Shown: piece after piece, positions 1 through 64,000 of the stretch
Layout: every line of letters starts with the position of its first letter
How positions within the stretch are numbered: the stretch's first letter is position 1
From: Nemertoderma westbladi
Taxonomy: Eukaryota > Animalia > Xenacoelomorpha
Assembly: GCA_032718475.1 (NCBI GenBank)
Contig: JAUCBJ010009058.1
Location: 62,001-126,000, forward strand
Length of the DNA: 64,000 nucleotides
Reading direction: 5' to 3'
Translations under genes and position numbers: made by a program
Notes under the pieces: generated by a model
What the model was told of the DNA's origin: nothing
Databases searched by the model: none
Seen by the model: only the letters and a program-made list of their open reading frames with translations

Positions 1-3000
1 TATTTTTTATTATTGTTATCTATAGTTAGCTGCCCTCTGTGTACTGTATTTATTTATTATTATTGTTATCTAGTTAGCTGCCCTCTGTGTACTGTATTTA
101 TTTATTATTATTGTTATCTAGTTAGCTGCCCTCTGTGTACTGTATTTATTTATTATTATTGTTATCTAGTTAGCTGCCCTCTGTGTACTGTATTTATTTA
201 TTATTATTGTTATCTAGTTAGCTGCCCTCTGTGTACTGTATTTATTTATTATTATTGTTATCTAGTTAGCTGCCCTCTGTGTACTGTATTTATTTATTAT
301 TATTGTTATCTAGTTAGCTGCCCTCTGTGTACTGTATTTATTTATTATTATTGTTATCTAGTTAGCTGCCCTCTGTGTACTGTATTTATTTTTTATTATT
401 GTTATCTATAGTTAGCTGCCCTCTGTGTACTGTATTTATTTATTATTATTGTTATCTAGTTAGCTGCCCTCTGTGTACTGTATTTATTTATTATTATTGT
501 TATCTAGTTAGCTGCCCTCTGTGTACTGTATTTATTTTTTATTATTGTTATCTAGTTAGCTGCCCTCTGTGTACTGTATTTATTTTTTATTATTGTTATC
601 TAGTTAGCTGCCCTCTGTGTACTGTATTTATTTATTATTATTGTTATCTAGTTAGCTGCCCTCTGTGTACTGTATTTATTTATTATTATTGTTATCTAGT
701 TAGCTGCCCTCTGTGTACTGTATTTATTTTTTATTATTGTTATCTAGTTAGCTGCCCTCTGTGTACTGTATTTATTTATTATTATTGTTATCTAGTTAGC
801 TGCCCTCTGTGTACTGTATTTATTTTTTATTATTGTTATCTAGTTAGCTGCCCTCTGTGTACTGTATTTATTTATTATTATTGTTATCTAGTTAGCTGCC
901 CTCTGTGTACTGTATTTATTTATTATTATTGTTATCTAGTTAGCTGCCCTCTGTGTACTGTATTTATTTATTATTATTGTTATCTAGTTAGCTGCCCTCT
1001 GTGTACTGTATTTATTTATTATTATTGTTATCTAGTTAGCTGCCCTCTGTGTACTGTATTTATTTATTATTATTGTTATCTAGTTAGCTGCCCTCTGTGT
1101 ACTGTATTTATTTATTATTATTGTTATCTAGTTAGCTGCCCTCTGTGTACTGTATTTATTTTTTATTATTGTTATCTAGTTAGCTGCCCTCTGTGTACTG
1201 TATTTATTTATTATTATTGTTATCTAGTTAGCTGCCCTCTGTGTACTGTATTTATTTTTTATTATTGTTATCTAGTTAGCTGCCCTCTGTGTACTGTATT
1301 TATTTATTATTATTGTTATCTAGTTAGCTGCCCTCTGTGTACTGTATTTATTTTTTATTATTGTTATCTAGTTAGCTGCCCTCTGTGTACTGTATTTATT
1401 TTTTATTATTGTTATCTAGTTAGCTGCCCTCTGTGTACTGTATTTATTGTTTATTATTGTTATCTAGTTAGCTGCCCTCTGTGTACTGTATTTATTTTTT
1501 ATTATTGTTATCTAGTTAGCTGCCCTCTGTGTACTGTATTTATTTTTTATTATTGTTATCTAGTTAGCTGCCCTCTGTGTACTGTATTTATTTATTATTA
1601 TTGTTATCTAGTTAGCTGCCCTCTGTGTACTGTATTTATTTATTATTATTGTTATCTATTTAGCTGCCCTCTGTGTACTGTATTTATTTTTTATTATTGT
1701 TATCTAGTTAGCTGCCCTCTGTGTACTGTATTTATTTATTATTATTGTTATCTAGTTAGCTGCCCTCTGTGTACTGTATTTATTTATTATTATTGTTATC
1801 TAGTTAGCTGCCCTCTGTGTACTGTATTTATTTATTATTATTGTTATCTAGTTAGCTGCCCTCTGTGTACTGTATTTATTTTTTATTATTGTTATCTAGT
1901 TAGCTGCCCTCTGTGTACTGTATTTATTTTTTATTATTGTTATCTAGTTAGCTGCCCTCTGTGTACTGTATTTATTTATTATTATTGTTATCTAGTTAGC
2001 TGCCCTCTGTGTACTGTATTTATTTATTATTATTGTTATCTAGTTAGCTGCCCTCTGTGTACTGTATTTATTTATTATTATTGTTATCTAGTTAGCTGTC
2101 CTCTGTGTACTGTATTTATTTTTTATTATTGTTATCTAGTTAGCTGCCCTCTGTGTACTGTATTTATTTTTTATTATTGTTATCTAGTTAGCTGCCCTCT
2201 GTGTACTGTATTTATTTTTTATTATTGTTATCTAGTTAGCTGCCCTCCGTGTACTGTATTTATTTATTATTATTGTTATCTAGTTAGCTATGCCCTCTGT
2301 GTACTGTATTTATTTATTATTGTTATCTAGTTAGCTGCCCTCTGTGTACTGTATTTATTTTTTATTATTGTTATCTAGTTAGCTGCCCTCTGTGTACTGT
2401 ATTTATTTTTTATTATTGTTATCTAGTTAGCTGCCCTCTGTGTACTGTATTTATTTATTATTATTGTTATCTAGTTAGCTGCCCTCTGTGTACTGTATTT
2501 ATTTATTATTATTGTTATCTAGTTAGCTGCCCTCTGTGTACTGTATTTATTTTTTATTATTGTTATCTAGTTAGCTGCCCTCTGTGTACTGTATTTATTT
2601 TTTATTATTGTTATCTAGTTAGCTGCCCTCTGTGTACTGTATTTATTTTTTATTATTGTTATCTAGTTAGCTGCCCTCTGTGTACTGTATTTATTTTTTA
2701 TTATTGTTATCTAGTTAGCTGCCCTCTGTGTACTGTATTTATTTTTTATTATTCTTATCTAGTTAGCTGCCCTCTGTGTACTGTATTTATTTTTTATTAT
2801 TGTTATCTAGTTAGCTGCCCTCTGTGTACTGTATTTATTTTTTATTATTGTTATCTAGTTAGCTGCCCTCTGTGTACTGTATTTATTTTTTATTATTGTT
2901 ATCTAGTTAGCTGCCCTCTGTGTACTGTATTTATTTTTTATTATTGTTATCTAGTTAGCTGCCCTCTGTGCACTGTATTTATTTATTATTATTGTTATCT

Positions 3001-3080
3001 AGTTAGCTGCCCTCTGTGTACTGTATTTATTTATTATTATTGTTATCTAGTTAGCTGCCCTCTGTGTACTGTATTTATTT
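1..3080. repeat. 48-bp AT-rich tandem satellite (TAGTTAGCTGCCCTCTGTGTACTGTATTTATTTATTATTATTGTTATC)n, intronic in the ABCG gene
   Basis: Near-perfect 48-bp periodicity, about 64 copies, running off the left edge. The 13..411 and 375..2330 ORFs are only its translation (16-aa repeat). Confidence 0.97.
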
Positions 3081-3155
3081 TTTTGATGAAGCTCTTGGGA
3101 ATGCGAGTAGAATTCTATTGTTATAAACTAATCTTAGACTACCAACTAAACTTAC

Positions 3156-3285
3156 TAATAAAGTCGGCGGGATTGTAATTGGGTTTACAAGGAACACCAA
3201 CATCTTTAAAGAAGTCAATAATTTCTGCACCGGGACCATAGTAAGCCACTTGTCCATTGCTAAGCAACAACAGTTTATCGAACAT
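3156..3285 (-). CDS. Host ABCG transporter exon (MFDKLLLLSNGQVAYYGPGAEIIDFFKDVGVPCKPNYNPADFI)
   Basis: Acceptor ttcag| and donor |gtaagt; 130 nt. Contains the ABCG-typical FDKLLLL..G..AY.G and NPADF motifs and is in phase with the previous exon. Confidence 0.92.
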
Positions 3286-3664
3286 CTGAAAGTGAGACAC
3301 ATATCCCGCCTCAATGTTAAATTCTCAATTTAGGGAAAGGAGCAGGTTACAGTAGCACGATATTTTAACCAAAACAATAAACTAAACACAATAGAACAGG
3401 TTACAGTCTTATTATTGAGAGTAATCATCTGTTATTTGCGTCCAATTTCCCCTGGAGAGGGATGAATTTTTATTGCGTCCAGTTTCACCCCCCTATCTGC
3501 TGAAAGTTGATAGGAGTATATTTAGTGTTTGGGTTAGAAAACATCTTCAGCAGAGCAACAAGGGCTGTCCACAAAACTTTAAAATACTGGATCTGAATAT
3601 GCAAGGGAATGGACTCCATGAGCTCCCGTTACCATTGTTAATTAATTAGTAGGTCATGACCAAC

Positions 3665-3790
3665 CTCGAATATTTGACTTGAAGGCTGATGGATACTGGC
3701 AATAACAGTTTTTCCCGATTCGCGTGTGAACCGCTTGAGGGTGGTCATAAGTTGTAGGGCAGTGGATGAGTCTAAACCAGTAGTTGGTTC
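3665..3790 (-). CDS. Host ABCG transporter exon (EPTTGLDSSTALQLMTTLKRFTRESGKTVIASIHQPSSQIFE): D-loop and H-loop
   Basis: Acceptor cctcag| and donor |gttggt; 126 nt, phase 0/0. EPTxGLDS and SIHQP motifs. Confidence 0.92.
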
Positions 3791-3924
3791 CTGAGGAAAC
3801 AAAAATCAAATTTTAATATTTACACTTATTACATATATAATTCTAATTTATTACATTAGACTTCAATAAAAGAAAGAAATTACATATCTAATCTTAATAT
3901 TAATGTTGACCTCAACAAACTCAC

Positions 3925-4025
3925 ATCGAGAAGCAGCAAGGAAGGGTCGGTTAATAACTCGCTGGCTATATTAGTTCTTTTCTTTTCGCCTCCGGAAAGT
4001 CCTTTAACCATGAAATCACCGATAA
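3925..4025 (-). CDS. Host ABCG transporter exon ([34 protein letters not shown]): ABC signature and Walker B
   Basis: Acceptor ctgcag| and donor |gtgagt; 101 nt, phase 1/0. LSGGE signature and LLLLD Walker B. Confidence 0.94.
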
Positions 4026-4079
4026 CTGCAGAAAATGATATAAAGTGTCAACCGTATCAAAAATCATAATAAATTAATC

Positions 4080-6738
4080 TTACTTGTCTTTCTTTAGAAG
4101 CCCAGATTGATCCAAGCTATTGATGATACAGTTAACAACTTACTTGTGTTTCTACAGAGACCCAGATCCAAGCTATATCGATGATACAGTTAACAACTTA
4201 CTTGTGTTTCTACAGAGTCCCAGATCCAAGCTATCGATGATACAGTTAACAACTTACTTGTGTTTCTACAGAGGCCCAGATCCAAGCTATCGATGATACA
4301 GTTAACAACTTACTTGTGTTTCTACAGAGGCCCAGATCCAAGCTATCGATGATACAGTTAACAACTTACTTGTGTTTCTACAGAGTCCCAGATCCAAGCT
4401 ATCGATGATACAGTTAACAACTTACTTGTGTTTCTACAGAGACCCAGATCCAAGCTTTCGATGATACCGTTAACAACTTACTTGTGTTTCTACAGAGACC
4501 CAGACCCAAGCTATCGATGATACAGTTAACAACTTACTTGTGTTTCTACAGAGGCCCAGATCCAAGCTATCGATGATACAGTTAACAACTTACTTGTGTT
4601 TCTACAGAGGCCCAGATCCAAGCTATCGATGATACAGTTAACAACTTACTTGTGTTTACAGAGGCCCAGATCCAAGCTATCGATGATACAGTTAACAACT
4701 TACTTGTGTTTCTACAGAGACCCAGATCCAAGCTATCGATGATACAGTTAACAACTTACTTGTGTTTCTACAGAGGGCCAGACCCAAGCTATATCGATGA
4801 TACAGTTAACACCTTACTTGTGTTTCTACAGAGACCCAGATCCAAGCTATCGATGATACAGTTAACAACTTACTTGTGTTTCTACAGAGACCCAGATCCA
4901 AGCTATCGATGATACAGTTAACAACTTACTTGTGTTTCTACAGAGACCCAGATCCAAGCTATCGATGATACAGTTAACAACTTACTTGTGTTTACAGAGG
5001 CCCAGATCCAAGCTATCGATGATACAGTTAACAACTTACTTGTGTTTCTACAGAGACCCAGATCCAAGCTATCGATGATACAGTTAACAACTTACTTGTG
5101 TTTCTACAGAGACCCAGATCCAAGCTATTGATGATACAGTTAACAACTTACTTGTGTTTCTACAGAGACCCAGATCCAAGCTATCGATGATACAGTTAAC
5201 AACTTACTTGTGTTTCTACAGAGATCCAGATCCAAGTTATCGATGATACAGTTAACAACTTACTTGTGTTTCTACAGAGACCCAGATCCAAGCTATCGAT
5301 GATACAGTTAACAACTTACTTGTGTTTCTACAGAGACCCAGATCAAAGCTATCGATGATACAGTTAACAACTTACTTGTGTTTCTACAGAGACCCAGACC
5401 CAAGCTATCGATGATACAGTTTACAACTTACTTGTTTGTTTCTACAGAGACCCAGATCCAAGCTATCGATGATACAGTTAACAACTTACTTGTGTTTCTA
5501 CAGAGACCCAGATCCAAGCTATCGATGATACAGTTAACAACTTACTTGTGTTTCTACAGAGACCCAGATCCAAGCTATCGATGATACAGTTAACAACTTA
5601 CTTGTCTTTCTACAGAGACCCAAATCCAAGCTATCGATGATACAGTTAACAACTTACTTGTGTTTCTACAGAGACCCAGATCCAAGCTTTCGATGATACA
5701 GTTAACAACTTACTTGTGTTTCTACAGAGACCCAGATCCAAGCTATCGATGATACCGTTAACAACTTACTTGTGTTTCTACAGAGACCCAGATCCAAGCT
5801 TTCGATGATACAGTTAACAACTTACTTGTGTTTCTACAGAGGCCCAGATCCAAGCTATCGATGATACAGTTAACAACTTACTTGTGTTTCTACAGAGGCC
5901 CAGATCCAAGCTATCGATGATACAGTTAACAACTTACTTGTGTTTCTACAGAGACCCAGATCCAAGCTATCGATGATACAGTTAACAACTTACTTGTGTT
6001 TCTACAGAGACCCAGATCCAAGCTATCGATGATACAGTTAACAACTTACTTGTGTTTCTACAGAGACCCAGATCCAAGCTATCGATGATACAGTTAACAA
6101 CTTACTTGTGTTTCTACAGAGACCCAGATCCAAGCTATCGATGATACCGTTAACAACTTACTTGTGTTTCTACAGAGACCCAGATCCAAGCTATCGATGA
6201 TACAGTTACCAACTTACTTGTGTTTCTACAGAGACCCAGATCCAAGCTATCGATGATACCGTTAACAACTTACTTGTGTTTCTACAGAGACCCAGATCCA
6301 AGCTATCGATGATACAGTTAACAACTTACTTTCTACAGAGGCCCAGATCCAAGCTATCGATGATACAGTTAACAACTTACTTGTCTTTCTACAGAGACCC
6401 AAATCCAAGCTATCGATGATACAGTTAACAACTTACTTGTGTTTCTACAGAGACCCAGATCCAAGCTTTCGATGATACAGTTAACAACTTACTTGTGTTT
6501 CTACAGAGGCCCAGATCCAAGCTATCGATGATACAGTTAACAACTTACTTGTGTTTCTACAGAGGCCCAGATCCAAGCTATCGATGATACAGTTAACAAC
6601 TTACTTGTGTTTCTACAGAGACCCAGATCCAAGCTATCGATGATACAGTTAACAACTTACTTGTGTTTCTACAGAGACCCAGATCCAAGCTATCGATGAT
6701 ACAGTTAACAACTTACTTGTGTTTCTACAGAGACCCAG
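4080..6738. repeat. 56-bp satellite, left block (GAGACCCAGATCCAAGCTATCGATGATACAGTTAACAACTTACTTGTGTTTCTACA)n
   Basis: Clear 56-bp periodicity, interrupted at 6739 by the Polinton. The reverse complement equals the 3' end of the ABCG exon at 44703-44753 plus GTAAG. Confidence 0.97.
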
Positions 6739-7224
6739 AGTAGTAGAAGAAGAGGGCCCCCCCGCATACTCCTCCCTAGCCTGGGCTACGGGCTGCATCT
6801 CGGAGGGCTATTAAATACGTGCTAAATCGCGATGTTTAATGACCATCTGTCACCATCAATATTGATTCGTATCGATGCCTTCAACCAATCGTTGCCTATC
6901 GCCTACGCATAGCCTAACCTCACGATGCCTACCTTACTCGATAGCTGTTACCAACCATGAGTATTGATTCGTGTTGTTGCATCAACCAACCATCGCATAT
7001 TCATCTTCGCGTAACCTAACTTCACGATGCATGGCTAGCCCCCACTACGCTATTATATTATATATCGATTGCCAACTCACCACCGATAGCCACGCACGGC
7101 TACTCCTCGACGGCTGTCGCCAAACCAATCAATCCAACCAACCAAGCAGCCTACCAGTCCAACGCTATGATACGTGAAATTCCGCCACGTTCCAGCTACA
7201 CGTATACGAATATTTCCATAGTTA
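6739..7224 (+). repeat. Left terminal inverted repeat of the Polinton (486 bp)
   Basis: Reverse complement of 24474-24959 with about 8 mismatches counted by eye. Confidence 0.96.
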
Positions 7225-7647
7225 TTTCCTATCCAGGCAACCAACCAACCACCACCACTGTATACTGTATATGGTAACGACGTGGCCATCTACACGCATC
7301 ATGCATATATTATATTATATTGATTGCCAACTCCACGACCGCTGTCGCCAAATCAACAAACCAACCAGTATGATACATGAGATTCCGTCACGTTCCAGCT
7401 ACGCGTATACGAGCATTAGTGATTATTATTACGCAATAATTTTTTTGTTTATACAGTAGTTCCCTACCAGCTAATCAACCAATCAATAAACCGAATTTAG
7501 GCTATTTCTCAGTTTAAGACCTGTATTATTTTTGAAAATATCTTATATATATAATCTCTTGCTTTAATCACAATTAATCATTTGTAATGGTTTTAGTTTA
7601 AAAGTTTTTACTTTGTTTGTTTGATTTACAATAAAATAAATTAAATA

Positions 7648-8091
7648 ATGTCTTCTGATTCCGATATGGTTATGCCAATGGTAAGGCATTCATTTTTTGC
7701 AGAAGATGGTCAAGCCTATATTGTTATTGATTATACAATTTACCGTCAGGGAGATGATAAATATAAAATTGAGTTTTCTGAAAAAGCCAGGAAAGTTTTA
7801 AGCTCAATTGATATTGATGCTTCTGATAATAGTGTTCATCTCTTAGATTACAACCTGAAAGTTGAGCATGTGGGAAAATTAAGCAACATTTTACTATTAT
7901 CCATGATAGAGGGGTTTATTGTTATTACACAATACAACGAAGCTGGTGAAAAGTTTGAAATACGGCTAAATCGACATAGCCCCTACGAAATTATGTCTTT
8001 CTTTATTGTAATGATTTCAAAAGAATCCTTTATCGAAACTGAAGAATCAAAGGATAATGTTGAATATGTTGATAATATCATTGATTCTTGA
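7648..8091 (+). CDS. Polinton hypothetical acidic protein (147 aa)
   Basis: Open ATG-initiated frame in AT-rich flanks; first gene after the left TIR; no family recognised. Confidence 0.65.
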   Translation: MSSDSDMVMPMVRHSFFAEDGQAYIVIDYTIYRQGDDKYKIEFSEKARKVLSSIDIDASDNSVHLLDYNLKVEHVGKLSNILLLSMIEGFIVITQYNEAGEKFEIRLNRHSPYEIMSFFIVMISKESFIETEESKDNVEYVDNIIDS

Positions 8092-8258
8092 CTTTTCCCT
8101 CTATATTATAAATATTTTATGATTATATATAAAATTTTGATGTTTTAAATAATCGAAAATTGTAGCAGTATTTGTATATACAGTATAATAGTTTTGTTTG
8201 TTGTTGTTGTTGTTGTGTATTGCGGTAATTATTTTCAATTTACTTTAAAATTTGGAAA

Positions 8259-8711
8259 ATGGATATTTTAAATGAAAAATGTCCAGTTTGCTATTCTAAG
8301 TTATTGCAACAACATCGAGATTATTATAAATGTGAAAATAAACATGCAACTTGCGTACAATGTATTGTACAATATTCCGAAATGAATAATTATTGTTCTA
8401 AAATTTGTCCTATTTGTCGCGCACCCATATCTAAGTTTAATATAAAGTTGGCAAGTTATCAACCCTATTATTGGAAAGAGCTTCGCAATATAACTTATAT
8501 TTCTGCGGAAAGTAATGATCCGGGAGATTTATTTACAATATTGGAGAATATTTTTTATAGAAATGTAGTACGACGCTGTTGCTACTATATTCCTTATTTT
8601 TTTAGCAGCGAACATAAAAAAATTATTAGCGCGAAATTTTCGGGAAGTGATTTCCAAACCGCCGATGTTACCTATCATTATTTCGCGTATAAAGATGCTC
8701 ACCATGCTTGA
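8259..8711 (+). CDS. RING-finger protein (putative E3 ubiquitin ligase)
   Basis: C3HC4 spacing: CPVC...CENKHATCVQC...CPICR at the N terminus. Confidence 0.85.
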   Translation: MDILNEKCPVCYSKLLQQHRDYYKCENKHATCVQCIVQYSEMNNYCSKICPICRAPISKFNIKLASYQPYYWKELRNITYISAESNDPGDLFTILENIFYRNVVRRCCYYIPYFFSSEHKKIISAKFSGSDFQTADVTYHYFAYKDAHHA

Positions 8712-8927
8712 AATTACATCAGTCTATACTATAATTGGAAATAGCACCTTTTGTTGCAGCGAGCGTCACATACTGTAGCGGCGTCGTATGTTAATTAAAT
8801 ATACAGTACTCTAATATTGTAGTTGCATCAATTATTGTTATATACATAGTAATGGTGTTGGTTTATTGATATTGATATTGATATTATATTATATTGTATT
8901 GTTGATATATCTTAATAATAATAATAA

Positions 8928-9611
8928 ATGGCTGACTTTAATTCAGGTCCATATAATTTAAACTTTCAAATGGGAACGAGTATGATAATTTCTGGGCCAT
9001 CTGGTTCTGGAAAGTCAACCTTTGTAAGCAATTTAATTAAACACAAGAATGGTTGTTTCAACGAAGCCCCCTTGCGAGTATTGTATTGTTACGGGAGCAA
9101 TCCCCCGACTATTCCCGGTATTACTCACCTTTACAAAGGTTTGCCCAAAAATATAGATAGTTTAGTGAATAGTCGAGATTTATTAATTATAGATGATTTG
9201 TTAACAGAAACTGAGTCCAGTACAGCATTAACTGTATTGTTTACTAAGGTAGCTCATCATTCCAATATATTTATTTGTTTTATAATGCAAAACATGTTTT
9301 ACGGTGGGAAGCATAACCGCACAAGATCAATTAATAGCCATACTTTAGTATTAATGAAAAATCCGAGAGACAGTTTATCGGTTTTAAATTTCGCGAAGCA
9401 GATGTTACCAGGGCAGACCAAATTTTTAGTTGATTCCTATCAAGATGCGACAATTCAACCATTTTCACATTTCTTAATTGATTTACGACAGGAAACACCC
9501 GAACATTTAAGATTTAGATCTGATATATTTTGTAATCATAATTGTTACATTAAAAATTACACTGACTATAAACGTAGCAAAAATAATAATAATAATAATA
9601 ATGATAAATAA
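8928..9611 (+). CDS. A32/FtsK-like genome-packaging ATPase
   Basis: Walker A GPSGSGKST, Walker B LLIIDD, and the Polinton ATPase motifs HHSNI, QN and KNPRD. Confidence 0.95.
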   Translation: MADFNSGPYNLNFQMGTSMIISGPSGSGKSTFVSNLIKHKNGCFNEAPLRVLYCYGSNPPTIPGITHLYKGLPKNIDSLVNSRDLLIIDDLLTETESSTALTVLFTKVAHHSNIFICFIMQNMFYGGKHNRTRSINSHTLVLMKNPRDSLSVLNFAKQMLPGQTKFLVDSYQDATIQPFSHFLIDLRQETPEHLRFRSDIFCNHNCYIKNYTDYKRSKNNNNNNNDK

Positions 9612-9648
9612 TTAATATTTTGTAACAATTTTCAATAATGTTGCAACA

Positions 9649-10032
9649 ATGAATAGACTTGTGCAGAAATATCGTAACGAACTGGAATTTCTACGCAGCG
9701 CTACCCCTCAACAAAGAACTTATTTTATTAACCATACCGCGAGTAACGAATTAATACGGCTCATTGTAAATACTGCATTAAATGTTCTAAAAGGTAATGT
9801 ACAATTAACCCCTCATTCATTTAGAAATATTCGCCGCTATAAGAAGGTATTGAAATCACTCAACCGTAAAACAAAAAATATATCAAGTTACAGAAAAAAG
9901 TTAAGCAATCAATCTGGAGGTATACTACCGTTTCTAATACCCTTACTCGGCATTGGTGCGAAACTCGCCGCGAGTGCCGGAGCCGCCGCCGCTGGAGCAG
10001 CTATTGCTAAAAAAATTAACCGTGGACGGTAA
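9649..10032 (+). CDS. Basic virion core or membrane-active protein with a C-terminal hydrophobic/amphipathic peptide
   Basis: Basic helical N terminus, then QSGG followed by ILPFLIPLLGIGAKLAASAGAAAAG. Resembles the small conserved ORF found after the ATPase in Polintons; QSGG is a plausible adenain cleavage site. Confidence 0.75.
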   Translation: MNRLVQKYRNELEFLRSATPQQRTYFINHTASNELIRLIVNTALNVLKGNVQLTPHSFRNIRRYKKVLKSLNRKTKNISSYRKKLSNQSGGILPFLIPLLGIGAKLAASAGAAAAGAAIAKKINRGR

Positions 10033-10034
10033 TA

Positions 10035-10205
10035 ATGGTTAAAACAGGAGTAACATTTAGAAAATTATATTTAGTATCGAGTAAACTGTTAGCTACTGAT
10101 TTAAAACCTCAAGATATACCTAGAGTAAATACTACAAAAAGAAAACCCTTTAAAACATCAACTTCAAAGAAAATAATTAAAAAATTTCAGTTGTTCTTAC
10201 GGTGA
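10035..10205 (+). CDS. Small basic ORF (56 aa, MVKTGVTFRKLYLVSSKLL...), not in the ORF track
   Basis: ATG two bases after the previous stop (TAATAATG); fills the gap before the integrase; translated by hand. Confidence 0.5.
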   Translation: MVKTGVTFRKLYLVSSKLLATDLKPQDIPRVNTTKRKPFKTSTSKKIIKKFQLFLR

Positions 10206-10256
10206 TGCCCTTTATAAGAGATTTGAATATACATATTACTTGCGGTTGTCGAAAAG

Positions 10257-11345
10257 ATGCCTCGCAAGATGAAACCGATTTTAAGCCGAAGCTTAGACAA
10301 AAAACTGTTAAGAATTTATTTAGATCCTTCATCCCCTGTGGGATTTGCAAGTGTTGCAAAATTAGCAAAAGCTGCAAACATCAAATCAGCACAAGCCCAG
10401 AAATGGATGAGCGGGCAAAAGACATACACCCTTCACGCTCCACGTAGACACCATTATCCAACATCTAAAATATTTACGGGAGGCATAAAAGATATATATA
10501 TGATAGATCTGGTGGATATGCAGCAATATAAGTCGCAAAATAATAATTATAACTATATATTAACATGTATTGATGCCTTTAGCAGGCTTGCTTTTGGCTA
10601 TGATATGAAAACAAAAAAGGGTGTTGAAATTATTAGTATATTGCAAAAAATATTCCAGAAAGGAAAACCAAACAGAATCGCCACGGATCAAGGTTCTGAG
10701 TTTCTAAATAAATCTGTAAGGAAATATTTAGATACGTTAGGTATACAGTATTACGTAATGTACTCTGTGAATAAGGTGGCTATTGTCGAGAGATTCAATA
10801 GAACATTAAAAACAAAGATGTTCAAAATTTTTACACAACGAGGAAATAATGTTTGCATTAAAATTTTACCTAAGCTTATCTCGGCTTATAATAGGTCATA
10901 TCATAGGACAATAAAAATGACGCCTATTGAAGTTAATAAATTTAATGAAACTGAATTAATGAATAGATTATATGGGAAATATAGACAGATTAATCATAAG
11001 AAAATAAAATTTAAAGTTGGAGATACAGTACGATTATCTATCGCTCGTACTGCTTTTGCTAAAGGCTATCGAGAACAATGGACACGTGAATTATTTATTA
11101 TTCATCGTGTCAGGTTGGATAGAGTACCCGCTGTAATGTTCGATATTAAGGACAGCGCTGGAGCTATAATAAAGGGCTCATTTTATTCTCACGAACTCCA
11201 AAAGGTCCACCCGAATAGTAATATTTATCTAGCAATTGATAAAAATATTGGCAAACTTAAAGAACGTGTACGCAATGGGAAGAAAGAATATTTAGTCCGA
11301 TTCATCGGATCCAAGAAACAGTCGTGGGTACAGCATATTCAATAA
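10257..11345 (+). CDS. Retroviral-like (rve) DDE integrase with a C-terminal chromodomain-like remnant
   Basis: IDLVDM, TDQGSEF and VERFNRTLK catalytic triad; YNRSYHRTIKMTP; C-terminal KEYLVRFIG...SW. Confidence 0.96.
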   Translation: MPRKMKPILSRSLDKKLLRIYLDPSSPVGFASVAKLAKAANIKSAQAQKWMSGQKTYTLHAPRRHHYPTSKIFTGGIKDIYMIDLVDMQQYKSQNNNYNYILTCIDAFSRLAFGYDMKTKKGVEIISILQKIFQKGKPNRIATDQGSEFLNKSVRKYLDTLGIQYYVMYSVNKVAIVERFNRTLKTKMFKIFTQRGNNVCIKILPKLISAYNRSYHRTIKMTPIEVNKFNETELMNRLYGKYRQINHKKIKFKVGDTVRLSIARTAFAKGYREQWTRELFIIHRVRLDRVPAVMFDIKDSAGAIIKGSFYSHELQKVHPNSNIYLAIDKNIGKLKERVRNGKKEYLVRFIGSKKQSWVQHIQ

Positions 11346-11621
11346 GCTTAGGTTTATACTGTATATTAATTCATTTTGGTCGCATATGACCGTAATTAAT
11401 CAATATTAACTCGAATGATATTACTATATCTATAGTTCATCCGTTTTAAATAAAGCCAATAAAGCCAGTAAAATATTGATCCCGCGCATATACTGTAGAA
11501 GATGCGACAATGAACGACAATGAACGTGGTCACAGATGTCTATAATTTAACATTATACTGTACTGTACTGTATGTACAATGGAGTCAAGTAGAGAGAGAG
11601 CGAGCTTAAATAATAATAATA

Positions 11622-12494
11622 ATGGCCACAGATACATATATCACTCTACTTTCAGATAGCTCATTAAACACTTACCCCAATAATAATCCTAGCGAGTTTA
11701 CTGTTGATTTAGCCGAAGAATTATATATTGGTCCAAACGCTAAAATTGGGCTTGCCGAGCTTCAATATCAAGCAACATACAGTAATATTACGCTGCAAAC
11801 TCAAATCTCGCTGTCAATCGGGGTAGATGCAAAAGATGCCAAATTATATAGTTTATTTCCCGGTATGCATAACTCTATTTAAGTCATTATTGATGATATA
11901 AATAAACTGTTTAATTCTGAAGCGAAATATAGAGATTTCGAATTCATTTTTAATACAAATAATTCTAGAATTAAATTTAAATTTCCTAAAAAGTTGAAAA
12001 AAATACAATTAAGTCTACGTGGTGATTTAATACAAATTCTAGGCTTAAAACCGTTATTGGATCGGAATCATCCGGATATTCCGAATTGGGATATATACAG
12101 TACCACTACAGTAGATGAATTAAGCAATATAGAACAGCCAATATTAATTTTAAATTATAGCGGGCCAAAAATTTCGGAAATTGGCATTTTAGATTTTCCA
12201 GCTCCCACGAATATAACACGTAATAAAGACACTATCTTTATATACACAGATATTATTAAGAGCTCATTTGTTGGCGACCCTTTAGCACCGCTCTTAAGAA
12301 CCTGCCCTTTAACGCAATTAAATCGAAAATATATTAATCACGAATACGAGAGCATTTGCTATTACCCGTTGTTGAATAAAAAACTAAAAACAATCTTAAT
12401 TACTTTACGTGACGGACAAGGCGAATTAATTAACTTCAGCGGAGGTCGCACTGTTATAACACTTAAGTTAATACGGGGTGGCAGTGATGGATGA
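11622..12494 (+). pseudogene. Minor capsid protein (penton) paralogue 1 with an in-frame TAA at 11880-11882
   Basis: ORFs 11622..11882 and 11994..12494 share a frame. Motifs YITLLSDSS..YP.N..S.F, IFIYTDII..S.VGD..APLLR and C-terminal TVITLKL. Confidence 0.85.
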
Positions 12495-13331
12495 ATTCTA
12501 CGTAAGACTACCAAGTAATTCCTGTCCAATTGATTTTCCCCGCAATAGTGCTAGTAATTATCAGATAAATTTCCATGGCGCCTTACCTATAAACCCAAAC
12601 GAAAACTGGGTGGTAGGTATAAAAAGTATATTTTACTTAGCTACGTTGCCGTCCATGTATAACAATGTAGAGAATGTTTTTATTAAAAAAAGGAAAAAAA
12701 AATTTTGAGGATACACTTCCATCCGGTTTGTTCTACAGTATCAATGACATTATAGATTATTTTAACACGGGGGCGTTGAAAGATAAATTACAAATAGTTG
12801 AAAATACTCAGCAAAATAGGTTGCAATTTATTTTAGGGAAAACTGTGCGCGAGTTATTTATAGGTCAACAATTAGCCTATTATTTTGGAATTACTGAAAA
12901 TAATCTCGGCGCGAATTTAAATCCAAATTTTAAAATTATTTTGAAGACGAAAAATAATATAAAGGGTTATTTAATAAAGGTTATCGGAAATGGAGAAAAA
13001 GCTTACCAGATGGTATTTTTATGCCCTCAACCACCCAATTCTATTCCAGAACCTAAGTCGAACATGTACGTGACTACTAATATAATTGAAAATCAATATA
13101 TTAACGATTTTGGTTTAGCTTTACTTCGTCGTGTTGCGATACCTGATGATGTGAAATATGGTAGCGTAATAAATAAAGAATTTGTCAAGGATACAATTCA
13201 TTATATCCCTGTAAAAAAAATCATATAAGATAACATACATTCATATTGAAATAACAGACAAAGAAGGAAAAGATTTGAATTTTGAATACGGGACAACATC
13301 TATTACATTACACTTTAAACGTATAAATTAA
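12487..13331 (+). pseudogene. Minor capsid protein (penton) paralogue 2 with two frameshifts in A-runs (about 12690 and 13215)
   Basis: FYVRLPSNS...FP.NSASNY at the start, MYVTTNIIENQ...LLRRV centrally. Correcting the second A-run gives IHIEITDKEGKDLNFEYGTTSITLHFKRIN* ending at 13331. Confidence 0.82.
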
Positions 13332-13332
13332 A

Positions 13333-13896
13333 ATGGATTCTGATTTATTTCAAAGATACAGTAAACCTCAATATGGTGGTTCAGACTCTAATCTTGCTGT
13401 TTTTAAAGGTGGTAGAAGTACCAGAGGTTCGACGCAAGTTCCTGTTTTTCGAGGTGGTTCATATATTTACCCTTACGGTCAACAAATTGACACATTTGGT
13501 CCAAACTTAAAACAACGTCGTTTTCAGCGTTATCGTAGAGGTATGCGGGCAAATCAACACGGAGAAGGTATATTTACAGACGCTTTATCGACATTGAAAA
13601 AATTTGGTAAGCCATTAGCTAAAAAAGTTTTACAGAAAGCTTTACCATTTACCACAAAATTTATGAGACAACACGTAATACCAAAAGGTAAGCGGGTCTT
13701 ACATCAGCAGGCTAATACGGTTATTAATAAAGCATTAAATAAAATGAAACCGTCAACAAGGTCAGTTGTAGAAAAAGTTTATAGAGATTTAAAGCGACCC
13801 GCTAGACCAATGTCTATGAACATACATCATGGACGTAGTAATAAAAATAAAAAAATAAAGGGCAAACTGAAACACTGTGAAAAAAGTATTTTTTAA
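13333..13896 (+). CDS. Basic core/cement protein precursor with Gly-Gly cleavage-type motifs
   Basis: QYGG, VFKGG, VFRGG and QHGEG-IF motifs followed by an amphipathic K/R-rich region; lies immediately upstream of the major capsid gene. Confidence 0.75.
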   Translation: MDSDLFQRYSKPQYGGSDSNLAVFKGGRSTRGSTQVPVFRGGSYIYPYGQQIDTFGPNLKQRRFQRYRRGMRANQHGEGIFTDALSTLKKFGKPLAKKVLQKALPFTTKFMRQHVIPKGKRVLHQQANTVINKALNKMKPSTRSVVEKVYRDLKRPARPMSMNIHHGRSNKNKKIKGKLKHCEKSIF

Positions 13897-13898
13897 TA

Positions 13899-15158
13899 AT
13901 GTCAATTATTAAGGAATTAGATTTATTTTCTACACAGCCAATACAGACTGAATTTAAAGCAAAGCATTATGAAACAATTTACCCCGTATCTAATCTCAGA
14001 AGTGAATCTAGGGAGGTCACGTTCCTTGTACCGAGATCCAATGAATTCTATACGAAACTGCAAGACGCGTTATTAATTACAAAATGTACTGTACGCTGGG
14101 ATAGACGACTTGAAAACTCCCATATTTATATGCTGAATTACCCCGCTGAAACTATGTGGAGTGATATTAAAATAGACCTTAATGAGAAGCAGGTTGAAAA
14201 TAGCAATAACCATTATTTCTACAAGTCGTACTTATCCAATTTATTATTTACAACTTACGAGGATAAAAATGGGCTACTGGGTGCGGGTGGCTTTCATCAA
14301 CCTTTATCTGAACACGGAAATGAAATTGATCCCGGCGCGCATCCTATTGCCGATGCCTTTAGTAAACAAATGCAATTTGTAAGTGGATTGACAATTGATT
14401 TTGATACTGAAACTAAAATAATACAACCCGGGTATGATTTAAGAATGCATTTTAGAAAAGTATCAAATTCGTTTATTTTTAAAATCACTCCAAATGCAAA
14501 CGCTGTGACAAATCTTCGGTTAGAATTAGATGAAATAAAGATTCTAATCCCTAGAATGGAGGTTAATCCAGTAATAGAAAGCAGTCACCTAAAAGGTTTA
14601 GAGAGTTACGATATTGAATATCAATTCCAAAAAAAGGAGGTGACAACATTTACTATTCCCGCACAAACCACAAATTACACCCAAACAAACATATTTGATG
14701 GTAAAAAACCCAAATTAGTTATTATTGGCTTCATAACAAATAACGCTTACTCGGGAGAATTAATTAGCAATCCCTTGAAATTTGAACATTTTAACCTTAG
14801 ACGCGCGGAACTGATTGTAGACAGTCTTCCAGTAGGGGGTGTAATATACGAGCCTAATTTTACAGATGGAACATATATTTTTGAGTATACTCAATTAATG
14901 AAGAACATTAATACATATATTAACGGTTATGGAGGTAATAATATAGACCATGAAACCTACTTAGGTAATTGTCCCATCTTATCCTGGGACCTAACCGCCG
15001 ACGGCTATGTTAGAGATCCGCAACCGTCGATATATACTAACGGCCAATTAAAATTAAGATTTGCCGAACCGTTGGTTGAAACCATAAATGTAATCATTTT
15101 TAATATTTATGATCAATCATTAAGTTTAAATAGCAGGAAAGAAATACATATCGATTAA
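13899..15158 (+). CDS. Major capsid protein (double jelly-roll, hexon-like), intact
   Basis: ELDLFSTQPIQT N terminus and IF.GKKPK.VIIGF..N.AYSG...NP.KF.HFNL motifs typical of Polinton capsids; 419 aa. Confidence 0.92.
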   Translation: MSIIKELDLFSTQPIQTEFKAKHYETIYPVSNLRSESREVTFLVPRSNEFYTKLQDALLITKCTVRWDRRLENSHIYMLNYPAETMWSDIKIDLNEKQVENSNNHYFYKSYLSNLLFTTYEDKNGLLGAGGFHQPLSEHGNEIDPGAHPIADAFSKQMQFVSGLTIDFDTETKIIQPGYDLRMHFRKVSNSFIFKITPNANAVTNLRLELDEIKILIPRMEVNPVIESSHLKGLESYDIEYQFQKKEVTTFTIPAQTTNYTQTNIFDGKKPKLVIIGFITNNAYSGELISNPLKFEHFNLRRAELIVDSLPVGGVIYEPNFTDGTYIFEYTQLMKNINTYINGYGGNNIDHETYLGNCPILSWDLTADGYVRDPQPSIYTNGQLKLRFAEPLVETINVIIFNIYDQSLSLNSRKEIHID

Positions 15159-15160
15159 GT

Positions 15161-15613
15161 ATGTTATCTACAGAGGACCTTGATATGTTTCCAGTGGGTG
15201 GTCACTATTTGGGCGCGTTTCCAGCTAATAAATTACCTAAATTAGATAATAATAAGCGGCAGGATTATGGCTTGATAGTAAATACCGATAAAGAGCATCT
15301 GCCTGGGATTCATTGGATCGCGATATATATACGAGATAATGAGGCCGAAGTATTTGACTCGTTTGGACCAAAATATCCAAACAGATGCATCGAAAAATGG
15401 CTTGAGAAATATTCCGCAAGGTGGCGTACTACTCGCAAACAATTTCAAGACCCAAGGAGGACCACATGCGGTCTGTACTGTCTGTATTATTTGGTAAATC
15501 GTATTCACACAATCTATCCAATGAGAGCGTTTACAAATAATGTGGAAATAAATGAAATAATATTATATAAATGGCTTGTTAATTATTATAAAATAAACCA
15601 ACATGCGTTGTAA
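15161..15613 (+). CDS. Adenain-like cysteine protease (virion maturation)
   Basis: NTD...PGIHWIA (His), FDSFG (Asp), Q.....TCGLYCLYYL (Gln/Cys). Confidence 0.94.
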   Translation: MLSTEDLDMFPVGGHYLGAFPANKLPKLDNNKRQDYGLIVNTDKEHLPGIHWIAIYIRDNEAEVFDSFGPKYPNRCIEKWLEKYSARWRTTRKQFQDPRRTTCGLYCLYYLVNRIHTIYPMRAFTNNVEINEIILYKWLVNYYKINQHAL

Positions 15614-15648
15614 TTAATCATTTAGCTTGCTTTTGTTTATCAGATAAA

Positions 15649-16251
15649 ATGGATAATATTATTTTTGTTGATTTTCAATATTATAAGATAGACAATAAGG
15701 AGTATCCGGTAGTATTTAAAGAATTTGCAATATACGATTCTAATTACACCAAAACTAATGTAAAGACGTTTTTAATTAAAGGCCCGTCTAATATTAAGTT
15801 ATCAGCTTTAGATGCAGCTCACGTAAACAATTTACGGGATATGACTTCTCACTTGCCCTGGGACTACGGGGACATTTCTCAAGATGACTTTAAAAAATAT
15901 ATGAAGAGACATTTAAAATATAAAAAAAATATTCATGTATTTGGGTTGCTGAAGCGGGCAATATTAGTTTCCCAACTCGATGTTCTCGAGCCAAATTCGG
16001 TGGAGAAATTGGGAATATATAAACAATATCACGATTATTTAACGCCTTGTCGATTTCACGACCGATTCACTACAGTAGAAAGTAAATGCGCGTTCCACTT
16101 AAACATAAGGGATAACTGTCTGCGATACTGCTCAGCAAAACGCGTTGGGGGGTATGAGGCGCTACACTTTTTCATGAGAAAGCGTTTAACTGCGACTGAT
16201 GATGATGATGATAAACAGAAAGAAATAACTGCGGTGGAAGATGTACTGTAG
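15649..16251 (+). CDS. Putative DnaQ/DEDD-like exonuclease-fold protein
   Basis: N-terminal IFVDFQ...KEFAI, central LPWDYGDI and VFGLLK, C-terminal C..H...C cluster; resembles an accessory nuclease-like ORF of invertebrate Polintons. Confidence 0.55.
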   Translation: MDNIIFVDFQYYKIDNKEYPVVFKEFAIYDSNYTKTNVKTFLIKGPSNIKLSALDAAHVNNLRDMTSHLPWDYGDISQDDFKKYMKRHLKYKKNIHVFGLLKRAILVSQLDVLEPNSVEKLGIYKQYHDYLTPCRFHDRFTTVESKCAFHLNIRDNCLRYCSAKRVGGYEALHFFMRKRLTATDDDDDKQKEITAVEDVL

Positions 16252-16373
16252 GTTTACTCTAAGCATGTAATGTGATGGGATAATATAATTGTTTTAATGT
16301 CAATAAAAATAATAAAAACATTAAAATCTATTTTTTATATCTCAGTTTGACTAAAGGTGTAGGGCTTAAGTTT

Positions 16374-16393
16374 ACACACACACACACACACAC

Positions 16394-16472
<79 letters not shown>
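16374..16472. repeat. (CA)n microsatellite inside the Polinton
   Basis: About 49 CA units with one interruption. Confidence 0.97.
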
Positions 16473-16474
<2 letters not shown>

Positions 16475-17365
16475 GCACCTACCGGTAGCCGGCGGTTGTA
16501 TCAGAGTTTAACTACCAGTAGCTAGCTGATTTTACTACATATGCCAACAACGCTAAACTGTAGAACGGCAGAATGGCCCCCGACAGCAACCACAGAGCTT
16601 TAGCATTACCGGTACCGTACTTACTAATAATAAAATTAAATTAAGTCGACATGCGGGTTCGTGAATACAGCATTAGAGGAGGCCCACCTAACAATAGGCC
16701 TACTGGTACCAGCACGGTAGCACTCTTGTACCTGTATACTTGGATAGCGCAAGAGCATGCTGGTTTCTTTGATTTAAGGATTAGGCTATTACACTTGAAT
16801 GCTTCCAATTTTCTGTTTACAACTTTAATTGGTCTAATCTACATTACTGCGTGCTACTGTTGCATAGGTAAGCCTATACAGCTATAGTTAACTTTATGCG
16901 GGGCCCTTTTTCGCATGTTGACCCAATATGGTTTACGGATAGGTAAGGTACACCTTCATTTGGTTAGGCATATAGGCCTAATGACTACTCCTCAACTGAA
17001 AGCTGACTACCTCACAGACACAATAGGTGTAGTTAGGTACCGGTAGCGCTATTGGACCTATAAAATCCCCTCGCACTCTGTTACTCTAGCTGATACAATA
17101 GGTGTGGTTTGAGGTATAACTATATAAAATCCACCACATTCTCTGGTTATTAACATTCACTCTATGTTAACGATCCTATATAAAACATAGTTAGTTAGTT
17201 TATTTTATTTATTTATGCGTCCGCTTTTTAAGTTAAATTACATATAATATAGACATACACAGACCGGTAACATTTAGGTCTACTTTACAGCTTTATAAAT
17301 GCAGAAATGAGTATGAGTGTACGGGTGTACAGGTGTAGGCCTACTAGTTAGATAGCAGTATCCAT

Positions 17366-17770
17366 CTATGAAAAATGTTGATGATTACCTGTAGGCCTAT
17401 TACAGGTAGGCGTTGCTAGTTTAATTTCTTTCCAAATAGTCTCCATCGGTTCTGTTATAGTTGTAGCGGTCTCTGTTTCCCAATTCTCTTGTAGTGGTAT
17501 TAATTCGTTTTGATTACCGGTACTAACTTCTTCTTCTTCTTCCGTTCCTGGATTTATTCTTATGTTCAAAGTAAAGTTTTTTGTTGTTTCTAACTTTGTA
17601 ACACCGTGTTCGTGATTGATGATATTGGTAAATCCGATTTCAAATTTTTTATTAATGTATCTGATTTCCAAATCGGATACGTTTGAGGATGACACAAAAG
17701 TATCCTCACTCTCAAAATCGAACTTTATGCTGCTTTTCAACGACCGGTTGTTGATATAGGCGAAAGTCAT
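17366..17770 (-). CDS. Polinton hypothetical protein (134 aa) with an acidic/Thr-rich tail
   Basis: ATG-initiated open frame with TATATATAAA about 25 nt upstream on the minus strand; no family recognised. Confidence 0.6.
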   Translation of the reverse strand: MTFAYINNRSLKSSIKFDFESEDTFVSSSNVSDLEIRYINKKFEIGFTNIINHEHGVTKLETTKNFTLNIRINPGTEEEEEVSTGNQNELIPLQENWETETATTITEPMETIWKEIKLATPTCNRPTGNHQHFS

Positions 17771-18458
17771 CTTCTTGCTGTCTCAGGTTAGTTTATATAT
17801 ATAGTCAACTAAGGGTAACAGAACGGGTGGATACAGTATACCGGTATTTGTTTTTTTTTTTTATTTTGGTTAACAAAATTATAGTTCACTGTTAGAAAAA
17901 TTGAGTTTATATATATTTTTGTAGAGGGTCGCAGATGTGTACATTACAAAATTCACATAGTTAACAAAATGCAGAACATAAACCTTTCCCATGAGGATTG
18001 GCGATATATGCTCTGTTCATTGTTCTATTCTGAATGTAGGGAGATGCATAGCGGATGTTTTAATGATATGTACCGGTATACAGAGTAGTAACAGATAGGA
18101 TGGCATCGTCTTTGACTATGAATACCAGCACATATCCCTAATCTTTTCTCACCGAGCTTAGCGTTGCCTGCTGTACACTCGCACACTCATAAGTAACAGA
18201 TGCGCTATTGTGGCTCACTCGTGAGCAACAATGCCAAGTTAGCTAGCTAGCTAGCCGAGGCTGCTGAGTATACTATGCCTACTTGAGTGTTACAAGAAAC
18301 AATCGCTCTACTGAAGTTAATTTCCCCCTCAAACTAGTTATTGATTTTAAAAAAATATTCATAAATTTCTTCTCCCTTCAATTTAATATATATATTTTAC
18401 AGTAAAAATCTCCACCACCAAACAGCAACAACAACAATAAATTTCACTCGTACCGGTA

Positions 18459-19040
18459 CTAATTATATTTTACATCAAAAACCCCCACACCAAACAATAA
18501 TAAATTATTAACCAGCTTGTTGAAAATAGGATAATATATATGAAATTTAAACGGGGAACACATTAATGTACATTTACCAGTGTAGAAACAGCAAACAACA
18601 ACAATATTATTTATTCTGACTTTACAGTTATTGAATATTTCAGGGTCGTATGAAATTTCTAGTTTAACATTATCAAATATAACATAAAACCCGATATTAT
18701 TTATAAGTAACCTATAAATTACAGTATCGATACTAAAAATATAAGTACACAAATTGATTGATTTAAAAATCAAATTAATGTTTGTTTTTTCTAATATATG
18801 TTTTTTCACTTTATTAAAATTATATTTTCCACCGAGAATTGTTATTCGTCCATTTGTAAACATTAATATGGTTGCACCAAATACCTTATATATAAACTGA
18901 TTAGGTTTGAGTACAATTTTACCATTCAATTGCTTTTTTAATTCTTTCAAATTAAGTCCATAAATAATCTGCTTACAACTTATATTTTTATTTACTATTT
19001 GATAATTCATCATCAACACCGTCGTCTTTTGGTTCTTCAT
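18459..19040 (-). CDS. TATA-binding-protein (TBP)-like protein; likely start near 19013 (MMNYQIVN)
   Basis: Two-repeat TBP core: ATILMFTNGRITILGGK resembles TTALIFSSGKMVCTGAK, SYDPEIF resembles SYEPELF, and VVCCFYTGKCTLM resembles VLLIFVSGKVVLT. Length of about 185 aa equals a TBP core. Confidence 0.78.
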   Translation of the reverse strand: MKNQKTTVLMMNYQIVNKNISCKQIIYGLNLKELKKQLNGKIVLKPNQFIYKVFGATILMFTNGRITILGGKYNFNKVKKHILEKTNINLIFKSINLCTYIFSIDTVIYRLLINNIGFYVIFDNVKLEISYDPEIFNNCKVRINNIVVVCCFYTGKCTLMCSPFKFHIYYPIFNKLVNNLLLFGVGVFDVKYN

Positions 19041-22000
19041 AAATTGGTATATTTGATATTTTTATAGGTTTTTTGAGGTTTGTTTTATAGTGCCCCCAAG
19101 GAAGCGATTGATTTTTATTAAGCCAATAAAGTTTATCATCAAAGCTACTGAGTGCAAATTTATTTTGCTTTAAGGTATAAATACGATGTAATTTAGATTG
19201 AAATCTGTGTATGTTTTTTTTTATTTCTTCATTTGAGTTATATGCTTTTAAATATTCTTCATGTGTAATATTCGTTTCCACAACAGCTCTTGTAATACCT
19301 TTTGCTCTACGAATATTTTTATTATTCCATTCCAAAATTGAATATAATTTTGGTCTTAAAAATACTGCTTGTTTAATTTCACGTGAGGCTAGTTCGTCTT
19401 TACAGTAATAGAGTCTGGATTTATTTTTATCGCTGTAGAGCGGGTGATCCTTAGGGTAATTGGATGTATCTAAAATATTATTTTTAATTAATGCTTTTAA
19501 AAAATTATTCTGCGATGTATTATAGTAACAACCTATCAAAGAGTCAGTGTCTGATGCAGCAATTTCAATACGGCAGTTTAATTCTTTCTCAATAGGTAGC
19601 AATTTATTGTAATACAGATCATACATATCCAATTTAGCTAAATAGCCAAATATTTAGCCTACTTAAATGCTCGGGGGCTAACGGTAATTGTAATGTTTGA
19701 TCGTGAATAGCCTTGGGATAATTTAAATCACATATTAAAAAATATCCAGTAGATCCCTCAATGTCTAAATCTACCAAGTACTCGATTAGTTTTTCTGGTA
19801 TTGCATTCTCTAAATGTTTAATACTTACTTCTTTGAATTGTGAGGTGGGTAGTTTTTTACTTAAATTCCCAGAATATAAAGAGTTGAAATCAATATTAAA
19901 AATATGGCATTCTTCCTTAGTAGAATCATATGTACTTGTACCTGGTATATTTGATTCTATATAATGTTTTCGACAAAATGAAACACCACCCCTAATTGAT
20001 TTTTCAAAATCTCTATATGTCTGATAATCCTTTATTAATTCTATTTTACATTTATTATATTTTAGCGCGCAATCATAGGTAAATGACGCGATACTACAGT
20101 AAAAAACCGCTTCTAAATCGTAATTTTGTTTACAAACATTCCTAAAATTCTCAAATATATCGGCAAGCAAACAAACATCAAGTTTTAAATAGGCTAAAAG
20201 ATAATCTTTGAGATTCACACAGTCGAATTATACCCATGATATTCCCGCAAACCTATAATCTTCAATTGTGCATGTTTTTTGACTTAAGTTACTAAAAAAA
20301 TTATTTATAGACGGCAAACCAGTATCATTAAATTTATTTATATCTGTCAAGTACTCGTATGGAAATACTCCTTTCCGTTTAATCGTTGAGTTATTCAAGT
20401 TTGGATAAAAATATTTCATTTCTTGTAGAGTAATAGGTAAAATTGAGCTTATATCATGACTGGCTACATCCTTTGTTGAACACTCAACTAAATTACTTAA
20501 AGAAAAGCTTAAAAATTGATATGTGTCTAAGAAACGTAACTCAATTTTCTTAGAAGTGTTTTTAATTGGGATAAAGGCACTCAGTGAAATATATCGTTCT
20601 GTATTTCTCGGTATAACCTTTATATCCCAATCTGTGTATTTCTTATCTCTAAATCCGCTTTGTAATATACAATGTATATCGTAATTGTTGGAATTGTGCC
20701 CGCAAAGTACATACAGGTATCGTTTCAATGATAAACTTCGGTTACAACTATTACAGGCTACCGCAATATATTTACCTGTAATATGTGAATGGTGTCTGTT
20801 TTTCCCAACATTATTATTAAAGTAACATTACAATAAAAACAAAATTTTGCTTGTTCAAAATTTACAAAATCAATATTAGTAAATGACATAGTTTTATGAG
20901 TGTATATTTCTGACCAACAACATAATTCAGTTAAATCAGTATATAATGAATCTAAGAAATCTTGAATACAATTATTATTATTTGACTTTACGAATGTTTT
21001 CAAATGACATTTTGGAGCATCAATTAATTCAGTATTGGGAACAATTAAATAACTCACAGCACACGGTATATGCTCCTGTATAATTTGATTATTAACTGAC
21101 GGTTGTAAGATACATTCTATATCAAAGTAGGTGACAAACAATGGGGATAAGGTTCTATCTAAATTTGTAAAACTAATGTGTGTTCTTTTTTTATTAGGTA
21201 GTTTCTCGCGCTGACTTCTTCCTTGGTAGCAGGCGAGACGGTGTCGATGAAGAACTTCCGCTCGAAAAAAATGAGCCAAACACCTTTCGCAATATTTCCT
21301 ATTCCTGATATGAAGTGCTCTCGTATTCAGCAATCGATTCAAGTTAGTTATGCAAACATAATGATTCAGTTTAGGTACATTGTTATTTTTTACTACAAGT
21401 AATATATTTAATAACTGTTTATCAGGTGTAATTTTACTAAACGGAGGTTGTCTTAATATAGATACTGGGGTGCGTTTGTTGTCGTTATTCCAACATAATA
21501 AATTAATTATATATTTTGAATTTTGTTTTTCAAAAAGTTTAATTGCTAACTGCCACTCTGTTGGATAATCTTTGTTCCCGTTGTCAAAAATGAAATGAGT
21601 CATATAATTTTTGTACGATGAAGTACACTGTTTGTTGTTTTTCACTTTGCTACTAAATTTTGCAGATATAATTGCCCATTTAAAACAGTCATTATCTACC
21701 GTTTGTATATTTATTGTACAATTTTTACCTGATAGAAGAGCCTTAGGTAATTCCATATACCCATGCCCCTTATATAGTAACGACCTACACTTAGATTCAG
21801 CTAATTTAATTTCAACCCTTAATAAAGATTTAATACGCCACCCAGAACCACGTGTGTTAAAGATGGCTATTTTTTGTAATATATTCCCCAACACATACTC
21901 AAACCATGTGTCAAAACTTTGCGGCGAATCTACAGTATTAATAGCACCACCGGAAGAATTAAAATAAAAGGTTTCCAATTGCTCACCTTCTGAAAAATGT

Positions 22001-22551
22001 GACCTGTACATTAATACATTTAGACCTAACCACAGTCTAAGAACATTCATTTCTTTCAATCTATCTAATATTAACTGAAGAATATTACCTCGAATTTGCA
22101 TTACTGCTGTTTCTACATCGGGATAATCTCTAGAAGTTGGGAGGTCGTGGACATAAATTTCAAGACGATTATCGTGAGCTTCTTGTTCCCGCGTAAAAAT
22201 TGTTGCGCATGTACCAAGAGCCACCCTTAAGTTTTTTCTAGATAATATATTTTTATGTTGCGGAAATTTACGCTTTCTTGTGTAGTAACATTTCAAGTGA
22301 CAATCGTGTCGTAAATAATTGTCATATGTATACTCTTTATTACAGGTAGAACAAGTCAATTGATAGGTGCGGAACTCCATTTCTTTACAACCAGTAGTCG
22401 ATTCATGTCGTTTATAAATTTCGCTGCATGAAGTCACGACATGACACTTTAAACAAGAATAACTTTCAAAATGTGACCGTAGGTGGCGTAAATAATTATG
22501 TCTAGTTACATTCATATGACAGAATGAACAACATATTGTTATTTTATCCAT
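18988..22551 (-). pseudogene. Protein-primed family B DNA polymerase (pPolB), disrupted
   Basis: N-terminal Zn fingers, GSGW, INIQTVDNDCFKWAI, exonuclease motifs YFDIE, HNSNNYD and YLKLDV, then IRGG, motif A DFNSLY and motif C DTDS. Lesions: frameshift near 20820, in-frame TAA at 20228-20230, and a deletion near 19650 that removes motif B. Confidence 0.95.
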
Positions 22552-22737
22552 GTTGAAGTTTGTTTAGATAAATAATAATAATAATAATAAAATATCTCCA
22601 AAGATTAAAATAAAATGAAATGATATGATATTGACTACATCTAAACATTTATATGCTAGCGAGGGAAATAATTTTAAACCAATCACCAATCGCTTATGAC
22701 TATTGGAAACCGCAAAGAGTTTAACTTATGATTAGGC

Positions 22738-23800
22738 TTACATGTTAGGATAATAATCTGGTTTCCATGGAGAATTAGTAACAGGCTCTACTAGAACTGG
22801 GTTACTGACAACTTTCTGTTTCTTTGCAGGTGATGCGTTGGTAAATTTACTCGATGATCTTGGCTTCCGAGGTAATATTTCAGGAAAGACCTGTTGCGGT
22901 TGAGAGCAACTCTCTTCAACATCTGGATTAGGTGATGGGATCTCTACGAACGCTTTAGGTTTATCCAAAAGGACAAAACCGTCAACATGGGCTTCAGTAA
23001 GAGAAACGCCATCCAGCGATTCTTTGAGAAAACTAATATGGGCTTTATCATTCAAGTAATGCAACTCGATAGAATTTCCGCCGGCACCTACTTCAGTAGA
23101 ATTATCGGTGTTGGTGATAATAATTTTTTTATTATTGGTTTTAATCATTTTGAGACGGTCTGATAATTGAATGATATTTTTATCAAAAAGATGCTTGTCT
23201 GTTTCATCGACTTGGTTGTCCCACTCTCGCAACAAAACGGTTAGTTCCTGTTTTGACAAATTGAAACCTGTATAATAGTTAAAACCAACACTATCAGTGT
23301 ATCTGAGGCTGATTTTCCATAAGCCAACATAGTTGGTTCCTTTAAAAGCTGTTACAAATCCAATAAACTCTGGATTTGATAATTCAATGTAGAATTGATC
23401 GCTAATAATCTCTAGCGGTGGAGAGAGAAATTGCAATAATTTCCCTCTGTATTGAATTAGAACTTCAGTAAAAGCTTTGTTGAGAACTTTACATTTGCCT
23501 TGTTTCTGAACGTAAACATCACCCGATGTGGGGTTGATGGAAATATTCAAATTTCCCTGCGCAAAACGAAGAGTGGGATATATCCTACCTGGTATAATTG
23601 CTGGTCTGGATTGATGTTGGTTGTTGGTTGTTTCTAGAATGTCTAACAAATAGCGGGTATCTTGATGGGAAAATACAAATTGATTCGTTGTCCTCCTGAG
23701 ATTCCACAATAAAATACTTGCTGTGAACGACGGTACAAGTATATTTATTGTAAGTAAATTTCCAGCTATTTGTTGCTCCGGTTTTTTGCGTTAAGGCCAT
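22738..23800 (-). CDS. Putative PC4/Sub1-like ssDNA-binding protein; probable frameshift near the N terminus joining ATG 23800 to the 323-aa frame
   Basis: FVTAFKGTNYVGLWKI...TGFNLSKQELTVL resembles PC4 VSVRDFKGKVLIDIREY...KGISLNPEQWSQL; C-terminal PAKKQK is NLS-like. The long frame lacks its own ATG. Confidence 0.55.
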
Positions 23801-23864
23801 AATAATAATAATAAATACGAAAAATATTACAAGTGATAAATTTTAAACCGTATCGCTGTAATAA

Positions 23865-24149
23865 ATTGACACCATAGTTCTCACTCTAAAATTGTGTTGG
23901 TCGGAAAACGACACCTAAGAAAAATGATGCTGAGTTCGACATTAGGTATCGACTCAAAAACAAAGATCGGGTGAGACACGTAGCTCAGATTTTCGTTTTT
24001 AGGTCGATACCCAATGCTGGAATCAGTATCATTTTATGCGGTGTCGTTTTCCGACCAACGAATATACAACGAGTAAGATAATGTATAAATTATTAAGGAA
24101 AAAAACACAATTTCAGAGTGAGAACAAAAAAAATTAGATATGGTATCAA
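23865..24149. other. Long imperfect inverted repeat (hairpin) in the right subterminal region
   Basis: Perfect 20-bp arms at 23896-23915 and 24040-24059, with further paired segments inside and outside them. Confidence 0.85.
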
Positions 24150-24473
24150 TATATTACCATGAAGATTACAAGTGATGAATTTTATTAAAAACATTCACTT
24201 ATATATATATAAATTTGCGATGTGGCATAGTCAACGAAGAAGAGATGGTACGTGTCATAATCATCAACGAATAAGAAAAGAGATGGGGAGCAACGTGGAT
24301 GAATAGCTGGCTGGTTGATTGCGTGGATAGGAAATACGTGAAAGAATATGAATCATAGGGTTGTGTGCGATAATAATCAATAATTATTATAATAAAAACG
24401 TGCAGTATAATGTTAGTGGTGGTAGCCTTTCAATATGGCACAGATGCTGTGGGATTGGTTAGGTTAGGTTGAG

Positions 24474-24959
24474 TAACTATGGAAATGTTCGTATACGTGT
24501 AGCTGGAACGTGGCGGAATTTCACGTATCATAGCGTTGGACTGGTAGGCTGCTTGGTTGGTTGGATTGATTGGTTTGGCGACAGCCGTCGAGGAGTAGCC
24601 GTGCGTGGCTAGCGGTGGTGAGTTGGCAATCGATATATAATATAATAGCGTAGTGGGGGCTAGCCATGCATCGTGAAGTTAGGTTACGCGAAGATGAATA
24701 TGCGATGGTTGGTTGATGCAACAACACGAATCAATACTCACGGTTGGTAACAGCTATCGAGTAAGGTAGGCATCATGAGGTTAGGCTACGCGTAGGCGAT
24801 AGGCAACGATTGGTTGAAGGCATCGACACGAATCAATATTGATGGTGACAGATGGTCATTAAACATCGCGATTTAGCACGTTTTTAATAGCCCTCCGAGA
24901 TGCAGCCCGTAGCCCAGGCTAGGGAGGAGTACGCGGGGGGGCCCTCTTCTTCTACTACT
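24474..24959 (-). repeat. Right terminal inverted repeat of the Polinton (486 bp)
   Basis: Reverse complement of 6739-7224; ends CTTCTTCTACTACT. Confidence 0.96.
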
Positions 24960-27900
24960 ACCCAGATCCAAGCTATCGATGATACAGTTAACAACTTACT
25001 TTCTACAGAGGCCCAGATCCAAGCTATCGATGATACCGTTAATAACTTAGTTGTGTTTCTACAGAGGCCCTCTACAGAGACCCAGATCCAAGCTTTCGAT
25101 GATACAGTTAACAACTTACTTGTGTTTCTACAGAGGCCCAGATCCAAGCTATCGATGATACAGTTAACAACTTACTTGTGTTTCTACAGAGGCCCAGATC
25201 CAAGCTATCGATGATACAGTTAACAACTTACTTGTGTTTCTACAGAGACCCAGATCCAAGCTATCGATGATACAGTTAACAACTTACTTGTGTTTCTACA
25301 GAGACCCAGATCCAAGCTATCGATGATACAGTTAACAACTTACTTGTGTTTCTACAGAGACCCAGATCCAAGCTATCGATGATACAGTTAACAACTTACT
25401 TTCTACAGAGGCCCAGATCCAAGCTATCGATGATACAGTTAACAACTTACTTGTCTTTCTACAGAGACCCAAATCCAAGCTATCGATGATACAGTTAACA
25501 ACTTACTTGTGTTTCTACAGAGACCCAGATCCAAGCTTTCGATGATACAGTTAACAACTTACTTGTGTTTCTACAGAGGCCCAGATCCAAGCTATTGATG
25601 ATACAGTTAACAACTTACTTGTGTTTCTACAGAGGCCCAGATCCAAGCTATCGATGATACAGTTAACAACTTACTTGTGTTTCTACAGAGACCCAGATCC
25701 AAGCTATCGATGATACAGTTAACAACTTACTTGTGTTTCTACAGAGACCCAGATCCAAGCTATCGATGATACAGTTAACAACTTACTTGTTTTTCTACAG
25801 AGACCCAGATCCAAGCTATCGATGATACAGTTAACAACTTACTTTCTACAGAGGCCCAGATCCAAGCTATCGATGATACCGTTAATAACTTACTTGTGTT
25901 TCTACAGAGGCCCAGATCCAAGCTATCAATGATCCAGTTAACAACTTACTTGTGTTTCTACAGAGACCCAGATCCAAGCTATCGATGATACAGTTAACAA
26001 CTTACTTTCTACAGAGGCCCAGATCCAAGCTATCGATGATACCGTTAATAACTTACTTGTGTTTCTACAGAGACCCAGATCCAAGCTATCGATGATACAG
26101 TTAACAACTTACTTGTGTTTCTACAGAGACCCAGATCCAAGCTATCGATGATACAGTTAACAACTTACTTGTGTTTCTACAGAGACCCAGATCCAAGCTA
26201 TCGATGATACAGTTAACAACTTACTTTCTACAGAGGCCCAGATCCAAGCTATCGATGATACCGTTAATAACTTACTTGTGTTTCTACAGAGACCCAGATC
26301 CAAGCTATCGATGATACAGTTTACAACTTACTTGTGTTTCTACAGAGACCCAGATCCAAGCTATCGATGATACAGTTAACAACTTACTTGTTTGTTTCTA
26401 CAGAGACCCAGATCCAAGCTATCGATGATACAGTTAACAACTTACTTGTGTTTCTACAGAGACCCAGACCCAAGCTATCGATGATACAGTTAACAACTTA
26501 CTTGTGTTTCTACAGAGACCCAGATCCAAGCTATCGATGGTACAGTTAACAACTTACTTGTGTTTCTACAGAGACCCAGATCCAAGCTATCGATGATACA
26601 GTTAACAACTTACTTGTGTTTCTACAGAGACCCAGATCCAAGCTATCGATGATACAGTTAACAACTTACTTGTGTTTCTACAGAGGCCCAGATCCAAGCT
26701 ATTGATGATACAGTTAACAACTTACTTGTGTTTCTACAGAGACCCAGATCCAAGCTATCGATGATACAGTTAACAACTTACTTGTGTTTCTACAGAGACC
26801 CAGATCCAAGCTATCGATGATACAGTTAACAACTTACTTGTTTGTTTCTACAGAGACCCAGATCCAAGATATCGATGATACAGTTAACAACTTACTTGTG
26901 TTTCTACAGAGACCCAGATCCAAGCTATCGATGATACAGTTAACAACTTACTTGTGTTTCTACAGAGACCCAGATCCAAGCTATCGATGATACAGTTAAC
27001 AACTTACTTGTGTTTCTACAGAGACCCAGATCCAAGCTATCGATGATACAGTTAACAACTTACTTTTTTGTTTCTACAGAGACCCAGATCCAAGCTATCG
27101 ATGATACAGTTAACAACTTACTTGTGTTTCTACAGAGACCCAGATCCAAGCTATCGATGATACAGTTAACAACTTACTTGTGTTTCTACAGAGACCCAGA
27201 TCCAAGCTATTGATGATACAGTTAACAACTTACTTGTGTTTCTACAGAGACCCAGATCCAAGCTATCGATGATACAGTTAACAACTTACTTTTTTGTTTC
27301 TACAGAGACCCAGATCCAAGCTATCGATGATACAGTTAACAACTTACTTGTGTTTCTACAGAGACCCAGATCCAAGCTATCGATGATACAGTTAACAACT
27401 TACTTGTGTTTCTACAGAGACCCAGATCCAAGCTATCGATGATACAGTTAACAAGTTACTTGTGTTTCTACAGAGACCCAGATCCAAGCTATCGATGATA
27501 CAGTTAACAACTTACTTGTTTGTTTCTACAGAGACCCAGATCCAAGATATCGATGATACAGTTAACAACTTACTTGTGTTTCTACAGAGACCCAGATCCA
27601 AGCTATCGATGATACAGTTAACAACTTACTTGTGTTTCTACAGAGACCCAGATCCAAGCTATCGATGATACAGTTAACAACTTACTTGTGTTTCTACAGA
27701 GACCCAGATCAAAGCTATCGATGATACAGTTAACAACTTACTTGTGTTTCTACAGAGACCCAGATCCAAGCTTTCGATGATACAGTTAACAACTTACTTG
27801 TGTTTCTACAGAGACCCAGATCCAAGCTATCGATGATACAGTTAACAACTTACTTGTGTTTCTACAGAGGCCCAGATCCAAGCTATCGATGGTACAGTTA

Positions 27901-30900
27901 ACAACTTACTTGTGTTTCTACAGAGACCCAAATCCAAGCTATCGATGATACCGTTAACAACTTACTTGTGTTTCTACAGAGACCCAGATCCAAGCTATCG
28001 ATGATACAGTTAACAACTTACTTGAATTTCTACAGAGGCCCAGACCCAAGCTATCGATGGTACAGTTAACAACTTACTTGTGTTTCTACAGAGACCCAAA
28101 TCCAAGCTATCGATGATACAGTTAACAACTTACTTGTGTTTCTACAGAGACCCAGATCCAAGCTTTCGATGATACAGTTAACAACTTACTTGTGTTTCTA
28201 CAGAGACCCAGATCCAAGCTTTCGATGATACAGTTAACAACTTACTTGTGTTTCTACAGAGACCCAGATCCAAGCTATCGATGGTACAGTTAACAACTTA
28301 CTTGTGTTTCTACAGAGACCCAGATCCAAGCTATCGATGATACAGTTTACAACTTACTTGTGTTTCTACAGAGACCCAGACCCAAGCTATCGATGATACA
28401 GTTAACAACTTACTTGTGTTTATACAGAGACCCAGATCCAAGCTATCGATGATACAGTTAACAACTTACTTGTGTTTCTAAAGAGTCCCAGACCCAAGCT
28501 ATCGATGATACAGTTAACAACTTACTTGTGTTTCTACAGAGGCCCAGATCCAAGCTATCGATGATACCGTTAATAACTTACTTGTGTTTCTACAGAGACC
28601 CAGATCCAAGCTATCGATGATACAGTTTACAACTTACTTGTGTTTCTACAGAGACCCAGACCCAAGCTATATCGATGATACAGTTAACAACTTACTTGTG
28701 TTTCTACAGAGGCCCAGATCCAAGCTATCGATGATACAGTTAACAACTTACTTGTGTTTCTACAGAGACCCAGATCCAAGCTATCGATGATACAGTTAAC
28801 AACTTACTTGTGTTTCTACAGAGACCCAGATCCAAGCTATCGATGATACAGTTAACAACTTACTTGTGTTTCTACAGAGACCCAGATCCAAGCTATCGAT
28901 GATACAGTTAACAACTTACTTGTGTTTCTACAGAGACCCAGATCCAAGCTATCGATGATACAGTTAACAACTTACTTGTGTTTCTACAGAGACCCAGATC
29001 CAAGCTATCGATGATACAGTTAACAACTTACTTGTGTTTCTACAGAGGCCCAGATCCAAGCTATCGATGATACAGTTAACAACTTACTTGTGTTTCTACA
29101 GAGACCCAGATCCAAGCTATCGATGATACAGTTAACAACTTACTTGTGTTTCTATAGAGACCCAGATCCAAGCTATCGATGACACAGTTAACAACTTACT
29201 TGTGTTTCTACAGAGACCCAGATCCAAGCTATCGATGATACAGTTAACAACTTACTTGTGTTTCTACAGAGACCCAGATCCAAGCTATCGATGATACAGT
29301 TAACAACTTACTTGTGTTTCTACAGAGGCCCAGATCCAAGCTATCGATGATACAGTTAACAACTTACTTGTGTTTCTACAGAGACCCAGATCCAAGCTAT
29401 CGATGATACAGTTAACAACTTACTTGTGTTTCTACAGAGGCCCAGATCCAAGCTATCGATGATACAGTTAACAACTTACTTGTGTTTCTACAGAGACCCA
29501 GATCCAAGCTATCGATGATACAGTTAACAACTTACTTGTGTTTCTACAGAGGCCCAGATCCAAGCTATCGATGATACAGTTAACAACTTACTTGTGTTTC
29601 TACAGAGGCCCAGATCCAAGCTATCGATGGTACAGTTAACAACTTACTTGTGTTTCTACAGAGACCCAGATCCAAGCTATCGATGGTACAGTTAACAACT
29701 TACTTGTGTTTCTACAGAGACCCAGATCCAAGCTATCGATGATACAGTTAACAACTTACTTGTGTTTCTACAGAGACCCAGATCCAAGCTATCGATGATA
29801 CAGTTAACAACTTACTTGTGTTTCTACAGAGGCCCAGATCCAAGCTATTGATGATACAGTTAACAACTTACTTGTGTTTCTACAGAGACCCAGATCCAAG
29901 CTATCGATGATACAGTTAACAACTTACTTGTGTTTCTACAGAGACCCAGATCCAAGCTATCGATGATACAGTTAACAACTTACTTGTTTGTTTCTACAGA
30001 GACCCAGATCCAAGATATCGATGATACAGTTAACAACTTACTTGTGTTTCTACAGAGACCCAGATCCAAGCTATCGATGATACAGTTAACAACTTACTTG
30101 TGTTTCTACAGAGACCCAGATCCAAGCTATCGATGATACAGTTAACAACTTACTTGTGTTTCTACAGAGACCCAGATCCAAGCTATCGATGATACAGTTA
30201 ACAACTTACTTTTTTGTTTCTACAGAGACCCAGATCCAAGCTATCGATGATACAGTTAACAACTTACTTGTGTTTCTACAGAGACCCAGATCCAAGCTAT
30301 CGATGATACAGTTAACAACTTACTTGTGTTTCTACAGAGACCCAGATCCAAGCTATCGATGATACAGTTAACAACTTACTTGTGTTTCTACAGAGACCCA
30401 GATCCAAGCTATCGATGATACAGTTAACAACTTACTTTTTTGTTTCTACAGAGACCCAGATCCAAGCTATCGATGATACAGTTAACAACTTACTTGTGTT
30501 TCTACAGAGACCCAGATCCAAGCTATCGATGATACAGTTAACAACTTACTTGTGTTTCTACAGAGACCCAGATCCAAGCTATCGATGATACAGTTAACAA
30601 CTTACTTGTGTTTCTACAGAGACCCAGATCCAAGCTATCGATGATACAGTTAACAACTTACTTGTTTGTTTCTACAGAGACCCAGATCCAAGATATCGAT
30701 GATACAGTTAACAACTTACTTGTGTTTCTACAGAGACCCAGATCCAAGCTATCGATGATACAGTTAACAACTTACTTGTGTTTCTACAGAGACCCAGATC
30801 CAAGCTATCGATGATACAGTTAACAACTTACTTGTGTTTCTACAGAGACCCAGATCAAAGCTATCGATGATACAGTTAACAACTTACTTGTGTTTCTACA

Positions 30901-33900
30901 GAGACCCAGATCCAAGCTTTCGATGATACAGTTAACAACTTACTTGTGTTTCTACAGAGACCCAGATCCAAGCTATCGATGATACAGTTAACAACTTACT
31001 TGTGTTTCTACAGAGGCCCAGATCCAAGCTATCGATGGTACAGTTAACAACTTACTTGTGTTTCTACAGAGACCCAAATCCAAGCTATCGATGATACCGT
31101 TAACAACTTACTTGTGTTTCTACAGAGACCCAGATCCAAGCTATCGATGATACAGTTAACAACTTACTTGAATTTCTACAGAGGCCCAGACCCAAGCTAT
31201 CGATGGTACAGTTAACAACTTACTTGTGTTTCTACAGAGACCCAAATCCAAGCTATCGATGATACAGTTAACAACTTACTTGTGTTTCTACAGAGACCCA
31301 GATCCAAGCTTTCGATGATACAGTTAACAACTTACTTGTGTTTCTACAGAGACCCAGATCCAAGCTTTCGATGATACAGTTAACAACTTACTTGTGTTTC
31401 TACAGAGACCCAGATCCAAGATATCGATGGTACAGTTAACAACTTACTTGTGTTTCTACAGAGACCCAAATCCAAGCTATCGATGATACAGTTAACAACT
31501 TACTTGTGTTTCTACAGAGACCCAGATCAAAGCTATCGATGATACAGTTAACAACTTACTTGTGTTTCTACAGAGACCCAGATCCAAGCTTTCGATGATA
31601 CAGTTAACAACTTACTTGTGTTTCTACAGAGACCCAGATCCAAGCTATCGATGATACAGTTAACAACTTACTTGAATTTCTACAGAGGCCCAGACCCAAG
31701 CTATCGATGGTACAGTTAACAACTTACTTGTGTTTCTACAGAGACCCAAATCCAAGCTATCGATGATACAGTTAACAACTTACTTGTGTTTCTACAGAGA
31801 CCCAAATCCAAGCTATCGATGATACAGTTAACAACTTACTTGTGTTTCTACAGAGACCCAGATCCAAGATATCGATGAAACAGTTAACAACTTACTTGTG
31901 TTTCTACAGAGACCCAGATCCAAGCTATCGATGATACAGTTAACAACTTACTTGTGTTTCTACAGAGATCCAGATCCAAGCTTTCGATGATACAGTTAAC
32001 AACTTACTTGTGTTTCTACAGAGACCCAGATCCAAGCTATCGATGGTACAGTTAACAACTTACTTGTGTTTCTACAGAGACCCAAATCCAAGCTATCGAT
32101 GATACAGTTAACAACTTACTTGTGTTTCTACAGAGACCCAGATCAAAGCTATCGATGATACAGTTAACAACTTACTTGTGTTTCTACAGAGACCCAGATC
32201 CAAGCTTTCGATGATACAGTTAACAACTTACTTGTGTTTCTACAGAGACCCAGATCCAAGCTATCGATGATACAGTTAACAACTTACTTGAATTTCTACA
32301 GAGGCCCAGACCCAAGCTATCGATGGTACAGTTAACAACTTACTTGTGTTTCTACAGAGACCCAAATCCAAGCTATCGATGATACAGTTAACAACTTACT
32401 TGTGTTTCTACAGAGACCCAGATCAAAGCTATCGATGATACAGTTAACAACTTACTTGTGTTTCTACAGAGACCCAGATCCAAGCTTTCGATGATACAGT
32501 TAACAACTTACTTGTGTTTCTACAGAGACCCAGATCCAAGCTATCGATGATACAGTTAACAACTTACTTGAATTTCTACAGAGGCCCAGACCCAAGCTAT
32601 CGATGGTACAGTTAACAACTTACTTGTGTTTCTACAGAGGCCCAGATCCAAGCTATCGATGATACAGTTAACAACTTACTTGTGTTTCTACAGAGACCCA
32701 GATCCAAGCTATCGATGATACAGTTAACAACTTACTTGAATTTCTACAGAGGCCCAGACCCAAGCTATCGATGGTACAGTTAACAACTTACTTGTGTTTC
32801 TACAGAGACCCAAATCCAAGCTATCGATGATACAGTTAACAACTTACTTGTGTTTCTACAGAGACCCAAATCCAAGCTATCGATGATACAGTTAACAACT
32901 TACTTGTGTTTCTACAGAGACCCAGATCCAAGATATCGATGATACAGTTAACAACTTACTTGTGTTTCTACAGAGACCCAGATCCAAGCTATCGATGGTA
33001 CAGTTAACAACTTACTTGTGTTTCTACAGAGACCCAGATCCAAGCTTTCGATGATACAGTTAACAACTTACTTGTGTTTCTACAGAGACCCAGATCCAAG
33101 CTATCGATGGTACAGTTAACAACTTACTTGTGTTTCTACAGAGACCCAAATCCAAGCTATCGATGATACAGTTAACAACTTACTTGTGTTTCTACAGAGA
33201 CCCAGATCAAAGCTATCGATGATACAGTTAACAACTTACTTGTGTTTCTACAGAGACCCAGATCCAAGCTTTCGATGATACAGTTAACAACTTACTTGTG
33301 TTTCTACAGAGACCCAGATCCAAGCTATCGATGATACAGTTAACAACTTACTTGAATTTCTACAGAGGCCCAGACCCAAGCTATCGATGGTACAGTTAAC
33401 AACTTACTTGTGTTTCTACAGAGACCCAAATCCAAGCTATCGATGATACAGTTAACAACTTACTTGTGTTTCTACAGAGACCCAGATCAAAGCTATCGAT
33501 GATACAGTTAACAACTTACTTGTGTTTCTACAGAGACCCAGATCCAAGCTTTCGATGATACAGTTAACAACTTACTTGTGTTTCTACAGAGACCCAGATC
33601 CAAGCTATCGATGATACAGTTAACAACTTACTTGAATTTCTACAGAGGCCCAGACCCAAGCTATCGATGGTACAGTTAACAACTTACTTGTGTTTCTACA
33701 GAGGCCCAGATCCAAGCTATCGATGATACAGTTAACAACTTACTTGTGTTTCTACAGAGACCCAGATCCAAGCTATCGATGATACAGTTAACAACTTACT
33801 TGTGTTTCTACAGAGACCCAGATCCAAGCTATCGATGATACAGTACAGAGGCCAAGATCCAAGCTATCGATGATACAGTTAACAACTTACTTGTGTTTCT

Positions 33901-36900
33901 ATAGAGACCCAGATCCAAGCTATCGATGATACCGTTAACAACTTACTTGCGTTTCTACAGAGACCCAGATCCAAGATATCGATGATACAGTTAACAACTT
34001 ACTTGTGTTTCTACAGAGACCCAGATCCAAGCTATCGATGATACAGTTAACAACTTACTTTTTTGTTTCTACAGAGACCCAGATCCAAGCTATCGATGAT
34101 ACAGTTAACAACTTACTTGTTTGTTTCTACAGAGACCCAGATCCAAGATATCGATGATACAGTTAACAACTTACTTGTGTTTCTACAGAGACCCAGATCC
34201 AAGCTATCGATGATACAGTTAACAACTTACTTGTGTTTCTACAGAGACCCAGATCCAAGCTATCGATGATACAGTTAACAACTTACTTGTGTTTCTACAG
34301 AGACCCAGATCCAAGCTATCGATGATACAGTTAACAACTTACTTTTTTGTTTCTACAGAGACCCAGATCCAAGCTATCGATGATACAGTTAACAACTTAC
34401 TTGAATTTCTACAGAGGCCCAGACCCAAGCTATCGATGGTACAGTTAACAACTTACTTGTGTTTCTACAGAGACCCAGACCCAAGCTATCGATGATACAG
34501 TTAACAACTTACTTGTGTTTCTACAGAGACCCAGATCCAAGCTATCGATGATACAGTTAACAACTTACTTGAATTTCTACAGAGGCCCAGACCCAAGCTA
34601 TCGATGGTACAGTTAACAACTTACTTGTGTTTCTACAGAGACCCAGACCCAAGCTATCGATGATACAGTTTACAACTTACTTGTGTTTCTACAGAGACCC
34701 AGACCCAAGCTATATCGATGATACAGTTAACAACTTACTTGTGTTTCTACAGAGGCCCAGACCCAAGCTATCGATGGTACAGTTAACAACTTACTTGTGT
34801 TTCTACAGAGACCCAGATCCAAGATATTGATGATACAGTTAACAACTTACTTGTGTTTCTACAGAGACCCAGATCCAAGCTATCGATGATACAGTTAACA
34901 ACTTACTTGAATTTCTACAGAGGCCCAGACCCAAGCTATCGATGGTACAGTTAACAACTTACTTGTGTTTCTACAGAGACCCAAATCCAAGCTATCGATG
35001 ATACAGTTAACAACTTACTTGTGTTTCTACAGAGACCCAAATCCAAGCTATCGATGATACAGTTAACAACTTACTTGTGTTTCTACAGAGACCCAGATCC
35101 AAGATATCGATGATACAGTTAACAACTTACTTGTGTTTCTACAGAGACCCAAATCCAAGCTATCGATGATACAGTTAACAACTTACTTGTGTTTCTACAG
35201 AGACCCAGATCAAAGCTATCGATGATACAGTTAACAACTTACTTGTGTTTCTACAGAGACCCAGATCCAAGCTTTCGATGATACAGTTAACAACTTACTT
35301 GTGTTTCTAAAGAGTCCCAGACCCAAGCTATCGATGATACAGTTAACAACTTACTTGTGTTTCTACAGAGGCCCAGATCCAAGCTATCGATGATACCGTT
35401 AATAACTTACTTGTGTTTCTACAGAGACCCAGATCCAAGCTATCGATGATACAGTTTACAACTTACTTGTGTTTCTACAGAGACCCAGACCCAAGCTATA
35501 TCGATGATACAGTTAACAACTTACTTGTGTTTCTACAGAGGCCCAGATCCAAGCTATCGATGATACAGTTAACAACTTACTTGTGTTTCTACAGAGACCC
35601 AGATCCAAGCTATCGATGATACAGTTAACAACTTACTTGTGTTTCTACAGAGACCCAGATCCAAGCTATCGATGATACAGTTAACAACTTACTTGTGTTT
35701 CTACAGAGGCCCAGATCCAAGCTATCGATGATACCGTTAATAACTTACTTGTGTTTCTACAGAGACCCAGATCCAAGCTATCGATGATACAGTTTACAAC
35801 TTACTTGTGTTTCTACAGAGACCCAGACCCAAGCTATATCGATGATACAGTTAACAACTTACTTGTGTTTCTACAGAGGCCCAGATCCAAGCTATCGATG
35901 ATACAGTTAACAACTTACTTGTGTTTCTACAGAGACCCAGATCCAAGCTATCGATGATACAGTTAACAACTTACTTGTGTTTCTACAGAGACCCAGATCC
36001 AAGCTATCGATGATACAGTTAACAACTTACTTGTGTTTCTACAGAGACCCAGATCCAAGCTATCGATGATACAGTTAACAACTTACTTGTGTTTCTACAG
36101 AGACCCAGATCCAAGCTATCGATGATACAGTTAACAACTTACTTGTGTTTCTACAGAGACCCAGATCCAAGCTATCGATGATACAGTTAACAACTTACTT
36201 GTGTTTCTACAGAGGCCCAGATCCAAGCTATCGATGATACAGTTAACAACTTACTTGTGTTTCTACAGAGACCCAGATCCAAGCTATCGATGATACAGTT
36301 AACAACTTACTTGTGTTTCTACAGAGACCCAGATCCAAGCTATCGATGACACAGTTAACAACTTACTTGTGTTTCTACAGAGACCCAGATCCAAGCTATC
36401 GATGATACAGTTAACAACTTACTTGTGTTTCTACAGAGACCCAGATCCAAGCTATCGATGATACAGTTAACAACTTACTTGTGTTTCTACAGAGGCCCAG
36501 ATCCAAGCTATCGATGATACAGTTAACAACTTACTTGTGTTTCTACAGAGACCCAGATCCAAGCTATCGATGATACAGTTAACAACTTACTTGTGTTTCT
36601 ACAGAGGCCCAGATCCAAGCTATCGATGATACAGTTAACAACTTACTTGTGTTTCTACAGAGACCCAGATCCAAGCTATCGATGATACAGTTAACAACTT
36701 ACTTGTGTTTCTACAGAGGCCCAGATCCAAGCTATCGATGATACAGTTAACAACTTACTTGTGTTTCTACAGAGGCCCAGATCCAAGCTATCGATGGTAC
36801 AGTTAACAACTTACTTGTGTTTCTACAGAGACCCAGATCCAAGCTATCGATGGTACAGTTAACAACTTACTTGTGTTTCTACAGAGACCCAGATCCAAGC

Positions 36901-39900
36901 TATCGATGATACAGTTAACAACTTACTTGTGTTTCTACAGAGACCCAGATCCAAGCTATCGATGATACAGTTAACAACTTACTTGTGTTTCTACAGAGGC
37001 CCAGATCCAAGCTATTGATGATACAGTTAACATCTTACTTGTGTTTCTACAGAGACCCAGATCCAAGCTATCGATGATACAGTTAACAACTTACTTGTGT
37101 TTCTACAGAGACCCAGATCCAAGCTATCGATGATACAGTTAACAACTTACTTGTTTGTTTCTACAGAGACCCAGATCCAAGATATCGATGATACAGTTAA
37201 CAACTTACTTGTGTTTCTACAGAGACCCAGATCCAAGCTATCGATGATACAGTTAACAACTTACTTGTGTTTCTACAGAGACCCAGATCCAAGCTATCGA
37301 TGATACAGTTAACAACTTACTTGTGTTTCTACAGAGACCCAGATCCAAGCTATCGATGATACAGTTAACAACTTACTTTTTTGTTTCTACAGAGACCCAG
37401 ATCCAAGCTATCGATGATACAGTTAACAACTTACTTGTGTTTCTACAGAGACCCAGATCCAAGCTATCGATGATACAGTTAACAACTTACTTGTGTTTCT
37501 ACAGAGACCCAGATCCAAGCTATCGATGATACAGTTAACAACTTACTTGTGTTTCTACAGAGACCCAGATCCAAGCTATCGATGATACAGTTAACAACTT
37601 ACTTTTTTGTTTCTACAGAGACCCAGATCCAAGCTATCGATGATACAGTTAACAACTTACTTGTGTTTCTACAGAGACCCAGATCCAAGCTATCGATGAT
37701 ACAGTTAACAACTTACTTGTGTTTCTACAGAGACCCAGATCCAAGCTATCGATGATACAGTTAACAACTTACTTGTGTTTCTACAGAGACCCAGATCCAA
37801 GCTATCGATGATACAGTTAACAACTTACTTGTTTGTTTCTACAGAGACCCAGATCCAAGATATCGATGATACAGTTAACAACTTACTTTTGTTTCTACAG
37901 AGACCCAGATCCAAGCTATCGATGATACAGTTAACAACTTACTTGTGTTTCTACAGAGACCCAGATCCAAGCTATCGATGATACAGTTAACAACTTACTT
38001 GTGTTTCTACAGAGACCCAGATCAAAGCTATCGATGATACAGTTAACAACTTACTTGTGTTTCTACAGAGACCCAGATCCAAGCTTTCGATGATACAGTT
38101 AACAACTTACTTGTGTTTCTACAGAGACCCAGATCCAAGCTATCGATGATACAGTTAACAACTTACTTGTGTTTCTACAGAGGCCCAGATCCAAGCTATC
38201 GATGGTACAGTTAACAACTTACTTGTGTTTCTACAGAGACCCAAATCCAAGCTATCGATGATACCGTTAACAACTTACTTGTGTTTCTACAGAGACCCAG
38301 ATCCAAGCTATCGATGATACAGTTAACAACTTACTTGAATTTCTACAGAGGCCCAGACCCAAGCTATCGATGGTACAGTTAACAACTTACTTGTGTTTCT
38401 ACAGAGACCCAAATCCAAGCTATCGATGATACAGTTAACAACTTACTTGTGTTTCTACAGAGACCCAGATCCAAGCTTTCGATGATACAGTTAACAACTT
38501 ACTTGTGTTTCTACAGAGACCCAGATCCAAGCTTTCGATGATACAGTTAACAACTTACTTGTGTTTCTACAGAGACCCAGATCCAAGATATCGATGGTAC
38601 AGTTAACAACTTACTTGTGTTTCTACAGAGACCCAAATCCAAGCTATCGATGATACAGTTAACAACTTACTTGTGTTTCTACAGAGACCCAGATCAAAGC
38701 TATCGATGATACAGTTAACAACTTACTTGTGTTTCTACAGAGACCCAGATCCAAGCTTTCGATGATACAGTTAACAACTTACTTGTGTTTCTACAGAGAC
38801 CCAGATCCAAGCTATCGATGATACAGTTAACAACTTACTTGAATTTCTACAGAGGCCCAGACCCAAGCTATCGATGGTACAGTTAACAACTTACTTGTGT
38901 TTCTACAGAGACCCAAATCCAAGCTATCGATGATACAGTTAACAACTTACTTGTGTTTCTACAGAGACCCAAATCCAAGCTATCGATGATACAGTTAACA
39001 ACTTACTTGTGTTTCTACAGAGACCCAGATCCAAGATATCGATGAAACAGTTAACAACTTACTTGTGTTTCTACAGAGACCCAGATCCAAGCTATCGATG
39101 ATACAGTTAACAACTTACTTGTGTTTCTACAGAGATCCAGATCCAAGCTTTCGATGATACAGTTAACAACTTACTTGTGTTTCTACAGAGACCCAGATCC
39201 AAGCTATCGATGGTACAGTTAACAACTTACTTGTGTTTCTACAGAGACCCAAATCCAAGCTATCGATGATACAGTTAACAACTTACTTGTGTTTCTACAG
39301 AGACCCAGATCAAAGCTATCGATGATACAGTTAACAACTTACTTGTGTTTCTACAGAGACCCAGATCCAAGCTTTCGATGATACAGTTAACAACTTACTT
39401 GTGTTTCTACAGAGACCCAGATCCAAGCTATCGATGATACAGTTAACAACTTACTTGAATTTCTACAGAGGCCCAGACCCAAGCTATCGATGGTACAGTT
39501 AACAACTTACTTGTGTTTCTACAGAGACCCAAATCCAAGCTATCGATGATACAGTTAACAACTTACTTGTGTTTCTACAGAGACCCAGATCAAAGCTATC
39601 GATGATACAGTTAACAACTTACTTGTGTTTCTACAGAGACCCAGATCCAAGCTTTCGATGATACAGTTAACAACTTACTTGTGTTTCTACAGAGACCCAG
39701 ATCCAAGCTATCGATGATACAGTTAACAACTTACTTGAATTTCTACAGAGGCCCAGACCCAAGCTATCGATGGTACAGTTAACAACTTACTTGTGTTTCT
39801 ACAGAGGCCCAGATCCAAGCTATCGATGATACAGTTAACAACTTACTTGTGTTTCTACAGAGACCCAGATCCAAGCTATCGATGATACAGTTAACAACTT

Positions 39901-42900
39901 ACTTGAATTTCTACAGAGGCCCAGACCCAAGCTATCGATGGTACAGTTAACAACTTAATTGTGTTTCTACAGAGACCCAAATCCAAGCTATCGATGATAC
40001 AGTTAACAACTTACTTGTGTTTCTACAGAGACCCAAATCCAAGCTATCGATGATACAGTTAACAACTTACTTGTGTTTCTACAGAGACCCAGATCCAAGA
40101 TATCGATGATACAGTTAACAACTTACTTGTGTTTCTACAGAGACCCAGATCCAAGCTATCGATGGTACAGTTAACAACTTACTTGTGTTTCTACAGAGAC
40201 CCAGATCCAAGCTTTCGATGATACAGTTAACAACTTACTTGTGTTTCTACAGAGACCCAGATCCAAGCTATCGATGGTACAGTTAACAACTTACTTGTGT
40301 TTCTACAGAGACCCAAATCCAAGCTATCGATGATACAGTTAACAACTTACTTGTGTTTCTACAGAGACCCAGATCAAAGCTATCGATGATACAGTTAACA
40401 ACTTACTTGTGTTTCTACAGAGACCCAGATCCAAGCTTTCGATGATACAGTTAACAACTTACTTGTGTTTCTACAGAGACCCAGATCCAAGCTATCGATG
40501 ATACAGTTAACAACTTACTTGAATTTCTACAGAGGCCCAGACCCAAGCTATCGATGGTACAGTTAACAACTTACTTGTGTTTCTACAGAGACCCAAATCC
40601 AAGCTATCGATGATACAGTTAACAACTTACTTGTGTTTCTACAGAGACCCAGATCAAAGCTATCGATGATACAGTTAACAACTTACTTGTGTTTCTACAG
40701 AGACCCAGATCCAAGCTTTCGATGATACAGTTAACAACTTACTTGTGTTTCTACAGAGACCCAGATCCAAGCTATCGATGATACAGTTAACAACTTACTT
40801 GAATTTCTACAGAGGCCCAGACCCAAGCTATCGATGGTACAGTTAACAACTTACTTGTGTTTCTACAGAGGCCCAGATCCAAGCTATCGATGATACAGTT
40901 AACAACTTACTTGTGTTTCTACAGAGACCCAGATCCAAGCTATCGATGATACAGTTAACAACTTACTTGTGTTTCTACAGAGACCCAGATCCAAGCTATC
41001 GATGATACAGTACAGAGGCCAAGATCCAAGCTATCGATGATACAGTTAACAACTTACTTGTGTTTCTATAGAGACCCAGATCCAAGCTATCGATGATACC
41101 GTTAACAACTTACTTGCGTTTCTACAGAGACCCAGATCCAAGATATCGATGATACAGTTAACAACTTACTTGTGTTTCTACAGAGACCCAGATCCAAGCT
41201 ATCGATGATACAGTTAACAACTTACTTTTTTGTTTCTACAGAGACCCAGATCCAAGCTATCGATGATACAGTTAACAACTTACTTGTTTGTTTCTACAGA
41301 GACCCAGATCCAAGATATCGATGATACAGTTAACAACTTACTTGTGTTTCTACAGAGACCCAGATCCAAGCTATCGATGATACAGTTAACAACTTACTTG
41401 TGTTTCTACAGAGACCCAGATCCAAGCTATCGATGATACAGTTAACAACTTACTTGTGTTTCTACAGAGACCCAGATCCAAGCTATCGATGATACAGTTA
41501 ACAACTTACTTTTTTGTTTCTACAGAGACCCAGATCCAAGCTATCGATGATACAGTTAACAACTTACTTGAATTTCTACAGAGGCCCAGACCCAAGCTAT
41601 CGATGGTACAGTTAACAACTTACTTGTGTTTCTACAGAGACCCAGACCCAAGCTATCGATGATACAGTTAACAACTTACTTGTGTTTCTACAGAGACCCA
41701 GATCCAAGCTATCGATGATACAGTTAACAACTTACTTGAATTTCTACAGAGGCCCAGACCCAAGCTATCGATGGTACAGTTAACAACTTACTTGTGTTTC
41801 TACAGAGACCCAGACCCAAGCTATCGATGATACAGTTAACAACTTACTTGTGTTTCTACAGAGACCCAGATCCAAGCTATCGATGATACAGTTAACAACT
41901 TACTTGAATTTCTACAGAGGCCCAGACCCAAGCTATCGATGGTACAGTTAACAACTTACTTGTGTTTCTACAGAGACCCAGATCCAAGATATTGATGATA
42001 CAGTTAACAACTTACTTGTGTTTCTACAGAGACCCAGATCCAAGCTATCGATGATACAGTTAACAACTTACTTGAATTTCTACAGAGGCCCAGACCCAAG
42101 CTATCGATGGTACAGTTAACAACTTACTTGTGTTTCTACAGAGACCCAAATCCAAGCTATCGATGATACAGTTAACAACTTACTTGTGTTTCTACAGAGA
42201 CCCAAATCCAAGCTATCGATGATACAGTTAACAACTTACTTGTGTTTCTACAGAGACCCAGATCCAAGATATCGATGATACAGTTAACAACTTACTTGTG
42301 TTTCTACAGAGACCCAAATCCAAGCTATCGATGATACAGTTAACAACTTACTTGTGTTTCTACAGAGACCCAGATCAAAGCTATCGATGATACAGTTAAC
42401 AACTTACTTGTGTTTCTACAGAGACCCAGATCCAAGCTTTCGATGATACAGTTAACAACTTACTTGTGTTTCTACAGAGACCCAGATCCAAGCTATCGAT
42501 GATACAGTTAACAACTTACTTGAATTTCTACAGAGGCCCAGACCCAAGCTATCGATGGTACAGTTAACAACTTACTTGTGTTTCTACAGAGACCCAGATC
42601 CAAGCTATCGATGATACAGTTAACAACTTACTTGAATTTCTACAGAGGCCCAGATCCAAGCTTTCGATGATACAGTTAACAACTTACTTGTGTTTCTACA
42701 GAGACCCAGATCCAAGCTATCGATGGTACAGTTAACAACTTACTTGTGTTTCTACAGAGACCCAAATCCAAGCTATCGATGATACAGTTAACAACTTACT
42801 TGTGTTTCTACAGAGACCCAGATCAAAGCTATCGATGATACAGTTAACAACTTACTTGTGTTTCTACAGAGACCCAGATCCAAGCTTTCGATGATACAGT

Positions 42901-44753
42901 TAACAACTTACTTGTGTTTCTACAGAGACCCAGATCCAAGCTATCGATGATACAGTTAACAACTTACTTGAATTTCTACAGAGGCCCAGACCCAAGCTAT
43001 CGATGGTACAGTTAACAACTTACTTGAATTTCTACAGAGGCCCAGACCCAAGCTATCGATGGTACAGTTAACAACTTACTTGTGTTTCTACAGAGACCCA
43101 GACCCAAGCTATCGATGATACAGTTAACAACTTACTTGTGTTTCTACAGAGACCCAGATCCAAGCTATCGATGATACAGTTAACAACTTACTTGTGTTTC
43201 TACAGAGACCCAGATCCNNNNNNNNNNNNNNNNNNNNNNNNNNNNNNNNNNNNNNNNNNNNNNNNNNNNNNNNNNNNNNNNNNNNNNNNNNNNNNNNNNN
43301 NNNNNNNNNNNNNNNNNACCCATATCCAAGCTATCGATGATACCGTTAACAACTTACTTGTGTTTCTACAGAGACCCAGATCCAAGCTATCGATGATACA
43401 GTTAACAACTTACTTGTGTTTCTACAGAGACCCATATCCAAGCTATCGATGATACCGTTAACAACTTACTTGTGTTTCTACAGAGACCCAGATCGAAGCT
43501 ATCGATGATACAGTTAACAACTTACTTGTGTTTCTACAGAGACCCAGACCCAAGCTATCGATGATACAGTTAACATCTTACTTGTGTTTCTACAGAGACC
43601 CAGATCCAAGCTATCGATGATACAGTTAACAACTTACTTGTGTTTCTACAGAGACCCAGACCCAAGCTATCGATGATACAGTACAGAGACCCAGATCCAA
43701 GCTATCGATGATACAGTTAACAACTTACTTGTGTTTCTACAGAGGCCCAGATCCAAGCTATCGATAATACAGTACAGAGACCCAGATCCAAGCTATCGAT
43801 GGTACAGTTAACAACTTACTTGTGTTTCTACAGAGGCCCAGACCCAAGATATCGATAATACAGTACAGAGACCCAGATCCAAGCTATCGATGATACAGTT
43901 AACAACTTACTTGTGTTTCTACAGAGACCCAGATCCAAACTATCGATAATACAGTTAACAACTTACTTGTGTTTCTACAGAGACCCAGATCCAAGCTATC
44001 GATGATACAGTTAACAACTTACTTGTGTTTCTACAGAGGCCCAGATCCAAGCTATCGATGATACAGTTAACAACTTACTTGTGTTTCTACAGAGACCCAG
44101 ATCCAAGCTATCGATGATACAGTTAACTACTTACTTGTGTTTCTACAGAGACCCAGATCCAAGCTATCGATGATACAGTTAACAACTTACTTGTGTTTGT
44201 TTCTACATAGACCCAGATCAAAGCTATCGATGATACAGTTAACAACTTACTTGTGTTTCTACAGAGACCCAGATCCAAGCTATCGATGATACAGTTAACA
44301 ACTTACTTGTGTTTCTACAGAGGCCCAGATCCAAGCTATCGATGATACAGTTAACAACTTACTTGTGTTTGTTTCTACATAGACCCAGATCAAAGCTATC
44401 GATGATACAGTCAACAACTTACTTGTGTTTCTACAGAGACCCAGATCCAAGCTATCGATGATACAGTTAACAACTTACTTGTGTTTCTACAGAGACCCAG
44501 ATCCAAGCTATCGATGATACAGTTAACAACTTACTTGTGTTTCTACAGAGACCCAGATCCAAGCTATCGATGATACAGTTAACAACTTACTTGTGTTTCT
44601 ACAGAGACCCAGATCCAAGCTATTGATGATACAGTTAACAACTTACTTGTGTTTCTACAGAGACCCAAATCCAAGCTATCGATGATACAGTTAACAACTT
44701 ACTTGTGTTTCTACAGAGACCCAGATCCAAGCTATCGATGATACAGTTAACAA
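24960..44753. repeat. 56-bp satellite, right block, with higher-order duplications and a scaffold gap
   Basis: Same unit as 4080-6738, about 350 copies; its last unit merges into the ABCG exon. Confidence 0.97.
43218..43317. other. Assembly gap (100 N)
   Basis: Run of exactly 100 N, the usual placeholder for a gap of unknown size. Confidence 0.99.
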
Positions 44754-44808
44754 TCGCTTCTTTCTCAGATACTTTGAGAGAATCTGATAGGCGTAAATGA
44801 GCCGTATA
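44703..44808 (-). CDS. Host ABCG transporter exon (YTAHLRLSDSLKVSEKEAIVNCIIDSLDLGLCRNT); its 3' half is the first satellite unit
   Basis: Acceptor ttcctttcttag| and donor |gtaagt; 106 nt, phase 0/1. Joins ...DTLM to IIGD...LSGGE as expected for an ABCG NBD. Confidence 0.92.
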
Positions 44809-45520
44809 CTAAGAAAGGAAACAATAAGATATAATTGAATAAACTCATCTACATTGACGTATATGTTGTGGGTACTGCTTTTACAGCTAACTACCTCAAA
44901 TTTAGTATTAAATTAATTGATTGATTAAATCTAATTGATTAAATTATTAAATTAAATAAGTAAATTAAGTTTACAAACTCAACTAAAATTATTTTGTTAC
45001 ATTATGTCAACTTAACAGCGTTCTGGTGAATTACTCGTAACGCTGCAAAGTCTACTTTGCAGCGTTGCGGTCTATAGGCGTTGCGGCCTATACGGCTTAC
45101 CGTATTCCAGAATATATTATTTCCATTTATGTTAATGAGTGCTGCTTTATTATCCAGTTTGCAGTGACGGGACTAGCTACTGTATGTAAATAATTGTTTA
45201 ACGTGTACATCCATTATGGCGAGAAGACACTTTTGAGAAAATGACCAAAGAAAATGGCGACTGTGTTCAGTGAAACTAGACAGTGACTAAGTTTGCTTCA
45301 GTCGACTGTTTATAGTCAAGATGGATTAATGATTTATCACATCCAAGCAGGAGATAACTTACAATAAACTTTAATTAGATTTAAATGAATAATTAATACT
45401 GTGTACCTGTTAAAATTTCACTTATATTTGATATAGTACATGATTAAAATGTATAAATGAATATCCATAAAATCCTTTCTTCACATACCGAACTCTGATA
45501 AGTTGACATAATGTAACAAA

Positions 45521-46416
45521 AAGAGTTATCAAAAAAGAAAGACAGGCATCTGGCTGTTATCTTTGTTGACTTCTACAAGGCCTTTGATTCAGTCTCTCGC
45601 TCAAGTATGTTCAGCATACTTTCATTATATGGGATTCCTGATGAAATTATTGTAGCAATCAGATCAGTATACGATGGTTCGATAACATTTGTGTCTACTG
45701 TTGACGGTGACACATAACCATTTGAAGTGTTATGGGGCGTCCTCCAGGGAGACACACTTGCACCATTCTTGTTCATAATTGTGGTTGACTATGTTCTTCG
45801 CATGTCCTTAGATCATCATCATGATGATGGGGTGATGATAACTCCACCTACTGGCTCCAGAAGTCGAGGAAATCCTGCCAAGTACCTAACTGATCTAGAC
45901 TTTGCTGATGACCTAGGAGTACTCTCAGAATCACTAGAGGGAGCCCAACGGCTCCTCAGCTCATTAGAACATGCTGCTTCTAGTGTTGGTCTTTTTATTA
46001 ACTCTAGAAAGACCAAAATTTTGACAGTTAACTTTGAAAGTCCCCAGCAAGTCTCTGACCGGATGAGCATAAGCTCAAATGATGGTATGCTTGAGCATGT
46101 GGACGACTTTGCTTTGACTTTACTTTGCTTGAGCATGTGGACGACGACGCCTCTGCTTTGCAGGACATTGCTTTCGCCGTGAGGACCAGCCAGGGCATAA
46201 TCTTGTACTTTGGCAGCCTCATGGAGTGAATAAGCATGGTGGACAGCCCATGACTTTCTTGAGACGCATCTTAAAGGACACTGGCCTTGAAGATGCGGAT
46301 GATCTAGCAAATGTCATGGGTGATTGGGAGTTGTGGCGGCGCAATTTTGTCGAGAAGCCGGCACAGCATTCTTAAAATTCAGCTGCAATGCAGCATGCCG
46401 ATCCTAGTAGTAGTAG
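45521..46416 (+). mobile_element. 5'-truncated, internally deleted RTE-like non-LTR retrotransposon copy
   Basis: GVLQGDTLAPFLF and FADD RT motifs; closely similar to 49918-51110; deletion junction near 46110-46155; ends in a (TAG)n tail. Confidence 0.9.
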
Positions 46417-46545
46417 TGTACCGCAACGGTAATGTGCCAGTGACCAAGGCTACCTAAAATACATTAGTTATCATAGGGAGGCGTTCATAAAGTATGTCAC
46501 GCAAATTTTCGCGATTGTTGACCCCCCATTAAAGCATTTAAAGGG

Positions 46546-46655
46546 AGTCCGGACAATTACGACCCGGACAATTGCGACCCGGACAATTGCGACACGGAGA
46601 ATTGCGACCCATCAATTTTTTTCTAAAATCGCAATTGACCGGGTCGCAATTGTAC
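46546..46655. repeat. 15-bp subterminal-type repeats (CCGGACAATTGCGAC)n with an inverted copy; probable non-autonomous DNA transposon end
   Basis: Four tandem copies followed by GGGTCGCAATTGT. Confidence 0.55.
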
Positions 46656-47191
46656 AAACAGCTATAAGGTAGGATAATAATTGCGGTGTAACTGATGTAA
46701 TATCGCTGGAGACACTTTTTTTAAACGCTTGTAGCTAAAGATTGAAAACAAAAATAAAAATCCTGGCTCACCCAGTCAGTGGTCGGGAGGAGAAACTATC
46801 TCTGTCTCAAATTTCATGCAATCTCATTAAGATTTGTAGAAAAATTAGGGGGGGGGGGGCGTGTCACCGAACTACGACACTCTGGGACATGGTGTATTTG
46901 AGTGTTTCTATTCAAAAATTGCTCATCATTTTATTAATTAAACGATATTATGATATGTTAATTACGACATATAAAGTTTCGGAATATTAATGTCTACCTA
47001 AGTTGTATTATTCGATTCAGTACAATGCTGAACAATTAAGTTAAATGTTAAAGTATATTATTAAAATGTACTATAAAATGAACAATGTCCACAGAAATGA
47101 CAACAAAGTCCTTAGCAACATCAACTCATTCCCTTTCTCTTCTCTAACGTTTAGGTAATGTAACAACACCAACTCATTCCCTTTCTCTTCT

Positions 47192-47855
47192 CTAACGTTT
47201 AGGTAATGTTTTCTTGTTGTGTGAAACCATTTTCATGAACTCCCATCCTGTCATCTCTGCTCGTTTTTGAGACTTGGCTGGATTGGTGCTAGTCTTTGCT
47301 TCACTATTTTCTCGAATTCTGGTACCGGTACTTATTCCTCGAATATTTTTATCCTAAATAAAATAATAAAAAAAAGAACCAAATAATTTTAGTTACAATA
47401 TGATCTCACCTACCAATTATGTAGCTATATATAATTCTAAATAATTGTGACTAATGTAATCTTATACTAAAAAATAAGTCTAGTAAACCAATCAGAATAT
47501 AATTATAATGACATGGAGGTCCCATAATAAATTAGAAACGATAATAAATAATTCCCAAATGAATATTTAATCTGACCTTCACTCCGCCACTCGGTCTACC
47601 TCTAACGTTCGACCCTCTCCTTTTCGACTTCCCCTTTCCTTTCTTCCCCTTTCCTCTTCGACTCTTTGACTTACTTCCTTTACCTCGGCGACTCCTTGAC
47701 CTGCTCTTCTTTCCCTTATTACTTCCCTTTCTCGTCGTTCGTCTCCTTTTCTCCATTTCTTTCTTGCTTGTTTCCCCCCGATCGTCAACTAAACCCGAAC
47801 CCGGCACTTCAACCTGCTCCGCTCCATAATTGTCACTGTCTGCGCTCGCAGCCAT
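47192..47855 (-). CDS. Nested two-exon gene for a small K/R/S/G-rich basic protein (protamine-like); exons 47855-47577 and 47353-47192, 146 aa
   Basis: ATG at 47855, donor AAG|GTCAGA (phase 0), acceptor TTTAG|GAT, exon 2 open to TAG; TATATAAA about 80 nt upstream. Confidence 0.6.
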
Positions 47856-48074
47856 TAATATGGAAGTAAATGGTAGGCCTATCTAGATCAGATCCTTTTA
47901 CAATGACACACTAATTACTGTAAGCTGTTAAATTTATATAAAATTACATTTGCGTTTTGTGGAAACTAAAAAAATTAAATTCTAGAATTCTGTTGCTAAA
48001 GCTAAAGCAGACAATATTTTACCAATTTCTTTATGATTCGATATTCCTACATGAACGGTATAGTGTTTATTAAT

Positions 48075-48595
48075 AAATTTAGCGGGAATGATTTTACAAT
48101 CACTCCCGCTAAATTACAATCATTCCCGCTAAATTACAATCATTCCCGCTAAATTACAATCATTCCCGCTAAATTACAATCATTCCCGCTAAATTACAAT
48201 CATTCCCGCTAAATTACAATCATTCCCGCTAAATTACAATCATTCCCGCTAAATTACAATCATGCCCGCTAAATTACAATCATGCCCGCTAAATTACAAT
48301 CATTCCCGCTAAATTACAATCATTCCCGCTTAATTACAATCATTCCCGCTAAATTACAGTCATTCCCGCTAAATTACAATCATTCCCGCTAAATTACAAT
48401 CATTCCCGCTAAATTACAATCATTCCCGCTAAATTACAATCATGCCCGCTAAATTACAATCATTCCCGCTAAATTACAATCATTCCCGCTAAATTACAAT
48501 CATTCCCGCTAAATTACAATCATTCCCGCTAAATTACAATCATTCCCGCTAAATTACAATCATGCCCGCTAAATTACAATCATGCCCGCTAAATT
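48075..48595. repeat. 20-bp minisatellite (CATTCCCGCTAAATTACAAT)n, about 25 copies, preceded by one inverted unit
   Basis: Direct periodicity; AATTTAGCGGGAATGATT at about 48076-48093 is the reverse complement of the unit. Confidence 0.95.
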
Positions 48596-48651
48596 GCTAA
48601 AGTACTACATCATGTCCCAGAATATAGTGTCGTAATTCAGTGACACGGCCG

Positions 48652-49050
48652 GTGCACAAGGCTGAGATAACTCCCTCTTGAAATGAATCCCCAGTCGTCT
48701 CAGCCTAGGCTGATAGCACTCCCTAGTTATCTTAGCCTAGGCTGCTAACACTCCCCTTAGGCTGATAACACTCCCCTTAGGCTAAGATGACTCCCCTTAG
48801 GCTGAGATGACTCCCCTAATTGGGTTATAATTCTTATCCGTACCTGTGTTATTTTCGTATATTGCAAAAATAAAACTGTATCCTATGTTATTGAGATATC
48901 GTTTATTGTTTTGGTTAGAAAAGCCCGCCACTGCAACCTGCTCCTTGCCGTTAATTAAGAAATCTAGCGAGAAAACTGGGGAGTGTTCTCAGCCTAGGCT
49001 GAGAAGACTGGGGAGTCATATTTGGCGGGGAGTTATCTCAGCCTGTTACA
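48652..49050. mobile_element. MITE-like element with imperfect TIRs of about 85 bp
   Basis: AGGCTGAGATAACTCCC...CTCAGCCTAGGCTGA on the left is mirrored by TCAGCCTAGGCTGAG...GGGAGTTATCTCAGCCT on the right; 20-bp internal repeats. Confidence 0.7.
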
Positions 49051-49594
49051 ACCCCCCCCCCCCCCCCCCCCCCAAGTCAAGTCAAGTGTAAATCTATATT
49101 AATAACAGATATTACAGAGTCGGAGTCTATGGAAACCGCTATTTAATAGCTCTTTTAGTTTTCAAGTTATAACAATTTCCATTTAGGGAATCCAATTGAA
49201 ATTACTATGTATATTGAAAGGTCGATTATTTCCAAATGATTTTTATAGAGTTGTATCGTGATCAGCGACCTTTAAAACCAGTATAGCTTCAGAATTACCA
49301 AACCAAAGGCAAAAATAATAAAAACAATTTATATAGCGCCAAATTTACATAGGAATACTCTATGGCGCTGAAACAACAGTATCGTACACATTACGTAGTC
49401 AAACAACTTAGAATAAAATAAACTATAACTAAAATTTTGTAAAACAAGTTTAACAATTCTGTTAAAATATTCGGTTCAGTTAAAACAATTCCGAATTCAG
49501 TTAGAACAAGCTCTGGTCTGTACGAACAGTAGGAATAAGATATGATATAATAAATCACGAGTACCAGTTAAATAACTGGGAGCAAAACAAGGAA

Positions 49595-52500
49595 TAGGAG
49601 TAGCGCCCACCCCTACCTTCGGGTAGCAGTTAGGAGTAGTGCCCACTCCTACCTTCGGGTATCAGATAGGAGTAGCGCCCACCCCTACAAGAAATGAAAA
49701 CAAATAAGTTGGTGCCAGTTCCCAAGAAGGGCAACCTAACACTCTATGGTTCTTTTCGGGGAATCTCATTGATCTCGATTGCTGCAAAGCTATACAATAG
49801 GATTCTAATAAATCGCATCAGGGATCCCATTGAGAGACTGCTCCGTGGAAATCAGAATGGGATCCGTAAAGGTCGTGGGACCATGGAGCCCATTTTGGCA
49901 CTTAGAAGGATAATTGAAGAGTTATCAAAAAAGAAAGACAGGCATCTGGCTGTTATCTTTGTTGACTTCTTCAAGGCCTTTCATTCAGTCTCTCGCTCAC
50001 GTATGTTCAGCATACTTTCATTATATGGGATTCCTGATGAAATTATTGCAGCAATCAGATCAGTATACGATGGTTCGACAACATTTGTGTCTACTGTTGA
50101 CGGTGACACAGAACCATTTGAAGTGTTATGGGGCGTCCTCCAAGGAGACACACTTGCACCATTCTTTTTCATTATTGTGGTTGACTATGTTCTACGCATG
50201 TCCTTAGATCATTATAATGATGATGGGGTGATGATAACTCCACCTACTGGCTCCAGAAGTCGAGGAAATCCTGCCAAGTACCTAACTGATCTAGACTTTG
50301 CTGATGACTTAGGAGTACTCTCAGAATCATTAGAGGGAGCCCAACGGCTCCTCAGCTCATTAGAACATGCTGCGTCTAGTGTTGGTCTTTTTATTAACTC
50401 CAGAAAGACCAAAATTCTGACAGTTAACTTTGAAAGTCCTCAGCAAGTCTCTGATCGGATGAGCATAAGCTCAAAGGATGGTATGCTTGAGCATGTGGAC
50501 GACTTCTGTTACCTGGGATCATGGATCCGGAAGTCAGGTGAGGACCTTCGAATACGTAAGGGAAAGGCATCGGCAGCCTTGAATAGGCTTTCCAGGATTT
50601 GGAAGTCACCGAGAATTAATCGGAAACTTAAGGTCCGATTATTTAGAGCAGCAGTAGTTCCAGTACTCCTCTACGGGAGTCCATGCTGGGCTATAACTGC
50701 CGAGGACACCAAATCTCTGGATGGCACATTCACAAGAATGCTACGCCGGGTTCATTGTGTCAAGTAGAATGCACACATCTCCAACCAGACACTATATAAC
50801 ATTGGAGGTGTCTCATTGGTTCCCCCAAGCTTGACACTAGAACAAAATCACCTCCGCTTTGCAGGACATTGCTTTCGTCGTGAGGACCAGCTAGTGCATA
50901 ATCTTGTACTTTGGCAGCCTCATGGAGTGAATAAGCATGGTGGACAGCCCATGACTTACTTGAGAAGCATCTTAAAGGACACTGGCCTTGAAGATTCGGA
51001 TGATCTAGCAAATGTCATGGGTGATAGGGAGTTGTGGCGGTGCAATTTTGTTGACAAGCCGGCACAGCATTCTTAAAAATGCAGCTGCAATGCAGCATGC
51101 CGATCCTAGTAGCGTCCACCCCTACCTTCGGGTAGCAGATAGGAGTAGCGCCCACCCCTACCTTCGGGTAGCAGATAGGAGTAGCGCCTACCCCTACCCT
51201 CGGGTATCAGATAGGAGTAGCACCCACCCCTACCTCCGGGTAGCAGATAGGAGTAGCGCCCACCCCTACCTTCGGGTAACAGATAGGAGTAGTGCCCACT
51301 CCTACCTTTGGGTAGCAGATAGGAGTAGCACCCACCCCTACCTTCGGGTGGCAGATAGGAGTAGCGCCCACCCCTACCTTCGGGTAGCAGGTAGGAGTAG
51401 CGCCCACCCCTACCTTCGGGTAGCAGATAGGAGTAGCGCCCACACCTACCTTCGGGTAGCAGGTAGGAGTAGCGCCCACCCCTACCTTTGGGTAGCAGAT
51501 AGGAGTAGCGCCCACACCTACCTTCGGGTAGCAGGTAGGAGTAGCGCCCACCCCTACCTTCGGGTAGCAGATAGGAGTAGCGCCCACCCCTACCTTCGGG
51601 TAGCAGTTAAGAGTAGCGCCCACCCCTACCTTCGGGTAGCAGATAGGAGTAGCGCCCACCCCTATCATCGGGTAGCAGATAGAAGTAGCGCCAACACCTA
51701 CCTTCGGGTAGCAGATAGGAGTAGCGCCAACCCCTACCTTCGGGTAGCAGATAGGAGTAGCACCCACCCCTACCTTCGGGTAGCAGATAGGAGTAGCGCC
51801 AACCCCTACCTTCGGGTAGCAGATAGGAGTAGCGCCAACCCCTACCTTCGGGTAGCAATTAAGAGTAGCGCCCACCCCTACCTTCAGGTAGCAGATAGGA
51901 GTAGCGCCCACCCCTACCATCGGGTAGCAGATAGAAGTAGCGCCCACACCTACCTTCGGGTAGCGGATAGGAGTAGCGCCAACCCCTACCTTCGGGTAGC
52001 AGATAGGAGTAGCGCCAACCCCTACCTTCGGGTAGCAGATAGGAGTAGCGCCAATCCCTACCTTCGGGTAGCAGATAGGAGTAGCACCCCCACCTACCTT
52101 CTGGTAGCAGATAGGAGTAGCGCCCACCCCTACCCTCGGGTAGCAGATAGGAGTAGCGCCCACACCTACCTTCGGGTAGCAGATAGGAGTAGCGCCCACC
52201 CCTACCTTCGGGTAGCAGATAGGAGTAGCGCCCACACCTACCATCGGGTAGCAGATAGGAGTAGCGCCAACCCCTACCTTCGGGTAGCAGAAACGAGTAC
52301 CACCCACCCCTACCTTCGGGTAGCAGATAGGAGTAGCGCCAACCCCTACCTTCGGGTAGCAGATAGGAGTAGCGCCAACCCCTACCTTCGGGTAGCAGTT
52401 AAGAGTAGCGCCCACCCCTACCTTCGGGTAGCAGATAGGAGTAGCGCCCACACCTACCCTCGGGTAGCAGATAGAAGTAGCGCCCACACCTACCTTCGGG

Positions 52501-53718
52501 TAGCAGATAGGAGTAGCGCCAACCCCTACCTTCGGGTAGCAGATAGGAGTAGCGCCAACCCGTACCTTCGGGTAGCAGATAGGAGTAGCGCCAATCCCTA
52601 CCTTCGGGTAGCAGATAGGAGTAGCACCCACCCGCCACCCCTACCTTCGGGTAGCAGATATGAGTAGCGCCAACCCCTACCTTCGGGTAGCAGATAGGAG
52701 TAGCGCCCAACCCTACCCTCGGGTAGCAGATAGGAGTAGCGCCCACACCTACCTTCGGGTAGCAGATAGGAGTAGCGCCCACCCCTACCTTCGGGTAGCA
52801 GATAGGAGTAGCACCCACTCCCATCCCTATCCTCGGGTAGCAGATAGGAGTAGCGCCCACACCTACCTTCGGGTAGCAGATAGGAGTAGCGCCCAACCCT
52901 ACCCTCAGGTAGCAGATAGGAGTAGCGCCTACACCTACCTTCGGGTAGCAGATAGGAGTAGCGCCCACCCCTACCCTCGGGTAGCAGATAGGAGTAGCGC
53001 CCACACCTACCTTCGGATAGCAGATAGGAGTAGCGCCCACACCTATCTTCGGGTAGCAGATAGGAGTAGCGCCCAACCCTACCCTCGGGTAGCAGATAGG
53101 AGTAGCGCCCAACCCTACCCTAGGGTAGCAGATAGGAGTAGCGCCCACACCTACCTTCGGGTAGCAGATAGGAGTAGCGCCCACCCCTACCCTCGGGTAG
53201 CAGATAGGAGTAGCGCCCACACCTACCTTCGGATAGCAGATAGGAGTAGCGCCCACACCTACCCTCGGGTAGCAGATAGGAGTAGCGCCTACACCTACCT
53301 TCGGGTAGCAGATAGGAGTAGCGCCCACACCTACCCTCGGGTAGCAGATAGGAGTAGCGCCCAACCCTACCCTCGGGTAGCAGATAGGAGTAGCGCCCAA
53401 CCCTACCCTAGGGTAGCAGATAGGAGTAGCGCCCACACCTACCTTCGGGTAGCAGATAGGAGTAGCGCCGACCCGTACACTCGGGTAGCAGATAGGAGTA
53501 GCGCCCACACCTACCCTCGGGTAGCAGATAGGAGTAGCGCCTACACCTACCTTCGGGTAGCAGATAGGAGTAGCGCCCACACCGACCCTCGGGTAGCAGA
53601 TAGGAGTAGCGCCCACCACTACCCTCGGGTAGCAGATATGAGTAGCGCCCACACCTACCTTCGGGTAGCAGATAGGAGTAGCGCCGACCCCTACCCTCGG
53701 ATAGCAGATCGGAGTAGG
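49595..53718. repeat. 36-bp GC-rich minisatellite (CCCACCCCTACCTTCGGGTAGCAGATAGGAGTAGCG)n, split by the RTE insertion (49595-49688 and 51108-53718)
   Basis: About 75 copies; the ORFs at 51012-53757 are its translations. Confidence 0.96.
49690..51112 (+). mobile_element. 5'-truncated RTE-like non-LTR retrotransposon (RT domain and 3' end)
   Basis: ORF 49694..50767 has PVPKKG, RGISL, QGDTLAP, FADD, YLGS and LLYGS motifs; the frameshifted C terminus LRFAGHC follows; inserted in the 36-bp satellite. Confidence 0.93.
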
Positions 53719-54604
53719 TAAGGTTGTTTCAACATTCACTATATTCCAATACTTCACAATGAATGATACGAATTCTGCAGTAACTTTGAAGTCAAATACA
53801 TTACATTTTTGTTGGCAAAGCTAAATAAAATTTTAAAAAATACTAGCTAGTACAAAAATACTAGCTACCATGTCTCCAAAACGTAACTGTTTGATGTAAA
53901 ACATCTCGTAGGAAAGAAAAAAATTATATTTAGAATTTTGAAAAATAGCTATTTTTTATAGAAATGTTCTAGAACAAAAAATATTAGTTCTAGAACAATG
54001 TTTTTTTTAGTTAAATGGCTGTCATATTCTAGAACATTTAATGCAAGTAGCAAAAACTAGCTAGTATAAAAAATTTGGCATGGTAGGTATAGGTACGTTT
54101 ATCGAAACATTACCCACTGTAACTGTACAGTATATCGTAAATACTGAACTCAACTATAAATGTCATATCGCATACACACACACACTCACATTATTATGTA
54201 GCTGCACTATGTGAGGAAATACAATAAATAGCTAATTATTATTGAATTCGGATATTACGGTTTCTTTTTTTGTCTACTAATTTACTTCAGCAATACATGT
54301 CATGTTGTCAATAATACTCATCAATTTTATATGGAATGTATAATTATAGATCAAACAATAATAATTGATTTAAGCAAACGTCTTATTATGCAGGCCTACA
54401 AAAAGATAAATATTAATTATGACCTAATCACTAAAAACGTGGATATCATGTTCATAATTATTACTATTGGCAGTAATTAACAAGTAGGCTTCAACTGGCA
54501 TTTTTATTTTGCCTATAGCTACCTAGTTTTCAGTCCTGGTATAAATAACATTCTAGAAGTCCATGACCTATGTCATTTATAGTTAAACACGAAATAATGC
54601 TCAC

Positions 54605-54777
54605 CATTAGGGTATCAAATAGAGTTAAATTGGCGAAGAATATATCCTCTTGAAGGACGTAGCATATTTTTCGTCTCATTCTTTTGGTTAAAGGAACCCC
54701 ATTAATGTGAAAGTAACCCGAATCTATTTCGGTGTTTCGACCTCCAAGTATGTTGAGTAGAGTCGTCTTACCGGCAC
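54605..54777 (-). CDS. Host ABCG transporter exon (GAGKTTLLNILGGR...KICYVLQEDIFFANLTLFDTLM): Walker A second half and Q-loop
   Basis: Acceptor ttctag| and donor |gtgagc; 173 nt, phase 1/0. Confidence 0.94.
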
Positions 54778-54984
54778 CTAGAATTTATAGACATATAATA
54801 TACTAATTTGCCAAAAAACGAAAGCAGATAGAGGGGGAGGGGTGTGGAGGAGGCTAAGCTTTCACAATTAATGTTTACTGTTTTGGTTAGAATAATGTGC
54901 CACTATATCCTGTTCCTTTCCCATTGAGTAATCAGTAACTCAAACAACGATGATAGACTCAACGATGATAATTAAAAGTATTCT

Positions 54985-56465
54985 TAGGTCATTGGTGGTG
55001 CAATATAGATAGGCTTCGGCTAATTATGTCCAGCTGATAACGGTGTCGGAATTAGCGCGGTCGATACCGAAACGCAACCATGTTTATTACAAATTAATTA
55101 TTTATTACATGGGAAAAAAAGTAGAACTTTTCTTTCATTATCTCGAGAAATTTTATTTACCGAGTGTCAGCGAGGTTAATAAAGGGTCGAGAGAATATTG
55201 AAAAAAAAAATGTTCTACGTTTTTTTTCCCATGTAATACGTAACTTAATTCTTAAATTGGTACTTTTTTGTTGCTAAATACTTTAATAAAACATATAGCG
55301 ATATACTGCAACAGTACAGTTGTGTTACAAAATAAATCGAACTGCAGTATTTTACTATATTGCTTCGATAGTTACTGCTATTCAAATTATTGTACTCCTC
55401 AACTCTCGATGTTGCCTTACTCAATGTTAAAATAATTTAGTGTTCTCGAATATTTATTACGTAACTAGAGAGCCGCTTAACAACATAAACCAATATTGGA
55501 TATTGAGTTCCGTTTTGGTGTTCGCCGCGCAGACACTAAAGTTGCAATAACTTTTGAGTAAGTGAATGGATTTTGCTCAAATTACTTTCAAACCTTTTCT
55601 ACGGCGATGCTCTTTCACCACATGAAATAAATTCCACCAAAAATATTTTACTTTACTTTTTCGCCAGGAAAAAAGGTAAAATCAATGCATTCATAATTTT
55701 TTCCCTAGGGAAAAAAAGTGAAACTTTTTCTCCCGATTTTGGGGTATATTCGAGCGAAAAAGTGACATTTGCACCAGTCATATTGCAGTGATTCTTCCAC
55801 CTTATAGTAATTTGTTGGTAGCAATGGAAAGCTGGCCGTGCAAAGATTCCAAATATGTGAAAATATTTGAATTTGGTTTGGAAATAGCTGAGTTATGGGC
55901 ATTCGAATGTTGCATGTAATTGCTTCCGGTGCAGGCCATTTATTCTATTTAATAAATACACAATTTTCTGGAACATTTTGTTTATCTCATAGTAGCTTGG
56001 CAACAATGCAATGCCTATAATAATAATATTGGTTTTAAAGTAAACACTACAGTCTTACACCCCTTAAACTACAAAAAAAAAATATAGAATCAGGACATTA
56101 AGCCCAAAATACTTCTCAGCCCCTAGGGCCTTCAAAGGACACAAACAAAACAAACAACAAACACAAACAAAATATATAATAACATGCTCCACATACAGGT
56201 ATGTATCGCAAACCTAACCCTAAAACCTACCCGCCATACACTAAATGATACCGGTAATAAACCGCACAAAAACTAAGCCTATATTGTATAAGAAAATATA
56301 TGACATTTTTGTCGCCGTGAAAGAGGAGGACTAAGACAAAAATAATTAATTTGTGAAAAATATGGTTGCGTTTCGGCGTCTAGGACCAGTACGCGCTAAT
56401 CCTAGACGCCTCGTCAGCTGGAAAGGGATTTAGCCAAGCCTATCTATACTGCACCAATGACCTAA
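54985..56465. mobile_element. Degenerate TIR element (about 100-bp diverged inverted ends) containing an internal palindromic MITE at about 55105-55236
   Basis: TTAGGTCATTGGTG...CCGAAACGCAACCAT is mirrored by ATGGTTGCGTTTCGG...CACCAATGACCTAA. Confidence 0.6.
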
Positions 56466-56549
56466 ATACTTTGTTGTACTTTCCTTTGAGTGATTAGTTG
56501 GCCTAAATATGATATCCCACTCCATAGTGAAATCTTCATCCGATCTGGT

Positions 56550-56632
56550 AGCTCAGTACACACACCCGGCTGATGATAACCGTAAGTTTGAAACCTAGGT
56601 ACCGGGTTCGAGCCCCAACAGGGTCGGTTGAT
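56550..56632 (+). mobile_element. Possible tRNA-derived SINE head remnant
   Basis: A-box-like TAGCTCAGT and B-box-like GGTTCGAGCCC; no complete cloverleaf. Confidence 0.4.
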
Positions 56633-56886
56633 ATTTTTCGCTATTGAGAGCATTATCATATTGTCCTATCTACATTATATAAATGACCTAAATTAATCGC
56701 ACCATCAACTCAGTTACCACTACGCCCATACAGACTTCAGACCTGAGAACATTGGAACCCTCCATATAGACCTACGGTAAGTAAACATGTTACCAATGGA
56801 AAAACTGGTAGATTGCTAGAGCAAACACACAGTACAAAAATTATAAGATTTGACAACATGCAGTGATGTCGGAGTTCTGCTCTATA

Positions 56887-57608
56887 ATTCATATGTGATA
56901 ATTGAATGTACCGACATACTGACTAACAGGGGGTTGTTATGTATATATTAACTTTAAAGTAAACACTAGAGTCTTACACCCCTTAAACTACAAAAAAAAA
57001 TATAGAATCAGGACATTAAGCCCAAAATACTTCTCAGCCCCTAGGGCCTTCAAAGGACACAAACAAAACAAACAACAAATACAAACAAAATATATAATAA
57101 CATGCTCCACATACAGGTATGTATCGCAAACCTAACCCTAAAACCTACCCGCCATACACTAAATGATACCGGTATTAAACTGCACAAAAGCTAAGCCTAT
57201 ATTGTATAAGAAAATATATGACATTTTTGTGTTTTTTCACAAATTAATTATTTTTGTCCTAGTCCTACCTCTTTCACAGCGACAAAAATGTCATAGATTT
57301 TCTTATAGAATATAGGCTTAGCTTTTGTGCAGTTAAATACCGGTATCATTTAGTGTATGGCGGTTAGGTTTTAGGGTTAGGGTGCGATACATACCTGTAT
57401 GTGGAGAATGTTATTATATATTTTGTTTGTGTTTGTTGTTTGTTTTGTTTGTGTCCTTTGAAGGTATTTTGGGCTTAATGTCCTGATTCTATATTTTTTT
57501 TTTGTAGTTTAAGGGGTGTAAGACTCTAGTGTTTACTTTAAAGTTAATATATACATAACAACCCCCTGTTAGTCAGTATGTCGGTACATTCAATTATCAC
57601 ATATGAAT
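56887..57608. repeat. Foldback (palindromic) duplication with arms of about 330-345 bp; a third copy lies at about 56033-56360
   Basis: 56887-57230 is the near-perfect reverse complement of about 57281-57608. Confidence 0.9.
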
Positions 57609-58104
57609 AATATTAGTAGTAGTCTGTAGTAGTATGCTAATAATATTAAAACTGATAGAGCAATGTAATTAAGTTATAATTGACTCCAGATACGCTTTCA
57701 CTTTGTCCAACTTTGCCGTGAAGCTGACCATCTCCGATCCATAAATTGATTTGATTAATTCCAAATGACCCAGCTCGATTGAATCCATATCGTTGGTACC
57801 AATTTCAGACAGGTGAGTACTCTTTTGATATTCACATTGTAATAGTGACGAGAGCTGTGGGAGTGCATTTTTTTTTCGCGCATTTCCTAATAGTTGAACA
57901 AAGACCCAAATAGTGTTGCTGGTTGTTTAGGGTGCCTGTTGTCCTTGTTATTGATTGCAATAGTGTGTTAGGGGCTCTGATCAATCGCTGGACAGTTAGA
58001 ATAGCTGATTGGTATATTTCTCGAATTAATTGAATGATTCCAAATAACCCATATAAAATGTTCGACGAAATGAATGTTCCATTAATATGGAGAAGTTTTC
58101 GTGT

Positions 58105-59378
58105 GTGTGGTTCTGTGATAAACTGGCAGTTATTATTGAAATCTGTGGTTCTGTGATAAACTGGCAGTCATTATTGTAAATCTGTGGTTCTGTGATAAAC
58201 TGGCAGTTATTATTGCAAATCTGTGGTTCTGTGATAAACTGGCAGTCATTATTGTAAATCTGTGGTTTTGTGATAAACGGCAGTTATTATTGTAAATCTG
58301 TGGTTCTGTGATAAACTGGCAGTCATTATTGTAAATCTGTGTTTCTGTGATAAACGGCAGTTATTATTGTAAATCTGTGGTGCTGTGATAAACTGGCAGT
58401 TATTATTGTAAATCTGTGGTTCTGTGATAAACTGGCAGTTATTATTGCAAATCTGCGGTTCTATATCTGTGGAAAATTGATAAACTGGCAGTCATTATTG
58501 TAAATCTGTGGTTCTGTGATAAACTGCCAGTCATTATTGTAAATCTGTGGTTCTGTGATAAACTGGCAGTCATTATTGTAAATATGTGGTTCTGTGATAA
58601 ACTGGCAGTTATTATTGTAAATCTGTGGTTCTGTGATAAACTGGCAGTCATTATTGTAAATCTGTGGTTCTGTGATAAACTGGCAGTCATTATTGTAAAT
58701 CTGTGGTTCTGTGATAAACTGGCAGTTATTATTGTAAATCTGCGGTTTTATATCTGTGGTAAAATTGATAAACTGCCAGTCATTATTGTAAATCTGTGGT
58801 TCTGTGATAAACTGCCAGTCCTTATTGTAAATCTGTGGTCCTGTGATAAACTGGCAGTCATTATTGTAAATATATGGTTCTGTGATAAACTGGCAGTTAT
58901 TATTGTAAATCTGTGGTTCTGTGATAAACTGGCAGTTATTATTGTAAATCTGTGGTTCTATGATAAACTGGCAGTTATTATTGTAAAACTGTGGTTCTGT
59001 GATAAACTGGCAGTTATTATTGTAAATCTGTGTTTCTGTGATAAACTGGCAGTCATTATTGTAAATCTGTAGTTCTGTGATAAACTGGCAGTTAATATTG
59101 TAAATCTGTGTTTATGTGATAAACTGGCAGTTATTATTGTAAATCTGTGCTTCTGTGATAAACTGGCAGTTATTATTGTAAATCTGTGCTTCTGTGATAA
59201 ACTGGCAGTTATTATTGTAAATCTGTGCTTCTGTGATAAACTGGCAGTTATTATTGTAAATCTGTGGTTCTGTGATAAACTGGCAGTTATTATTGTAAAT
59301 CTGTGGTTCTGTGATAAACTGGCAGTTATTATTGTAAATCTGTGGTTCTATGATGAACTGACAGTTATTATTGTAAAT
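58105..59378. repeat. 39-bp minisatellite (AATCTGTGGTTCTGTGATAAACTGGCAGTTATTATTGTA)n
   Basis: About 32 copies. Confidence 0.96.
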
Positions 59379-59464
59379 TAGTTATATCATATCACGCCTC
59401 TGTAATACAGTAATAACGGCATTACCAGTTGAACTATACAACTTAGGGTTCTTTGTATGTATAG

Positions 59465-59750
59465 TAAAAACCGGCAATTGTGAAAATACAACCGCCATTT
59501 TTATATTTCATAGAAACCGCCGGTTTGAAAACTACATACGTGTTTATTTACAAGAACCAAATTTTGAATATAAGACCACCGTTTTTACATTTCATAAAAA
59601 CCGCCGGTTTGAAAACTACATACGTGTTTATTAACAAGAACCAACAGTTTGAAAATAAGACCACCGTTTTTACATTTCATAAAAACCGCCGGTTTGAAAA
59701 CTATATATGTTTTCATCAATAAGAACTGCCAGTTTGAAAATTTAATAACA
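59465..59750. repeat. About 79-bp tandem repeat, 3-4 diverged copies containing AAAACCGCCGGTTT
   Basis: Repeating AAAACCGCCGGTTTGAAAACTACATACGTG blocks. Confidence 0.8.
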
Positions 59751-60389
59751 ACTTTTTTAAAACAACCGTCACTTTCTATGCATATTTCCGCAATGACTAC
59801 AGGTTTCGTTTCAGGTAATATATATCCAATATATGTTAAACCGCCGGTTTACTATTGTAACCGGAGGTTACTACCAGCTATTTTTGTATGATCCATGCTA
59901 ACCCCCCTATATATATACGATATACCTCACTTCCAACTGGTCCCGCTGTAGAGAGTATAGAACTCGTATGTAAAACGGAAAACTATAGCGAAAATTGGCA
60001 AAGAGAAGTTTTCCAAAGTGTTGATAGTGTTTCGATGGGGATACGCTTGATTGTCCATCCCAGGGAGGAAGCACTCCGCTAATGAATCAACAAGTCTAAG
60101 GCACTCCTGATATATGAACCGGTTATCTCGAGGGATTTTGTACCCGATGAAAGTGAGGTGTGTCGTTGTTTAGGGGATCAGGTGATCACTTATGTGCAAA
60201 AAAAGAAGGGGTGGCTCAGCTGATCCTCTACCACTAAGGAAAATCCAAGCTGTCTTGTTAATATCGATCTGTAAGCCCACCTTCTCTACTCCCACTTTCT
60301 CTACTCCCACCTTCTCTTCTCTACTCTCTTCTCTTAGAATTATCGAGTCTATTTCTAATTCGATGTTAAACTGTGATGTTTGAATTGTA

Positions 60390-61100
60390 TTAGTTCCAGA
60401 ACAGCAGCAAGGGCAGTATCAGTACAATTGAGCAAAATTAGGTGATACAGTATGAAAATAGTTCTGCAGAATAACTGCTTCAAACACTTTGGCAAATATG
60501 TTGATTGAACATACTGGCCGGTATGATCCTGGTCCATAGGGGTCCTTATTTTTACCTTTGAATATTGGAGAAAGGGCAGTATAGCCAAATGTTTCTGTCG
60601 TTTCACCTAGAAATATGGAGCTCTGTAAGATGAGAAACATGCATATAACAGGTAATCCAACATGCAACAAATGCTCCACAGTCAAATGATTTGTGTCTGG
60701 TGACTTTCCTCTATCTAGTGAGCAGATAGCTGTCTGAATCCAACATTCACTGATGATTGGAACTGGTGATGAGCAGATAGCTGTCTGAATCCAACATTCA
60801 CTGATGATTGGAACTGGTGATGAGCAGATAGCTGTCTGAATCCAACATTCACTGATGATTGGAACTGGTGATTTGTTACACATCAAGTTAACTTCCTTAT
60901 CCAATTCCGCAGACTTATCGTCAGTCACATCAGACGTGAAATTTTCTTCGAGAAATGATCTGAGTTTACTGTTAACAGCAGCAGGTATATTACAGTTACG
61001 TTGTCTTCTAGCATTGTCTTCAATTATCAATTTAACATGAATTCCATGGGCAGGCAGAAGCAGCACTCCAATTGGAAACTTGCATACTGTAATTAGTAAA
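60390..61100 (-). mobile_element. Degenerate non-LTR retrotransposon ORF2 fragment (region upstream of the RT), with an internal 57-bp triplication
   Basis: GKSPDTNHLTVEHL and PIFKGKNKD...SYRPVCSINIFAKVFE match LINE pre-RT motifs. Confidence 0.8.
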
Positions 61101-61113
61101 AACTAAAAACCAA

Positions 61114-61224
61114 CTACCGCAAATACCGCAGTAGTAGGCATATTTGCGGTAGCGGTAGAGGTAGCGGTAGTAAAAAGCGCGGTATTTGCGGTAGCGGTAG
61201 CGGTAGTACCGTACGATCCCTGGA
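61114..61224. mobile_element. DNA-transposon/MITE end with (GCGGTA)n repeats ending in GATCCCTG
   Basis: TACCGCAAATA / TATTTGCGGTA inverted motifs and a CAGGGAT-type terminus on the minus strand. Confidence 0.5.
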
Positions 61225-61296
61225 TACGGTATATTTATATGTATATATATAATATACTTCATAATATAAGCCGAGACCTAACCAATACCGGTATAC

Positions 61297-64000
61297 CCAA
61301 TAACACAAATACTTACCACTTGGTCCCATAACCCAAATACTTACCAAACTGGGTCCCATAACACAAATACTTAACAATTGGTCCCATAACCCAAATACTT
61401 ACCACTTGGTCCCATGACCCAAATACTTACCAAATGGTCCCATGGCCCAAATACTTACCAATTGGTCCCATAACACAAATACTTAACAATTGGTCCCATA
61501 ACCCAAATACTTTACCACTGGGTCCCTTAACCCAAATACTTTACCACTTGGTCCCAAATACTTTACCACTTGGTCCCATAACCAAATTACTTACCACTTG
61601 GTCCAATAACCCAAATACTTTACCACTGGGTCCCTTAACCCAAATACTTTATCACTTGGTCCCAAATACTTTACCACTTGGTCCCATAACCCAATCACTT
61701 ACCACTTGGTCCCATAACCCAACTACTTTACCACTGGGTCCCTTAACCCAAATACTTTACCACTTGGTCCTATAACCCACGTACTTACACTCGGTCCCTT
61801 AACCCAAATACTTTACCACTTGGTCCCATAACCCAAATACTTTACCACTTGGTCCCATAACCCAATTACTTACCACTGGATCCCTTAATCCAAATACTTA
61901 CCACTTGGTCCCAAAACCCAAGTACTTACACTTGGTCCCTTAACCCAAATACTTTACCACTTGGTCCCATAACCCAAATACTTACCACTCTGTCCCATAA
62001 CCCAATTACCTACCACTGGGTCCCTGAACCCAAATACTTACCACTTGGTTCCATAACCCAAGTACTTACACTTGGTCCCTTAACCCAAATACTTTACCAC
62101 ATGGTCCCATAACCCAAATACTCACCATTCTGTCTCATAACCCAATTACTTACCACTGGGTCCCTGAACCCAAATACTTACCACTTGGTCACATAACCCA
62201 ATTACTTACCACTGGGTCCCTTAACCCAAATACTTACCACTTCGTCCCATAACCCAAGTACTTACCACTTGGTCCCATAACCCAAGTACTTACCACTTGG
62301 TCCCTTAACCCAAATACTTTACCACTTGGTCCCATAACCCAAATACTTTACTACTTGGTCCCATATCCAAATTTCTTACCACTGGGTCCGATAATCCCAA
62401 ATACTTTACCACTTGGTCCCAAATACTTACCACTCTGTCCCATAACCCAATTACTTACCACTGGGTCCCTTAACCCAAATACTTACCACTTGGTCCCATA
62501 ACCCAAGTACTTACCACTTGGTCCCTTAACCCAAATACTTTACCACTGGGTCCCTGAACCCAAATACTTACCACTTGGTCCCATAACCCAAGTACTTACC
62601 ACTTGGTCCCTTAACCCAAATACTTTACCACTTGGTCCCATAACCCAAGTACTTACCACTTGGTCCCTTAACCCAAATACTTTACCACTGAGTCCCTGAA
62701 CCCAAATACTTACCACTTGGTCCCATAACCCAAGTACTTACCACTTGGTCCCTTAACCCAAATACTTTACAACTTGGTCCCATAACCCAATTACCTACCA
62801 CTGGGTCCCATAACCCAAATACTTTACCACTTGGTGCCATAACACAAATACTTACCACTTGGACCCATAATCCAAACACATACCACTTGGTCCCATAACC
62901 CAAATACTTTACCACTTGGTCCCATAACCCAATTACTTACCACTGGGTTGCTTAACCCAAATTCTTACCACTTGGTCCCATAAACCTAAGCACTTACACT
63001 TGGTCCCTTAACCCAAATACTTTACCACTTGGTCCCATAACCCAATTACTTATCACTGTGTCCCATAACCAAAACACGTACCACTTGGTCCCATAACACA
63101 AATACTTACTTACCACTTGGTCCCATAATCCAAACACTTACCACTTGGTCCCATAACCCAAATACTTTACCACTTGGGTCCCATAACCCAATTACTTACC
63201 ACTGGGTTGATTAACCCAAATACTTACCACTTGGTCCCATAACCTAAGTACTTACACTTGGTCCCTTAACCCAAATACTTTACCACTTGGTCCCATAACC
63301 CAAATACTTTACCACTTGGTCCCATGACCCAAATACTTTACCACTTGGTCCCATAACCCAAGTACTTACCACTTGGTCCCTTAACCCAAATACTTTACAA
63401 CTTGGTCCCATAACCCAATTACCTACCACTGGGCCCCATAACCCAAATACTTTACCACTTGGTGCCATAACACAAATACTTACCACTTGGACCCATAATC
63501 CAAACACATACCACTTGGTCCCATAACCCAAATACTTTACCACTTGGTCCCATAACCCAATTACTTACCACTGGGTGGCTTAACCCAAATTCTTACCACT
63601 TGGTCCCATAAACCTAAGCACTTACACTTGGTCCCTTAACCCAAATACTTTACCACTTGGTCCCATAACCCAATTACTTATCACTGTGTCCCATAACCAA
63701 AACACGTACCACTTGGTCCCATAACACAAATACTTACTTACCACTTGGTCCCATAATCCAAACACTTACCACTTGGTCCCATAACCCAAATACTTTACCA
63801 CTTGGGTCCCATAACCCAATTACTTACCACTGGGTTGATTAACCCAAATACTTACCACTTGGTCCCATAACCTAAGTACTTACACTTGGTCCCTTAACCC
63901 AAATACTTTACCACTTGGTCCCATAACCCAAATACTTTACCACTTGGTCCCATGACCCAAATACTTTACCACTTGGTCCCATAACCCAAGTACTTACCAC
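61297..64000. repeat. 28/29-bp satellite (ACCCAAATACTTACCACTTGGTCCCATA)n derived from an ABCG exon end plus donor
   Basis: The reverse complement reads GTT ATG GGA CCA AGT G|GTAAGT (VMGPSG|donor). A higher-order repeat of about 598 bp is present; the array runs off the right edge. Confidence 0.93.

Follow-up and report, generated by a model that had tools for sequence, protein, structure and literature searches.

A 56-bp tandem array matching an ABCG exon end and its 5' splice site within a 40.7-kb intron of Nemertoderma westbladi

We examined a 64,000-nt stretch of the Nemertoderma westbladi assembly (contig JAUCBJ010009058.1, positions 62,001 to 126,000; hereafter the window), in which most of one intron of an ABCG gene appears to have been built from the gene's own splice junction. 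We consider it likely that an array of copies of the end of one exon (exon B, Table 1) together with its 5' splice site fills most of this intron, with a Maverick/Polinton transposon inside it, that the first donor is still in use, and that the array is a neutral passenger. An origin of the satellite from an exon end plus its donor, as originally predicted, is upheld by protein colinearity and by the position of the intron in homologous loci.

Table 1. Features of the window discussed in the text
Feature	Position	Strand	Basis or remarks
ABCG exon E, 130 nt	3156..3285	-	tblastn; Pfam ABC2_membrane_7 E 2e-4, below cut-off
ABCG exon D, 126 nt (D-loop, H-loop)	3665..3790	-	tblastn
ABCG exon C, 101 nt (signature motif, Walker B)	3925..4025	-	Pfam ABC_tran E 9.5e-06; tblastn
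GT...AG remnant, 58 nt	4026..4083	-	sequence; original length inferred
56-bp array, distal block	4079..6738	-	47 pieces; terminates in diverged last copy 4079-4138
Maverick/Polinton, 18,221 nt	6739..24959	.	terminal inverted repeats, end motifs, target duplication, integrase, protease
56-bp array, main block	24960..43217	-	327 pieces, 321 GTAAG
Assembly gap, 100 N	43218..43317	.	within 56-bp array
56-bp array, exon-proximal block	43318..44753	-	27 pieces, 23 GTAAG including authentic donor at 44702
ABCG exon B, 106 nt	44703..44808	-	last 51 nt = array unit 1; tblastn; no Pfam match alone
ABCG exon A, 173 nt (completes Walker A, Q-loop)	54605..54777	-	Pfam ABC_tran E 1.1e-05; tblastn; AG/GT ends
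Second donor-spanning array	61300..64000	-	28/29-bp unit; extends past window end

The 56-bp array and its host intron

As first described, the 56-bp unit (minus strand, 44698-44753) consists of the last 51 nt of exon B followed by GTAAG. The original count of about 400 copies also held, with 394 fuzzy anchor matches, all between positions 4000 and 45000 and zero elsewhere in the window, and 401 pieces by full decomposition, a figure that includes the halves of deletion units. GTAAG occurs 392 times in the three array blocks, authentic donor included. The consensus of the array differs from the exon unit at none of the 56 sites; among the 348 units of 56 nt (53 pieces of other lengths excluded) 135 are identical to the exon unit, and the mean is 1.05 changes per unit. 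Distinct array variants comprise 8 silent and 24 replacement changes against 31 and 113 possible, so the copies drift free of coding constraint. The arrangement is that of a boundary-spanning minisatellite: a head-to-tail repeat whose first unit overlaps the exon-intron boundary and which reiterates the donor within the intron, here with 371 donors in the exact -3 to +6 context (9-mer) of the authentic one. When the 56-nt unit was shuffled, 20 of 100,000 shuffles placed a donor behind an equally good match to a conserved exon end; the real unit is additionally contiguous with exon B itself. The exon-tail/donor junction pattern had 0 matches in metagenome contigs.

Mean changes per unit along the array (0.67, 1.53, 1.0, 1.04, 0.6, 0.85 and 0.72) form no gradient, which speaks against polar growth from the exon. 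A founding unit of 57 nt, in frame and with 4 nt of microhomology, likewise found no support, with 0 such junctions in the array. The last copy is diverged, as had been noted, with 6 substitutions and a 4-nt insertion relative to the unit; its donor is at 4083, and 58 nt separate it from the acceptor (4083-4026, donor counted in). This remnant is likely the pre-expansion intron, the homologous loci described below pointing to the ancestry of the intron position.

The intron between exons B and C measures 40,677 nt, made up of 22,298 nt of array, 18,221 nt of Maverick/Polinton, 100 N and the 58-nt remnant. The original prediction had a satellite inflating the intron to at least 40 kb; the size of the intron stands, but the satellite accounts for only 22.3 kb (55%), the remaining 18.2 kb (45%) being the transposon. 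Intron and array lengths span the 100-N gap, and the array is at least 22 kb long. Linkage between its two ends runs across this scaffold gap.

The Maverick/Polinton has 486-nt terminal inverted repeats (8 differences), ends of (AGT)2...(ACT)2 and a 6-bp target duplication drawn from one 56-bp unit, and excising it with one target copy restores the unit register. Its integrase (Pfam rve, E 9.6e-12) and adenovirus-type protease (Peptidase_C5, E 3.2e-05) score above cut-off; matches to DNA_pol_B_2 (E 1.1e-04) and, in an ATPase-like ORF, to Pox_A32 (E 0.005) fall below it. A 425-aa ORF (13881-15158) adjoining the protease has no Pfam match, and its position fits a capsid gene. Terminal inverted repeats, (AGT)2//(ACT)2 ends, the 6-bp duplication, integrase, protease and two converging gene modules are the features by which such elements are defined (PMC8097293), and this element has them in common; unlike those described in the part of that account used here, this copy is degraded, with its polymerase region broken over several ORFs.

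Two higher-order duplications occur in the main block, one of 7,167 nt (4 differences in 6,141 nt) and one of 3,146 nt (2 differences in 1,701 nt). The near-identity of the larger pair, together with a gap inside the array and a shift of variant types across it, could mean that size and layout are partly a product of assembly, through a false 7.2-kb duplicate or mis-sized gap flanks. We regard this as quite improbable, as the same unit and consecutive exons are found on both sides of the gap, while both flanks of the Maverick have variant runs of up to 331 nt in common and its target duplication is clean. Such an error would alter the count of units rather than their nature, and the gap more likely conceals further units.

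Integrity and ancestry of the ABCG gene

Exons A to E (636 nt in total) fuse without a stop, with GT/AG at each of the ten splice dinucleotides. Their 211-aa product can be aligned over its full length to named animal ABCG proteins at 55-64%, the best matches having 0-2 gap positions, and it keeps the motif order Walker A, Q-loop, signature, Walker B, D- and H-loops; the membrane domain falls beyond the window. The best named relatives, at 61-71% on exon A, are from a hemichordate, a barnacle, sharks, corals, a brachiopod and a scallop. We fetched 33 homologous loci, and the 18 counted here are those that show the end of exon B. A phase-1 intron is present at that position in 13 of the 18, the other 5 reading through, and the exon-tail repeat was found in 0 of the 18. 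The residues of exon B, too, are conserved in other animals. Exon B and its intron are therefore older than the array.

Could this allele have been silenced recently, with the expansion or the Maverick insertion blocking transcription or splicing and the exons not yet decayed? In a decay test, gene death at the split of the last copy (about 11% divergence, an age taken from a single 56-nt copy at the array edge) would have left approximately 5 stop or splice lesions where 0 were observed (P = 0.007). However, the probability of no damage is 0.42 for death at the main expansion and 0.68 for death at the Maverick insertion, and the test is compatible with death at 1-2% divergence. The Maverick also carries 40 AATAAA hexamers on the sense strand, and no near-identical protein was found among 21 matches or the best 150 representatives, although this absence may merely reflect a species missing from the collection. 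We nevertheless think silencing unlikely: two separate arrays and introns of at least 9.2, 9.8 and 40.7 kb have accrued in the gene within the window while its exons and splice sites all stayed intact, and Drosophila transcribes megabase satellite-rich introns, according to the part of the literature cited here (PMC11207136). We infer that the gene is probably still active.

A second donor-spanning array and a proposed history

At the end of the window, a 28/29-bp unit joins 12 nt of intron to what corresponds to the last 16 nt of a Walker A exon (V-M-G-P-S-G, phase 1), with about 90-95 units in view and a last donor at 61316. The presumed parent exon lies beyond position 64000, and the unit was matched by way of homologous exon ends: it agrees with seven of these at 15-20 of 22 nt, and an intron follows the Walker A exon end in 8 of the 16 loci showing the motif. 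Since 0 of 100,000 shuffles of the 28-nt unit matched a conserved exon end plus donor as well, the second array appears to be an exon-end-plus-donor repeat that originated in this ABCG gene's Walker A exon. Its 90 matched exon parts are followed by GTAAGT in 34 cases and by a weakened GTAAAG in 33; the spread of the weakened form indicates that extra donors decay freely. Arrays of 48-, 20-, 36- and 39-bp units were rejected as splice-site copies: in the single unit sampled per array, neither strand held a donor motif and no protein match was informative.

We propose that the array began with a small duplication, which would have placed a copy of the exon end and its donor within a short ancestral intron; this copy could be tolerated because exon definition would keep the first donor in use. 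Unequal exchange may then have expanded units identical to the exon, a Maverick would have inserted into one unit, and array growth would have continued through kilobase-scale duplications. Occasional use of a later donor would yield a premature stop, and NMD would remove such transcripts, acting as a safety net rather than a switch. The same process would have been repeated independently at the Walker A exon.

A bolder reading, which we hold to be doubtful, is that 5' splice sites in this genome act as satellite nurseries: the coding exon would serve as a master copy, and purifying selection on the protein would pin the consensus of an intronic satellite of more than 20 kb by ongoing exon-array exchange. 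Introns would swell from their own donor sites and later take in large transposons. This reading agrees with the presence of two arrays in the gene, with the identity of consensus and exon and with the 11% divergence of the last copy, but a simple late burst starting from a copy near the exon accounts for the same facts equally well. Estimated from the window alone, the rough chance of a second donor array given the first is 6-12%. Were donors over-represented among array origins genome-wide, this would point to a new source of both satellites and gigantic introns.

Consequences of the extra donors and comparison with known cases

The claim that the protein stays intact only with the first donor was confirmed for donors 2-6, all of which lead to a premature stop: donor 2 shifts the frame and meets a stop within the next exon, and donors 3-6 run into a TAA within the third unit. 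With these five premature stops and exact context kept by 371 donors, the extra donors might serve regulation, slippage to donor 2 or 3 diverting an adjustable fraction of transcripts into NMD. Donor positions do vary in fewer units than other sites (0.19% vs. 2.1%), but the difference falls short of significance (p = 0.14; 6 of 56 windows have values as low), and selection on the extra donors was rejected for that reason. Against a regulatory device, the donor has been deleted from five 35-nt periods, and donors decay in the second array. In known cases no more than the closest one or two of the extra donors are used, at least in the account cited (PMC1557585), so 400 donors would add nothing. 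A regulatory role is, in our estimation, very unlikely.

Stepwise splicing, also raised by the original prediction, found little support. Recursive splicing is defined by AG-GT ratchet sites. AGGT occurs 0 times in the two right-hand blocks and once in the left block, so that an acceptor directly abutting a donor inside the intron is not a feature of the array; a single YAG-GTRAG lies inside the Maverick. The AG found 8 nt before each donor could serve as an internal acceptor for stepwise removal of the intron, and with pyrimidines at 10 of the 17 positions before it, it is on a par with the weakest of the five real acceptors (range 10-15). Yet every step would leave 8 nt behind and, by our reasoning, shift the frame, and with so few ratchet motifs we judge this route highly improbable.

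The novelty implied for the arrangement does not hold, since boundary-spanning minisatellites are already known in human and lancelet genes (PMC1557585, PMC3087553, as far as the parts cited go). In the 37-bp VNTR of human F7 intron 7, RNA tests showed that only the most upstream of the identical donors is used (PMC1557585), and by analogy we infer that the first donor is used at ABCG exon B. Some leakage to later donors is plausible, because two further donors are in use in the 6-16 and CBS minisatellites (PMC1557585). The F7, 6-16, CBS, LMNB2 and PDGF minisatellites have in common with the ABCG array a first unit that spans the exon-intron boundary and identical donors after the authentic one; they differ in having 5-26 units rather than about 400, and F7 contributes 4 exon bases per unit compared with 51 of 56 here (PMC1557585). 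Donor choice in F7 was established from RNA, whereas the ABCG array is known from DNA sequence alone; conversely, its higher-order repeat and transposon are not mentioned for the human minisatellites in the portion of the report used (PMC1557585).

The ABCG array is an extreme and probably neutral case of this known class, a striking yet mechanistically expected one as far as DNA can tell. It is set apart by its size, with about 15 times as many copies as the largest of the cases cited here, and by the 7.2-kb higher-order duplication. By extending a known arrangement from 5-26 to about 400 donors over at least 22 kb, it offers a demanding natural test of the first-donor rule. The proposed history would also provide a route for roughly 700-fold growth of a 58-nt intron, from a tolerated splice-site duplication through satellite expansion to a Maverick in the new space. 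Y-linked gigantic genes of Drosophila likewise have introns swollen by repetitive DNA; they reach megabase scale, and derivation from their own splice sites is not stated in the parts of the sources cited (PMC11207136, PMC6508613).

Other counterparts are the lancelet "mirages" in Adh3, the globins BflGb6/9, TnC and PGBD5, which leave splicing undisturbed according to the portions of the reports used for this comparison (PMC3087553, PMC3902484). They, too, are tandem copies of an invertebrate exon-intron boundary, with concerted evolution and diverged edge units, but the BflGb6 mirage has 3-6 units vs. about 400 in the 56-bp array, and mirages copy both 5' and 3' boundaries whereas only donors are seen in ABCG (PMC3087553, PMC3902484). 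The idea that only donor-spanning arrays survive is contradicted by the acceptor-spanning array in BflGb6 (PMC3087553, PMC3902484). Lancelet PGBD5 carries two boundary repeats in one gene, as does ABCG here (PMC3087553, PMC3902484).

The ABCG gene and the origin of its intronic satellite

Part of an ABCG transporter gene lies on the minus strand of the window. Pfam gave ABC-family matches for three of the four exons scanned, exon B scanned by itself giving none. Exon A led to full-length relatives in which all five exons have their counterparts in order; once joined, the 211 residues align with these relatives end to end (60% for the Lingula protein, one gap position; likewise 60% for a Ptychodera protein, no gap). 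Because of this ordered, end-to-end match, the predicted 44703 -> 4025 junction should yield a normal protein.

Features of the ABCG locus
Feature	Position	Strand	Characteristics
ABCG exon A	54605-54777	minus	AG/GT ends
ABCG exon B	44703-44808	minus	AG/GT ends
ABCG exon C	3925-4025	minus	AG/GT ends
ABCG exon D	3665-3790	minus	AG/GT ends
ABCG exon E	3156-3285	minus	AG/GT ends
Maverick/Polinton	6739-24959		486-nt inverted repeats (8 differences), AGT/ACT ends, 6-bp target duplication
28-bp array	61300 to window end	gene's strand	V-M-G-P-S-G then GTAAGT

The original prediction described a 56-bp unit in which the final 51 nt of exon B are joined to GTAAG, and this is what stands at 44698-44753. 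Tandem Repeats Finder placed 56-bp arrays at 4109-6739 and ~25,000-44,753. The expected figure of about 400 copies was borne out by 394 anchor matches, all within the intron region with none in the rest of the window, by 401 pieces on decomposition and by 392 GTAAG motifs in the array blocks, 371 of them in the exact authentic donor context. Among the 348 pieces of 56 nt (53 of other lengths were excluded), 135 match the exon unit exactly, with 1.05 changes on average, and the array consensus equals the exon unit at all sites. The diverged last copy was also recovered (4079-4138; 6 substitutions and a 4-nt insertion), followed by a 58-nt GT...AG remnant, donor counted. The array holds a 7,167-nt higher-order duplication (4 of 6,141 sites differ) and a 100-N gap at 43218-43317.

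The satellite was proposed to have been born from the exon end and its donor, and comparison with 33 homologous loci from metagenome contigs agrees. Exon B's end is present in 18: a GT follows one base past the Thr codon, exactly as in the window, in 13, the exon is read straight through without an intron in 5, and an exon-tail repeat downstream occurs in none. An exact search of metagenome contigs for the unit junction gave no match. The residues encoded by the unit agree with the family profile, whose L, C and T columns had served to select rows. Exon B and its following intron are thus old, and the satellite is derived from them. Seven coral-like loci (L001, L005, L006, L007, L009, L010, L031) have an additional intron within the stretch equivalent to exon B.

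The far-edge copy differs by 11% from the exon unit, whereas the array consensus matches it. Either the array was repeatedly re-seeded by the exon, or two copies existed from early on and the exon-side one expanded late in a burst, or the edge copy simply escaped homogenisation, as reported for edge units of lancelet BflGb6 (PMC3087553, PMC3902484). Donor-spanning repeats of an exon end are a kind already in print, of which this is an extreme member; a search of the largely open-access literature brought up no boundary-spanning array whose units number in the hundreds, and no case of a Maverick lying within a boundary-spanning array.

A Maverick/Polinton within the array

The satellite had been credited with inflating the intron to 40 kb. 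This is only partly so: of the 40,677 nt between exons B and C, 22,298 nt (55%) are satellite and 18,221 nt (45%) a single Maverick-type element. Its integrase and adenovirus-type protease exceed the Pfam cut-off, the polymerase B and ATPase matches are weaker, and the polymerase region is split across several ORFs. Inverted repeats, AGT/ACT ends, a 6-bp target duplication, integrase and protease are described as Maverick/Polinton marks (PMC8097293), and the element is a degraded member of that group. Removing it with one target copy restores the 56-bp register, and variant runs of up to 331 nt are common to both sides; therefore it inserted into an already existing array. Its terminal repeats are ~25x more diverged than the 7.2-kb duplication, so array growth would have continued after insertion, if that duplication is real. 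The element also contains a RING-like ORF (8229-8711), an ORF with a TBP-like Pfam match (18459-19061; E 3.4e-06) and an (AC)n tract (16374-16473).

Donor choice and constraint

As had been predicted, only the first donor gives an intact protein. Donor 1 keeps the frame open, donor 2 shifts it to a stop in exon C, and donors 3-6 meet a stop in the third unit. In human genes with boundary-spanning minisatellites, downstream donors identical to the first are reported to be functional in F7, yet the most upstream one is selected; 6-16 and CBS use two further donors as well, and LMNB2 and PDGF the first only (PMC1557585). Splicing is likewise reported as undisturbed by lancelet mirages (tandem copies of exon-intron boundaries), including two in one gene (PMC3087553, PMC3902484). 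As in F7 and the mirages, the first donor would be preferred at exon B despite ~400 copies. Stepwise splicing, also raised earlier, is unlikely, the recursive-splicing motif being absent from the array, although a weak AG does lie 8 nt upstream of the donor in every unit.

The copies evolve as if neutral: they show 8 of 31 possible silent variants and 24 of 113 possible replacement variants, change follows no gradient along the array, and the sparing of donor sites, a trend to fewer changes, is not significant (p = 0.14). Had the gene been dead since the first duplication, ~5 lesions would be expected; none is seen (P = 0.007), and the gene therefore survived past that event. Zero lesions would be unremarkable under more recent death, at the main expansion (P = 0.42) or the Maverick insertion (P = 0.68).

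A second donor-spanning array and other repeats

The 28-bp unit reads as the closing stretch of the Walker A exon, in phase 1, and exon A completes the motif. An intron lies at the corresponding base in 8 of 16 homologous loci with this motif; the unit matches seven compared exon ends at 15-20 of 22 nt, a score that none of 100,000 shuffles reached. About 90-95 units are visible in the window; among the 90 exon parts matched, GTAAGT comes next in 34 and a weakened GTAAAG in 33. The parent exon is situated beyond the window end, and the array is presumed to be contiguous with it. Given the first donor array, the rough chance of a second among five other large arrays is 6-12%, which is suggestive of a bias towards donor-derived arrays, short of proof. 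The 28-bp array includes a higher-order duplication of 628 nt, with a single difference across 441 nt.

The gene is rich in tandem arrays, which cover 32.7 kb of the 64-kb window. A 48-bp array at 1-3080 (64 copies, 98% matches) starts 76 nt past the exon E donor and extends beyond the window edge; one sampled unit had no donor motif. Intronic arrays of 20 bp and 39 bp occupy 48094-48595 and 58106-59378. A 36-bp array (49594-53717) contains a LINE fragment (RVT_1, E 2.9e-10) with 2.6 units to its left, resembling the Maverick in being a transposon within an intronic array; a second copy of the fragment, 95-97% identical, lies at ~45521-46410. At 56034-57542, ~280-330 nt are present twice directly and once inverted, possibly a small non-autonomous element. 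Finally, the minus strand holds a 227-aa stop-free frame at 60419-61102 that includes a perfect triplication of 51 bp. It has no Pfam match and resembles, by motif only, the start of a LINE reverse transcriptase.

Follow-up and report, generated by a model that had tools for sequence, protein, structure and literature searches.

TATA-binding protein (TBP)-like proteins are encoded by large dsDNA viruses, mostly alongside a TFIIB of their own (Ravarani et al. 2020, PMC7221094), and the beta- and gammaherpesviruses encode the TBP mimics ORF24, BcRF1 and UL87 (PMC12529657). These two sources also provide precedents for virus-encoded TBP activators. Closer to the element described here, the label 'TBP' has been given to a gene in MELD viruses that have an adintovirus-like PolB, in the legend to Fig. 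5 of Starrett et al. 2021 (PMC8502044; preprint 10.1101/697771). The supplementary maps of animal adintoviruses in PMC8502044 bear no TBP label in the part of their text that was covered, and Polinton, Maverick and adintovirus are not named in those supplements of PMC7221094 that were searched. Beyond the figure-legend label, nothing on a Polinton TBP was found in the literature covered, which excludes most subscription journals, Repbase reports and figures.

The window analysed here, a stretch of 64,000 nucleotides from Nemertoderma westbladi (contig JAUCBJ010009058.1), contains a Polinton with a TBP-like ORF (Table 1). As in the MELD viruses, a TBP-like gene is found in a mid-size Polinton-class element. 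However, theirs is a legend label without analysis, in a section on non-animal datasets, whereas the element in the window has the full animal-type Polinton gene set (PMC8502044). Like the TBPs of large dsDNA viruses, the window protein has two lobes, Phe kept at the DNA face and an N-lobe regulator surface that seems to have drifted. The viral TBPs vary at the acidic C-lobe positions, whereas the window protein keeps D/E there, in an element with no detectable TFIIB or RNA polymerase gene (PMC7221094). With ORF24, BcRF1 and UL87 it would have in common that it is a viral TBP of divergent sequence, dependent on host Pol II and on TBP-like phenylalanines (PMC12529657). However, ORF24 is a large multidomain protein in a viral complex and is predicted to be incompatible with TFIIB (PMC12529657), whereas the window protein consists of the 184-aa core alone, retains the TFIIB loop and has no partners that were recognised. 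The predicted two-repeat saddle, the four Phe positions, the Y-[DE]-P-E-x-F loop and the G-[KR] turns are shared with cellular TBP (PF00352; 1cdw, 1ytb). The window protein differs from cellular TBP in being only ~20 % identical, in its shortened strands and N-lobe helix, in a small insertion that precedes the C-lobe loop, and in the apparent replacement of one dyad Asn and several base contacts.

Long terminal inverted repeats, AG termini and a 6-bp target duplication are features of the Polinton family. The TBP ORF lies inside a complete 18.2-kb Polinton (6739-24959), in which pPolB, the rve integrase, the ATPase, the protease, the major capsid protein, the repeats, AGTAGT ends and the target duplication were all found. 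In this copy pPolB is broken at three places, by frame changes near 20761-20827 and 19637-19653 and by an in-frame stop at 20228-20230. The labels of minor-capsid-like genes 1 and 2 follow general resemblance and are tentative. Pfam detected neither a TFIIB or cyclin family nor an RNA polymerase family among the 21 distinct frames of the element, several of its ORFs being without any family.

Table 1. Features of the Polinton in the window and of the TBP-bearing fragment L139. Positions are those of the window unless L139 is indicated.
Feature	Position	Strand	Remarks
Target-site duplication, left copy	6733-6738		6 bp, ACCCAG
Left terminal inverted repeat	6739-7224		486 bp, begins AGTAGT
ORF, 147 aa	7648-8091	+	No Pfam match
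RING-finger-like accessory ORF	8259-8711	+	zf-RING_2 E 0.005, below cut-off
Packaging ATPase (P-loop)	8928-9611	+	Weak P-loop Pfam matches including Pox_A32 E 0.005; matches ATPase of other Polintons
pX-like core protein gene	9649-10032	+	Adeno_PX E 0.013
Retroviral-type integrase	10257-11345	+	Pfam rve E 9e-12
Minor-capsid-like gene 1	11622-12494	+	In-frame stop 11880-11882; no Pfam match
Minor-capsid-like gene 2	12487-13331, 3' end approximate	+	Broken near 12677-12705 and near 13213-13228
Basic 187-aa ORF before major capsid gene	13333-13896	+	ORF list
Major capsid protein (MCP)	13899-15158	+	23-27 % identical to nearest relatives; two of them named capsid / major capsid protein in UniRef
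Adenovirus-type maturation protease	15161-15613	+	Peptidase_C5 E 2.5e-5
ORF, 200 aa	15649-16251	+	No convincing Pfam match
ORF, 134 aa	17366-17770	-	No convincing Pfam match
TBP-like ORF	18459-19040	-	193 aa from first ATG; 184 aa from Met10 at 19013
TBP lobes	N-lobe ~ residues 12-90; C-lobe ~ residues 95-183	-	Profile matches and model
Protein-primed family B DNA polymerase (pPolB)	18988-22551	-	DNA_pol_B_2 E 1e-4 on middle piece; pieces match pPolB of other Polintons
Two canonical TATAAAA boxes	19059-19089	-	At 19089 and 19066, within the C-terminal tail of pPolB, 76 and 53 nt ahead of Met10
Gene of ~350 aa, broken near 23790	22738-23800	-	No Pfam match
Right terminal inverted repeat	24474-24959		98 % complementary to left
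Target-site duplication, right copy	24960-24965		6 bp, ACCCAG
DWNN-domain ORF	L139:2293-2520	+	29.6 bits
Near-canonical eukaryote-type TBP core, ~172 aa	L139:2559-3077	-	Pfam 152.7 bits; human TBP E 1e-44

Some further observations concern the element and its surroundings. The insertion site is a long satellite array with a 56-bp unit, found at 4037-6738 and from 24960 to ~44000 (393 overlapping repeat windows). In the convergent intergenic region (16480-18460), the palindromes ACCGGT and AGGCCT occur 9 and 4 times, respectively, and nowhere else in the element; both are present in host DNA beyond 45000. For the broken gene at 22738-23800 (-), the Atlas look-alikes, with scores of 0.82-0.87 that fall below 0.9 and serve as a lead only, are viral clusters and clusters resembling the PCNA/Rad1/Hus1 clamps. 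Contigs matching the element family were also found in a run labelled organism B.

An intact ORF of about 185 aa overlapping the pPolB stop had been claimed in the first-pass annotation, and this holds, with 193 or 184 aa depending on the start. The overlap with the C-terminal frame of pPolB (18988-19626) is 53 nt, or 26 nt if counted from Met10, which is the likely start judging from the alignment to TBP cores. The three motifs quoted there are exact, at residues 58-72, 130-136 and 150-159. No plus-strand frame of at least 70 codons overlaps the ORF. The predicted protein has a pI of 9.6, and the GC3 of the ORF, 0.22, is equal to that of the pPolB C-terminus; the codon composition fits the element and not a fresh capture. 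The same annotation had pointed out that the ORF stays open while its neighbours are damaged. As a description this is correct. As evidence it has little weight, 11 of the 15 genes of this copy being open. With ~7 breaks spread over ~13.3 kb of coding sequence, a 0.58-kb ORF has, by hand arithmetic, a ~0.74 chance of escaping, and because of this the open frame of a single copy is uninformative and was rejected as an argument for function.

The ORF was confirmed as a two-lobe TBP homologue. Pfam PF00352 matches it in two stretches with an E value of 3.5e-6 and 27.2 bits, above the curated cut-off of 22.9. Each half alone also matches Pfam TBP, below the cut-off (E 0.003 and 0.014), and a single-lobe TBP profile finds two domains in the protein (13.1 and 14.1 bits), so that both of the TBP-saddle halves recognised by eye in the first reading are borne out. 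A direct BLAST comparison of the N-half with the C-half was not significant. Against an independent profile made from 124 archaeal and viral TBPs, with the query left out, the protein scored 20.7 bits, compared with 8.5 bits for the best of 2000 shuffles and 3.1 bits for the reversed sequence. TBP clusters made up 29 of 30 matches in the ESM Atlas (score 0.94; 202/256 features common), with a recognition value of 1711 that is below the tool's mark of 2300. Identity to other TBPs is 18-27 %. No close relatives were found among PDB sequences, 5.8 billion proteins, 1.84 billion representatives, viral contigs or metagenome contigs, and a phage search returned only three chance matches at E 7. Judged by the sequence comparisons made, the protein belongs to the TBP family.

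A structure model from the single sequence did not fold (pLDDT 32). When guided by a 59-row TBP alignment, the model has the strand and helix order of TBP twice (pLDDT 73, pTM 0.56). With this guided model, Foldseek returned 44 PDB matches at E <= 0.001, TBP throughout among the matches listed, with TM values to real TBP of 0.40-0.46, and a VIA comparison with a solved TBP gave Z 12.1 and an rmsd of 6.1 Å over 168 residues. A Foldseek search of viral models returned TBP-like proteins of large dsDNA viruses. The structural agreement is partly circular, as the model was guided by a TBP alignment, and the angle between the modelled lobes is uncertain.

Residues were numbered as in yeast TBP via L044, a giant-virus-type TBP whose alignment to the human and yeast proteins is free of gaps. 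F49, F61, F136 and F152 align to yeast F99, F116, F190 and F207 (posterior 9,*,*,9; F49 adjoins a 3-residue gap), which we take to be the DNA-intercalating Phe of TBP, and all four positions are thus kept. The L5.1 Phe of TBP is placed at the DNA face in PMC7221094. The acidic C-lobe pair, yeast E186 and E188, is retained on the TFIIB surface as D132 and E134. Positions C.L3.2 and C.L3.4, an acidic C-lobe pair tied to TFIIB binding, are ~40 % conserved in viruses with their own TFIIB (PMC7221094, section 11), and we infer that they correspond to yeast E186 and E188. Relative to TBP, residues T57, L59, G64, R65, G70, K72, R142, G155 and K156 are likewise retained or replaced conservatively.

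Other positions have changed. Yeast Val122 and Val213 are replaced by Thr, one in each lobe, Thr124 by Leu and Thr215 by Met, and further changes at base or backbone contacts are L205 to C, P191 to N and R98 to Q. We take V122, T124, V213, T215 and L205 to be base contacts, and yeast N69 and N159 to be the dyad Asn pair. N17 aligns to N69 and T99 to N159, the second Asn having become Thr, both at a low posterior of 6. To judge from these contact positions, TATA binding may be weakened or altered. The N-lobe helix is ~5 residues shorter and still Lys-rich, in a region where the alignment is weak (posterior 3-4); the basic patch on this helix in eukaryotic TBP is presumably the site for TFIIA, TAF1, Mot1 and Brf.

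TBP surfaces that are partly kept and partly eroded would also suit a decoy or repressor that sits on the TATA boxes of the host, or sequesters its TFIIB or Brf, and in this way dampens host transcription or defence genes. For a protein sponge the full set of four Phe positions would be superfluous, yet all are kept, and a repressor that blocks DNA would profit from loss of the acidic loop, which is retained without replacements among the 31 sites that vary between copies (see below). Retention of the Phe positions and of the acidic TFIIB loop favours an active factor over such a decoy, which we consider possible but rather unlikely.

Contigs from all four of the four runs cover the TBP ORF, and one of them (X4 record 22, 18667-19312) bridges it to pPolB. 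In run X1 (organism A) the element (6739-24959) is matched by 24,633 contigs, about three quarters of them at >=95 % identity. The TBP gene thus belongs to the fixed content of an abundant family. Among the copies, 31 sites in the TBP ORF are variant, of which 19 are at codon position 3 (10.2 expected, p 0.0007) and 14 are synonymous (7.6 expected, p 0.008), with p-values that are optimistic because the sites are linked within subfamilies and not independent, and because the contig comparison took in only stretches at least 80 % alike. The single indel found among the copies of the ORF is in frame. The replacements are clustered, 14 of 17 being in codons 83-130, whereas the DNA-facing strands (codons 44-70 and 131-160) contain three variants, all synonymous, and no replacement affects the Phe positions or the acidic-loop residues. 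The third-position bias points to purifying selection on the ORF, and this pattern of variants across copies is better evidence for selection than the intact frame.

Stop variants were absent among the copies of the ORF, which is not significant (0 versus 1.7 expected, p 0.16). This, the extreme divergence of the protein (branch length 6.15 in the tree described below) and the lack of relatives in the sequence searches are what a captured host TBP gene in decay, with no current function, could also present. Such decay is nevertheless very unlikely, given a frame that is open despite ~78 % divergence from any TBP, the excess of third-position variants, the key motifs kept in both lobes and a codon composition (GC3 0.22) that matches the element.

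The TATAAAA pair upstream of Met10 (Table 1) is a candidate promoter of the TBP gene. Across the element, TATAWA precedes 9 of 15 genes against a background of 0.30, this being one of 12 patterns tried and the background including coding DNA. Gibbs sampling found no element-specific promoter motif, the scores being within or barely above the control range, and for exact 5-7-mers before the genes of the element the best family-wise p was 0.10. Three TATAAAA-type boxes in similar contexts were seen in the intergenic region at 17059-17190 (+), with no long plus-strand ORF after them. The window element has no canonical TATA box before its own ATPase and MCP genes.

In Polinton loci L052-L139, canonical TATA boxes were found before 19 of 28 ATPase genes, 58 of 78 MCP genes and 60 of 67 genes preceding MCP (background 0.13), counts that include L139 as well as, in the case of ATPase and MCP, the window, and that are not independent, as the MCPs form 13 clusters at 70 % identity. 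In these relatives the distance from the box is mostly 36-47 nt to the ATPase ATG, and 93-120 nt to MCP, where the box falls within the preceding gene. Because canonical TATA boxes are common in loci without a detectable TBP (87 of 88), host TBP seems sufficient for Polinton promoters. The same TATA promoters in Polintons without a detectable TBP mean that activation by a TBP of the element is not required, and this, with the lack of a private promoter motif, is in keeping with the decoy or repressor described above.

In a post hoc comparison, the variant TATAWAC precedes 5 of 15 genes here (background 0.07), compared with 6 of 171 ATPase, MCP or pre-MCP genes of the relatives. This variant is one box that could take part in a one-protein orthogonal promoter switch, in which the matched changes in both lobes (Val to Thr, and Thr to Leu or Met) would retarget TBP to a variant box, for example TATAWAC, and the protein, its TFIIB loop being intact, would drive the genes of the element via host TFIIB and Pol II with no other viral factor. 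We regard this extension as unlikely; if true, it would parallel, in minimal form, the late transcription of herpesviruses and giant viruses.

To survey other Polintons, 88 Polinton-type loci were gathered with an alignment of 14 of 31 capsid relatives (median length 5.2 kb, with 12 reaching 10 kb or more), the metagenome part consisting of the best 80 of 581. A TBP was detected in one of the 88, L139, a figure that is a lower bound for other lineages, as most of the loci are partial and only ~24 % identical to the window capsid. A TBP-profile match in L066 (11.5 bits) was rejected as an antisense frame over the integrase. Scans of viral contigs with the pPolB C-terminus, the window MCP and the ATPase motif gave no matches. 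The survey agrees with the statement in the first-pass annotation that TBP is not part of the standard Polinton core set; because Polinton loci without a detectable TBP carry TATA boxes too, TBP is an optional accessory of Polintons. A position next to pPolB did not prove to be a shared layout, with no TBP behind the pPolB C-terminus in any of the 18 other loci that hold it.

This position bears on a further possibility, namely that the protein is an architectural DNA-bending protein outside transcription, acting for example at the terminal repeats in replication, integration or packaging. The overlap of the gene with the end of pPolB on the same strand, the basic protein, and Phe positions retained while base-reading residues have drifted could all be accommodated by such a role. 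It is quite unlikely, however, in view of the acidic TFIIB-type loop that is kept and of a pPolB-adjacent position that is not conserved (0 of 18 loci), the TBP of L139 adjoining the ATPase.

L139 is an 11.6-kb Polinton fragment with ATPase, pX, integrase, capsids and protease that is filed in a bacterial MAG, and it is likely to be eukaryotic DNA binned by mistake. Like the window protein, its TBP is a bare core encoded in a Polinton; both retain the acidic loop, and both have Leu at yeast position 124. The L139 protein differs in being near-canonical and in its divergent orientation beside the ATPase. Neither sequence comparison nor the tree detected a specific kinship between the two. In the tree, which held two cellular eukaryotic TBPs and no TRF2/TBPL1, the L139 TBP groups with eukaryotic and giant-virus TBPs (95/83). 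A tree with host and viral TBPs thus places the L139 protein and does not place the window protein, which has a branch length of 6.15 and an unusual composition. In AU tests a grouping with the L139 TBP was disfavoured at p 0.016 and one with eukaryote-type TBPs at p 0.018, both values being unreliable owing to long-branch pull. There may have been several independent captures of TBP by Polintons. Separately, we note that six more prokaryote genome assemblies (L133-L138) contain Polinton capsid genes, probably through host contamination of symbiont or metagenome bins.

Because the four Phe positions are combined with an intact acidic loop, we favour an activator over the alternatives, namely a diverged, Polinton-encoded protein that acts as a viral substitute for TBP and works through host TFIIB and Pol II. 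We give this reading an even chance of being correct. The gene would be expressed from the TATAAAA pair that lies in the tail of pPolB, and its product is predicted to bind AT-rich TATA-type promoters of the element. There it would recruit host TFIIB and RNA polymerase II, and with an N-lobe helix ~5 residues shorter it would be less subject to control by the host factors that grip this helix.

To our knowledge, gene control in Polintons has barely been described, and a Polinton-borne TBP is a concrete handle for testing it. The finding extends virus-encoded TBP from large viruses, which have their own TFIIB, polymerase or a multi-protein complex, to an 18-kb element that seemingly brings TBP alone. 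A TBP that is only ~20 % identical, with the Phe positions and the TFIIB loop kept, also lends itself naturally to testing which residues TATA recognition requires.

Follow-up and report, generated by a model that had tools for sequence, protein, structure and literature searches.

A 28-bp minisatellite that very likely reiterates the end of an ABCG Walker A exon together with its splice donor

What is the 28-bp tandem array that runs to the end of the window (the whole stretch of 64,000 nucleotides that was analysed), and how is it related to the ABCG transporter gene encoded on the same strand? TRF placed the array at 61300–64000, with 95.7 copies and 82% matches, reaching the window edge. 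By aligning the minus strand to one unit taken from the window, we decomposed the array into 97 pieces of 54 sequence types, namely a 3-nt stub, 95 full units (61317–64000, minus strand) and a terminal partial unit, which carries the last donor copy and leads into unique intron sequence (61291–61316, minus strand). Because the array passes the window end at 64000, the copy number of at least 95 is a lower bound. The consensus unit on the minus strand is made up of 12 nt starting GTAAGTAT, which would represent the start of an intron, and of GTT ATG GGA CCA AGT G, as the sequence-only reading had it, which would represent the end of an exon encoding V-M-G-P-S-G in phase 1. The exact 16-nt coding part ends 29 of the 97 pieces; at the 96 junctions, GT is kept 91 times, GTAAGT is found 47 times and GTAAAG, with a one-base insertion, 33 times. 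Between 62742 and 63997 (minus strand), a higher-order block of 22 units and 628 bp occurs twice in tandem with only two mismatches, and units with 21–22-nt deletions are also present, which suggests that the array has been turning over recently; distinct variants are found at its distal boundary. The variety of the units argues against a pure assembly artefact, and the array length given here is that of the single haplotype sampled.

We considered that the unit might have been derived from the exon encoding the first half of the Walker A motif of the ABCG gene. First, the reading frame agrees with this origin. The exon at 54777 opens TTCTAG|GT GCC GGT AAG, and its join to the coding part of the unit reads VMGPSGAGKTTLL, the start of a 217-aa read-through; this is the in-phase Walker A that had been proposed from the sequence, and moving the join by one base in either direction brings in stops. 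With a search pattern that was picked post hoc, after the sequence was seen, the chance of [VIM]-M-G-P-S-G|GT is about 2.8e-9 per site at the local base composition, 2.6e-6 chance matches are expected over the 460 array-unit registers on both strands of the window, and among 500,000 shuffles of the unit the strict pattern did not occur and the relaxed pattern GP[ST]G|GT occurred 14 times. Second, the position of the junction is conserved. Among 21 hits, a complete Walker A match is contained in 13 homologues, every one of which reads LA[IV]M-GPSG[SA]GKTT, and in six short metagenomic frames the similarity starts exactly at G-SGKTT, as expected of an exon read from genomic DNA. Two of 11 metagenome loci, L001 and L002, were inspected, the remaining nine being 34–56% identical. 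In L002, which is 82–89% identical to an Acropora ABCG, the upstream exon ends ATG GGG CCC AGT G|GTAAGT and the next exon starts AG|GT, giving the same phase-1 intron; L001 has the same acceptor as the window gene, the upstream exon being absent there. Third, a profile of the upstream exon scored at most 6.2 bits in the window outside the 28-bp array, whereas true homologues left out of the profile reached 53.9 and 37.9 bits; the upstream exon therefore does not appear to lie elsewhere in the window, and an MGPSG exon with other codons was not found there outside the array.

Frame and phase, the conserved intron position, the lack of an alternative exon in the window and the like anatomy of a second, 56-bp array in the same gene make it very likely that the 28-bp unit is the end of the upstream ABCG exon together with its donor, as the sequence-only reading had claimed, the coding part from which the exon is identified amounting to 16 bases and no more. 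We are accordingly confident, if short of certain, in reading the array as tandem copies of a segment that joins the final 16 bases of that exon to the first 12 of its intron, with the exon itself expected beyond 64000. Some intervening sequence could separate the array from its exon, given the 18-kb element that divides the gene's 56-bp array in two.

The remaining exons of the gene in the window, all on the minus strand, were placed by tblastn with four homologues and by inspection of the boundaries. Exon b (54605–54777; G-AGKTT...FDTLM) has a phase-1 acceptor and encodes the second half of Walker A and the Q-loop (Pfam ABC_tran, E 1.1e-5, above the cut-off). It is followed by exon c (44703–44808; YTAH...CRNT), exon d (3925–4025), which carries the signature LSGGEKKR and Walker B up to D, exon e (3665–3790; EPTTGLD...IHQPS) and exon f (3156–3285; MFDKLL...NPADFI), for which the Pfam match to ABC2_membrane_7 (E 2e-4) is below the cut-off. 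All five have AG and GT ends, and together with the 16 coding bases of the unit they give a stop-free ABCG nucleotide-binding domain of 217 aa, in which Walker A, the Q-loop, the LSGGE signature, Walker B and the H-loop follow one another in the order of an ABCG half-transporter. The C-terminal membrane domain would fall below coordinate 1, outside the window. Each of the 13 homologues of at least 250 aa that were retrieved is 56–61% identical to the product across the visible nucleotide-binding domain (one of them over 186 residues only); they include animal half-transporters of Lingula, Acropora, Stylophora and Mizuhopecten annotated as 'ABC transporter G family member 14/22/9-like'. For example, 133 of 217 residues are identical to a Lingula ABCG, with one gap. 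Introns in Walker A, after TL[TM] and after C[LR].T are common to the window gene and the coral-like loci. The latter differ in having an extra intron inside the region of exon c, which is a single exon in the window gene, and in having no boundary arrays; this extra intron lies after KLQK (L001:1562-2411, L002:2903-3944).

A second array of the same gene shows the complete anatomy that the 28-bp array shows in part. In the 56-bp unit, GTAAG follows the final 51 nt of exon c, with an exact match of 85 nt to that exon. The array abuts the exon and opens at its own donor, and the first monomer is therefore the authentic junction. The 16-nt junction core occurs 369 times with at most two mismatches, 323 times in an exon-proximal part (24960–44702, minus strand, with a 100-N gap at 43218–43317) and 46 times in a distal part (4084–6738, minus strand), whose last copy has decayed; CAA|GTAAGT is found at 359 junctions. 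In L002, the donor CLDT-A|GT is present where the 56-bp array sits in the window gene, and TRF detected no boundary array at that locus. Subtracting the array and its insertion from the intron between exons c and d, now 40,677 nt long, leaves a residual intron of 58 nt (4026–4083, minus strand, GT...AG); other introns of the gene measure 134 and 379 nt. About 6 kb of the array (28460–34460) repeats at a lag of 7167 with 99.4–100% identity, either because a block was duplicated very recently or through an artefact of assembly.

The two parts of the array flank an 18.2-kb element (6739–24959), which we take, from its anatomy, to be Polinton/Maverick-like. Its terminal inverted repeats are 486 nt long (98%), a 6-bp target-site duplication is present, and its frames include an rve integrase (10227–11339) and an adenovirus-type protease (15134–15607), both above the Pfam cut-off, and a weak match to an A32-type ATPase (8928–9605), below it. 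Long minus-strand frames at 18994–22563 of the element look polymerase-like by eye, with no fitting Pfam match.

Do such arrays represent a new class of repeat, as the sequence-only reading had supposed? This part of the claim was wrong. In the lancelet, tandem repeats that span an exon-intron boundary were named 'mirages' in Adh3 and were also found in globin genes, at donors and at acceptors, with splicing undisturbed (PMC3087553). As in the mirages of Adh3, BflGb6 and BflGb9, the units of the window arrays cross the boundary and keep the splice signal in many but not all copies (PMC3087553); the 28-bp unit is composed of 16 coding nt and 12 nt from GT, judging from frame, homology and the conserved intron position, and its splice signal likewise recurs in many units but not in all. 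Units of 28 and 56 bp fall within the 10–160-bp range of lancelet mirages, and in both the copies at the boundary are the more diverged (PMC3087553). Even the occurrence of two arrays in one gene has a precedent, in that lancelet PGBD5 has unrelated repeat units at two of its 5′ splice sites, 60 bp long at one and 108 bp at the other, the same arrangement as in the window gene (PMC3902484). Minisatellites that reiterate a donor have also been described in human, in F7 intron 7 (a 37-bp VNTR), 6-16, CBS intron 13, LMNB2 and PDGF intron 4 (PMC1557585); there the authentic donor lies in the first monomer and recurs as a pseudo-site in those that follow, and it is from these repeats that our model for the window arrays is taken. 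The window arrays thus belong to the known mirages, or splice-donor minisatellites, and it is their size that stands out. They have at least 95 and about 370 copies, whereas BflGb6 has 3–6 (PMC3087553) and the human repeats 5–25, the F7 unit including four exon bases as against 16 in the 28-bp unit (PMC1557585); the arrays of PGBD5 have 2–7 copies (PMC3902484), whereas those of the window gene range from kilobases to 22 kb, one of them with the Polinton-like insertion. Normal splicing of lancelet mirages was checked by RT-PCR (PMC3087553), and allelic length variation and splice-site use were measured for the human repeats (PMC1557585); the window arrays are described here from the DNA sequence of one haplotype. 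Arrays of this kind are of value for annotation, because they mislead gene callers and inflate introns.

How might the arrays have arisen, and how might the gene tolerate them? We propose that a short duplication across the donor came first and left the frame and the first donor intact; it would have been tolerated because the exon and the first donor stay as they were. Short stretches of matching sequence may have seeded it through slippage. The sequence GTTAT is present both in the exon part of the 28-bp unit and just beyond the last donor copy, and this points weakly to seeding by microhomology; the matching bases beyond the last donor may instead be a decayed partial copy, and the junction of the 56-bp array is one base off a simple ATT overlap. 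Slippage and unequal exchange would then have expanded and mixed the copies, as the unit variants and the block duplication suggest. As a consequence of amplification across the donor, the intron would hold at least 95 spare donor copies. In experiments with human F7, identical downstream pseudo-donors were functional, yet the most upstream one was chosen (PMC1557585). By analogy, the spliceosome would take the most upstream donor here too, in which case the 28-bp array would be spliced out with the intron, and the spare donors are likely to be normally ignored. Use of a later donor would be expected to lead to a premature stop. In a model with consensus-like 28-bp units (the exon-proximal ones lie beyond the window), the inclusion of one to six extra units gave a stop in each case, as did one to three extra 56-bp units, so that any leakage would yield truncated or degraded messages. 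Some leakage to nearby pseudo-donors is possible, given the full GTAAGT at nearly half of the junctions of the 28-bp array (47 of 96) and the precedent of human 6-16 and CBS, in which the nearest pseudo-donors are used as well (PMC1557585). No purging of pseudo-donors was seen among the junctions of the two arrays. We consider it most likely that the 28-bp array is tolerated repeat DNA with no function of its own. With 95 to 370 competing sites, as against 5 to 25 in the human cases, the gene is an extreme natural test of first-donor selection.

Are donors preferred origins of such arrays? The sequence-only reading took the two arrays as the sign of a recurrent process that converts exon-intron boundaries into satellites. 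Donors might indeed be special substrates, at which a process linked to splicing or transcription, for example R-loop formation or repair at the 5′ splice site, seeds duplications and drives intron growth in this genome. Arrays are present at two of six donors (one of them inferred) and at none of the five visible acceptors, several lancelet genes of this kind have been reported (PMC3087553, PMC3902484), and two of the six long arrays span donors when 0.12 would be expected from 10,787 non-array, non-transposon bases (P for two or more = 0.006). This test was post hoc, the window having been selected for the pattern, and a compact ancestral gene raises the chance of overlap (P 0.026 at 5 kb and 0.13 at 2 kb). 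Furthermore, for four of the six long arrays the sequence shared with any exon region does not exceed 10 nt, acceptor mirages are also known, as in BflGb6 (PMC3087553), and selection removes exon-internal duplications, which biases the survivors. What stands of the recurrent process is thus an overlap that is suggestive only, its P value moving between about 0.006 and 0.13 with the ancestral length assumed. The picture can be accounted for without a special mechanism, by an array-prone genome, by ancestral introns that were short and by selection against duplications within exons, and we regard donors as special substrates as rather unlikely. Still somewhat more doubtful is the full version, in which 5′ splice sites would preferentially seed giant satellites by a splicing-linked mechanism, short introns would grow hundreds-fold (from 58 nt to 40.7 kb, the Polinton-like insertion included) and the first of about 370 identical donors would still be chosen. 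A limited search of the open-access literature found no genome-wide test of donor versus acceptor enrichment for boundary repeats, and no such comparison was found in the accessible parts of a survey of human tandem repeats at exon-intron boundaries (PMC2812944). The observations would matter more if arrays proved, genome-wide, to originate at donors more often than short ancestral introns and selection can account for, the origin of mirages having been termed unclear in the lancelet work (PMC3087553); were donor seeding true, this genome would offer a natural experiment on that origin.

It might also be argued that the pseudo-donors are functional decoys, which tune the output of the ABCG gene by copy number, either by diverting part of its transcripts into forms with stops or by binding U1 snRNP. 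The donors are mostly intact in both arrays (GT at 91 of 96 junctions and CAA|GTAAGT at 359, respectively), added units bring stops, and human 6-16 and CBS do splice from nearby pseudo-donors (PMC1557585). However, recent homogenisation alone accounts for the intact donors, the +5 G is broken by the insertion at 33 of the 96 junctions of the 28-bp array, and the orthologue L002 does without an array; moreover, F7 uses its first donor only (PMC1557585), and lancelet mirages are reported to be without aberrant mRNA (PMC3087553). We therefore judge a decoy function improbable. It is less probable again, to the point of being remote, that the 28-bp array is derived from an exon but detached from its gene, the upstream exons having been lost or displaced or the unit having come from the donor of a paralogue. 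The 5′ part of the gene does fall outside the window, and the region is full of mobile elements, but the five visible exons are canonical at AG and GT and are joined without stop or frameshift, and the array lies on the right strand, upstream of the exon that it fits. Finally, that the array is an ordinary G-rich satellite with telomere-like TTTGGG/ATGGG tracts, or a collagen-like GPSG coding repeat, its likeness to Walker A being due to chance, is hardly credible in spite of the strong strand skew (GC skew −0.42 to −0.59) and 156 G3 tracts, because none of the 500,000 shuffles reproduced the pattern, the GT sits at a conserved intron position, and a period of 28 with stops in the read-through rules out a coding repeat. 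The canonical G-quadruplex pattern with loops of 1–7 nt had no match, and with loops of up to 20 nt it had 30.

The window as a whole consists of AT-rich, animal-type DNA that is dense in tandem arrays and mobile elements. Further intronic arrays have units of 48 bp (1–3080), 20 bp (48094–48595) and 39 bp (58106–59378), and the 48-bp array begins about 75 nt past the donor of exon f, which it does not include. Towards its end, a 36-bp array (49594–53717) is broken by a LINE fragment, which carries a reverse transcriptase frame (49676–50761; Pfam RVT_1, E 3.5e-28), and a second, shorter LINE copy is located at about 45510–46420. On the minus strand, the 36-bp unit contains the donor-like AAG|GTAGGG and matches no ABCG exon. 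The 48-, 39-, 36- and 20-bp arrays were rejected as mirages of this gene, because splice-like words are present in them but no exon of the gene is matched, the sequence in common with any exon region being at most 10 nt. At 56050–57480, several hundred bases recur in direct and inverted copies, which probably represent a small inverted-repeat transposon. At 47535–47882 on the minus strand, within the intron that separates exons b and c, there is a short open frame of protamine-like low complexity with many Lys, Arg, Ser and Gly residues.
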